Of a stretch of DNA of 39,163 nucleotides, positions 1 through 39,163 are shown in pieces. Under the pieces are notes generated by a model. That model made no database searches. It was not told the origin of the DNA and was given only the letters and a program-made list of their open reading frames with translations. Position 1 is the stretch's first letter, and every line of letters begins with the position of its first letter. Location of the stretch: positions 1-39,163 of the forward strand of contig CAYUTF010000023.1 of the NCBI GenBank assembly GCA_964447495.1, in the 5' to 3' direction. A program made the position numbers and the translations under genes. This DNA comes from an uncultured archaeon. GTDB taxonomy: Archaea > Asgardarchaeota > Lokiarchaeia > Sigyniarchaeales > SOKP01.

Positions 1-56
1 AAATCTAAAATATTTAAAATCCCTTGGTAACATTTAGAACATTTAACTTCTACCAT
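1..56 (-). CDS. 5' end of a small CxxC protein running off the window edge (MVEVKCSKCYQGILNILD...)
   Basis: Manual translation from ATG at 56; CxxC motif; AT-rich upstream region. Only 18 codons visible. Confidence 0.4.
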   Translation of the reverse strand, partial: MVEVKCSKCYQGILNILD

Positions 57-259
57 GAATGCTGTACACTTTTTCTTTTTAAAATTATTTAATAATTCAT
101 GTTATTTATTATGTTTTATCAAAAGAATTTACTGGAACCATCTATCTGTAATTAAATAATAACCTTTCTTAAATATTTGTGCTACAAATTGTATTAACCT
201 AAATAAATAATATTATCTTTAATTTTAATTATTGACTATAAATATTATGTTGTGATTTC

Positions 260-1270
260 TTATTTATCTAATTTCGTCTTTGCTTTTAGTTGTTCTTTTA
301 ATTTCTCTTTTTCTTCTTTAAGTTCTTCAATCTTTTTTTCTCGCTTTTTTATTTTTTTAGCAGATATAGTAAAACCTTGCAAACTCAAGAGTTTTTTGAC
401 AAAGATTATAGAAGCTAAAATAATCCCTATTAAATAGAAAATCTCCGCAGTCCAATAATAATTGGAGATATTAGCATAAATTGATAAGTTTAAAAAGGGA
501 AAGATCGAAGTTATAATTCCAATAAATATCAAAGCGAGAAGTAATGTTATTTTTTCATAATTTTTTATCTTAATTCTGAAAAAGATATAAATTCTCAACC
601 AAAAAATAATACAGATAAATGTAATTGGTGTAAATATAATAGAGCCTATTGCTATTATCAACAAAAAATTTAAAGCAAATTTTTTCCTCCATAAATCTAG
701 AATTTCCTTAACGGTCATTTGATCTTGAACTTGTGCGCTGGCAAATTCTTTTCTAAGTTCAAAATACTTTTTTTTAATTCCTCTTGCTACTTGCTTGGCA
801 CTTTTTTTCCACCAACTTAATTTTCCTAATTCTACAGCTTCCTCTATTTGGTCTTTGATAATAGGTAAAATATACAAGCTCATTAATAAAGAGAGTATAC
901 CATATAGATATAATAGTAAATCAAACCAGAACCAAAATCCTGTCTGAGTTATGATAGTCCTTCTAATATAACTTAGAATGACTTTATATGATGCATACCC
1001 GATTAAAATTAAAGGAATCACACCTTGGATTATGATAAAAATATTCAGTTCTTTCTTTCTAAATTTATCTTTGAACTTCTTTAATATAATAAGAAAGATA
1101 TTCGCAAGGCTCAATAAAATTCCAAATCCTGATAAAAATTTAAGCGCCCAAAAGAAAACTAATAAAGAAACATCTAAGTAAATTAAACTAAAAGTGAAAT
1201 TTAATATCATGAAAAGAAATAAAACTGAAAAAGCTATGAAATATCCAATGTTATATCGCTTTTCATTCAT
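260..1270 (-). CDS. Hypothetical multi-pass membrane protein with Lys/Glu-rich C-terminal coil
   Basis: ORF 260..1300; several hydrophobic helices; probable start at second Met (MNEKRY, 1270). Confidence 0.75.
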   Translation of the reverse strand: MNEKRYNIGYFIAFSVLFLFMILNFTFSLIYLDVSLLVFFWALKFLSGFGILLSLANIFLIILKKFKDKFRKKELNIFIIIQGVIPLILIGYASYKVILSYIRRTIITQTGFWFWFDLLLYLYGILSLLMSLYILPIIKDQIEEAVELGKLSWWKKSAKQVARGIKKKYFELRKEFASAQVQDQMTVKEILDLWRKKFALNFLLIIAIGSIIFTPITFICIIFWLRIYIFFRIKIKNYEKITLLLALIFIGIITSIFPFLNLSIYANISNYYWTAEIFYLIGIILASIIFVKKLLSLQGFTISAKKIKKREKKIEELKEEKEKLKEQLKAKTKLDK

Positions 1271-1570
1271 GATTGTCTCTCTTATGGATATTAAACACAT
1301 TTATACATTTCATTTGTTAATTAATTTATAAAAAGATTTTTATTGGTTATAGAAATGAAATCAAATTTGAATCTTATTTTATTAAATGTTTACTGATATT
1401 TAAGATTTTTCATAAATGAGTTAGTAAATAAGGATTAAGGAAATAAAACTGAAAAAAGAAGATATAAAACATTGAAAATTCGAGGCCTAATAAGATTGAA
1501 ATAATTTGGTTCTATTTTTTTATTAAAAAAAAATTAATATAGTTATTTAAAATTATATTAAAAATTAGTT

Positions 1571-3076
1571 TCATTTCTTATCCTTACGTTTTTCTTTTTT
1601 CAAAGATCTCTTCAATCGCCAAGGGTAAAAAGATATTCCAGGTCGTAAAATCACTTTAGATTTTCCTAACTTAAAAAAATTCTTCACCGATTTTGTTGTT
1701 TCTAATAAAAATTCATTTCTAATAATTTCATTTTTAACATCTCCATCTTCCTTTACATATAGTAAACGATGTAAAGCAAAAACACCTACTATTAATGCGA
1801 GTATAAAAAGGAAATCTAACCCCTGTAAATTTAAAATTTGGATGCTTCCACTAATATTTAGAGATGTCCAATCGAGAGTCCAATTAAATTTAGAATCTTC
1901 AAGTAAATTGGTCAATAGGCCCCCAATTAGAGGAGCTATTCCTAAAGCGATTGAAGTGAACAAGGTTGTAACTGCAAGATACCAATTAGCCCTTCCTTTT
2001 GGAGCTAATTTTAAACAAATATTATTTAATGAGAGGGTAATCCCTGCTAAAGAAACACCCATAAAAATGTGAATGAAAATTAAAAGTGGGAAAGTTAACC
2101 AATATACTCCTGGAAGTGATGTGTAGACCCAAGCAAAAATACATACTAAGAATAATGGACATGTAACACTTAACACAGATTTATTACTATACCTATCAGA
2201 AAGACTACCCCATATTTTTAAAAATAATATATTTACTATTTGGCTTAATACTATGAGAAAAATGACCAAAGTCAAGCTTAAGTTTAACTTTTCTAGCATA
2301 TAAACCGTAAAAAAAGGTGTTGTAGACCCAATAACAAAATACCACAAAAATAGAAAGATTATTAGGTTTTTATATGCTTTATCTCGATAAGGTTCAAAAA
2401 TAGATTGAAGAAATCTTGGTTTTATCTCTAAATTGATCATGGAAGGCTCTGACACTTTTGAGATGTAATAGACACTAATAATTCCAAAAATAAATCCTAA
2501 AAAAAAAAGAATGGAATAGCTTAGTTCTTGATAAATTACTAAATTTTTATTTCAAGTATCGATAAATATTCCAGCTAATAGATTAGTCAAGGAGCCTATA
2601 AGTGTTGATAAGAAAATTCTTCTGGAATAGAATTTTCCAAGCATCTTGTGAGGAATCAAGTCGTACATCCAAAAGTTCCAAGCTGTATGACCTATTGAGG
2701 CAAAAATTGATTGCATAATTAAAAAAAGTATCAAAAAAAGAAATCTAAATTCAAATTCAAAAAGAAATGGAATGAATCCTATAACTAAAAGGGAAAATCT
2801 ATATAAGACTAAAAAGAAAACACTAATTTTTCGCCTATTACGTACTTTTTCAATTAAAAAAATCGTTGGTAATTGAAAGAAATTACATAAAGTTGGAATT
2901 GCTCCAAGAAGCCCTATTGTAAAAATATTTGCTCCAAATATTAAAGCAAAAGAAATTAGTATCGGCCCAGTCGTTAGATTTACCATAATCTGGGAAATAT
3001 AGCCGTCTTTAATTATATTTTTAAAAGATGATTGAAGGTCCTCTTTTGTTAATGTTTCTTTAGTGGGAAAAATCAT
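1571..3076 (-). pseudogene. MFS transporter interrupted by a single in-frame TGA (2552-2554)
   Basis: ORFs 2552..3076 and 1571..2455 share a frame; the 32 codons between them read NKNLVIYQELSYSILFFLGFIFGIISVYYISK (a TM helix). MFS motif A-like WGSLSDRYSNK in the C-half. Confidence 0.8.
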
Positions 3077-3135
3077 TTTATTGAAATTCTATATTTATAA
3101 TTAGTAAAATAGATATAGTATCAGTATTGTCTTTT

Positions 3136-4239
3136 TTAATAGATCGATATTTGCTGTTCATGCCCTAAATTAACCAATTCTTCGCTAGTTATTTTACTTT
3201 TGATATATTCTTCTAAATTTAATCCATTTATTGTTCTCCCTATACTCTTGAAATTCATTCCGCATAATATTGAAGATAGGGTTATTATTGAATCAATAAT
3301 TGGGGTATTAATAGCTAAAAATTCAGCTAAAGAGGCAATTGGAACTAATCCTGTTGGTATATCTTCGGTTAAATATCTAGTAATTAGCTTTTTAGGAGCA
3401 TTGATGTTATTGTATGCCATTATACCTTGAATGGAATCATAGATACATTTTCCTTTCACACCATACGTGTTATTTGCCCATTTGTTGAAACTAAACTGTT
3501 TTAAACCCATTAATTGCATTATTTTATTAATTTCTAATTGTAGTCCCTCAAGCACTTCACATGTTCTTTTGGAAGCACCTTCTGAATAAAATTTAAACTC
3601 TTTGCCATTATCCATCATCCCAGAATTTAACACTGAAAGAGTAGGATGAAGAAACATTCCTATATTTCTTAAAGTCATTCCAAGATAATCTTTAGCAGGT
3701 TCTAGCTGTGGAAATACATCTTTTAATGTATCATAAATGAAAAACGTATATTTTTCGGGGTAAGCTGAAAATTCTACATAATCTTTGATTTTTAGAATTT
3801 GGACTCTATTTTTTTTCAATTGCCTTGATGTAAATAGCAATGTCTGAGTTTCAGCAATAAAAACGGGAGGATTTCCAATTTGTTCTTTTATTGTTTTGTA
3901 AAACTCAATGGCTCCAAATGTTCTTCCCGGATTTAATAAGATAATTTGATCTTTTGTTAAAAAGGGGGCGATTTTTTGAGCTATAATTTTATGAGCAGAG
4001 GCAGGAGTCACAACTAATATGACATCCGCTTTTTTTACGGCAATATCTAACCTTTGTGTGATAATGTTTAAGGGAAAAAATCCTTTTAATTCACCTTTAG
4101 ATTTAATCCCATCTTTTTTTTTAATAGAAGCAATTCTTGAAAAAGATCTGTTATATAAGTTCACAGGATGTCCCTTGGAAGATAAATATGCTGCAAAGGC
4201 ACGACCTCCATTTCCTGCTCCAATTATACAGAATTTCAT
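3136..4239 (-). CDS. NAD/NADP-dependent opine (octopine/nopaline) dehydrogenase family protein, copy 1
   Basis: Rossmann IIGAGNGG, LNPGRTFG, AETQTL, HP, FYSEG, RYLTEDIPTGLVP motifs; SD AGGTGA 7 nt before ATG; 4-nt overlap with upstream gene. Confidence 0.88.
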   Translation of the reverse strand: MKFCIIGAGNGGRAFAAYLSSKGHPVNLYNRSFSRIASIKKKDGIKSKGELKGFFPLNIITQRLDIAVKKADVILVVTPASAHKIIAQKIAPFLTKDQIILLNPGRTFGAIEFYKTIKEQIGNPPVFIAETQTLLFTSRQLKKNRVQILKIKDYVEFSAYPEKYTFFIYDTLKDVFPQLEPAKDYLGMTLRNIGMFLHPTLSVLNSGMMDNGKEFKFYSEGASKRTCEVLEGLQLEINKIMQLMGLKQFSFNKWANNTYGVKGKCIYDSIQGIMAYNNINAPKKLITRYLTEDIPTGLVPIASLAEFLAINTPIIDSIITLSSILCGMNFKSIGRTINGLNLEEYIKSKITSEELVNLGHEQQISIY

Positions 4240-5978
4240 TTATTACTCACCTGACTAATAACTTCATTTTTAGTATTAGATGAATTAAAAATATTAATTT
4301 CATTATTTATATTGTCTAGATCTCTTATTCTTTCGATTTCTGCGTAAATTTTATCTCGTGTTGGATCCCATGAATAACATGCTCCTTTAACGATCTTCGT
4401 TTGGATTTTCCCGTTAGCAAACTTACTGTTTTTTAAATGTGGTGCATCAAAAATTCCATACTTTACAAGTCTATGTAGGACATTTGGATTAATGTATGGA
4501 TCTTGAGCTTTTTCTGAATTTAATGATAAATTTGGAATTAAATATATAATTTCTTTTGCTTGTTTAATTAATTGATCTTTCCTTCTTAGAATACTCTCAG
4601 TTATGAAATCTATATTACTAGAAAGAAATTTATTAATCACTTGACTTACGATTTTACAACTTTCAACAATATCAGAAGGAAATGCTGCGTGGTCAGCTTC
4701 TGAATAGCTTACAATATGGACAATCTCAGGTTTAAGAGCTAATTGAATCATAGTGGCTGCTGCTAATTGTCCTTTTGCTTTTTCTAAATCTAAAGGAAAG
4801 CTAGCTAAACCTGTTCTTACTTGTTTGATGATTGAGAATTTATCATCTGATAACGTATGAAGTAGTTCATTTTTCGCTAACATTTTGGCTAAATCCATAT
4901 CAAATGAAAGAGACGGAGGCGTATTGAACATATATTGAGCTATAAAATGCCTTACGCCTAACTTTTTTGCTATAATACCACAGAGATACATATCTGCTAC
5001 AGCGATAGCATCAGAAGAATCACGTAAACTCCAATGGTGTGGATCATTGATTTCAACAGGTATATTATTTGATGCATGCCATTTTATTGCTTCCAAATGT
5101 TGTTTAATTGACTCTTTTAGAGGTAAAGGGCCTCTCCCATCCATTTGATTAAACCAGAATATCGGTATTGCTGCCCAAGCATTTTTAATGGTATCTAAAT
5201 AGAGTTTTCCCATTTTTATGAAATCCCTCGTACCAGCATAAATTCGAAGAAGGGGAAAATTACCTCTCATTCTTGCTTTGTCTAAAAGATGAAAATCTCT
5301 CTTAGACCTCAACGGAACACCTCCGGCACCATAATGATCTCTATTTTGAACTTCAGGATGAAAATAATTTGATTGTGTGTTTTGATCTGGAGCAATCGAA
5401 ATTACATCTAAGACTTTGGCTTCTGCTATCTTTTTTATTCCATTTAATGTTTCATTTAAGTTAGGTAATCCAAAGTGAGCTCGTATAATGGGATATGGTT
5501 TTTTCCATCTAATTCGAGTAATTAAATCCATTGGAATTTTAAGATGGTCTTTAGAGAACTCTGCTTCATTTCTCAAAATGGAAATAATCTCATATTTATC
5601 TTCACCTCCAATAAAGTAGTGATCAAATTTCCCATAGTCCTTAGCAATTTTAACCACTTCAGGTGTACCGGCGAAAAACAGTTTCTCGGGCTTTTTATTT
5701 AAAGTATGATATGTATTAAAAAATTTCTCTAATAATGGGATAACTGTTTTTGGAGTTAGCCTATAACTAAGTCCAACTATAACTGGATTTAATTCCTTAA
5801 TTTTACTAATAATTTCAGAAATAGGAATTGCTGGACCTAAAAAATAGCATTTATAGCCAAGGTGCTTAGCAATTTGTAAAAAGTTATAAGTACCTGCAAC
5901 GTGAACACATTGACCTATACATGCAGTCAGTATTACTTTATCCTTTTGTCTTTTTAACTTGCTTTTTATTTTTTCCAT
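4236..5978 (-). CDS. Cobalamin (B12)-binding domain protein with C-terminal mutase-like (GlmE/aminomutase-type) barrel, copy 1
   Basis: N-terminal CVHVAG (DxHxxG-like) ... LGPA ... VGLSY B12-binding Rossmann domain followed by ~430-aa domain. Start at 5978 chosen by alignment with copy 2 and GAGGT SD. Confidence 0.75.
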   Translation of the reverse strand: MEKIKSKLKRQKDKVILTACIGQCVHVAGTYNFLQIAKHLGYKCYFLGPAIPISEIISKIKELNPVIVGLSYRLTPKTVIPLLEKFFNTYHTLNKKPEKLFFAGTPEVVKIAKDYGKFDHYFIGGEDKYEIISILRNEAEFSKDHLKIPMDLITRIRWKKPYPIIRAHFGLPNLNETLNGIKKIAEAKVLDVISIAPDQNTQSNYFHPEVQNRDHYGAGGVPLRSKRDFHLLDKARMRGNFPLLRIYAGTRDFIKMGKLYLDTIKNAWAAIPIFWFNQMDGRGPLPLKESIKQHLEAIKWHASNNIPVEINDPHHWSLRDSSDAIAVADMYLCGIIAKKLGVRHFIAQYMFNTPPSLSFDMDLAKMLAKNELLHTLSDDKFSIIKQVRTGLASFPLDLEKAKGQLAAATMIQLALKPEIVHIVSYSEADHAAFPSDIVESCKIVSQVINKFLSSNIDFITESILRRKDQLIKQAKEIIYLIPNLSLNSEKAQDPYINPNVLHRLVKYGIFDAPHLKNSKFANGKIQTKIVKGACYSWDPTRDKIYAEIERIRDLDNINNEINIFNSSNTKNEVISQVSNK

Positions 5979-6250
5979 AAATATTATACCTCTCCTTAGA
6001 ACCATTTAAATCTATTAGAAATAATAGGAATATACAAATTATAGCTCTAATTTTAAGAGAATAACGATAACTATTCTATCATCTGTTTAGATTATAACCT
6101 AATTACTCATTTGAATACGTATGTTATATTCTTACTTAGACAGATTTTCTATACGTAGAAATTTATCGTATAACTTCTTTTAATCATTTATATTAAAAAA
6201 AATATATAAATGTTGGGTTCATTTAAATATGTAGGGTGTCAATTTTTGAC
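5979..6250 (-). promoter_or_regulatory. Conserved promoter/leader of B12-opine DH cassette, copy 1
   Basis: Block 6072-6134 matches 16801-16863 at 58/63; TATA-like TTTATATA near 6203-6210; palindrome GTCAA-TTT-TTGAC 6238-6250. Confidence 0.65.
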
Positions 6251-6323
6251 TCTACATATTTCGATATATAAAATTAAGTCATAATTGCAAAAATATTATT
6301 AGACTTTCTTGATGATAGAGATA

Positions 6324-6527
6324 TTATCTCTTATATTTTGATCTTTTAGCTCCAATAGAATCGGGTTGTCCACCAAAATCTCCTTTGATAATTCTTTTTT
6401 TATATAATTTTCTAAATCTTTCCCTAGGAATTGCTTTTTTGGTCGAATTTACTCCAGTTGATTGTACTTTAGGAGTTTGTTGTCTAACCTTTCCTGCTTT
6501 AGTCATTGAACCATGTGAACCAGGAAT
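6324..6527 (-). CDS. rps30e: 30S ribosomal protein eS30 (S30e), probable ATT start
   Basis: Extending 7 codons upstream of the track's Met gives (M)PGSHGSMTKAGKVRQQTPK, the eS30 signature; SD GAGGTGA 6 nt before ATT at 6527. Confidence 0.9.
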   Translation of the reverse strand: MPGSHGSMTKAGKVRQQTPKVQSTGVNSTKKAIPRERFRKLYKKRIIKGDFGGQPDSIGAKRSKYKR

Positions 6528-6587
6528 GTTTTATCACCTCTTAGATTTTATTTTTAATTTGTGTTTTTAGTTTGAAATTTATCAATT

Positions 6588-6758
6588 TTATATATGAATT
6601 TTCTCTTGATGCTCTATTTCCTTATTAAATATATAAGAATCTTCTATTTTTTCAGATATTACTTTTTTATAATTACAAAGATTACATACAAGGAATTTAT
6701 TTTTAATATCCTTGGAAGGGAGCATAATACTTCCGCATTTTTCACAAAATTCAAGCAT
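6588..6758 (-). CDS. 56-aa zinc-ribbon protein resembling the N-terminal ribbon of TFS/RpoM (Rpb9/C11 family)
   Basis: Manual translation MLEFCEKCGSIMLPSKDIKNKFLVCNLCNYKKVISEKIEDSYIFNKEIEHQEKIHI; SD GAGGTGA 6 nt upstream. Confidence 0.8.
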   Translation of the reverse strand: MLEFCEKCGSIMLPSKDIKNKFLVCNLCNYKKVISEKIEDSYIFNKEIEHQEKIHI

Positions 6759-6773
6759 CTATAATCACCTCTC

Positions 6774-6929
6774 TTAAGAATTGATTTTTTCATTACTTAT
6801 TATCATTAATATATTCACATTTGTGAAAATTAAAGTCAACTGGCAACACCAAATCTTCATTACTGCTTGTTGCATAGAAGATGCTATTCTAATTATTTCA
6901 TTGTTTTGACTTTCAATTTCTTCATTCAT
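6774..6929 (-). CDS. Small hypothetical protein (51 aa, MNEEIESQ...KIWCCQL...)
   Basis: SD GGCGGTGA 4 nt before ATG at 6929; closely followed by the next gene's SD, operon-like. Confidence 0.55.
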   Translation of the reverse strand: MNEEIESQNNEIIRIASSMQQAVMKIWCCQLTLIFTNVNILMIISNEKINS

Positions 6930-7156
6930 ATAATCACCGCCAAGATTTAATAGCTTTTTTAGAAAGAAATTCGAGATCATAAGTTAGTTTTAATCTTTAA
7001 TTGGACGACAATTTCTTCAGTTTTATTGTTATAAATTATTTTTAAGGATAATACATTTCTCTGAGAAATTAGTTTTTTATAATTTTATTATAAAAAATAA
7101 TTCCGTTATATCAATATCAAGTACTTATACTAGCAAAATCATAAGAAAAGTATTCA

Positions 7157-7672
7157 TCAATTTTGTTGACTTACTACTAAAACATCACAAGGAGCTTCAT
7201 TAACTACTTCTTGGGTAACTGATCCTGAGATTATTCGTTCAAATGTAGAGTGTTCTCCCTTAGTACCTAATACTATAAGATCAAAATTCTCCTCCCCTAT
7301 AATTTCCTTAATATAATCTTCAGGTTTTTGATTATCTATCAAACGAATCTCGATTTCTATTTTTTCTTTATCGAATAAGTCCTTGGTTTTCTTAAGTATT
7401 TTTTCTCCATGATATTTGTATTCTTCCTGAATTTTTCGATAATCTACCATAGGAACTGTATATCTTCCTCCAAATCCACTAGGAACCATAATTGGCATAT
7501 ATTTAGGGAATTTATGATGATCTATTGAATGAAACGCAACTATTTTGGGATAATTTTGGTCACTTATGACACTTTCTTTACTATTTCCATTTTTCACTAA
7601 GTCTAATATTTTTTTAGCAGCTTTAAAAGCAATCTCTGAATCGTCCATTGCAATTAGAATTTTGTTGTAAAT
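7157..7672 (-). CDS. Universal stress protein (UspA family), probable ATT start
   Basis: (M)YNKILIAMDDS and DLIVLGTKG...GSVTQEVVNEAPCDVLVV motifs; the track's GTG lies inside the SD GGAGGTGA, and ATT follows 5 nt later. Confidence 0.9.
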   Translation of the reverse strand: MYNKILIAMDDSEIAFKAAKKILDLVKNGNSKESVISDQNYPKIVAFHSIDHHKFPKYMPIMVPSGFGGRYTVPMVDYRKIQEEYKYHGEKILKKTKDLFDKEKIEIEIRLIDNQKPEDYIKEIIGEENFDLIVLGTKGEHSTFERIISGSVTQEVVNEAPCDVLVVSQQN

Positions 7673-7873
7673 AGCTTTCACCTCCTAATTTTCGTCATTT
7701 TGACATCTATACTATCATATACAAATGAATTATTATATTTAAATATTAACATTTTATAATATTATAATAGTATAATATTTTCTTATTATAATAAACAGAT
7801 TTAAATATTTTAACTCTATTATTTAATTAGATTTTGATAAAAGAAAAGTTATAAAATAAGTTGGGGAGTTTTA

Positions 7874-8227
7874 ATGGAAAATCTAAATTCATTGATGATT
7901 AAATTCTTAAAAGTCTTAAGCGATCCAGTTAGATTAAATATAATAGAATATCTAAATGATAATCCAAGCTCTGCAAGTAAAATCCAACAGGATTTAAGCT
8001 TAAGTCAAAGTTATACCTCTCATCAATTAAAGAAACTTACAGAGGTAGATATTTTAGGATATGAGAGATTAGGTAAAAATAAGACTTTTAAAATAAAGAA
8101 TAAGGGAATATATAGATTACTTTCGATGATAAAATCATATATTTTATATTTAGAAAAAGAAAAATTTAAAAGAATTAAATCTATTGAAGAATCCCATTCG
8201 ATTGCAGATTTTGAGAATTTATTTTGA
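7874..8227 (+). CDS. ArsR/SmtB-family winged-helix transcriptional regulator
   Basis: LKVLSDPVRLNII...LSQSYTSHQLKKL HTH pattern; divergent from UspA; no Cys metal site. Confidence 0.85.
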   Translation: MENLNSLMIKFLKVLSDPVRLNIIEYLNDNPSSASKIQQDLSLSQSYTSHQLKKLTEVDILGYERLGKNKTFKIKNKGIYRLLSMIKSYILYLEKEKFKRIKSIEESHSIADFENLF

Positions 8228-8595
8228 TTGTATATAAACATTTTTCATTTTAACTAAGCCTATAGCAGAGTAGGTAGATTTCGAAAGAAATAATTAAAAT
8301 TGAAGATTTAAACGGGGAATACAGCAAATCTTAGAACATTTTAATAAAAGATAATTTTATTAATTATTATATATTAGATATCGTAGAAATTTTTATGGTT
8401 TTTCTTATTATCAATGAAGAATTTAATAAAATAACTTAGTGTGTTTTGGTGAAAGATGTTTTTGATTTTTTAAATAATATATTTTAGGATTCTACCTAAT
8501 TTGTAATTTTAATTCGAGACATTATATTAAATTCTTTTAACATTTATCAAGTATTTCAATTTATTAAAAAAGTAAAATATAGAGGTGATTAATGG

Positions 8596-9243
8596 TTGAA
8601 TGTTAAAAATAAAAGCGAAATTGAGCTATTAAATGATGTTAATAAACAGAGAAAAAAATCTAGTACAATTGATAGTCCGTCTACGATATTAGATTTCTAT
8701 GAAACATTAGCACTAACAATTAAATCAGTTAGTTTACAATCAAAGACAAAAATTAAAAGAATATTTATAATAGGTAAAAATTTAAAACAAATTTATAGTT
8801 GCATAAATAAAGCATTTCCAAACGCCCAATATGTTTTCTCCGATAGTTCAGAGATCTTTTTAAAAGAATTTATTAAAGAGATTGATCCAAATCCTTCAGT
8901 TAGAATTAAAGCATTAGATATTTTTAATGGTTCTTTGCTAACAGATTTTTTTTTAGAATTTGGAAAATTTGATCTAATAATCTTATCGCGAATATTCACC
9001 GAATATGAAATACATAATACCAAAATAAGAAATTCTATTCGATTTCTATACAAGAATTTTTTAAATTTAAATGGTATGTTTAGTATTTTGGAAAATGAGA
9101 AGGACGGAAGTATAGATCTCGTAAATCTTTTAAAAAGGGTTAAATCTTTTAAAAAAATAATCAAGTCATACCAAAAAAAAGGTATATCCCTTCAATTTGT
9201 AATTTATAAAAAAAAGAACCGGATGAAATTATTTGGTGATTAA
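8596..9243 (+). CDS. Hypothetical protein, possibly degenerate class I SAM-methyltransferase fold
   Basis: SD GAGGTGA 7 nt before TTG; FDLIILSRIF and LNLNGMFSILE resemble MTase motifs, but the Gly-rich motif I is missing. Confidence 0.5.
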   Translation: MNVKNKSEIELLNDVNKQRKKSSTIDSPSTILDFYETLALTIKSVSLQSKTKIKRIFIIGKNLKQIYSCINKAFPNAQYVFSDSSEIFLKEFIKEIDPNPSVRIKALDIFNGSLLTDFFLEFGKFDLIILSRIFTEYEIHNTKIRNSIRFLYKNFLNLNGMFSILENEKDGSIDLVNLLKRVKSFKKIIKSYQKKGISLQFVIYKKKNRMKLFGD

Positions 9244-9244
9244 T

Positions 9245-10789
9245 ATCGCAGGCATATTCGCAATTTTTAAGAAAAAAAGAATAGATGGTGTGTTATTAGA
9301 TGAAATTAAACATAATGCCACAAAAATAAAACATCGAGGGAGAGAAAGTCGATTTATATATGAGGACTTTCCTATAGAAGTAATTTTTTATCAAAAAAAA
9401 GAATTTAGAAGAAATGTACCTTTAAATTTCGCATTTGACAAAAATAGTAATAATTTAATAGTCATTGATGGTAAAATTTATAATCTAAAAGAAATGAATG
9501 CCAAATATTTGAGTACTCGTAAAGATATGGAGCAAACTCATAAGAATAACTTAGAAGGAATAATTGCGGGATATAAAAAATGTGGAATAGAAATACTAAA
9601 TCAATTATTCGGCTCTTTTAGTGGAATCTTTTATGATGGAACCGAATTAATTGGTTTTAAGGACCCTATAGGTGGAAAGCCATTATACTATTGTGAAAAT
9701 CAAGATTTCATAATTTATTCTTCTGAGTTAAAAGCGCTTTCTTCTCTTAGTCTAAAAATTACTCCTATTAAACCGGGAAGAGCGAAATTTTCTTCGGGTA
9801 AGACTAAAAGATATTACAATTTTCCAAGATTTAATGAAGAAATAACGTTAACAAAAAAAGCGATTAAACTATACGCTGTTGAATTGAAGGAATGCGTAAA
9901 ATTAGCTGTCGCAGATTCAATTAGAGAAGAAGAAAAGGTAAGCGCTCTATTAAGCGGGGGACTAGATTCCGCAATAGTTACTTATGTTGCTAAAGACTTT
10001 GTCGAAAAATTACATGTTTATACAGTTGGATTTAATGAGTCTAAAGATATATATTATGCAAAAAAGTTTGCTAAACTATATAATCTCGACCATTCTGTTG
10101 TTAAAGTAAATCTTAGTGATATGCTTGAATGTCTTCCGAATGTTATATTTGCACTTGAAACGTTTGATGCGGCATTGATAAGAAGTTCAATCCCAATGTT
10201 TTTAATATCAAAAAAAGTTAGAGAAGACCAAGGAGACTGTATTCTTCTAACAGGTGAGGGTGCGGATGAACTTTTCGGAGGATATTCATATCTTCTTAAT
10301 TTTAATTCAAAAGAGTCCTTAAACAACAAGATTTTAAACTTGTTGGAAAGAGAACATTCAACAGGATTGCAACGAGTCGATCGTATACCATACTTCTTTT
10401 CTATTGAAGCTAGGGCGCCTTTATTTGACAAAAGAATCGTTGAATTGTCATTTAATATCCCATCTGAATTAAAAATTTTTAAGAAAGAAGGAATTGGGTT
10501 TGCGAAAAAATGGATTCTGAGAAAAGCTTTTGAAGATGAAATTCCCCCTGAATTTATTTGGAGAAGAAAACAAAAATTTTCGAATGGGGTGGGTTCTGAA
10601 TTTATTTTAAGAGATTACATTAACACAATTATTTCTGATAGTGATTTTAATTATGAAAAACGAATTACACCACATTTTTCATTAAGATCGAAGGAAGAGT
10701 TATATTATTGGAGAATTTTTAAAAACAAATTTAAACCTACATTAGAAACTATATCAGAGCTAGGATTTACAAAGATATTTGAAATATAG
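9245..10789 (+). CDS. Asparagine synthetase B-like amide ligase lacking the N-terminal catalytic Cys; probable ATC start
   Basis: LSGGLDS, TGEGADELFGGY, EARAPLFD, KWILRKAF, DPIGGKPLYY, SSELKAL present; N-terminus (M)AGIF instead of MCGIF; SD GGTGA 5 nt before ATC 9245 (track start TTG 9233). Confidence 0.85.
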   Translation: MAGIFAIFKKKRIDGVLLDEIKHNATKIKHRGRESRFIYEDFPIEVIFYQKKEFRRNVPLNFAFDKNSNNLIVIDGKIYNLKEMNAKYLSTRKDMEQTHKNNLEGIIAGYKKCGIEILNQLFGSFSGIFYDGTELIGFKDPIGGKPLYYCENQDFIIYSSELKALSSLSLKITPIKPGRAKFSSGKTKRYYNFPRFNEEITLTKKAIKLYAVELKECVKLAVADSIREEEKVSALLSGGLDSAIVTYVAKDFVEKLHVYTVGFNESKDIYYAKKFAKLYNLDHSVVKVNLSDMLECLPNVIFALETFDAALIRSSIPMFLISKKVREDQGDCILLTGEGADELFGGYSYLLNFNSKESLNNKILNLLEREHSTGLQRVDRIPYFFSIEARAPLFDKRIVELSFNIPSELKIFKKEGIGFAKKWILRKAFEDEIPPEFIWRRKQKFSNGVGSEFILRDYINTIISDSDFNYEKRITPHFSLRSKEELYYWRIFKNKFKPTLETISELGFTKIFEI

Positions 10790-10845
10790 GGAGTCCAAAA
10801 AGGAAGATATTGAGAAATGAATGATGTTGGAAAATAGTACAAGAG

Positions 10846-11217
10846 ATGGAAATTAAATTACTTAGTGAGGTGAAAAGATTTATTAAAGAGGATAAAATTT
10901 GTCCAAAATGTAGTTTTCCAAAGGAATTATGTATGTGTGCTAATTTAGAGGCAGAAAATCAAAATATCAAGATTTTAATTGAAAAGCGTAGATGGGGGAA
11001 AATTGTAACCGTAGTCAAATTTAAGGGAGATTTTAATGTTAACTTGGATGATTTAAGCACAAAATCTAAGAAGAAATGTGCTTCTGGAGGTACTTATAGA
11101 AATAATACTATTGAAATACAAGGAGACCATCGGTTGAAATTAAAAAAATTGCTTATACAAGAAGGTTTCACAAAAGAAAATATCATAATTGAAGATTTAT
11201 TTAAGAAAAAGAGGTAA
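10846..11217 (+). CDS. sui1: Translation initiation factor aIF1 (SUI1/eIF1 family); start ATG 10846 or ATT 10882
   Basis: ICPKCSFPKELCMC zinc knuckle, KRRWGKIVTVV, CASGGT, IEIQGDHR. Confidence 0.92.
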   Translation: MEIKLLSEVKRFIKEDKICPKCSFPKELCMCANLEAENQNIKILIEKRRWGKIVTVVKFKGDFNVNLDDLSTKSKKKCASGGTYRNNTIEIQGDHRLKLKKLLIQEGFTKENIIIEDLFKKKR

Positions 11218-11374
11218 ATTGAGGAATCAAATACTTCAAAAGATGTTGATAAGTTTCTGATAACAAAACCAGTGCTGATTCCTGTTCCAAATCCACAACC
11301 ATCATAATGAATTGTTAGAGAGTCAAGACGCATTTAGACTTCTTAAAATTAAAAAAATACATTAGAGAATTAAT

Positions 11375-11662
11375 CTAATTTTTTAATTCTTCTAATTCTT
11401 TAGATATTTGATTATGCAACTTTTCTCTCTCAATTTGATTATTAATTATAGGCTTTTTATAAAGCTCAATATCACTAAAGCTTTCATAAGAGAATTTTTG
11501 CTTTTTATTTTTTCTTTGGGTCGTCAAATTATTACTTTCAATTGATTTTGAATTTAAATTCGTAAGTGTTCTAATATCTTTTTTTAATAAGTTATACTCT
11601 TTTTGATTAGCTGATACTTGTTGTTTGATAAAAAAATCTTTTAATTTTTTAATAATTTTCAT
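11375..11662 (-). CDS. Hypothetical basic/coiled-coil protein
   Basis: 95-aa ORF with GGAG 6 nt upstream; no recognised motif. Confidence 0.55.
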   Translation of the reverse strand: MKIIKKLKDFFIKQQVSANQKEYNLLKKDIRTLTNLNSKSIESNNLTTQRKNKKQKFSYESFSDIELYKKPIINNQIEREKLHNQISKELEELKN

Positions 11663-11735
11663 TCAGATCTCCTAATTATCATCTTTTATTTTGTTTTTAT
11701 CGTATTGAAGTTCATTATAAGGCATCTCAGGAAAT

Positions 11736-11903
11736 TTAGCTCTCAAGGGCAAATAAAATGTTATCTTGGATAATAAAGTATTCATTATCATCTCGAATGA
11801 CAACACTGTGGAAGTATTCAGCTAAACCAAGAAATCCACGGATTATTTTTTCATTTCCTTCATATAAAAATTGAACTTTTGAAATCGTTGGGTTTGACCT
11901 AAT
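11736..11903 (-). CDS. 55-aa hypothetical protein, ATT start
   Basis: Manual translation (M)RSNPTISKVQFLYEGNEKIIRGFLGLAEYFHSVVIRDDNEYFIIQDNILFALES; globular-protein-like composition; in-frame TGA two codons upstream. Confidence 0.5.
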   Translation of the reverse strand: MRSNPTISKVQFLYEGNEKIIRGFLGLAEYFHSVVIRDDNEYFIIQDNILFALES

Positions 11904-12037
11904 TTTTCACTTTATTATGAACATTCTCATCTATTAAGGGTATTTTCAATTCAGATACTAATTCATATACATGTTTATGGAAAATATCTTTATTTTTCAT
12001 AATATTATCACTTTTTTTCATTTAATTGTCGTGTTAA

Positions 12038-12223
12038 GATAATCCAAGATTAATAACGTTTATTTCTCTTAGAGTCTTTACCTTTAATCTCTATTTATTC
12101 TTTAGATTAAGAATTTCTGAATAAATCGTTAAAAAGAACATAATTTCAAGGGGAATCTTCAATCAAGATTCTTCCTCTAGATTAAAAAATTAAGTTCTAG
12201 GAGAATGTAGTTAGAGGATTATC
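12038..12223. ncRNA. Candidate structured non-coding element (~186 nt)
   Basis: Closing stem GATAATCC/GGATTATC enclosing four further stems; minus-strand TATA-like box ~20 nt upstream; family not recognised. Confidence 0.3.
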
Positions 12224-12362
12224 AAATAAATTTCATATCTATATATAACAAATAAGCAGTAATATTTAATTTTAATGATTGAAAACAAATAGATTTTTAG
12301 TAGAGATATTCTTCTTATTATTAACTTAGTCCATACTGAAACATCAATGTCAATTTTCTGAA

Positions 12363-13274
12363 TTAAAAAGTAATTTGTGGTTGGGGTGGAAGTTCTCTCA
12401 AATGTTGAGAACGGGATATAAGCTCTCGAACGTGATTAATTTGTTCATCTTCTACATTATTCTCCGAAGAAATTTTTAGATTATCCCAACTCTTTTCAAT
12501 GCCCCAAAGTATTTTATCTAATGTTTTATATTCAATTCCTAAAGCGATCTCATCCACAATACCCGGGATTAAATCTGGTGATGGTGCTTTATCAATTATC
12601 TTTTGGCTTACACCTACATATTTAGCTAACTGCCAGACTTGGGTTTTATATAGGGGAAGAATCGGTTCAATATCAGCTACATTATCTCCCCATTTGACTA
12701 CAAATCCCGTGAGAGATTCACTTTTATTTGTAGTCCCCAATACCATTCTATTTTCCAGATCTGCGAAATAATATAATGTAATTAATCTCATCCGATGTTT
12801 AACTCGAGTATACGCATTTCCCGCATCTATCAACTTTTTAGAATTACCAAGGTTTATAGTCCCCAGTAATCCTGCTCTAAATGGCATTTCTCCTATTTCT
12901 TTCTTTTGACTTTCATGTTGCTTTCTTACCACAGTCTCTTTAAAGCGACGTAATCCTAAAATTTGGAGCGGAACTAACCGATATATACCAAATTTCTTTA
13001 AAAAAGGAGTTAGTTTTATCTCTCTATATTCAATCCCTAATCGAGCGATTTCTAATAATGCATCGCTTTTACTATCTGGGCTTGAGTCTCTTTCAGGGAG
13101 GAGTAATGCTAATACTTTTTCTGAACCTAAAGCCCTAACTGCTAAAGATGCCACTAAAGATGAATCTACTCCTCCACTCATCCCTAAAATTACTCCATCC
13201 CTCTGAAATTCTATCATTTTTTCTCTTATAAATTTTTCAATCAGGGAAGAGACTATTGGTAGATTTATTTCCAT
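12363..13274 (-). CDS. nadE: NH3-dependent NAD+ synthetase
   Basis: GMSGGVDS, R-RMRLITLY, GTTNKSE...GFVVKWGD, DIEPI-PLYKTQV, KAPSPDL; no glutaminase domain. Confidence 0.93.
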   Translation of the reverse strand: MEINLPIVSSLIEKFIREKMIEFQRDGVILGMSGGVDSSLVASLAVRALGSEKVLALLLPERDSSPDSKSDALLEIARLGIEYREIKLTPFLKKFGIYRLVPLQILGLRRFKETVVRKQHESQKKEIGEMPFRAGLLGTINLGNSKKLIDAGNAYTRVKHRMRLITLYYFADLENRMVLGTTNKSESLTGFVVKWGDNVADIEPILPLYKTQVWQLAKYVGVSQKIIDKAPSPDLIPGIVDEIALGIEYKTLDKILWGIEKSWDNLKISSENNVEDEQINHVRELISRSQHLRELPPQPQITF

Positions 13275-13489
13275 TCATTTTCACGTTTAATGTTTAAATA
13301 CTCGAATAATTTTACATTACTGTAAAACTATTTAAATCTTCTAGAAAAAATAGCTATCAAATAAATGAAGTTCAGGTTGGAGGATTAGGTGAAATCACTG
13401 TAAACCATAATGGCTGGTTTTAACGCTTATTATTAAAAGTTTATTAAAAATAAATTGTCTAATTCATATCTAATATCTCTTGTTTTTCC

Positions 13490-13657
13490 CTAACCTGCTG
13501 TCCATTTTTCATAATTAGAGACTTCTTCTTCGTTCACGATCTGAATTGGATGACCCGCGTGAGCTTTATCAAACATTATTAAGTCTCTACTATTATTAAA
13601 ATCATTCTCACGGATAGGAATGTATTGTTTACATTTAAAACATAATTTAACTCTCAT
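13490..13657 (-). CDS. 55-aa CxxC...HxxH putative zinc-binding protein (paralog A)
   Basis: Manual translation MRVKLCFKCKQYIPIRENDFNNSRDLIMFDKAHAGHPIQIVNEEEVSNYEKWTAG; AAGTGAG upstream; paralog at 36815. Confidence 0.8.
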   Translation of the reverse strand: MRVKLCFKCKQYIPIRENDFNNSRDLIMFDKAHAGHPIQIVNEEEVSNYEKWTAG

Positions 13658-13864
13658 CAAACTCACTTCTTATAAACACTTAACTCCAATAAATTCTTAA
13701 TAATTTCAATATTTAACTTTTTCTCTTCCAAATACAAATCACAGAAAAATTAAAGATGATTTAAGCTAAGCTTTAATTAAAGTTAAATTAGTTAGAAAGA
13801 TCACATGATTAGACTTCTTATGCCATTTTGACTAAATTGTATAAAATATAAAAATCAATAAATA

Positions 13865-14968
13865 TTAATGAATGTATATTTGTTCTTTGGTTCCCAAATT
13901 TGTTAATTCTTTAATGGCTATTCTTCTTTTAATATATTCTTCTAATTCTAACTTAGCTATTGTTCTTCCTCCTCTTTTAAAATCTGTTCCACATAATATT
14001 GAGGATAAATTTATTACCGAATCAATAACAGGTGTCTTAATACCTAAAAATTCAGCTAACGATGAAATTGGCACTAATCCCGTTGGAATATCCTCAGTAA
14101 AATATCTAGTTATTAACTTTTTAGGTGCAATTATGTCTTTGTACGCGATGATTGTTTGAATTGCATCATATATGCATTTTTCTTTCACTCCATAAGATTT
14201 ATTTGCCCATTTACAAAAATCATACTGTTTTAGGCCGAGTATTTTCATGATTTGGTTTATTTCCATTTGTAATCTCTCAAGAACTTCACATGTTCTTTTT
14301 GTTGCACCTTCGGAATAAAATCTAAATTCATTGCCAATATCCATCATTCCAGAGTTTAAAATCGAAAGAGTAGGATGAAGCAACATTCCTATATTTTTTA
14401 AAGTCATTTCAAGATAATCTTCAGAAGGTTCTAGCTCTGGAAAGACTTCTTTTAAAGTGTCATAAATGAAAAAAGTATATTTTTCTGGATAAGCCGAAAA
14501 CTCAACACAATCTTTAATTTTTAAAATTTTGACTTTATTTTTTTTTAATTGTCTTGAAGTAAAAATCAGTGTTTGCGTTTCTGCAATAAAAACAGGAACA
14601 TATCCCATTTGATCTTTTATTGTCTGCCAAAATTCGATTGCTCCAAATGTTCTTCCAGGATTAAGAAGTATTATTTGATCTTTTGTCAAAATTGGAGCGA
14701 TTTTTTGAGCTATTGATTTATGAGCTGATGCAGGAGTCACTACTAATATCACATCGGCCTTCTTAACAGCACGATCTAATCTCTGGGTTACAATATTTAA
14801 TGGAAAAAAGCCTTTTAATTCTCCCTTGGATTTAATTCCTGATTTCTTTTTTATATCAGCGATTCTTGAATAAGATCTGTTAAACAAATTCACAGGTTTT
14901 TCTTTTGATGACAGATATGCAGCAAAAGCACGTCCCCCACTTCCCGCTCCTATGATACAGAACTTCAT
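13865..14968 (-). CDS. Opine dehydrogenase family protein, copy 2
   Basis: Same motifs and same length (367 aa) as copy 1; SD GAGGTGA 7 nt upstream. Confidence 0.88.
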   Translation of the reverse strand: MKFCIIGAGSGGRAFAAYLSSKEKPVNLFNRSYSRIADIKKKSGIKSKGELKGFFPLNIVTQRLDRAVKKADVILVVTPASAHKSIAQKIAPILTKDQIILLNPGRTFGAIEFWQTIKDQMGYVPVFIAETQTLIFTSRQLKKNKVKILKIKDCVEFSAYPEKYTFFIYDTLKEVFPELEPSEDYLEMTLKNIGMLLHPTLSILNSGMMDIGNEFRFYSEGATKRTCEVLERLQMEINQIMKILGLKQYDFCKWANKSYGVKEKCIYDAIQTIIAYKDIIAPKKLITRYFTEDIPTGLVPISSLAEFLGIKTPVIDSVINLSSILCGTDFKRGGRTIAKLELEEYIKRRIAIKELTNLGTKEQIYIH

Positions 14969-16707
14969 TTAATGCTCACCTCTTTAAGAAATTTGTTTTC
15001 CATATAATTCGATTTAAATAAATTTAGTTCACTGTATATATTATCAATATCTTTTATCCGTGCAATTTCTTCATATACTTTATCTCGGATTGGATCCCAT
15101 GAATAACAGCTTCCTTTTACAATTCTGGTTTTTATTTTTCCCTTAGTAAACTTATTGTTTTTTAAATGAGGGGCATCAAAGATTCCATATTCTACAAGCT
15201 TATATAAAACATCGGGATTAGTGTAGGGATCTTGCGTTCCTTCTGAATCTATAGCTAAATTAGGAATTATTCTTATTATTTCTTGAGCTTGTTTAATTAG
15301 TTGATCCCTTCTCTTCACTATACTTTTATTTATATATTTAAGGTTGCTAAAGAGAGCTTGGTTAATGACTTGATGCACAATTTTACAGCTTTCAATGATA
15401 TCCTTAGGATTTGCTGCGTGATCGGCCTCAGAATAACTTACTACATGAATTATGTCTGGTTTTAAAGCTAATTGGACCATTGTTGCTGCTGCGAGTTGTC
15501 CTTTAGCTTTATCTAAATCTAAAGGAAAACTTGCTATGCCAGTCCTTACTTGTTTAATGACTGAGAAGTTTTTATCTATCAGTGTATTAAGTAATTCATT
15601 TTTAGCTAGCATCTTAGCTAAATCCATATCAAGTGTAAGTGCTGGCGGAGTATTAAACATGTACTGTGCAACAAAATTCTTTACACCTAATTTCTTTGCG
15701 ATGATACCGCAAAGATACATATCTGCGACAGTGATAGCATCAGAAGCGTCTCTTAAACTCCAATGGTGAGGATCGTTAATCTCAACGGGAATATTTTTAG
15801 TAACATGCCATTTTATTGCTTCTAAATGTTGTAATATTGATTGTTTTAAAGGTAAAGGACCTCTACTATCCATTTGGTTAAACCAAAATATAGGTATTGC
15901 TGCCCACGCATTCTTTATTGTTTCTTGAAATAATTTTCCCATTTTAATAAAGTCTCGCGTTCCCGCATAGATTCGGAGCAAAGGAAAATTACCTCTCATT
16001 CTCGCTTTATTCAAACTTTTGAAATCATCACGTACTCGTAGTGGGACTCCTCCAGCACCATCTAAATCCTTATTTTGAGCTTCAGGGTGAAAATAATGTG
16101 ATTGAGTATTCTGATCAGGAGCGATTGAAACTACATCCAAAATTTTGGCTTCTGCAATTTCTTTTATTCCATCAATGGTTTCATTTAGATTTGGTAATCC
16201 AAAATGAGCTCTTAAGAGGGGATATGGTTTTTTCCATTCAATTCGTGAAATTAAATCCATTGGAGGATGAAAAATCTTTTTAGAACTTTCACTCCTATTT
16301 CTTAAAACTGAAAGTATTTCATATTTAGGTTCTCCACCAATAAAATATTGATCAAATCTTTCAAATTTCCTAGCCTCTTTTACAACTTCAGGTGTACCAG
16401 CGAAAAAAAGTTTGTTAGGTCTTTCATATAAATTATGATATTTGTTAAAAAATTCCTCAAGTAAGGGCACAACTGTTTTCGGAGTTAATCTATAACTAAG
16501 TCCCACTATATTTGGATTAAGTTCTTTGATTTTATTGATTACATCAGAAATAGGTGTTGCTGGCCCTAAAAAATGATTTTTATACCCAAGTTGTTTAGCA
16601 ATTTGTATAAAATTATAAGTGCCTGCAACATGAACACATTGACCGATACATGCTGTTAAAATTAACTTTTTCTTATGGATTTTTAATTCCTTTTGTACTT
16701 TTCCCAT
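14965..16707 (-). CDS. Cobalamin-binding mutase-like protein, copy 2
   Basis: CVHVAG/LGPA/VGLSY B12 domain; colinear with copy 1; SD GAGGTGA 7 nt upstream. Confidence 0.75.
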   Translation of the reverse strand: MGKVQKELKIHKKKLILTACIGQCVHVAGTYNFIQIAKQLGYKNHFLGPATPISDVINKIKELNPNIVGLSYRLTPKTVVPLLEEFFNKYHNLYERPNKLFFAGTPEVVKEARKFERFDQYFIGGEPKYEILSVLRNRSESSKKIFHPPMDLISRIEWKKPYPLLRAHFGLPNLNETIDGIKEIAEAKILDVVSIAPDQNTQSHYFHPEAQNKDLDGAGGVPLRVRDDFKSLNKARMRGNFPLLRIYAGTRDFIKMGKLFQETIKNAWAAIPIFWFNQMDSRGPLPLKQSILQHLEAIKWHVTKNIPVEINDPHHWSLRDASDAITVADMYLCGIIAKKLGVKNFVAQYMFNTPPALTLDMDLAKMLAKNELLNTLIDKNFSVIKQVRTGIASFPLDLDKAKGQLAAATMVQLALKPDIIHVVSYSEADHAANPKDIIESCKIVHQVINQALFSNLKYINKSIVKRRDQLIKQAQEIIRIIPNLAIDSEGTQDPYTNPDVLYKLVEYGIFDAPHLKNNKFTKGKIKTRIVKGSCYSWDPIRDKVYEEIARIKDIDNIYSELNLFKSNYMENKFLKEVSIK

Positions 16708-16978
16708 AATTATTTCACCTCTTTATATAGCAATTCAAATCTATTAGATAAATATTTAGAATTACTGCTACATCTCTAATTAAAAGAGAAAAACTATTAT
16801 TATTCTATCACCTATTTAGATTATAACCTAATTACTCATTTGGATACGCACGTTATATTCTTATACTGATAGAGTTTTTATGTATAAAAATTCACTACAA
16901 AAGTATCTAATATCATTTAAGGAAAAAAAATATTTAAATATTGGTTTCATTTAAATAGCTAAAGTCTCAATTTTTGAC
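16708..16978 (-). promoter_or_regulatory. Conserved promoter/leader of B12-opine DH cassette, copy 2
   Basis: Homologous to 5979-6250; CTCAATTTTTGAC at 16966-16978. Confidence 0.65.
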
Positions 16979-17155
16979 CTTAGATATTTTTATAAATGAT
17001 ATTAATTAGATAATTTTAGACTTTTTTGTAGTTTTAGCATTCAGAAATCTTTTTCATTCATCTTAAACAAAAAAATATACACTAGATTTTGTTGCAATAA
17101 AGACTTTACGATATATAAGAGTATATATTTTGTTAAGCTAAATTCAGCAATCCAG

Positions 17156-17611
17156 TTAAAATATTAGTTTCCTTTTAGCATGAGTCGTTTCAAAATAGGA
17201 TTTATACTTTTTTATCTCCTCATGTATTTCTTCTAATTGTTCATTTTCTAATAGCTTATTAAAAAAGTTCTTCACAGATAAATACAGTTTAGGAATAAAT
17301 GTGTCAACTTGAGACATATGATATGCTATTTCCATTATCGAATTATAATCTATCTTTAGATCGATCTGTCTTTTCCGGATATCTTCGATTATTTTTTCTT
17401 CGAGCTTTCTTCTGCTAAGATTACTCCAAATTAACTCATATATGAAATAATTCCCCGCTTGCACGGTCTCAGTGAGAATTGCTGTTCCTGTTGCTATTTC
17501 TATGCTACCAGTGATTATATATGCTGTTAAAGTACCAAGCACTAACGTAATTGCTCTATAAATTATACTCTTAACTAAACTTTCTTTCCATTCAATTTTT
17601 CGTGATACCAT
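17156..17611 (-). CDS. DUF2061-like membrane protein with soluble C-terminal extension
   Basis: ESLVKSIIYRAI...YIITGS...YFIYELIW pattern. Confidence 0.65.
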   Translation of the reverse strand: MVSRKIEWKESLVKSIIYRAITLVLGTLTAYIITGSIEIATGTAILTETVQAGNYFIYELIWSNLSRRKLEEKIIEDIRKRQIDLKIDYNSIMEIAYHMSQVDTFIPKLYLSVKNFFNKLLENEQLEEIHEEIKKYKSYFETTHAKRKLIF

Positions 17612-17879
17612 TTTCGATAATAATATAATGTAATTATTATTTGAATTTGATTAGATTTTGTTATCTCTTTATAAATTCATTTCAATTTTGTCATAATTTT
17701 TAATTTAATTTTCATCTATATTATCATTGAGTATTCTCAATTCTATAATCGCAAAAATTTTATTACATTAATTTGATTAAAATAAGAATATAAACAATCT
17801 AATAAGAACATTTAATGCATTCGGAGATGAAAAAGAAACGAGTATTTACGCTGATGATGTTATAAGTTTTACGTCGCTT

Positions 17880-19193
17880 TTGAAGATGGCTAATAATTTC
17901 TTAACAGGAAGAGAATATTTAAGAAGAAAAAAGCTAAGAGAAAAAAAGAAACTGATCTCAGTTGCTTTGGGTTTTCCAGATCTAATTTTTGCTGCAGGAG
18001 GAATTCCTGTATTTCCAATAAGACTAGAATCTTTTAAATTAAATACATTTTTAACAGCATTAAATTCAGCAACTAGTGTATTAGGGTGGAGTTTAACATC
18101 AAAATTTCTAGATTTTGCTAGACAGTTTGATATATTAAAAATAGTTGATAAAATATTAGAGGATGTAATAACCTCGATCAATCAAAAATATAATCAAATG
18201 TATGATCTTGGTATACAGAATGGAGTATCTTCTGATTTGTGTTATGGAATTTATGCTCTTTATGGAATGCATAAAGAAAGGAAACAAATTGATGCGAACC
18301 TAAATTTTGCTATGAGATGTGGCGAATGGAATAAAATATCTGAATCCTTTAAATCAATTGTTCCTAATCAAATTTGGATAGATATCCCTCCAAACAATTT
18401 AAAGAATAGTAATGAACGCTTAGCATTAATGGTGACTAATGTTAACAAGGCAATAGATGAGTTAGAAGAAATAACAGGAAATGTAGTATCTGATAATAGT
18501 CTTAATAAACAATTTCGGATTGGAAATCAAGTTAAACGGTTCTACAATACTATTTTATATGAAATTAGTTCTTCAAACTTTTATCCTTGTAATCCCGCAA
18601 CTTTTGCTGAAATTTTAGCCTTATTAACAATTACATTCCAGGATTATAATTCAAATGCCCAGCGTTTCTTAGAAAACATGAGTCATCTTGTAAAAGAAAT
18701 GCGAGAGCGAATAAGAAAAGGAATAGGGATGGATGTTTCTACCATGCCAAAACTACTTTTTTCTCCAATGTACAGTGGCTGGGAGCCAGAAATACATGAA
18801 ATTATTTATAAATTGGGGGGAAGGATATTATATGCAGATTGGGAGATCTTAGGGTTACTTGAGGAAATACCCGTTTCAAAGGATAATGATCCAATCGAAA
18901 TTTATTCCCAATTCTTATTAGATGCTTCTACCAAAGGTATTGGCTGCGATAGAGAGAATTTAACAAACTCATATCTTAATGCTGCTAAAAAGTTAAATGT
19001 GGATGGATTAATCTTCAATCAAGTTTATGGATGTCCTTCCATATCAAACATTTATGATAATCTTAAAAAAAGAATTGAATCGGAATTAAAGTTACCCGCA
19101 ATTGGAATAAAATTCAAGAAGATTGGAGAAAATATTGATCAAATAGAAAATCGCTTGAAACCTTTCATGCAAGATCTAAGAAAAGCAGAATGA
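17880..19193 (+). CDS. 2-hydroxyacyl-CoA dehydratase / benzoyl-CoA reductase-type (HgdA/B, FldB/C family) Fe-S subunit
   Basis: PDLIFAAGGIP, three spaced Cys (DLCY, MRCG, YGCP), LEEITG, VDGLIF; frame is open upstream to 17781. Confidence 0.75.
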   Translation: MKMANNFLTGREYLRRKKLREKKKLISVALGFPDLIFAAGGIPVFPIRLESFKLNTFLTALNSATSVLGWSLTSKFLDFARQFDILKIVDKILEDVITSINQKYNQMYDLGIQNGVSSDLCYGIYALYGMHKERKQIDANLNFAMRCGEWNKISESFKSIVPNQIWIDIPPNNLKNSNERLALMVTNVNKAIDELEEITGNVVSDNSLNKQFRIGNQVKRFYNTILYEISSSNFYPCNPATFAEILALLTITFQDYNSNAQRFLENMSHLVKEMRERIRKGIGMDVSTMPKLLFSPMYSGWEPEIHEIIYKLGGRILYADWEILGLLEEIPVSKDNDPIEIYSQFLLDASTKGIGCDRENLTNSYLNAAKKLNVDGLIFNQVYGCPSISNIYDNLKKRIESELKLPAIGIKFKKIGENIDQIENRLKPFMQDLRKAE

Positions 19194-19211
19194 TTATATT
19201 CTCATTTACTC

Positions 19212-19781
19212 TTATTTTTTGAATAAATCAGAAGGTCTCATAAGGTGTGGTTCATCTTCTTCATCTTTTTTCTTTTTCTTTGGAACATACCCAAAAACTT
19301 CAGATTTTTCACTTGAATCTGATGGATTAGGTGGCGTTAAATTTATTGCAGCGGTTATAGGTTCAGGTTGTTGTCCAACAGGGACTTTTTCAAGGGTACT
19401 TGAAGTTTGAGATGTGATACTAGTACCTGTAGCTGCTTTTAACACTTTAAGTTCACTTAACACTTTTTCTAAATTCATACTTTGAACGCTCTTATTCATT
19501 GTATCCATTATCTCTTGAAGCGATTTTGAAGTTTCTCTTAATCCTTTGGGGTTGATTCCTGTAAGTAATGAATCTAAGTTATTATTAATATTATCATTTA
19601 ATTCCTTTAATGATTCTAAGACAGTAGACCAATGTTTGTTCATCTGAGATTCAATAGCACTAATCATACGGATTGTTTCATTCATGAAATTGACATGGGC
19701 TTCATAACGTTCTTCATCTTTAGCTCTCAAATCAGAAATAAGCATAATTAGTTTTCGAAGAGCATCTTTTTCTTCACTCAT
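19212..19781 (-). CDS. Hypothetical protein: coiled coil plus disordered tail
   Basis: 189-aa ORF with heptad-like N-half and Ser/Thr/Pro-rich, charged C-terminus. Confidence 0.7.
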   Translation of the reverse strand: MSEEKDALRKLIMLISDLRAKDEERYEAHVNFMNETIRMISAIESQMNKHWSTVLESLKELNDNINNNLDSLLTGINPKGLRETSKSLQEIMDTMNKSVQSMNLEKVLSELKVLKAATGTSITSQTSSTLEKVPVGQQPEPITAAINLTPPNPSDSSEKSEVFGYVPKKKKKDEEDEPHLMRPSDLFKK

Positions 19782-19967
19782 TTTTAAACCTATTCTATAG
19801 TTATTTCTTTATATTATTATGATTATTTAATAATTTATATATATTCATTTTAGACTTTTTAATGGTAATAGAATATTTTTTTGATTAGCAGAAGTTCTTA
19901 GTAGAAGAAAATTTATTTTATAAAGAAAGATAGATAAATAATATTATTCAAAACATGAAAATAGGTT

Positions 19968-21476
19968 ATGCAAAATAAAATTATGAAAACTAAATGTAAT
20001 ATCAAAAATAATCATCCTTTAATATTTGAAATAAATACATATCCGTGGCTTAAAACCCTTTCGGAAATATTTGGTCATCCTATTAATTTACACAATATCC
20101 CTATTGAATTAATTGATCAAGAATTGACAGCATTTGATGCAATATGGTGTATGGGCGTATGGGAAAGAAGTCCAAAAGGGAGAGACATTGCCATAAATGA
20201 TAAAGGTTTACAAAAAGAATATGAAAAAGCATTAAGGTATTATAATACTGAGGACGTTATCGGTTCACCATATTCCGTTTATTATTATCATGTTAGCTCT
20301 CAAATGGGTGGGTCTGAAGGATTGGAGTCATTTCGAAATGATTTAGCTGAAAGGAATATCTCTTTAATTTTAGATTATGTTCCAAATCATGTTGCAATAG
20401 ATCATCTTTGGACATTAGAAAAATCGGATGTATTTATTAAAGGTACATTGGAAGATCTGATGCAAAAACCATTTGAATACTTCTCTGTAGGGAAGGATAT
20501 ATATGCAAATGGGCGTGATCCTAACTTTCCTTCATGGACAGATACTGTACAGATTAATGCATTTTCCCCTGAAGCCCGTGAGAAAGCAATAAATACGTTA
20601 TTAACCATTGCAAAACAATGTGATGGCGTTCGTTGTGATATGGCAATGCTGATGACTAATAAAGTATTTAAAAAAACGTGGGGAGATAAAGCGGGTACAG
20701 AACCAGAAATAGAATTTTGGGAAGTAATAATACCGGCTATTAAAGATAAATTTCCCGATTTTAAATTCATCGCTGAAGTGTACTGGGATATGGAATGGGA
20801 GCTAATACAGCAAGGTTTTGATTTTTGTTATGATAAGAGACTATATGAAAGATTAGCTAATGAGAACGCCGAAAAAGTGCTGGAACATCTTCAGGCAGAT
20901 TGGGATTATCAAAAAAAGCTAGTTCGGTTTATTGAAAATCATGATGAACCCAGAGCTGTCTCTGTTTTTGGTGAAGAGGCGTCCAAAGCTGCGGCGATGA
21001 TTGCATTAACCCTTCCGGGAGCAAAATTGATTTATGAAGGGCAGATGAGAGGTTATGAGACTAAATTACCAGTTCAATTAGGGAGAAATCCTACTGAAGA
21101 TGACAACTTAGATATTATGGAGTTCTACGAAAAATTATTGAAAGCAATACCGGGAAAAGAATTTAATAACGGGCAATGGTCATTATGTAAATCCCTTCAA
21201 GTTGGTGAAGATAACCATTCTAATAAAAATATAATTGCTTATCAGTGGTGGAATGACACAAAACGTCGAATAATAATTGTAAACTATAGTTTAAGATTCT
21301 CTAAAGCACACATTCAAATTGAGGGGATAAATTATGGGAATTCGAAATGGCGATTTACTGATTTGATAACACAGGCACAATACTCATATTTTGGTGATAA
21401 CCTTAGTAAAAATGGTCTATATGTTGAATTAAACCCATGGAAGGGTCAAATCTTTAAAATTGAAAAAATCAATTGA
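19968..21476 (+). CDS. Alpha-amylase family (GH13) glycoside hydrolase
   Basis: Conserved regions LDYVPNH, DGVRCDMA, FIAEVYW, FIENHDE. Confidence 0.9.
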   Translation: MQNKIMKTKCNIKNNHPLIFEINTYPWLKTLSEIFGHPINLHNIPIELIDQELTAFDAIWCMGVWERSPKGRDIAINDKGLQKEYEKALRYYNTEDVIGSPYSVYYYHVSSQMGGSEGLESFRNDLAERNISLILDYVPNHVAIDHLWTLEKSDVFIKGTLEDLMQKPFEYFSVGKDIYANGRDPNFPSWTDTVQINAFSPEAREKAINTLLTIAKQCDGVRCDMAMLMTNKVFKKTWGDKAGTEPEIEFWEVIIPAIKDKFPDFKFIAEVYWDMEWELIQQGFDFCYDKRLYERLANENAEKVLEHLQADWDYQKKLVRFIENHDEPRAVSVFGEEASKAAAMIALTLPGAKLIYEGQMRGYETKLPVQLGRNPTEDDNLDIMEFYEKLLKAIPGKEFNNGQWSLCKSLQVGEDNHSNKNIIAYQWWNDTKRRIIIVNYSLRFSKAHIQIEGINYGNSKWRFTDLITQAQYSYFGDNLSKNGLYVELNPWKGQIFKIEKIN

Positions 21477-21481
21477 TTATA

Positions 21482-23338
21482 TTAATGAACAGTTACGGTT
21501 TTTGCTAAATTCAGAGGTTGATCAGGGTCCAAATTATTTTTCAAGGCAGCATAATAAGATAACAATTGCAAGGCTGGAATAAAGGTAATTGGACTAATAA
21601 TGTTATAATACTTGTTAGCTGGTTGTGGAATCCTAATTGTTTTATCACTCAGATTAGTAATAATTTTATCTGAATCAACCACTACAGAAATGATTTTACC
21701 GCCCCTTGCTTTAAATTCCATCACATTTCCAACTAATCTTTGATATGTTTCATCAGGTGGAGCTATGAAGATAATTGGAAAACCTTTTCTAACTAATGAG
21801 ATTGGGCCATGTTTTGCATGTGCTGCTGAATATCCCTCGATAAATCTACAAGCAACTTCTTTTAATTTTAAGCCCCCTTCTTTTGCGGTAGCAATTGAAA
21901 TACCTCGAGCAAGATAGAAAAAGTTGGAGCTTTGATCAAGACTATCTACAATATCTTTAAGGTTTTTAACATTGTTTTTTAAATAATTCTCAATAATATC
22001 AGGAGAGGATTTTATTGCATCATAATACTTATCGATCTCTTGATCAGGTATAACTTTCCTATACTTGGCAATTTCCAAAGCGATTAACCCCAGGGTGAGA
22101 ACTTGAGTACAATATGTTTTAGTAGCAGCAACACCTATTTCGGGACCTGCTTGAGTAACAATCGTTTCATCTGAATATCTCGTTAATGAGGAACCAACAA
22201 CATTAGTTATACATAAAAGGGTTATCTTCTTCTTTAACTTTTCTTTTGCCCATCTAACTGCCTCAATAAGATCAATTGTCTCTCCAGATTGAGAAACAGC
22301 TATAATTACTGAATCTTCTTGTAACGCATCGTCTAATTCTGTTTGGAATTCTGAACATTCAATTGCATGGATATATTTTCTTAAAAATTTTGTAATTATG
22401 TATTTACCCGCTAATGATGCATAAAATGAAGTTCCAGCGGCGGTTATATAGATATTTTTTGCGGACCAGAGAATTTTTGCAAAGGTTTGTAATTTTTCTC
22501 TTGATATTTTCAAAGTTCGTCTTAATGCTGAAGGTTCTTCAAATATTTCTTTGAGCATGAAATGTTCATAACCCCCTTTTTCAGCAGCATCTATATTCCA
22601 TTCAATAGTCATTAGTTCTTTTTCTAAAGGCGTTTTTGAATCTTTTAGATTAAAAAATTCTACAGAACCAGCTTTTAAAATAGCCATTTCATTATCTTCT
22701 AAAATATAGCAGTTACGTGTATAGGGAAGAAATGCGGGTATATCTGATGCACAATAAGTAGTCTTTCCCTTTTCAATTCCAATAACTAATGGCGACTCTT
22801 TTCTTACAGCAATAATCATATCAGGATGGTCAGCATGACATATTACCACTCCATATGCTCCAATGCACTGATTTATTGCTTTTACAACAGCTTCTTCAAA
22901 TTTAAGTCCTTGGTTTATATAACTTTCAATAAGGTGTGGAATCACTTCCGTATCCGTCTCAGATTTAAACACATGACCCTCTTTTTTCAATTTTTCTTTT
23001 AGTTCTAAGAAATTTTCTAAGATACCATTATGAATCACAGCAATTTTATTACTACAATCTGTATGGGGATGGCTATTTATTTTCGTCGGAGGTCCATGAG
23101 TAGCCCATCTAGTATGTGCTAATGCTAACTTCGAACCAGTTGGAAACTCATCTAATTTAAGTTTTTTATTGATCTCATCAATTTTACCAGCGTCTTTTTT
23201 AATAAATAATTGCGAATCATATTGTGCCACAATGCCACATGAGTCATATCCTCTATATTCTAAACGTTTGATACCTTCAAGAGCGAACTTCCCAATGGCA
23301 AGATCTTGATTAGTAATTATACCGAAAATTCCACACAT
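21482..23338 (-). CDS. glmS: Glutamine-fructose-6-phosphate transaminase (isomerizing)
   Basis: MCGIFG, LEYRGYDS, HTRWATHG, HNG, SQSGET, LKLKE, KHGP, LAKTVTV. Confidence 0.96.
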   Translation of the reverse strand: MCGIFGIITNQDLAIGKFALEGIKRLEYRGYDSCGIVAQYDSQLFIKKDAGKIDEINKKLKLDEFPTGSKLALAHTRWATHGPPTKINSHPHTDCSNKIAVIHNGILENFLELKEKLKKEGHVFKSETDTEVIPHLIESYINQGLKFEEAVVKAINQCIGAYGVVICHADHPDMIIAVRKESPLVIGIEKGKTTYCASDIPAFLPYTRNCYILEDNEMAILKAGSVEFFNLKDSKTPLEKELMTIEWNIDAAEKGGYEHFMLKEIFEEPSALRRTLKISREKLQTFAKILWSAKNIYITAAGTSFYASLAGKYIITKFLRKYIHAIECSEFQTELDDALQEDSVIIAVSQSGETIDLIEAVRWAKEKLKKKITLLCITNVVGSSLTRYSDETIVTQAGPEIGVAATKTYCTQVLTLGLIALEIAKYRKVIPDQEIDKYYDAIKSSPDIIENYLKNNVKNLKDIVDSLDQSSNFFYLARGISIATAKEGGLKLKEVACRFIEGYSAAHAKHGPISLVRKGFPIIFIAPPDETYQRLVGNVMEFKARGGKIISVVVDSDKIITNLSDKTIRIPQPANKYYNIISPITFIPALQLLSYYAALKNNLDPDQPLNLAKTVTVH

Positions 23339-23533
23339 TTGAATGCCACTTTCTTCTATTTACTCAAAATAACTTTTTTATTTCAATTTTAATAATGTGA
23401 ATAAATTAAAAAATAATGGTACTTATTTGAAGATTATCTTAGATTTATTCAAAACAAAAATCAGAAGTTTATTTCTTTCTGTTATTTGAAAATCCTATTG
23501 AATTACTGAAGAATACTTTAAAAAGGGTTCATA

Positions 23534-24646
23534 TTGGACGAAAAAGAAAAATTAAGTGAGAATGACACCTTAGGACGGCTTACTCAAAAGGAAATTTATG
23601 AAATACCCTCTGCGTTACATAATGTTATAGCCCAGAAAGATTGGATACGAAATGTTGCTAAACAAATTTCTAATCGATCAATAAATCATATTTACTTAAT
23701 TGGAGCAGGAAGTTCATATCATGCGGGATTTGCAATTTCTTATATGTTTAATAGAATAACCAAAATACCAACGTTTAGTGAATTTTCTATGGAGTTTCAG
23801 TATTTAATTAAACCTATTCTAAAAAAAGAAGATTGCGTTATTGGTATTTCTCAAAGTGGTGAGACGAAGGATACTATTGAATCTCTAAAATTAGCGAAAA
23901 AGATAGGTTGCTTAACTATTGGCATTACAAATAATCCGAACTCAACTCTTGCAAAGAATAGTGCTATTACCTTAGAATTAAGATGTGGTGAAGAAAAATC
24001 AGTTTTAGCGACTAAAACATATATCGCTGAGCTAACTGTTTTAGTTATATTATCTCTAGAGCTTGCAAGAGAAAAAAGAGCTGTTTCTAATGAGGAATAC
24101 AACAGAATTTGGGTGGAGTTAATAGGAATACCTGATAAAATTCATTCAATATTACCAGATTTGCACTCTGAAGTAAAAGAATATTCTTCATTTTTTAAAG
24201 CTACAAAATTTTGCTTCATCATAGGTAGTGGTCCTGATTTTGCAACTGCAATGGAAGCTGCATTAAAGTTAAAAGAAGGAGCACGTATCTTCGGACAAGC
24301 ATATTCCACAGCAGAATTCCCTCATGGGCCTATAACATTAGCAGATTCAGATACTTGCATATTAGCAATAATTCCACATGAAGATGATAAAAGAAAAAAA
24401 CATTTAATGAATCTTTTAAAGAGATTAAGAGAAAGGAATGCAAAGATATTAGCAGTATATGAATCAATAGATTCGAAACATGTACCAGAATCAATTGATT
24501 TCGGAATCCAAGTCCCTAATACCTATATGGATTTACAGCCTTTAATAATGATTATTGCAATTCAACTATTAACTCTAGAGATCGCCAGAATAAATGGTTT
24601 AAATCCGGATGAACCAAAGTTTCTAACAAAAATAAGTAATCTATAA
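23534..24646 (+). CDS. Double-SIS-domain sugar-phosphate isomerase/deaminase (GlmD/AgaS-like)
   Basis: GAGSS, SQSGET, ATKTY, EAALKLKE, EFPHGP; no glutaminase domain. Confidence 0.85.
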   Translation: MDEKEKLSENDTLGRLTQKEIYEIPSALHNVIAQKDWIRNVAKQISNRSINHIYLIGAGSSYHAGFAISYMFNRITKIPTFSEFSMEFQYLIKPILKKEDCVIGISQSGETKDTIESLKLAKKIGCLTIGITNNPNSTLAKNSAITLELRCGEEKSVLATKTYIAELTVLVILSLELAREKRAVSNEEYNRIWVELIGIPDKIHSILPDLHSEVKEYSSFFKATKFCFIIGSGPDFATAMEAALKLKEGARIFGQAYSTAEFPHGPITLADSDTCILAIIPHEDDKRKKHLMNLLKRLRERNAKILAVYESIDSKHVPESIDFGIQVPNTYMDLQPLIMIIAIQLLTLEIARINGLNPDEPKFLTKISNL

Positions 24647-24668
24647 TGAAATTATCATCATCTACCCA

Positions 24669-26099
24669 TTAAGGATAAATAATATCTAGCTGCATCATTT
24701 TCTCTTTAGCTAACTTATTTAAAGAAATTGTCGAGTCTAAATCTTTATTAGATTCACCAGATATCCTTAAATAAGGGCTTGTTCCGGAACGTCTAATCAA
24801 TATCCAACCACCATCATAATCGAAACGACATCCATCCAGTTGATTAATCTTTCTAATATCCTTTCCCATACTCTCAAATACTTTCTTCATCGCATCAATG
24901 ATATTTGAATTCATAGTTTCATTGAAGGGAATATCCCTTTTTAATTTGAATTTCTCGGCGTAATACGGATATTTTGGAATATCTTTTAATAATTCACTTA
25001 AATTCTTTCCTGAAGAGATGATCATTTGTAATACTTTTGCAATAGTAATTATTGAGTCCGGTCCATAATGAAATCGAGGCCAAATATATGTACCTGAAGT
25101 TTCTCCTCCCAGAAAACCTCCATGATTCTTTAATGCGATTGCAACTTTGATATCACCTACTTCTGTTCGAAGAACTTCACAACCCAATGGATTTAACACA
25201 TCTTCTAGTAAGCTGGATGAGTTTATTGGAGTTGAAACCTTCATATCTTTTTTAGAAAGCTTTTCTTTATTCTCTTCAATATAGCGTTTTGCCATGAGCG
25301 TTAATAATCTTATAGGGTCAACAATCTCGCCCTTATCATCTAAAAAAATAACTCGATCGGCATCCCCATCCAAAGCAATACCAATGTCCTCTTGAGGGGA
25401 AATTTTTAAAAATTTGGAAATTTGTTCTAAATTTTCTTTGCTTGGTTCAGAGGCTCTCCCTGGAAACCTACCATCCATTTGAGAATTAATCGTTACAATA
25501 TTTATATTGTATTTTGTAAGTAGTTTAGGCACAATTTCACAACCAGAACCATTACCCGGATCAACAATGATATTTAGTTCACTACCATCAAAAATAATTC
25601 GATTAGTAATATCTAAAATATGAATATCATTTATATCATTCACATGAGTGACTTTTCCAATCTCATACCATTGAGTTTTGGCATAAGCTTTTTCATTGTA
25701 AATCCTTTCAATCTCCTCTTCTTGCTCAGGAGAGAACCCTAATCCCGAAGGATTCCATAATTTCAAGCCTATATACTCAGGTGTATTATGTGATGCGGTA
25801 ATCATCACAGCAGCATCGGCATTTAAATAACGGGAAGACATAGCTAATGTGGGAGTTGTAACAATTCCTAGTGTCTTAACTGTGCATCCAGTACTTACTA
25901 ACCCCGAAACTAGCGCATATTCGATTGGCAACGCAGAAGTCCTAATATCAATGCCAATTACTACTGTTCCCCCATTCAAATAAGTACCTAACGCTAAGCC
26001 TACTTCTAAAGCCATCTGCGGAGTAAACATCAAATCTGATTCGGAATAATTCTGAAATACTCGCCTTATACCGGAAGTTCCAAATATATTACTTGTCAT
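24669..26099 (-). CDS. glmM: Phosphoglucosamine mutase / phosphohexomutase
   Basis: FGTSGIR, ITASHN, DGDADR, GGETSG, RRSGTSP; adjacent to glmS. Confidence 0.8.
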   Translation of the reverse strand: MTSNIFGTSGIRRVFQNYSESDLMFTPQMALEVGLALGTYLNGGTVVIGIDIRTSALPIEYALVSGLVSTGCTVKTLGIVTTPTLAMSSRYLNADAAVMITASHNTPEYIGLKLWNPSGLGFSPEQEEEIERIYNEKAYAKTQWYEIGKVTHVNDINDIHILDITNRIIFDGSELNIIVDPGNGSGCEIVPKLLTKYNINIVTINSQMDGRFPGRASEPSKENLEQISKFLKISPQEDIGIALDGDADRVIFLDDKGEIVDPIRLLTLMAKRYIEENKEKLSKKDMKVSTPINSSSLLEDVLNPLGCEVLRTEVGDIKVAIALKNHGGFLGGETSGTYIWPRFHYGPDSIITIAKVLQMIISSGKNLSELLKDIPKYPYYAEKFKLKRDIPFNETMNSNIIDAMKKVFESMGKDIRKINQLDGCRFDYDGGWILIRRSGTSPYLRISGESNKDLDSTISLNKLAKEKMMQLDIIYP

Positions 26100-26291
26100 C
26101 TAAATTCTTCAGAAAAATAATTTTGATAATCTAAGATTTTACTTTTGATAACGTTAATATAGAGAAAAAAATACAACATCCATATTAAATTTAATTTAAG
26201 GTCTATTTCTCAATGAGTTACATTTTTAGAAATTTTAATTTAAACCTAATCATTTAATTAGATATTATTCATAATTTGAAGGCTGAACATA

Positions 26292-27770
26292 TTGAATATA
26301 GAAAAGTTTGAGTTAATCTATAAAGATAATCGAAGCAAAATTCAAGATAAATTAAAAATAGCAAAACGGTTAGAAGAAATTTTAGGAGTTAATAACTATT
26401 CATCGAAGGAGATCGACTTAATGGCTTATTCAAGAGATGCTACAATGCTAGCGATTAATTGGACAATAGAAGGTAAACTAGCTGCATTACCCGACTTTAT
26501 CACATGGCCTGATAATTGCGCTCAAATTTCTAATATTTTAAAACTTGCTAATGAAGAACATATTCCAGTTATCCCTTACGCTGAAGGATCATCTGTTGTA
26601 GGGGGTTCTATTCCGATTAATGGCGGAATAATTATTGATATGAAAAAGTTCAATAAAATTCTGAATATTAACGACGAGAACTTAAGTGTCACTGTCCAAG
26701 CAGGGATAAATGGTATGAATTTAGAACGATATTTAAATGCAAAGGGTTATACTTCAGGACATATCCCCCAATCTCTATATATATCTTCATTAGGAGGGTG
26801 GATATCCCATAAAGCTGCTGGTCAATTCTCCACCAAATATGGTAAGATTGAGGATATTGTTCTTGGTTTCGAAGTGATATTACCAAACGGCGAACTACTT
26901 GATTTTAAAGCAATTCCAAGAAACTCAACAGGACCACAATTTGACAAATTATTTATTGGAGGAGAAGGTACATTAGGAATTATTACCCAAGCAACCTTAA
27001 AAATATGGCCTAAACCAGAGAAGAGAAGTTCCATTTCTTATTCCTTTCCTACAATCGAAGATTCTTTTTCTGCTACCAGAAGCATATTACGAGAGTATAT
27101 TTTTCCTGCGGTTATTAGAATTTATGATGAATTTGAAACAGATAGACATTTTGAGCATGTTAAGAATGCAAAAGGGAGAGTTATGGTTGTATTCGTATGC
27201 GAAGGAAATGGAAAATTAGTTGATTTAGAAGAAGAAATTACTAGGAAGAAATGTGAAGAAAATAATGGTATGGATTGTGGAGAACAACCTGTAGAGCATT
27301 GGTTTGAAACAAGGTTTAGAGTTACTGAAACGTCCTCAATGCCACCATATAAAATAATATTTGATACTATTGAAGTTGCTTCATTATGGGATAAAGCGGC
27401 AAATATATATCACACCGTCTTAAAATATATGAATGACCTAAAAGGAGTTCTCATGATTACTGCACATATCTCCCACTTTTACCCTAACGGTGTAGGAATC
27501 TACTTTACATGGGGAGGAATACCACCTAAAGGAACTTCCGAATTAAAATTTTATCAGGAAGGATGGGATACAGTTATAAAAGCTGTTGTTGATGCCGGAG
27601 GTTCTATTGCACATCATCATGGAATTGGAATTAATCGATCTCATTGGATGGAAAAAGAATGGGGTACTTCTATGAAATATTTATCAGAAATAAAGAACCT
27701 TTTGGACCCTAATAACATTTTGAATCCGGGAAAAGTTTATACTAACGTATGGAAAAGAGGTGAAGAATAA
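26292..27770 (+). CDS. FAD-linked oxidoreductase (VAO/GlcD fold), alkyl-DHAP-synthase-like subfamily
   Basis: GHIPQS...SLGGW...AGQFSTKYGKIED, GGEGTLGIIT, HISHFY, IAHHHGIG, DPNNILNPGK. Confidence 0.85.
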   Translation: MNIEKFELIYKDNRSKIQDKLKIAKRLEEILGVNNYSSKEIDLMAYSRDATMLAINWTIEGKLAALPDFITWPDNCAQISNILKLANEEHIPVIPYAEGSSVVGGSIPINGGIIIDMKKFNKILNINDENLSVTVQAGINGMNLERYLNAKGYTSGHIPQSLYISSLGGWISHKAAGQFSTKYGKIEDIVLGFEVILPNGELLDFKAIPRNSTGPQFDKLFIGGEGTLGIITQATLKIWPKPEKRSSISYSFPTIEDSFSATRSILREYIFPAVIRIYDEFETDRHFEHVKNAKGRVMVVFVCEGNGKLVDLEEEITRKKCEENNGMDCGEQPVEHWFETRFRVTETSSMPPYKIIFDTIEVASLWDKAANIYHTVLKYMNDLKGVLMITAHISHFYPNGVGIYFTWGGIPPKGTSELKFYQEGWDTVIKAVVDAGGSIAHHHGIGINRSHWMEKEWGTSMKYLSEIKNLLDPNNILNPGKVYTNVWKRGEE

Positions 27771-29045
27771 ATGGGTGTCTTTGAAACATTAAATAAGTAT
27801 AAATGGATGATTCCCCTCATAAATAAAGCGGATAGAGAAACTAAATCTACTTTAATGAAAAATTTTAGGAAAAAAAAAGATAATTTTTACCCCGAAGGGG
27901 AATATAAGGCGAATGTTGATGATTTAATTAAATGTATGCTTTGCCCAAATATGTGCAGATTTGATTGTGGAACACTTCAAGCAACTCACACTGAGACCAT
28001 GAGTCCAGCATACAAAGCAAGAATAGGATACTACATTACCATAGGGAAACTCGATCCAACAAAAGAGGAGAATAAAGATTTTGTAGATCTTATGTATAAA
28101 TGTAGCAATGAAGAAAATTGTAAAGTGTGGTGTCCCTTTGGATTTTCTGTTGTTTCTCTTCTTGAAACTGTAAGGGATGATTTAAATGACAAAGATTTAA
28201 TGCCTGAATATTGTAAAGAACAAATAGAGAAATTAAAAAAGACGAATACCATCGAAGATTATAATATTTATAAAACATATAAAGAAAAAGGCGTTGAGAA
28301 CATCGAAACGGATGGGAATGATGAGGTCTTTTATTTTATTGGATGTGAGATGATGAAGTTTCCCGAAGTGGTAAAGGCAAATATCGCAATATTGAAAAAG
28401 GCAGGCATTAAATTTTCAACTAATTTAGAAAAAAGAGTCTGTTGCGGGGGACCCGCTTTTAATATTCGGGATTTGAACGTTGCTAAAGGATTTGCCGAAA
28501 AAAATGAGGAGCTTTTTAAGAGTTCGGGGGCAAGCATAATCCTCTCTGATTGTCCTGGTTGTGTATTGACATTAACCAAGCGTTATGATAGCATTGGAAT
28601 TAATATCGATAGGAAAATTATTCATATTACTCAATTCATTAAAGAATTGATTGATAAAGGTAAATTAAAACCAAAAGATGAAATTCCTAATGATCTGAAA
28701 GTTGTCGCTATTCATGATCCTTGCCTTATTGCACGGAATTTAAATGACATTACTTCAATAAGAGCTATTTTGGAAAGTATTCCGGGACTAGAAATTAAAG
28801 AACCAATGTATACTAAAGAATATGTCCATTGTTGTGGTTGGAGTGGTACCGCTCATTGGGCAGATAAAGATATTTCTATAAAGGAAGCTACAATTAGAGT
28901 AAATGAATTAAAAGAAACTTCAGCACATGTTTTTGTTTCAGCATGTCCCCTCTGTGAGTTAGGGTTAAATTATGGTCTTTCAAAAGAAGATAAAGAAAAA
29001 ATTAAAATAAAAGATATATCTGAATTATTAATTAAAAGTCTATAA
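27771..29045 (+). CDS. Fe-S oxidoreductase with CCG domains (GlpC/GlcF/HdrD-like)
   Basis: CxxCPxxC and CxxxxxCxxxCP clusters; CCG twice, HDPC, ACPLC; abuts upstream gene (TAA-ATG). Confidence 0.85.
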   Translation: MGVFETLNKYKWMIPLINKADRETKSTLMKNFRKKKDNFYPEGEYKANVDDLIKCMLCPNMCRFDCGTLQATHTETMSPAYKARIGYYITIGKLDPTKEENKDFVDLMYKCSNEENCKVWCPFGFSVVSLLETVRDDLNDKDLMPEYCKEQIEKLKKTNTIEDYNIYKTYKEKGVENIETDGNDEVFYFIGCEMMKFPEVVKANIAILKKAGIKFSTNLEKRVCCGGPAFNIRDLNVAKGFAEKNEELFKSSGASIILSDCPGCVLTLTKRYDSIGINIDRKIIHITQFIKELIDKGKLKPKDEIPNDLKVVAIHDPCLIARNLNDITSIRAILESIPGLEIKEPMYTKEYVHCCGWSGTAHWADKDISIKEATIRVNELKETSAHVFVSACPLCELGLNYGLSKEDKEKIKIKDISELLIKSL

Positions 29046-29066
29046 TTAAAAATATGATGTGATTTT

Positions 29067-30524
29067 ATGAGCGATTTAATTTGTGTTTTTGATGTTGGAA
29101 CTACAGGAACCAGAACTGAAATTTTCAACATTGAAGGAAGGGTGATTGCTAAAGCTTATGAGGAGTATCCGATATCCAAACAGCCAGTTGGGATTTCAGA
29201 ACAAGATCCGATGATTTGGTGGAATGCAATAAAAAATACCTGCACTCAAGCAGTTAAAAAAGTAAAAAAGAAAGATATTATCGGAATATCCGCATCATTT
29301 CTCCGTTCAACAACTACCATCATTGATAAAGAAGGAAATGTATTACATCCTGCTCTGACTTGGATGGATGAGAGAGAGGAAACAACCGCAAAAGACTGGG
29401 ATACAGACGCAGATTTGCGAAGGATTATTCCAAAAATAAATTGGATAAAGAAGAATAAACCAGAATTATTTAATAAAGCAGTAAAAATAATAAATCCTGA
29501 TTCTTTCATATATATGAAATTGTGCGGTGCATGTGTGACGGACCCAAGTAATGGAATTTGGGGTATTTTAAATAAGAATACTTTAGAATGGGATGAAAAA
29601 CTCGCAGATTTATATGATCTCCCCATCGATTTATGGCCAGAAGTGCATACTTCAGGCAAAGTTATTGGAGAGTTAAGTAGTGAGTCAGCAAGGGTTTTGA
29701 ATTTGAAGAATAATATTCCAATAATATTAGGAGGAGGAGATCAGCAATGTTCTGCACTTGGATTAGGAGTTATTCACAAGGGACAAGTGAAAGTCACTAC
29801 TGGTACTGGTACTTTTGTTGATTATGTGGTTGATAAACCAGTTGAAATTGCTGGTGATTTTCCAATATTTTCTCTTCCATCTGTTATTAAAGGAATATGG
29901 AATATTGAAGGTAGTATACCTGGTACTGGAACTGCATTTAAATGGTTTAAAGATAATTTCTCACAAATGCAGATCAAGGAAAGTCAAGAAAAACATGTTA
30001 ATATATACGATAATTTAACGGAAGAGGCTAGATCAGTCCCCCCAGGCAGCGAAGGATTACTTTTCATACCGTTATATATGTTCAGAAAGGGGACTATTCA
30101 CGGTTTAAGTTGGAATCATGGTAGAGCTCATATGATAAGGGCGATTATGGAATCAGCAGCTCTAAGTGCGCAAATGTATTCCAATTTATTAGAAGGAGTG
30201 GCTAAGAGTAAACCTACAGAAATCAGAGTAGATGGTGGCGCGATGAACTGCGATTTATGGACCCAAATATTTGCAGATGTTATGTCAAATACAATATTGG
30301 TCTCAGAAGTCAAAGACGGGGCTGCTTTAGGCGCGGCTATCCTCGGTTTCTATGGGTGTGAATCGTATAACAGTTTTGAGAGTGCAATAGATTCAATGGT
30401 ACGGTTTTCAGACAAAAAAGAGCCGATAAAGGAAAATTCAAAAATCTATAAAAAGTTAAATAGAATTTTCATGCCTACGCTCTTAAGTATCTATACAAAT
30501 AAACGTGTTACTAAAGATTTGTAA
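29067..30524 (+). CDS. FGGY-family carbohydrate kinase (xylulokinase-like)
   Basis: DVGTTG, EQDP, WMDER, GGGDQ, TTGTG, DGGA, ALGAA. Confidence 0.9.
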   Translation: MSDLICVFDVGTTGTRTEIFNIEGRVIAKAYEEYPISKQPVGISEQDPMIWWNAIKNTCTQAVKKVKKKDIIGISASFLRSTTTIIDKEGNVLHPALTWMDEREETTAKDWDTDADLRRIIPKINWIKKNKPELFNKAVKIINPDSFIYMKLCGACVTDPSNGIWGILNKNTLEWDEKLADLYDLPIDLWPEVHTSGKVIGELSSESARVLNLKNNIPIILGGGDQQCSALGLGVIHKGQVKVTTGTGTFVDYVVDKPVEIAGDFPIFSLPSVIKGIWNIEGSIPGTGTAFKWFKDNFSQMQIKESQEKHVNIYDNLTEEARSVPPGSEGLLFIPLYMFRKGTIHGLSWNHGRAHMIRAIMESAALSAQMYSNLLEGVAKSKPTEIRVDGGAMNCDLWTQIFADVMSNTILVSEVKDGAALGAAILGFYGCESYNSFESAIDSMVRFSDKKEPIKENSKIYKKLNRIFMPTLLSIYTNKRVTKDL

Positions 30525-30748
30525 TAATAACTTTTTAATTTTTTTTACTACTTTTAAATCCCTTGAATATTGTATCTTTTTCTTACCTAAATTACATATT
30601 TTCTTTGACATTGTTAACAAAAAAAACCCAAAACGTGAATAAATTTCATTTAATTAATTAATAATTTGATTAAAGCGTGATTTTAGAAAAGTATTTTTTG
30701 AATCCATTATTTTCAAAATCAATATTTAATTTCAGAAGTTTAAATACC

Positions 30749-31582
30749 ATGCCCTTCTTTAAAAATCAAGAGGGATACAATCTATATTACGAAGATATCA
30801 ATGGAGAAATAAAAGAAAAAACAGAAGGTACAATTATTCTTCTCCATGGTTTTGCCTCTTCAGCTTCATTTTTCAAAGGACAAATAAAAGTGCTACGAAA
30901 ATTTTATCGAATCATTGCTTTTGATGCATTAGGGCACGGAAAGAGTGATCATTCAAAAAGTTTAAACTTATCTAAAAATTTAAGGTACGATATAATTCGG
31001 GATTTGGAAGATCTTCTAAATAATTTAGGCGTAACTGAGAAGTATGGAATTATAGGCCATTCGCTTGTAGGAGGAATGACAGCCCAATTATTTTGTATGA
31101 AACATCCAGAAGATATTAAATTCCTCATATTATTGAATTCAGGATACATCATTATAGATAATGTCATCCGTAATATTTTTTATAACTTACTTCCCTACTT
31201 CATTCGCATGAACTTTTTAGAAGTCGTTGCGAATTCGGTGGAAGATATTTTAGATAAAGTTATACCATATATCTTAACATCAATAGCCGAATCTATTAAT
31301 GGGATGAAATTAAGTAAAGATGAGATTTTAATGCTTATAGAAGAACAAATTTTTGGAATGATTAATGAGATTAAAGAATATGACCCCTCATCTATCAAAT
31401 GTCCCACTCTTATTATAGGAGGAAGGTTAGATAATTTCGCACCCGAGCAAATGTCAGAAGAATTAAATAAAAAAATTCCTAACTCAAAATTAGAAATTAT
31501 TGATATGGCCGGACATTTTGCCCCTGCACACCGCCAGGATGTAATTAACCAATTAATATGTGAATTTATTAATAATCTTTAG
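30749..31582 (+). CDS. Alpha/beta-fold hydrolase
   Basis: LLHGF, FDALGHGKS, GHSLVGG elbow, GRLD, AGH; likely start at MPFF (30749). Confidence 0.88.
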   Translation: MPFFKNQEGYNLYYEDINGEIKEKTEGTIILLHGFASSASFFKGQIKVLRKFYRIIAFDALGHGKSDHSKSLNLSKNLRYDIIRDLEDLLNNLGVTEKYGIIGHSLVGGMTAQLFCMKHPEDIKFLILLNSGYIIIDNVIRNIFYNLLPYFIRMNFLEVVANSVEDILDKVIPYILTSIAESINGMKLSKDEILMLIEEQIFGMINEIKEYDPSSIKCPTLIIGGRLDNFAPEQMSEELNKKIPNSKLEIIDMAGHFAPAHRQDVINQLICEFINNL

Positions 31583-31628
31583 TAAGATAATACTAAGCTT
31601 TAAATTAATAATCAGCATAAAGATTAAA

Positions 31629-31997
31629 GTGAGCATTATTATCGAAGATGAGAATACAACTCTTTCTTTTTGCAAAGAAGAAGTAAAGCAATTTGTTAAT
31701 AATCGTGGTTGGACGAAGTACCATACTCCCAAAAACCTAATTCAAGCACTTCATATTGAAGTTGCAGAATTATCAGAAATTTTTTTATTTAAGGATTATG
31801 AAATCAATCACATACGTGCGAATAAAGGGCTATTAGAAAATATATCAGATGAGTTAGCAGATATTTTCATTTATCTCATAAGTTTAGTAAATGTTTTTGG
31901 AATAGATCTAACAGAAGCATTTCTAAATAAAATGAGAAAAAATGAAAATAAATATTCAATTGAAGAGTTTAATAATGGTTTTTATTATAAAAAGTAG
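31629..31997 (+). CDS. MazG-like all-alpha NTP pyrophosphohydrolase
   Basis: RGWTKYHTPKNL...EVAEL...DELADI; start near 31629-31641 rather than the track's 31560. Confidence 0.85.
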   Translation: MSIIIEDENTTLSFCKEEVKQFVNNRGWTKYHTPKNLIQALHIEVAELSEIFLFKDYEINHIRANKGLLENISDELADIFIYLISLVNVFGIDLTEAFLNKMRKNENKYSIEEFNNGFYYKK

Positions 31998-32089
31998 ATT
32001 TCCCGTTTTAGCGCTCCTTTTTTATTATAATAACTACTCAATAAAATATATAGGAAGGGTTTTAATGAAAATAAACCTATTTAATTATC

Positions 32090-33067
32090 ATGGTCAAGAA
32101 CAATATTGATGTAATAATTAAAGAACAGTTAGATAAAACACTAAATGAAACCAGTTTTGCAACCCTAGGAACATTATACAAAGGAAAAGTACGGGATAAT
32201 TATATAAAGAAGGACATTCGCATTATAATTGCCACAGACCGTTTATCTGCGTTTGATCGTGTTATAACTACAATACCTTTTAAGGGCGAATTGTTAAATC
32301 GTGTTTCTTCTTTTTGGTTTGAGAAAACAAAAGATATTGTAAAAAATCATATTATTGAGATACCTGATCCAAATGTAGCAATAGTCCATCAGTGTGATAT
32401 GATTCCGATTGAAATGATTGTTCGAGCATATATCACAGGTTCAGCGTGGCGTAATTACGAAAAAGAAGAGACTACTTCGGGAATAATATTACCCTCGGGA
32501 TTACGAAAAAATCAAAAATTAGATGACATCTTATTGACGCCTTCGACTAAAGCAGAATCGGGACATGATATCTATATCTCTCGAGAACAGATTCTTAAGC
32601 AGAAGATGGTGAATAAAGAGATATATGAAAAAATGGAACAATCAGCGCTAAAATTATTTAAATACGGGCAAAATTATTGCTATAAAAATGGGTTAATATT
32701 AGTGGATACAAAATATGAGTTTGGAATGAAGGATGGGGAATTGATGGTTGTCGATGAGATTCATACGCAAGATTCGTCTCGATTTTGGATTCTTGACTCT
32801 TATGAGAATAGATTTGAAAAGAATGAGAACCCTGAAATTTTAGATAAAGAAATTTTTCGAGGTTGGCTCATGGATACTTATCCAGACATTTTCCCCAACA
32901 TTAAACCTAATCAAGAAATCCCACCAATTAGCACTGATATCAAGATAGAATTAGCAAAACGATATATGAAGAGTTATGAAAAAATTACAGGGTTGGAATT
33001 TGAAGCGAATGCTACTAACGTTAAGCAGAGAATATATGAAAATTTAAAGAAAGCAAATTATTTATAG
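32090..33067 (+). CDS. purC: SAICAR synthetase
   Basis: GKVRD, TDRLSAFD, TPSTK, LVDTKYEFG, DEIHT-DSSRFW. Confidence 0.95.
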   Translation: MVKNNIDVIIKEQLDKTLNETSFATLGTLYKGKVRDNYIKKDIRIIIATDRLSAFDRVITTIPFKGELLNRVSSFWFEKTKDIVKNHIIEIPDPNVAIVHQCDMIPIEMIVRAYITGSAWRNYEKEETTSGIILPSGLRKNQKLDDILLTPSTKAESGHDIYISREQILKQKMVNKEIYEKMEQSALKLFKYGQNYCYKNGLILVDTKYEFGMKDGELMVVDEIHTQDSSRFWILDSYENRFEKNENPEILDKEIFRGWLMDTYPDIFPNIKPNQEIPPISTDIKIELAKRYMKSYEKITGLEFEANATNVKQRIYENLKKANYL

Positions 33068-33105
33068 AGTTTAAAAATTTAAGAAAAAATATATAAAAGA
33101 ACAGA

Positions 33106-33324
33106 TTGTATTTTTTTATTATGTTTAATTTCATTCTTATAGTTGGAGCATATGTATTGTTTTTGTTCAGTTTTATATTATTAGTAAAGGACATCTTGAC
33201 AAAAAATAAGCTCCAAGATCACAATCTAGAAGCAAAGTTAACTAAATCAAGTGGATATAGTTTCGGCTTTTCATTATTAGCTTTAATTCTTATGGTTTTT
33301 GTAAGCTTTAGCTATGTTTATTGA
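33106..33324 (+). CDS. Small two-TM hypothetical membrane protein
   Basis: Two hydrophobic segments separated by a polar loop; alternative ATG at 33121. Confidence 0.55.
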   Translation: MYFFIMFNFILIVGAYVLFLFSFILLVKDILTKNKLQDHNLEAKLTKSSGYSFGFSLLALILMVFVSFSYVY

Positions 33325-33456
33325 ATAAAAATTATTAGAACCTTCAATAAAATAAGTAGTTTCAATAAAACTATTTTTTGTCGTATTTCATGAATCAAAA
33401 TTATTTATTAATTAATAAGCATTAATAAAATTATAACAAACTTTTTTCTTTTAAAG

Positions 33457-33726
33457 ATGGATCAATTAGAATTTATAATTGAAGTTTCACTCGAGAATAA
33501 ACCTGCTGCTCGTGATCCGGTCGCTGAAACCATAAAAAGAGATTTAATAGCTAAAAAAGGATATAATATGATTTCAAATGTACGATCAGGTCAATATTTA
33601 AGAATAAATATAATAGCTGAGAATGAGGATAATGCTAAAGAAATTGTGACTAAGATGTGTAATGATCTTAGAATCTTTAATCCAGTTACTCAGAATTTAA
33701 CCGTTCTTAATGTGAAAAAATTATGA
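33457..33726 (+). CDS. purS: FGAM synthase subunit PurS
   Basis: KP..RDP..ETI, NVRSG, FNPV; precedes purQ/purL. Confidence 0.92.
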   Translation: MDQLEFIIEVSLENKPAARDPVAETIKRDLIAKKGYNMISNVRSGQYLRINIIAENEDNAKEIVTKMCNDLRIFNPVTQNLTVLNVKKL

Positions 33727-34433
33727 ATGCAAAAATCGCGGTTCTCATGTTTCCAGGCAGCAATTGTGATTTAGATACAATCCATGTCCTTAAAAATGTG
33801 ATTCATGTAGACACTGACTTAGTATGGCATAATCATTTTAAAGAAAAAGATTATGATGGGGTCATTTTACCAGGAGGATTTGCTTTTGGTGACTATTTAA
33901 GAGCAGGAATTATTGCAGCGCATAGTCCTGCCATCGAGGAAGCTAAAATTATGTTGAAAGATGGGAGACCAGTTATTGGAATTTGCAATGGATTTCAGAT
34001 ATTAACGGAAGCACAATTTCTTCCCGGAGCGTTATTACAAAATGATTCTCTCAAATTTGTATGTAAATGGGTAAATCTTGTGGTGGAAAATAATAAAACA
34101 GCATTTTCAAATAAAATGAATATAGGGGATGTTATTAATATCCCAATTGCTCATGGAGAAGGACGATTCTTTACGGATAATCTGAGAGAATTAGAAGAAA
34201 ATAATCAAATCGTCTTTAAGTATTCCGATGACGAAGGAAATCCGACTATGGAAGCAAATCCAAATGGATCTTTAGCAAATATTGCAGGTATATGTAATTT
34301 AGAGCAAAATTGTGTTGGATTAATGCCCCACCCAGAACGTGCTTCTGAAGAAATTTTAAGTCCAAAAAAAACAATACATGGTACATTATTTTTCAAATCA
34401 ATGATAGAATTTATTATGCAGAGGTTACATTAA
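33723..34433 (+). CDS. purQ: FGAM synthase glutaminase subunit PurQ
   Basis: FPGSNC, PGGF.FGDYLR, GICNGFQ, HGEG, NPNGS, MPHPER. Confidence 0.97.
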   Translation: MNAKIAVLMFPGSNCDLDTIHVLKNVIHVDTDLVWHNHFKEKDYDGVILPGGFAFGDYLRAGIIAAHSPAIEEAKIMLKDGRPVIGICNGFQILTEAQFLPGALLQNDSLKFVCKWVNLVVENNKTAFSNKMNIGDVINIPIAHGEGRFFTDNLRELEENNQIVFKYSDDEGNPTMEANPNGSLANIAGICNLEQNCVGLMPHPERASEEILSPKKTIHGTLFFKSMIEFIMQRLH

Positions 34434-36679
34434 TGACGAAAGTAAATCTGGATGGGGAAGAAGTAAATATAGAAATGACCAAGAGCGAGTTTAATAAAGT
34501 TAAGGAATTGCTAAATAGAGAGCCAACAGTTACAGAGCTTGGTGCTTTTGATGTTATGTGGAGTGAGCATTGCTCATATAAATCATCTCGCCCTAAATTG
34601 AAGCTATTTGAGGATGCTGAAGCAAATTATGATTATGTTCTCGCAGGACCGGGACAAGATGCCGGAGTTATAGATATAGGTGATGGATATGCTTTAGCGT
34701 TTAGAATTGAATCCCATAATCATCCCTCCGCAATTGAGCCTTATCATGGTGCTGCTACGGGAATTGGAGGCATTATTAGAGATATTTTATGTATGGGAGT
34801 CCGTCCCATTGCATTATTAGATCCATTGAGATTTGGGAATTTGAAAAATAATCCTCATTCACAATGGCTATTCAAATATGTAGTGAAAGGTATTGCTGAT
34901 TATGGAAACTGTACCGGTATACCGACTATTGGTGGCGAAGTAGAGTTTGATGATAGCTTTGAAAGCAATTGTTTAGTCAATGTAGCTTGTATCGGCTTAG
35001 GTACAATTGAAGATTTTAAACATGCGCCAAGTAAAGCTTATAATCCCGGAGATTATATAATCCTAATGGGAGGATCTACTGGTCGAGATGGAATTCATGG
35101 GGTAACATTTGCATCTCGTACTCTAACGGAGATGTCTGAAGCCGACAGACCGGCTGTCCAAATTGGTGACCCTTTTACTAAGAAAATGATTATTGAAGCT
35201 ACATTAGAAGCTGTAAAGTCCGGTTATGTGAGAGGATTAAAAGATCTTGGTGGAGGCGGCTTAACATGCGCAACAAGTGAGTTAACTGGGGATGGAAACA
35301 CAGGAGCAAAAATAGATTTAAAACAAGTTTTTACTAGAGAACCAGGAATGAATTCGTATGAGCTCATGCTTTCTGAATCTCAAGAGAGAATGGCTTTCAT
35401 TGTAAAACCAGAGGGTTTAGAAACGGTCCTAGGGATATTTAGGAAGTATGAAATGAATTTTGCTGTAATTGGGAGAACTGATGATTCAAAAGTATTGAAC
35501 GTTTATTATGGGGATAAATTGGTAGTAAGTCTTCCTTCAAAAGCACTTTCTGAATCTCCTATTTTTAAAAGACAAGAAAGGCGTCCTTCTTATTTAGATA
35601 CCTTGATAAATCAAAAAACACCTACACCGACTTTAGGACTGGATGAGATAATATATAAATTAATAGCATCAGAAAATATATGCAGTAAGGAATGGGTTTA
35701 CCGTCAGTATGATCATGAGGTTGGAGTTCGGTCTGTAGTGAAATGTGGAAAAGGAGACTCGGGTGTCTTGAGAATTATTGGGACAAATAAGTTTATTGCC
35801 GCAAGTGTAGGAGTTAATTCAAAACATTGCTATTTGGATCCCTATGAAGGAGCGAAGGGGGGTCTGGTCGAAGTTTGTGGTAATGTAATAGCAAATGGTG
35901 CAAAAGCTATGGCAATGGTAAATTGCTGCAATTTTGGAAATCCTGAAATTCCAGAATCTTTTTGGTATTTCTCTAGATCGGTTGAGGGAATGAACGATTT
36001 TTGTAGAAGTCTTAAAATACCTATAGTTGGAGGAAATGTTTCTTTTTATAATGAAGATGAGGTAAAGAAGTCTGCCATAAAAGCAACACCAATGATTATG
36101 ATAGTAGGGCTCATTGAGGGCCAAGAGAATATAATTACCCTCCCTTTCAAGAAATCTGGAAATGATATTTTTCTAATCGGAGAGACTAAAAAAGAATTAG
36201 GGGGGTCTGAATATCATTCAGTTATATATAATATTGAAGGAGGACAACCACCTAAGGTTCATGAATCACAAATTAGAGCCTTATGGGATTTTCTATTTGA
36301 ATTGTATAAATTAAAGTTAATTAGAGCAAATCATGATGTAAATAAAGGTGGTTTTATCATAACTATTGCAGAAATGTGCTTTAAAAATAGTATGGGCGCC
36401 TATATTGATTTGAATCATATTAATAGAGGGGATCTAAGAGATGATGAATTTTTATTCAGTGAATCTGTTGGGAGATTTATAATTGAAACAAATCCTAAAG
36501 ATTATAATACAGTTACTCAAATTGCTGAAAAATACGGAGTTTCTGCTCAGAAGATTGGTACTATTGAGAAAAAACCTTTCATTCAGATAGCGGGATTAAC
36601 TACCAAAGAGATAAAACTCAATGTTGATAAAATGAAGCAACTTTATGATTCAACAATTCCAAATTTAATGGAAATCTAA
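34433..36679 (+). CDS. purL: FGAM synthase subunit PurL
   Basis: WSEHCSYKS, ESHNHPS, TGRDGIHG, SESQERM, QYDHEV, GGNVSFYN, FSES. Confidence 0.97.
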   Translation: MTKVNLDGEEVNIEMTKSEFNKVKELLNREPTVTELGAFDVMWSEHCSYKSSRPKLKLFEDAEANYDYVLAGPGQDAGVIDIGDGYALAFRIESHNHPSAIEPYHGAATGIGGIIRDILCMGVRPIALLDPLRFGNLKNNPHSQWLFKYVVKGIADYGNCTGIPTIGGEVEFDDSFESNCLVNVACIGLGTIEDFKHAPSKAYNPGDYIILMGGSTGRDGIHGVTFASRTLTEMSEADRPAVQIGDPFTKKMIIEATLEAVKSGYVRGLKDLGGGGLTCATSELTGDGNTGAKIDLKQVFTREPGMNSYELMLSESQERMAFIVKPEGLETVLGIFRKYEMNFAVIGRTDDSKVLNVYYGDKLVVSLPSKALSESPIFKRQERRPSYLDTLINQKTPTPTLGLDEIIYKLIASENICSKEWVYRQYDHEVGVRSVVKCGKGDSGVLRIIGTNKFIAASVGVNSKHCYLDPYEGAKGGLVEVCGNVIANGAKAMAMVNCCNFGNPEIPESFWYFSRSVEGMNDFCRSLKIPIVGGNVSFYNEDEVKKSAIKATPMIMIVGLIEGQENIITLPFKKSGNDIFLIGETKKELGGSEYHSVIYNIEGGQPPKVHESQIRALWDFLFELYKLKLIRANHDVNKGGFIITIAEMCFKNSMGAYIDLNHINRGDLRDDEFLFSESVGRFIIETNPKDYNTVTQIAEKYGVSAQKIGTIEKKPFIQIAGLTTKEIKLNVDKMKQLYDSTIPNLMEI

Positions 36680-36814
36680 GTTTATTTCTAATTATTCATA
36701 TGTCCATAAGTTATGTGTTCGAATATCACGTATTAACTAAAAGATAATCATAAATTTGAAAAATCATAAATTTTTTACCTTATTAAGTATTTATAAAAAT
36801 TAGGTGACTTAATT

Positions 36815-37021
36815 ATTAGGGCTCGAGCATGCATTAGATGTAAGGAGTATGTAGTTATTCACCCAAATAATCCTATAAATCAAAATATAATTGCAAATTT
36901 TGAACAACATCATAGACAACATACACTTATAACCGTTAACTTAGATGAAGTTAAAGATAGTTATCAAATCTTTAAAGGTAATGGTGTTGAAAAGAGTTCT
37001 GATGATTTTAATGAAACCTAA
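36815..37021 (+). CDS. 68-aa CxxC...HxxH putative zinc-binding protein (paralog B), ATT start
   Basis: Manual translation (M)RARACIRCKEYVVIHPNNPINQNIIANFEQHHRQHTLITVNLDEVKDSYQIFKGNGVEKSSDDFNET; SD AGGTGA 7 nt upstream; no in-frame ATG/GTG/TTG. Confidence 0.8.
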   Translation: MRARACIRCKEYVVIHPNNPINQNIIANFEQHHRQHTLITVNLDEVKDSYQIFKGNGVEKSSDDFNET

Positions 37022-37025
37022 TTAA

Positions 37026-37802
37026 CTATATATATTGTAGAATTGATGAGAACACATCTATAATTAGATTAGGTTTAATTTCATAATCTGACTCTCTATA
37101 ATAATTTCCTTTGCCTGTTTTTACTAAAATTCCTTTTATTCCCACTTCTAGTGCCCCCATTATATCTGAATGCATATCATCTCCAATAATAATAACGTTA
37201 TCAGCATGTAAATTGATTTTCTCTAATGCTTGAATAAAGAAATGTTTTGATGGCTTTCCAAATATTATTGCTGATGAATTTGAGGCATAAGCAATCATTT
37301 TAATAAATGATCCTGTATCAATAACAGGTTCACCATTCCGATCAAGATAATAATTATTACCTTGACTTCCAATTAATTTAGCTCCTTTTAGAACGTATTT
37401 GAAAGCTTGATTAAGGCGTTTAACATCCCAGTCATCGTGAAAGTCACACAATATTACAAAATCCGGGATTTCAGAACCTTGAACTTTAGGAAATTCTTTA
37501 AATTCTTTCTCAACTTCTTTAGTAGTTATGAAATATGAATTCTTATCTAAATGTTTATTTAAGAATTCTTTTAATGCAATAATCGGAGTATATATTTCAT
37601 CATAACTAACGTCAAACCCATAATCATTTAAAGTTTTTAAAACGGTTTGAGGAGATTTACTATCTGTATTAGTAAAAAAAAGTAGTTTTAAACCTTTTTT
37701 ACGGATTTCAGAAACTGCTTTAATGGCACCATATGTTGGTTTACCTTTAAAATATAAAGTACCATCAATATCAGATAATATCCCTTTGATATTTTTGAAC
37801 AT
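37026..37802 (-). CDS. HAD-IIA hydrolase (NagD/LHPP-like)
   Basis: DIDGTL, FTN, GKP, IGDD..SD..GA, VKTGK. Confidence 0.9.
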   Translation of the reverse strand: MFKNIKGILSDIDGTLYFKGKPTYGAIKAVSEIRKKGLKLLFFTNTDSKSPQTVLKTLNDYGFDVSYDEIYTPIIALKEFLNKHLDKNSYFITTKEVEKEFKEFPKVQGSEIPDFVILCDFHDDWDVKRLNQAFKYVLKGAKLIGSQGNNYYLDRNGEPVIDTGSFIKMIAYASNSSAIIFGKPSKHFFIQALEKINLHADNVIIIGDDMHSDIMGALEVGIKGILVKTGKGNYYRESDYEIKPNLIIDVFSSILQYI

Positions 37803-38265
37803 CTAGAATGACCATGTAATTTATTATAGTAAAATTTACACTTTAACAAATATTAAGCAAACCCTATTTAAAACTATGCCTTAGAATATTTAAAATATAG
37901 AAAAAAGAAGAAGAAAAAAAAATTAGTGGGGGAATTTTTTATTAATTGTTGATGATATTTTTTTAAATGAGAGTTTAAATTGTTGTAATATATAGACTAA
38001 TACTTATGCTTTTTTAAACCACCTTCATCATTATGTGATGCGGGAATTTAATCCCATAAAAATAATGTAATATTCTACTTATAAATTTTACTAACTTTCA
38101 ATATCTCTCATTTAATTTAAACAAAAATATAAAATATAATTTTAAATTGAACAAAAATATAGAAAATTAATATGAAATAATTATTAATGTAAATTTCGTT
38201 TATTAATTATAGAAGATGCAATGGGTTCAATTAAAATATGATATTAGAAATGTATAATTTAGTGA

Positions 38266-38835
38266 ATGAAAATGAAGATAGCTATTGATATTGACGGAGT
38301 TCTTCTTGATATTATGATAACTTACCTAAAAATCTTCAATAATAAATATAATACTAAATATGAGAAGAAAGATGTTACTAATTGGGAATTCTTTAAAGAA
38401 TGGGAGGTTTCAGAAGAAGAAGCTTTTGATATTTTTTATAGAATTTATCAAGATTCAATGCTTGTCCCTTTTATTGATAATGATGCTCCTGAGGTCATGA
38501 GAAAGTTAAGAAACTACTATGATGTTTTTATAGTATCCGCTAGGACTCCGGAATATGAAAACTCTATTATTAAAAAATTAAATTTCCATAATATTAAGAA
38601 AGGAGTGCATTATGAAGATTTAATCTTACTCCATCATAAGCCTAATGATATAAAACTTAGCTTAGATTTTGATATTTATGTGGATGACAATCCTAATCTA
38701 GTTGAACCTATAAAAAGGATAGTAAGGAAAAAGTTACTTTTATTTGATCAACCATGGAATCAAGATGTAGCTGTTTATGAAAATGTTAAGAGAATTTTCA
38801 ATTGGAAAGATGTGGAAAGAGAATTAATTTTTTAA
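38266..38835 (+). CDS. HAD-superfamily 5'(3')-deoxyribonucleotidase-like protein
   Basis: DIDGVL, VSAR, YVDDNP, FDQPWN, FNW. Confidence 0.85.
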   Translation: MKMKIAIDIDGVLLDIMITYLKIFNNKYNTKYEKKDVTNWEFFKEWEVSEEEAFDIFYRIYQDSMLVPFIDNDAPEVMRKLRNYYDVFIVSARTPEYENSIIKKLNFHNIKKGVHYEDLILLHHKPNDIKLSLDFDIYVDDNPNLVEPIKRIVRKKLLLFDQPWNQDVAVYENVKRIFNWKDVERELIF

Positions 38836-39163
38836 AATGTAAAATTAGTATCGAATTCGTGAATCAAGGTTGCAATCTAATATTTAACAATTCACTATTT
38901 CATGAAAATAGTATTTTTGGTTCGTAAAAATTAAACCGGTTTAAAAAAAAGAAGAAATTAGATTGATATAAGCAAGGAAATGATGATAAATATTGTCGAA
39001 ATACCTTGTGATTCAATTTTTGCGTGGTAAACGGTACAATTCAGTATATTCGATCTCCGATATATTTATAAGGGTAAATTATCTTAGTATACTTAATGTT
39101 CGATCTTAGATATATATTAAATTGATATATATCGAACTTCGAAATAAAGATTGGTGAAGGTTA

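Follow-up and report, generated by a model that had tools for sequence, protein, structure and literature searches.

We found that AUU, AUA and AUC codons (together, AUH) probably act as regular translation starts in the lineage of an uncultured archaeon of the Lokiarchaeia. The sequence evidence supports initiation at near-cognate AUH codons led by a Shine-Dalgarno (SD) sequence as routine in this lineage. The explanation that best accounts for the data overall, to which we assign a probability of roughly 85%, is that ordinary Met-tRNAi starts at near-cognate codons behind a strong SD. A preliminary description had proposed routine initiation at AUU and AUC. The SD-led AUH starts and the enrichment of ATT stand, but ATC is rare here and ATA had been overlooked.

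Probable near-cognate start sites in the window

The five main SD-led ATT or ATC sites of the preliminary description were verified in the window, i.e., the entire 39,163-nucleotide stretch that was analysed. These sites belong to genes for eS30, a Usp-family protein, an AsnB-like protein, aIF1 and a zinc-finger protein (gene B). Their matches to the SD template are 6-9 nt long, and spacers of 5-8 nt precede the ATT or ATC. The genome, labelled G000, is a metagenome-assembled genome (MAG) of 223 contigs with 3.75% contamination. Logan contigs from three other samples (runs X2-X4) show identical bases wherever they cover the sites; these are assembled contigs, not raw reads.

Two of the five genes leave no canonical codon for the conserved N-terminus. 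The eS30 coding sequence (6324..6527, minus strand) would begin at ATT 6527-6525 and encode 67 aa plus stop. Its SD is GAGGTGA (6534..6540, minus strand), with an 8-nt template match and a 6-nt spacer. An in-frame TAA (6533-6531) leaves only AAC and the ATT before the sequence P-G-S-H-G-S, and the Pfam Ribosomal_S30 alignment begins at residue 5, upstream of ATG 6506. Zinc-finger gene B (36815..37021, plus strand) has no Pfam family and would encode 68 aa from ATT 36815-36817, 7 nt downstream of the SD AGGTGA (36802..36807, plus strand). No in-frame ATG, GTG or TTG is available to it.

In the remaining three genes, canonical codons occur in frame near the proposed start. The Usp-family gene (7157..7672, minus strand; ATT 7672-7670) is preceded by the SD AGGAGGTGA (7678..7686, minus strand), which has a 9-nt template match and a 5-nt spacer, and GTG 7681 lies in frame within this SD. 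The AsnB-like gene (Pfam Asn_synthase/GATase_7; 9245..10789, plus strand) has ATC 9245-9247 at a 5-nt spacer from the SD core GGTGA (9235..9239, plus strand), and both TTG 9233 and GTG 9236 are in frame within the SD. The window paralog of aIF1 (SUI1; 10882..11217, plus strand) has ATT 10882-10884 at an 8-nt spacer from GAGGTGA (10867..10873, plus strand), with ATG 10846 and GTG 10870 in frame upstream.

Two weaker AAGTGA sites had also been suggested, at 11903 and at 31635-31641. The AAGTGA is present in each case, but neither site proved to be a near-cognate start. ATT 11903 is internal to a frameshifted conserved gene of about 100 aa (11736..12021, minus strand), which is split in an A-run at about 11899-11909. 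The N-terminal part of this gene (12021-11899) and its C-terminal part (11906-11736) are in different frames, and a single 100-aa open frame in a related locus (L141) matches both parts. The 55-codon frame of ATT 11903 is the C-terminal half of the conserved gene. At the second site, the ATG of the orthologs aligns with an in-frame GTG at 31629 in 10 of the 11 genus orthologs shown, so the MazG-like gene there (31629..31997, plus strand) has a canonical start.

Start codons across the genome and in relatives

A genome-wide tally bore out the enrichment of ATT at SD spacing, both over other codons and over control templates. When the SD match was 6 nt or longer and the spacing 5-7, ATT was found in 18/1752 cases, whereas the comparison set, made up of the 54 other sense codons, gave 34/24632 (odds ratio [OR] 7.5, p=2.8e-9). 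ATA was found in 11/1426 cases against the same 34/24632 (OR 5.6, p=2.3e-5). Reversed and complementary control SD templates gave no enrichment (OR ~0-1.3), nor did AAA, AAT, TTA or TAT at SD spacing in this genome. The near-cognate enrichment peaks at spacing 6, as for ATG, and GUG and UUG starts have the same optimum. SD 5-mers that tile a single template are enriched upstream of first ATGs. After background subtraction, about 15% of SD-led starts fall on near-cognate codons. These have stronger SDs than ATG starts: of the excess over background, SDs of 6 nt or more account for 47% at ATT and 32% at ATA, versus 19% at ATG.

Other codons fared differently. ATC was found in 0/554 cases when 6 nt or more of SD were required and in 6/554 at 5 nt (p=0.3), which gives it no statistical support in this genome. 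For ATC, the proposal is backed by ortholog alignment of the AsnB-like and uS4 genes, but not by genome statistics. CTG was found in 3/104 cases; this signal is not robust, since a control template produces it too.

Some ways of counting were dropped. When GGTGA, six nucleotides and a codon are tallied irrespective of ORFs, coding periodicity drowns out the result. An SD window as broad as 4-9 nt mixes in second codons and masks the signal, so counts per spacing were used instead. The length of 5′ extensions free of canonical codons did not discriminate either: extensions of at least 20 codons occur in 7.4% of long ORFs in G000 versus 9.7% in G032, a sample of 800 kb from another family. Only codon-position composition, a rough measure, separates the extensions of these two genomes.

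The signal is reproduced in G007, a second species of the genus (800 kb), with 3/353 for ATT, 3/235 for ATA and 2/88 for ATC against 6/4784 for other codons. The uS4 gene has an ATC start in both G007 and G000. In G032 the near-cognate signal is only weakly present, and ATT is not significantly enriched there (1/302 for SDs of 6 nt or longer, 4/302 for 5 nt).

N-terminal alignments place the ATT or ATC of the eS30, Usp and AsnB-like genes at the canonical starts of orthologs, as had been proposed. At a single aligned codon, ATG is exchanged with ATT or ATA in the eS30, Usp and zinc-finger genes, and ATC with ATG or TTG in the AsnB-like gene. The counts that follow overstate the support, because related genomes are not independent. 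The codon before P-G-S-H-G-S in eS30 is ATG at 22 loci and ATT at 7, and the codons after the ATT vary synonymously in genomes with no canonical start available. We compared 25 distinct related Usp genes at the codon immediately preceding Y-K/N-K-I-L: ATT occurs in 14, ATG in 4, ATA in 2, TTG in 2, and CTG, GTT and GTG in one each. The ATC of the AsnB-like gene aligns with an ATG or TTG that precedes A/T-G-I-F in orthologs. The ATT of zinc-finger gene B aligns with the ATG of an ATG-R-A-R-A-C-I-K-C-K start in most relatives, and this codon is ATT in four others (L090, L093, L101 and L110), ATA in three (L086, L089 and L094) and GTT in one (L102).

Pfam domains were compared with the first canonical codon in 20 genome-wide candidates: the domain starts upstream of it in 15, and the other five are uninformative. 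Examples, given as the residue at which the domain starts versus the position of the first canonical codon, are Response_reg (4 versus +19), flavodoxin (4 versus +98), LMWPc (6 versus +18), two Ras domains (9 versus +17 and 8 versus +22), ABC_tran (19 versus +45) and NiFeSe_Hases (37 versus +93). Judging from these alignments, the conserved N-terminus of eS30, of zinc-finger protein B, of 15 aIF1 orthologs and of these 15 Pfam-tested proteins lies beyond the reach of any canonical start.

Initiator tRNA and alternative explanations

The ordinary initiator tRNA of bacteria reads the third-position near-cognate starts AUU, AUA and AUC. In the archaeal genome, the only initiator-type tRNA that we found has the anticodon CAU and three G:C pairs in its anticodon stem, and its sequence gives no sign of an altered anticodon arm. 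It carries two introns and was therefore missed by aragorn, Rfam and a simple regular expression; similarity to relatives located it. A tRNA-Ile(UAU) occurs within a 16-tRNA array on contig C80.

In the reading that we favor, 30S complexes with ordinary Met-tRNAi (CAU) would start at AUU and AUA, less often at AUC and perhaps at CUG. A strong SD-antiSD duplex would set the start codon about 6 nt downstream of the GGUGA core and would compensate for the third-position mismatch. Met would presumably be inserted at AUH starts, and such starts would be heritable and interchange with ATG over evolution. GUG and UUG starts are likewise SD-assisted and read by the initiator tRNA, but their mismatch is in the first position rather than the third.

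It could be argued that only canonical codons are used, namely a GTG or TTG within the SD, an upstream ATG or the first downstream ATG, and that the ATT, ATA or ATC encodes Ile or is untranslated. ATT is very frequent, at about 5.5% of codons, the MazG-like gene turned out to be exactly such a case, and in-frame candidates exist (GTG 7681, TTG 9233, GTG 9236, ATG 10846 and GTG 10870), such that canonical starts are conceivable for the Usp, AsnB-like and window aIF1 genes on the evidence of this genome alone. However, a GTG within an SD would be left with no SD of its own, and a stop codon with no canonical codon following it precedes the conserved residues in eS30, the zinc-finger gene and 15 aIF1 orthologs. 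Moreover, canonical starts would truncate fifteen Pfam domains, with loss of P-loops, a catalytic Cys motif and a Walker A motif, and would not explain why the enrichment singles out ATT and ATA at spacing 6, with none for AAA, AAT, TTA and TAT. We therefore consider exclusive use of canonical codons to be improbable.

Real starts that depend on another mechanism seem equally improbable to us. These could involve a modified initiator anticodon, a second initiator-like tRNA (with UAU or GAU, for example) or editing of the third base of the mRNA codon to G. In their favor, the excess consists more of the third-position variants ATT and ATA than of first-position ones, tRNA-Ile(UAU) is present and tRNA modifications are invisible in DNA. 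However, the anticodon arm is of the standard CAU type in the sole initiator-type tRNA that we found, ordinary initiator tRNA suffices for such codons in bacteria, and we know of no report of editing of archaeal mRNA start codons. Sequencing or assembly errors in ATG codons, or start mutations in decaying genes, are hardly credible. The genome is a MAG and the gene at 11736-12021 is truly frameshifted, but identical codons occur in orthologs from many separately assembled species, and the window bases recur in contigs of three other samples. In addition, the genes affected include essential ones (eS30, uS4 and aIF1), whose frames are intact and whose variation is synonymous only.

aIF1 and consequences for annotation

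The start codon of the window aIF1 paralog is ATT in one of its two closest orthologs (L052) and ATA in the other (L197). Both have an SD identical to that of the window paralog at 8-nt spacing, and the upstream ATG 10846 is conserved in neither. Main-type aIF1 has ATT in all 15 genus orthologs fetched, with an invariant leader, an in-frame TGA 3 codons upstream and no canonical codon before the zinc knuckle. The ATT also occurs in the copy on contig C27 of G000 and in genera g12 and g13 of family f1, and it is identical across all main-type orthologs fetched from this family. Several other Asgard families have ATA, TTG or GTG at this position. Among aIF1 loci from other archaea, 67 of 80 have an ATG at most 4 codons before the zinc knuckle. 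Both copies of aIF1A, as well as aIF2-beta, have ATG starts.

In E. coli, only a couple of genes are known to start with AUU. By contrast, AUU and AUA starts appear to be shared by dozens of genes in the archaeon. In the bacterial infC gene, a conserved AUU is the start for IF3, which itself rejects non-canonical starts, and aIF1 in this lineage resembles it in this respect. Sections of PMC4705826 describe the AUU start of infC as autoregulatory and aIF1 as occupying a site analogous to that of IF3 and rejecting AUU in vitro; for Sulfolobus aIF1, discrimination against AUU in vitro is also described in PMC6237735. The aIF1 fold is unrelated to that of IF3, and regulation of aIF1 is putative here. 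Eukaryotic eIF1, the ortholog of aIF1, regulates its own synthesis through a poor start context, with the same logic of negative feedback on a weak start. However, the weakness in aIF1 would reside in the codon itself together with the SD rather than in a Kozak context; scanning plays no part, and the weak start is restricted to some Asgard lineages.

By this analogy, the conserved ATT of aIF1 suggests feedback like that of infC or eIF1. Because of its AUU start, low aIF1 would lead to more aIF1 and to more output of all other AUH-started genes, and high aIF1 would reduce both. The stringency regulon hinted at in the preliminary description is hypothetical, and the affected genes are functionally varied. 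The near-cognate set includes eS30, uS4, Usp stress proteins, small GTPases, response regulators and energy enzymes, as well as a hydrogenase, P-type ATPases, an ABC ATPase, NAPRTase and others. A link to start-codon stringency fits the near-cognate starts in both aIF1 genes, both eS30 genes, uS4 and most Usp paralogs, as well as the constancy of ATT in main-type aIF1 of family f1. It is possible, though on balance doubtful, that the level of aIF1 sets the output of the roughly 15% of SD-led genes that start with AUU, AUA or AUC, which would make this a third instance of the infC/eIF1 logic, either independent or ancestral, that predates eukaryogenesis. The conserved AUU makes it testable whether eIF1-style feedback on start-codon fidelity predates eukaryotes.

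If true, a share of about 15% near-cognate SD-led starts amounts to unusually relaxed initiation for a free-living prokaryote, in a lineage with eukaryote-type initiation factors. Animal mitochondria use AUA, AUU and AUC starts at high frequency, the same third-position set, but they differ in genetic code and tRNA-Met modification and have no SDs, whereas the archaeon has a standard code and depends on SDs. Our literature search, with supplementary annotation tables outside its scope, found no paper on routine AUU or AUA initiation in Asgard archaea or on a non-AUG start of aIF1. The closest precedent is AtubA, a tubulin gene in a Kariarchaeaceae (Heimdall-group) MAG. In the relevant part of PMC13394414, the gene is described as annotated too short, and a single “rare ATT start codon” upstream, at a plausible distance from a ribosome-binding site, is proposed to restore the conserved N-terminus. 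The truncated N-terminus had already been misleading in that instance. AtubA is presented there as one rare case, whereas the signal here is genome-wide, statistically supported and tracked across species.

Passages of PMC7531240 and PMC12993045 call SD sequences rare in Lokiarchaea on the basis of annotated starts, and this rarity may be biased by starts that were set wrongly. The usual gene callers consider only ATG, GTG and TTG. Standard gene finders would therefore cut or miss genes that start at ATT, ATA or ATC, in a much-studied group, and the loss of catalytic N-termini such as P-loops and Cys motifs would lead studies of the function and structure of Asgard proteins astray. The expectation that gene callers set such starts wrongly is supported in the window: the public collection has aIF1 from ATG 10846 and a 60-aa eS30 from ATG 6506, which is devoid of the conserved N-terminus.

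Candidate near-cognate starts in the window

The preliminary description had proposed routine initiation at ATT or ATC behind a Shine-Dalgarno (SD) sequence in this lineage, and the window sequence bears out its account of each of five main sites. These are the eS30 gene (ATT 6527, minus strand; GAGGTGA, spacer of 6 nt), a Usp gene (ATT 7672, minus strand; AGGAGGTGA, spacer of 5 nt), an AsnB-like gene (ATC 9245, plus strand; GGTGA, spacer of 5 nt), aIF1 (ATT 10882, plus strand; GAGGTGA, spacer of 8 nt) and zinc-finger gene B (ATT 36815, plus strand; AGGTGA, spacer of 7 nt). The canonical starts (ATG, GTG or TTG) with a strong SD in the window have the same motif and spacing, e.g., ATG 6758, TTG 8596, ATG 14968, ATG 16707 and ATG 27771. 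Logan contigs (not raw reads) from three other samples carry identical letters at the five sites wherever they cover them; the only listed differences from the window are at 7366 and 9740.

The zinc-finger gene lacks any in-frame canonical codon. In the eS30 gene, the second codon upstream of the ATT is an in-frame TAA, and only AAC and ATT stand between this stop and the sequence P-G-S-H-G-S. Starting at the next ATG (6506) would remove positions of the Ribosomal_S30 domain, whose Pfam alignment begins at residue 5. Taken alone, the Usp, AsnB-like and aIF1 sites are each ambiguous, because an in-frame GTG or TTG occurs within the SD in these genes, and aIF1 additionally has ATG 10846. The expectation that gene callers mis-set such starts is supported: a public collection gives eS30 as 60 aa from ATG 6506 and aIF1 as 123 aa from ATG 10846.

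Two weaker sites with AAGTGA had also been suggested, and we reject both as starts. Position 11903 falls on a frameshift junction within a conserved gene, and the MazG-like gene containing the site at 31635-31641 begins at GTG 31629. The former gene (11736-12021, minus strand; about 100 aa) occurs in 35 of 41 related genomes and is split into two frames here at an A-run around 11899-11909, which could reflect an indel in the assembly, programmed frameshifting or decay into a pseudogene.

Genome-wide enrichment and conservation

The 5-mers enriched upstream of first ATGs in the window's genome (GAGGT, AGGAG, AGGTG, GGAGG, GGTGA and GTGAT) tile a single SD template. In 4,170 stop-to-stop ORFs with a minimum length of 100 codons, we counted in-frame codons at most 12 codons from the upstream stop, excluding those with ATG, GTG or TTG within 3 codons. 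To count as a match, an SD had to span 6 nt or more with an aligned spacing of 5-7; the 54 other sense codons served as reference (34/24632). Canonical codons were strongly enriched: ATG (62/1996, odds ratio [OR] 23.2, p=6.1e-46), TTG (16/587, OR 20.3, p=1.4e-14) and GTG (5/239, OR 15.5, p=3.5e-5). So were ATT (18/1752, OR 7.5, p=2.8e-9) and ATA (11/1426, OR 5.6, p=2.3e-5). The proposal of ATT starts is thus supported, with ATA in addition, but ATC has no match in this genome (0/554, OR 0, p=1). CTG also scored (3/104, OR 21.5, p=5.1e-4), but we discount this signal, since a complementary control template likewise matched 3/104. With that template ATT and ATA had 2/1752 and 3/1426 matches, and with a reversed template 3/1752 and 0/1426. 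In per-spacing counts, ATT peaks at spacing 6, with 12 matches versus 0-3 elsewhere, and ATA at spacings 6-7; AAA, AAT, TTA, TAT and GAA have 0-1 matches each.

With SDs of at least 4 nt, the background-subtracted excess is 319 for ATG, 75 for TTG, 32 for GTG, 33 for ATT, 28 for ATA, 8 for ATC and 7 for CTG, so near-cognate codons account for roughly 15% of the SD-led starts among these filtered ORFs. SDs of at least 6 nt contribute 47% of the excess for ATT, 32% for ATA and 19% for ATG, i.e., near-cognate codons are preceded by stronger SDs.

In 80 ORFs, an SD-led ATT, ATA, ATC or CTG precedes the first canonical codon by 8 or more codons. Twenty of these, picked by hand for recognizable N-termini and therefore not random, were scanned against Pfam. 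For 15 of them, Pfam places the start of the domain upstream of the first canonical codon: Response_reg (residue 4 versus canonical codon at +19; in a second gene, marginally, 8 versus +9), Flavodoxin (4 versus +98; CTG start), Usp (2 versus +47), Ras in two genes (9 versus +17 and 8 versus +22), ApbA (3 versus +13), NAPRTase_N (7 versus +15), HMA (10 versus +13; CTG start), LMWPc (6 versus +18), ABC_tran (19 versus +45), AFOR_N (4 versus +9), NiFeSe_Hases (37 versus +93), HSP20 (20 versus +30) and YdjM (25 versus +35). The other five are uninformative, as their domains begin downstream of the first canonical codon.

Orthologs were sought in 40 relatives (24 of the same genus, 16 of the same order), which are kin rather than independent genomes. 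N-terminal alignments place the proposed ATT or ATC opposite ATG or TTG in the eS30, Usp, AsnB-like and zinc-finger genes, as had been anticipated for the first three. The codon before P-G-S-H-G-S in the 29 eS30 loci displayed is ATG in 22 and ATT in 7; the latter, which include the window's, all belong to its genus, lack an upstream canonical codon and differ synonymously after the ATT. The genome's second eS30 copy (contig C55) also has ATT. Among 25 distinct Usp genes, read by eye, the codon before Y-K-K-I-L is ATT (14), ATA (2), CTG (1), GTT (1), GTG (1), TTG (2) or ATG (4), and the usual layout is GGTGA NNN NNN ATT. ATC 9245 aligns with ATG in most AsnB-like orthologs and with TTG, 6 nt after the SD, in L141 and L147. 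ATT 36815 aligns with ATG in most relatives and with ATT (4), ATA (3) or GTT (1) in others. GTT stands at SD spacing in zinc-finger locus L102 and Usp locus L133, where orthologs carry ATG, ATT or ATA, and may be a further near-cognate start.

A second species of the genus (G007, 800 kb) has matches at ATT (3/353, p=0.02), ATA (3/235, p=0.007) and ATC (2/88, p=0.008), compared with 6/4784 at other codons and 9, 2 and 4 matches at ATG, TTG and GTG. One of its ATC matches belongs to uS4 (M/I-G-D-P-R-R), where no canonical codon comes before +43, and uS4 in the window's genome likewise has AAGGTGA, a 5-nt spacer and ATC. In an 800-kb sample of a closed genome from another family (G032), ATT (1/302) and ATA (1/185) are not significant with SDs of at least 6 nt; with at least 5 nt, ATA reaches 5/185 (p=0.036). 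Some single cases look convincing, e.g., RNA polymerase A' of this genome has SD and ATC before its conserved N-terminus, and its first canonical codon is at +26. In a rough composition test, long 5′ extensions free of canonical codons look partly coding in the window's genome and in G007, whereas those of G032 do not. Within the order, the trait seems to be strongest in the window's genus and thinner elsewhere.

The aIF1 start codon and possible feedback

The window's aIF1 is a second paralog; the main copy lies on contig C27 (about 4910-5248). All 15 main-type orthologs fetched from the genus read TGA-(3 codons)-ATT-AAA-GAC..ATT-TGT-CC, with no canonical codon upstream of the zinc knuckle. 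Their leader (AAAGGTTGTGAA..ATT), downstream of a conserved TATA-like box, is invariant, whereas third codon positions differ. Window-type orthologs keep GAGGTGA with a spacer of 8 nt before ATT (L052) or ATA (L197), and lack the window's upstream ATG.

In a phylum-wide sample of 80 genomes, in which 30 loci were read, aIF1 has ATT in genera g1 (the window's), g12 and g13 of its family, ATA in families f17, f11 and part of f2 (genera g5 and g10), and ATG in f5, f10, f15, f22 and f4; several others have GTG or TTG. Among 80 named aIF1 loci, mostly non-Asgard, the closest canonical codon to the zinc knuckle is ATG in 67 (mostly four codons upstream), GTG in 5 and TTG in 4. The remaining four, lacking one, are three Promethearchaeota (ATT) and one Aenigmatarchaeote (L381; SD and ATA). 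Also outside the Asgard phylum, one Thermoplasmatota aIF1 (L349) has SD and CTG where relatives have ATG, and Methanomethylicia have SD and TTG. Both aIF1A copies and aIF2-beta (C27:27298-27627) of the window's genome start with ATG. Members of the genus differ in having ATG or ATT in eS30. No family member fetched shows such a switch in aIF1, a hint that a weak start may be selected for.

The initiator tRNA gene (C27:28673-28820, minus strand) does not differ from that of relatives in its exons. It has the usual CAU anticodon and three G:C pairs, and we found nothing in it that would explain relaxed start selection. Its two introns, at the canonical 37/38 site and in the T-arm, caused aragorn and the Rfam tRNA model to miss it. 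Our best reading is that Met-tRNAi would pair with a near-cognate codon, anchored by the SD and checked by aIF1; methionine would then be inserted at these starts. According to passages of two studies, Sulfolobus aIF1 destabilizes AUU complexes in vitro (PMC4705826, PMC6237735). AUU on aIF1's own mRNA could therefore create negative feedback, the same in kind as that of bacterial infC and eukaryotic eIF1, and by analogy aIF1 levels might tune genes starting with AUU, AUA or AUC.

Near-cognate starts and fidelity-factor feedback are already known. Their lineage-wide use in archaea seems to be undescribed, as does the conserved AUU of aIF1: our search of main texts found one related statement, a passage on a Kariarchaeaceae MAG in which a “rare ATT start codon” is proposed for a single tubulin gene (PMC13394414). 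Passages of two reviews describe SD sequences as rare in Lokiarchaea (PMC7531240, PMC12993045).

Properties of the bin

The genome comprises 3.81 Mb in 223 contigs (31% GC, 98% complete, 3.75% contaminated). Among named aIF1 records, the closest come from Promethearchaeota/Promethearchaeia MAGs, in agreement with the Lokiarchaeon of the preliminary description. The window (contig C23) ranks 15th of 34 large contigs by tetranucleotide distance, so its composition is typical of the bin. Contig C7, the top outlier (0.0485 versus a median of 0.0063 for contigs of at least 30 kb) and the source of some odd candidate ORFs, is probably a contaminant. Two diverged copies occur of aIF1 (window and C27; 57% identity), eS30 (window and C55; 72%) and aIF1A (C81 and C185); they may be genuine paralogs or stem from a sister lineage in the same bin. 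Both aIF1 types also occur in another genome, G005, in which contig C60 shows synteny with the window across the aIF1, Usp, AsnB-like, zinc-finger and MazG-like genes. Contig C80 carries an array of 16 or more tRNA genes, all on the same strand (10-13035), including tRNA-Ile(UAU) and a tRNA-Met(CAU) unlike the archaeal initiator. Its GC content is 35%, versus a genome mean of 31%, and it may be a mobile element, virus or foreign DNA. Finally, the window contains a duplicated two-gene block (3136-6005 and 13865-16707, minus strand), with N-termini MKFCIIGAG.GGRAFAAYLS and a partner of 580-589 aa; both copies have a strong SD and an ATG start.

What the first reader, a model, noticed from the sequence alone, without database searches (positions are those of the whole stretch)
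10846..10900. aIF1/SUI1 may itself start at AUU: infC-like autoregulation in an archaeon
Seen: a full GAGGTGA (10867-10873) lies inside the track's ORF, 8 nt before an in-frame ATT (10882). That start gives (M)KEDKICPKC, a typical short aIF1 N-terminus; the upstream ATG 10846 has no evident SD. Known: bacterial IF3 (infC) autoregulates through an AUU start, eukaryotic eIF1 through a poor-context AUG, and aIF1/eIF1 enforces start-codon fidelity. Inference: a negative feedback loop that could also tune the other ATT-started genes nearby.
Basis: partly seen in the sequence, partly recalled or inferred. Interest (0 to 1): 0.72.

Follow-up and report, generated by a model that had tools for sequence, protein, structure and literature searches.

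The report
aIF1 gene starts at AUU
The gene for the archaeal factor that polices start-codon choice itself begins at a non-standard AUU codon behind a strong ribosome-binding site, a feature kept across its whole family of Asgard archaea, which suggests self-limiting feedback like that known in bacteria and eukaryotes.

Summary
GAGGTGA (10867-10873) perfectly matches this genome's 16S tail and lies 8 nt before an in-frame ATT (10882). The upstream ATG (10846) has no Shine-Dalgarno (SD) site.

Comparative data strongly support the AUU start. The genome's second aIF1 copy, and 94 further copy-B-type loci from genomes and metagenomes, have an in-frame stop 1-3 codons before the equivalent ATT (ATC in 2). 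None has ATG, GTG or TTG before the zinc knuckle. None of 12 orthologues of the window copy has the upstream ATG.

Across the Asgard phylum, 41 of 103 aIF1 loci cannot start at a canonical codon; they use ATT, ATA or CTG. The same test gives 0 of 80 for aIF2-beta, 0 of 30 for aIF1A, 1 of 30 for prefoldin-beta, and 0 of 79 for aIF1 loci from named, mostly non-Asgard archaeal records.

This genome also uses ATT, ATA and CTG starts in at least seven other genes, so aIF1 is not unique. Two such genes were traced in relatives, and their odd starts are sporadic, whereas aIF1's is fixed.

Autoregulation is inferred, not shown. NCBI annotation already places the start at this codon. Six literature searches found no report of the phenomenon.

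The parts
10822..10824 (+). In-frame TGA that opens the aIF1 reading frame
   Evidence: There is no ATG, GTG or TTG between this stop and ATG 10846.
10846..10848 (+). Upstream in-frame ATG (the start of the mechanical ORF). It is not conserved and has no SD.
   Evidence: SD duplex energy is -3.3 kcal/mol, about the random median. An ATG at this position is found in 0 of 12 copy-A orthologues.
10867..10873 (+). Shine-Dalgarno site GAGGTGA
   Evidence: It is a perfect 7-nt complement to the 16S tail GGATCACCTCCT. Duplex energy is -12.0 kcal/mol. GAGGTG(A) is kept in L002, L040 and 9 of 10 copy-A metagenome loci; L330 has AAGGAGGAG instead.
10870..10872 (+). In-frame GTG embedded in the SD (a rival start that some gene callers choose)
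   Evidence: It has no SD of its own (-3.9 kcal/mol). L330 lacks it and has no canonical start at all. Copy B has TTG TGA at the equivalent place.
10882..10884 (+). Proposed AUU initiation codon
   Evidence: It lies 8 nt after the SD. The equivalent codon is ATT in 28 of 28 family genome loci and in 77 of 80 metagenome loci (ATC 2, ATA 1). In 95 copy-B loci (25 genome, 70 metagenome) an in-frame stop lies 1-3 codons upstream and no canonical start follows it.
10882..11217 (+). aIF1/SUI1 coding sequence as read here (111 codons plus stop)
   Evidence: NCBIfam NF002096 aligns residues 4-103 to profile positions 2-101 of 102. Pfam SUI1 covers nt 10957-11169.
10900..10938 (+). N-terminal zinc knuckle CPKC...CMC
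   Evidence: The four Cys are invariant in a 28-sequence Asgard alignment. In the family, variation in codons 1-17 falls mainly at third codon positions, so this stretch is translated.

Best explanation
The window encodes one of two aIF1 (SUI1-family) paralogues of a Lokiarchaeial/Promethearchaeotal genome. Its mRNA is most likely translated from AUU 10882, positioned by the strong SD GAGGUGA 8 nt upstream. This gives a protein of about 111 residues with the usual short N-terminus before the zinc knuckle. ATG 10846 is a recent, unconserved in-frame codon.

The AUU start is fixed across the family, and other near-cognate codons (AUA, AUC, CUG, GUG, UUG) replace it in other Asgard lineages. aIF1 is the factor that destabilises initiation complexes on non-AUG codons. 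An AUU-started aIF1 mRNA should therefore be translated less when aIF1 is abundant and more when it is scarce. That is a negative feedback analogous to infC (AUU) in bacteria and to eIF1 (poor-context AUG) in eukaryotes.

Shown here: the anatomy, the SD strength, the lack of any canonical start in relatives, protein-level constraint beginning at the ATT, the fixation of the weak start, and canonical starts in control genes. Inferred: that AUU is decoded by initiator tRNA in vivo, that this organism's aIF1 discriminates against AUU, and that feedback results.

My odds: AUU start for the family copy about 0.95; AUU as the main start of the window copy about 0.8; functional feedback about 0.55.
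For: 1. Anatomy and SD strength.

2. The genome's second copy (G000:C27, ATT at 4922) has TGA three codons upstream, and its first canonical in-frame codon is codon 107 of 110.

3. Of 29 aIF1 loci with a zinc knuckle from 41 relatives, 17 have no ATG, GTG or TTG between the upstream stop and the first Cys. Phylum-wide the figure is 41 of 103, spread over 9 of 25 GTDB families.

4. In 25 unique family sequences the ATT is invariant. In codons 1-17 the variable columns by codon position are 3, 1 and 10 of 17. In the 60 nt upstream they are 17, 17 and 15 of 20, with no periodicity apart from an invariant SD block.

5. In 80 metagenome loci, all 70 copy-B-type loci lack a canonical start. The start-equivalent codon across all 80 is ATT 77, ATC 2, ATA 1.

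6. Controls lacking a canonical start before the conserved block: aIF1A 0 of 30, aIF2-beta 0 of 30 in relatives and 0 of 50 phylum-wide (15 of the 50 from genomes whose aIF1 start I read as non-canonical, 14 of them unambiguously), prefoldin-beta 1 of 30.

7. In 79 aIF1 loci from named public archaeal records, mostly non-Asgard, 0 lack a canonical start and 72 have an ATG 3-6 codons before the first Cys.

8. Start codons do turn over at this divergence. Prefoldin-beta in the genus has ATG 12, TTG 12, ATT 1. The flavodoxin family has ATG 13, GTG 6, CTG 3, TTG 3. aIF1 never shows ATG within the family.

9. NCBIfam NF002096 places profile position 2 at residue 4 of the ATT-started protein. NCBI-annotated relatives begin MKDDDIC..., which is the ATT-equivalent codon.

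10. Passages in PMC4705826 state that S. solfataricus 30S complexes bind AUG and AUU mRNAs without aIF1 but only AUG with it, and that IF3 autoregulates through its AUU start.
Against: There is no RNA, ribosome-profiling or N-terminal protein evidence: no RNA run holds the locus.

In the window copy and in 11 of its 12 orthologues, an in-frame GTG sits inside the SD and cannot be formally excluded as a start. The window copy alone also has ATG 10846, so a longer isoform is possible.

AUU, AUA and CUG starts occur in at least seven other genes of this genome. The lineage therefore tolerates such starts in general, and a weak start could simply set a low expression level without feedback.

About a third of Asgard aIF1 loci (34 of 103 by my manual reading) and most aIF1 loci from the named, mostly non-Asgard records start at ATG, so the feature is not universal.

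The relatives are phylogenetically non-independent, and family f1 supplies 25 of the 41 decisive loci. The manual assignment of the start codon in the 62 ambiguous loci is mine.
Confidence: 0.6

Rival explanations
1. The AUU start is real, but there is no feedback. This lineage has a relaxed start-codon repertoire (AUU, AUA and CUG work behind strong SD sites), and aIF1 simply carries a weak start that sets a low constitutive level.
For: An SD-anchored scan of the genome gives, at spacings 4-10 versus 16-22, ATT 14 versus 5 and ATA 10 versus 6. Composition-matched control codons are not enriched (AAT 3 versus 8, TTA 2 versus 4, AAA 7 versus 7). Seven genes have a Pfam domain that begins at residues 2-37 after a non-canonical codon, with the first canonical codon 17-98 codons downstream, inside the matched stretch for six and just upstream of it for the response regulator. 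Homology validates the ATT start of prefoldin-beta and the CTG start of a flavodoxin.
Against: In those two genes the odd codon is sporadic: 1 of 25 and 3 of 25, with ATG, GTG or TTG in the other relatives. In aIF1 the odd codon is fixed over three genera and both paralogues and never becomes ATG. If this organism's aIF1 discriminates against AUU as S. solfataricus aIF1 does in vitro, some feedback follows automatically.
Confidence: 0.25
2. The window copy starts at ATG 10846 (the 123-aa protein of the mechanical ORF), and ATT 10882 is an ordinary internal Ile codon.
For: It is the only ATG before the zinc knuckle and the first canonical codon of the open frame. Many genes of this genome have no clear SD: the median duplex energy of first-ATG genes is close to random.
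Against: SD energy is -3.3 kcal/mol. No TATA-like leaderless signal is seen genome-wide. An ATG at this position is found in 0 of 12 orthologues, and 6 of them have stops inside the extension. The extension would add 14 residues beyond the NCBIfam profile start. Copy B in the same genome cannot use any such codon.
Confidence: 0.1
3. The window copy starts at the in-frame GTG 10870 inside the SD, as some gene callers choose for copy-A relatives.
For: GTG is the only canonical codon available in 11 of 12 copy-A orthologues. JGI and other callers give proteins beginning V/M-K-x-x-I-K (P0042, P0057, P0068).
Against: The GTG is part of the SD itself and has no SD of its own (-3.9 kcal/mol). L330 has AAGGAGGAG at this place and no canonical codon in the whole open frame. 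The paralogue has TTG TGA there.
Confidence: 0.05

Closest known systems
Bacterial infC (IF3) AUU-start autoregulation (Butler et al. 1987, seen only as cited in PMC4705826)
   Same: The gene for the start-codon fidelity factor itself begins at AUU behind an SD site, and the odd start is conserved. The predicted logic is the same: more factor means less initiation on its own mRNA.
   Different: IF3 and aIF1 are unrelated proteins with different folds (stated in PMC4705826). Feedback is shown genetically for infC and is untested here. In Asgard archaea the codon varies by lineage (AUU, AUA, AUC, CUG, GUG, UUG).
Eukaryotic eIF1 autoregulation by poor AUG context (Ivanov et al. 2010, seen only in reference lists)
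   Same: aIF1 is the homologue of eIF1 (SUI1 family), and the principle of a suboptimal own start site is the same. The finding is in the archaeal group closest to eukaryotes.
   Different: eIF1 uses an AUG in weak Kozak context on a scanned mRNA. Here a non-AUG codon is placed by an SD site, with no scanning.
NCBI PGAP annotation of Promethearchaeota/Lokiarchaeota 'stress response translation initiation inhibitor YciH' proteins (P0004, P0006, P0008, P0016, P0017, P0025)
   Same: These entries begin MKDDDIC..., which is the ATT-equivalent codon, and have the length of an ATT-started ORF (105-113 aa). The start call is therefore already implicit in public records.
   Different: It is an automatic, homology-driven start call with a bacterial family name. 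It carries no statement about regulation or conservation. I could not see the DNA of those entries.

Membership tests
aIF1 / SUI1 (Pfam PF01253; NCBIfam NF002096) | SUI1 domain match above the curated cut-off | tested here: met
   PF01253 scores 65.2 bits against a cut-off of 25.5. NF002096 scores 116.1 bits against 98, with residues 4-103 aligned to profile positions 2-101 of 102.
aIF1 / SUI1 (Pfam PF01253; NCBIfam NF002096) | N-terminal CxxC...CxC zinc knuckle, which I recall as typical of many archaeal aIF1 | tested here: met
   CPKC...CMC lies at 10900-10938. The four Cys are invariant in 28 Asgard sequences. That this motif binds zinc is recalled, not tested.
aIF1 / SUI1 (Pfam PF01253; NCBIfam NF002096) | Binds the small ribosomal subunit and rejects non-AUG starts | not testable with these tools
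   Only the published S. solfataricus and P. abyssi work bears on this (passages).
infC-type start-codon autoregulation | The fidelity factor's own gene starts at a non-canonical codon, and this is conserved | tested here: met
   ATT in 28 of 28 family genome loci. 41 of 103 Asgard loci have no canonical option. Controls give 0 of 30, 0 of 80 and 1 of 30.
infC-type start-codon autoregulation | Expression falls as the factor rises, and an AUU-to-AUG change abolishes control | not testable with these tools
   No RNA or protein data exist. This needs reporter or toeprint experiments.
eIF1-type poor-context autoregulation | AUG start in conserved poor context on a scanned mRNA | tested here: not met
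   The start is AUU behind an SD site, not an AUG. It works like this system in principle but is not a member.

The most novel reading that the evidence does not exclude
In Lokiarchaeial archaea, start-codon stringency is a global regulatory axis. aIF1 holds itself at a set-point through its AUU start, and its level in turn titrates a regulon of AUU-, AUA- and CUG-initiated genes. In this genome those genes include two Usp proteins, Hsp20, prefoldin-beta, a flavodoxin, a response regulator, a Ras-like GTPase and a NiFe-hydrogenase subunit. If so, the eIF1/eIF5-type 'stringency control' of eukaryotes would have an archaeal forerunner that runs on SD-led mRNAs.
Probability: 0.15. Interest if true: 0.9.

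Novelty: new variant of a known kind. Interest (0 to 1): 0.75.

Why it matters
Self-control of a start-codon fidelity factor through its own suboptimal start is a textbook case in bacteria (infC) and is known for eukaryotic eIF1. I found no archaeal counterpart in print (six searches). A 2014 review states that it remains open whether non-AUG starts serve translational control in archaea (PMC4705826).

Here the signature appears in the archaeal homologue of eIF1, in the lineage closest to eukaryotes. The comparative contrast is clean and directly testable.

There is also a practical consequence. Gene callers restricted to ATG, GTG and TTG truncate, mis-start or miss aIF1 in these genomes, and at least seven other genes of this genome lack a canonical codon at the inferred start and would be mis-started or missed too. 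AUU, AUA and CUG should be allowed when Asgard genomes are annotated.

Tried and rejected
- **RNA evidence.** No RNA holder is listed for the locus; there are 9 DNA runs. Laying contigs of 4 runs on 10760-10960 placed nothing.
- **Conserved RNA structure.** None was predicted around the copy-B start: RNAalifold on 19 of the 24 locus sequences gave 0 pairs.
- **Programmed frameshift at the A-run after the stop.** Rejected. The A-run is not conserved (AAAAAAAAGT, AGAAAGAAC, ATAAAAAGT, AAACAAGAGT), and the upstream region has stops in all frames.
- **TGA read as sense, giving a TTG start.** Rejected. Genus g12 has TGA TAA and L035 has TAG...TAG before the ATT. Public 'MWKKSIKDDD' proteins look like gene-caller artefacts of that kind.
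- **Leaderless ATG 10846.** No promoter-like signal appears at -27 in the genome-wide profile.
- **AGGTTGTGA as a special regulatory motif.** It occurs 23 times genome-wide and rarely at gene starts. I read it as the 9-mer SD AGGAGGTGA with two internal mismatches (-7.9 kcal/mol).
- **Sigma-70 promoter and terminator scan.** Uninformative for an archaeon.
- **First search for related loci attempt.** It failed because the alignment had no conserved stretch. I repeated it with a closer alignment.
- **First version of the phylum aIF2-beta control.** It used the BLAST hit start as anchor and gave 13 false 'none' calls. With a fixed anchor the result is 0 of 50.

Full report
**What is in the window.**
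The ORF 10846..11217 (+) encodes a 123-aa SUI1/aIF1 protein. GAGGTGA lies at 10867-10873 and an in-frame ATT at 10882, 8 nt later. The frame opens after TGA 10822-10824. The genome (G000; 3.81 Mb, 223 contigs, 31.3% GC) carries a 16S 3' end ...GGATCACCTCCT on contig C190, so GAGGTGA is a perfect 7-nt SD.

Duplex energies against that tail are -12.0 kcal/mol before ATT 10882, -3.3 before ATG 10846 and -3.9 before the in-frame GTG 10870. For 2794 first-ATG genes the median is -3.7 and 6.2% reach -10 or lower. For 1756 random sites the median is -3.25.

In an SD-anchored table of the genome, ATG starts occupy spacings 1-10, with counts 10, 22, 15, 31, 34, 29, 31, 12, 26 and 16. The window's spacing of 8 and the paralogue's spacing of 9 are within range.

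**Relatives.**
A six-frame search of 41 related genomes found aIF1 in 31. It also found a second copy in G000 itself (C27, 57% identity). I call the window type copy A and the widespread type copy B.

- In all 15 same-genus copy-B loci (L003-L017) and in G000's own copy B, the frame reads ...TAA AGG TTG TGA xxx xxx xxx ATT AAA GAx ... ATT TGT. A TGA lies three codons before the ATT, and no ATG, GTG or TTG lies between the stop and the first Cys.
- In G000's copy B the first canonical in-frame codon after the ATT is codon 107 of 110.
- Nine loci of two further genera of the family (g12: 8 loci; g20: 1 locus) have TAA or TAG one to two codons before the same ATT.
- The other two copy-A genome loci (L002, L040) read GAG GTG Axx xxx GAA ATT AAA and have no upstream ATG. 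Their frames open only 19 codons before the Cys.

**Is the segment translated?**
I compared 25 unique copy-B sequences.
- The ATT is invariant.
- In codons 1-17 (ATT through the zinc knuckle), the variable columns by codon position are 3, 1 and 10 of 17.
- In codons 18-50 they are 13, 7 and 30 of 33.
- The 60 nt upstream show no periodicity (17, 17 and 15 of 20), apart from an invariant AAAGGTTGTGA block.

I read that block as the 9-mer SD with two internal mismatches (-7.9 kcal/mol). Purifying selection on the protein therefore begins at or next to the ATT. No conserved RNA structure was predicted.

**Metagenomes.**
Eighty loci were fetched with a copy-A alignment.
- Seventy are copy-B type. 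All have a stop 1-3 codons upstream and no canonical start.
- Ten are copy-A type. Nine have GAG GTG inside the SD. L330 has AAGGAGGAG instead and no canonical codon anywhere in its 17-codon open frame.
- Across all 80, the start-equivalent codon is ATT in 77, ATC in 2 and ATA in 1.
- None of the 12 copy-A orthologues (L002, L040 and the ten metagenome loci) has an ATG at the place of the window's ATG. In six (L326, L328, L329, L330, L331, L334) an in-frame stop lies inside the would-be extension.

Some metagenome loci may come from the same populations as the genomes, so these counts are not independent.

**The phylum.**
PF01253 was found in 282 of 301 genomes of the same GTDB phylum. I fetched 80 of these places, chosen to cover 29 GTDB families. 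Only the 150 best of 292 matches were listed, so the choice is not random.

Together with the first set and G000's copy B, this makes 111 loci. Eight were dropped from the count:
- L030 is cut by a contig end.
- L041 is masked.
- L062, L076, L077, L090, L094 and L095 have no CxxC.

Of the remaining 103, 41 have no ATG, GTG or TTG between the upstream stop and the first Cys. These 41 fall in 9 of the 25 families represented among the 103.

| Family | Inferred start codon |
|---|---|
| f1 | ATT |
| f2 (g5) | ATA |
| f5 | ATA |
| f7 | ATA |
| f9 | CTG or ATA |
| f12 | CTG |
| f14 | ATA |
| f19 | ATA, ATT |
| f20 | ATA |

At the homologous position, sister loci often carry a canonical codon. In f12 it is GTG or CTG. 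In f19 it is ATG, TTG, ATA or ATT. In f2 it is TTG, GTG, ATG or ATA.

My manual assignment for all 103 loci is ATT 29, ATA 15, CTG 7, GTG 11, TTG 7 and ATG 34. Of the 62 loci that have some canonical option, 10 of my non-canonical calls are judgement calls. On a FastTree of the 103 short proteins, the fewest changes are 22 among the six codon states and 12 between canonical and non-canonical. This is rough, because the tree is poorly resolved.

**Controls.**
I applied the same objective test (no canonical codon before a conserved anchor) to other genes.

| Gene and sample | Loci lacking a canonical start |
|---|---|
| aIF1A, same 41 relatives | 0 of 30 |
| aIF2-beta, same 41 relatives | 0 of 30 |
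| aIF2-beta, phylum-wide | 0 of 50 |
| Prefoldin-beta, same 41 relatives | 1 of 30 (G000 itself) |
| aIF1, named public archaeal records, mostly non-Asgard | 0 of 79 |

In the phylum-wide aIF2-beta set the nearest canonical codon is ATG in 41, TTG in 6 and GTG in 3. Fifteen of these 50 loci come from genomes whose aIF1 start I read as non-canonical (14 of them unambiguously).

The named-record aIF1 sample is the best 80 of 587 hits from named public genomes (L249, without CxxC, was dropped). It is mostly Bathyarchaeia, with some Methanomethylicia, Nitrososphaerota, DPANN and euryarchaeal groups, plus four records labelled Asgard (Jord-, Odin- and Heimdallarchaeota). It is a biased sample. In 72 of the 79 an ATG lies 3-6 codons before the first Cys; three have only TTG and four only GTG.

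**Not unique in the genome.**
I ran a stricter SD-anchored scan of G000. It required an SD of at least 6 nt, an ORF of at least 100 codons, an upstream stop within 25 codons with no canonical codon after it, and, for odd codons, no canonical codon within 15 codons downstream. Counts at spacings 4-10 versus 16-22 are below.

| Codon | Spacing 4-10 | Spacing 16-22 |
|---|---|---|
| ATG | 135 | 6 |
| TTG | 28 | 0 |
| GTG | 11 | 0 |
| ATT | 14 | 5 |
| ATA | 10 | 6 |
| CTG | 2 | 0 |
| AAT (control) | 3 | 8 |
| TTA (control) | 2 | 4 |
| AAA (control) | 7 | 7 |
| TTT (control) | 2 | 6 |

I ran Pfam on 20 of the 25 distinct candidates. Seven have a domain that begins at residues 2-37 after the odd codon, with the first canonical codon 17-98 codons downstream, inside the matched stretch for six and just upstream of it for the response regulator:
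- flavodoxin (CTG)
- response regulator (ATA or ATT)
- Ras-like GTPase (ATT)
- Usp (ATT)
- prefoldin-beta (ATT)
- Hsp20 (ATA)
- NiFe-hydrogenase large subunit (ATA)

Homology confirms two of them. At the prefoldin-beta start position, 25 genus loci have ATG 12, TTG 12 and ATT 1. At the flavodoxin start position, 25 loci have ATG 13, GTG 6, CTG 3 and TTG 3. The lineage therefore tolerates AUU, AUA and CUG behind good SD sites, and start codons turn over at this divergence. Against that background, the never-canonical aIF1 start across three genera and both paralogues stands out.

**Public records and literature.**
The closest public proteins carry NCBI names such as 'stress response translation initiation inhibitor YciH [Promethearchaeota archaeon]' and '[Candidatus Lokiarchaeota archaeon]'. 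They begin MKDDDIC..., which is the ATT-equivalent codon, and are 105-113 aa long. Other callers give 70-90-aa truncations, a TTG start that reads TGA as Trp ('MWKKSIKDDD'), or, for copy A, a start at the GTG inside the SD. NCBIfam NF002096 aligns residues 4-103 of the ATT-started window protein to profile positions 2-101 of 102.

Six full-text searches listed no paper on a non-AUG start or autoregulation of archaeal aIF1.
- PMC4705826 (passages seen) describes infC AUU autoregulation and in-vitro rejection of AUU by S. solfataricus aIF1. It says the role of non-AUG starts in archaeal control is undetermined.
- PMC6237735 (passages) repeats that aIF1 discriminates against non-canonical starts.
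- PMC7531240 (passages) lists only AUG, GUG and UUG as archaeal starts.
- The primary papers (Butler 1987, Hasenöhrl 2009, Ivanov 2010) were seen only as citations.
- Subscription-journal papers are outside the searched library.

**Reading.**
An AUU start is close to certain for the family copy and likely (about 0.8) for the window copy. GTG 10870 and ATG 10846 are minor rivals. Negative feedback follows if this organism's aIF1 rejects AUU as its crenarchaeal homologue does. It is supported by fixation of the weak start and by the control genes, but it is not shown (about 0.55).

The main rival is a weak start that only sets a low expression level, in a lineage with generally relaxed start-codon use. 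No RNA or protein data were available.

Noticed in passing
window 7157-7686 (- strand): A Usp-family-like ORF has a perfect 9-nt SD AGGAGGTGA (7686-7678), then 5 nt, then ATT (7672-7670), giving (M)YNKILIAMDDSE... The only upstream canonical codon is a GTG inside the SD, and the next ATG lies 8 codons in and would remove the first strand. This is another likely ATT-started gene in the window.
   Followed up: partly
G000:C27:4922-5254 (+): This is the genome's second aIF1 paralogue (copy B). TGA lies three codons before the ATT, and the first canonical in-frame codon is codon 107 of 110, so standard gene callers cannot call it.
   Followed up: yes
G000 contigs: C14:17123 (+), C94:6391 (-), C95:6029 (+), C39:25778 (-), C12:11007 (-), C6:59738 (-), C32:19706 (+): Seven genes have a Pfam domain that starts right after a non-canonical codon behind a strong SD: flavodoxin (CTG), response regulator (ATA or ATT), Ras-like GTPase (ATT), Usp (ATT), prefoldin-beta (ATT), Hsp20 (ATA) and NiFe-hydrogenase large subunit (ATA). 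Use of AUU, AUA and CUG starts looks genome-wide.
   Followed up: partly
L065, L069, L070, L110 (family f12); L053, L054 (family f9): These aIF1 loci have CTG as the only plausible start. In L070 and L110 a TGA lies two codons upstream. Sister loci have GTG at the same position. CUG initiation in archaea is unusual.
   Followed up: partly
L062, L076, L077, L090, L094, L095: The aIF1 of some lineages in this phylum has no N-terminal CxxC zinc knuckle at all.
   Followed up: no
L003-L017, about 60-95 nt upstream of the ATT: A conserved block AAGGTTTTTATAAGATTTAGGTCTATTATTTTTTAG lies upstream of copy B. It looks like a BRE/TATA promoter plus initiator region and implies a 5' UTR of roughly 45-60 nt.
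   Followed up: no
P0001, P0040, P0045 (public proteins): These public aIF1 predictions begin MWK..., which corresponds to TTG TGA AAA read with TGA as Trp. They look like artefacts of gene calling under another genetic code, caused by the missing canonical start.
   Followed up: no
L271-L295 (prefoldin-beta) and L111-L140 (aIF1A): Start codons turn over quickly within the genus. Prefoldin-beta has ATG 12, TTG 12 and ATT 1. aIF1A alternates between ATG (MAKKK) and GTG (VAKKK).
   Followed up: partly
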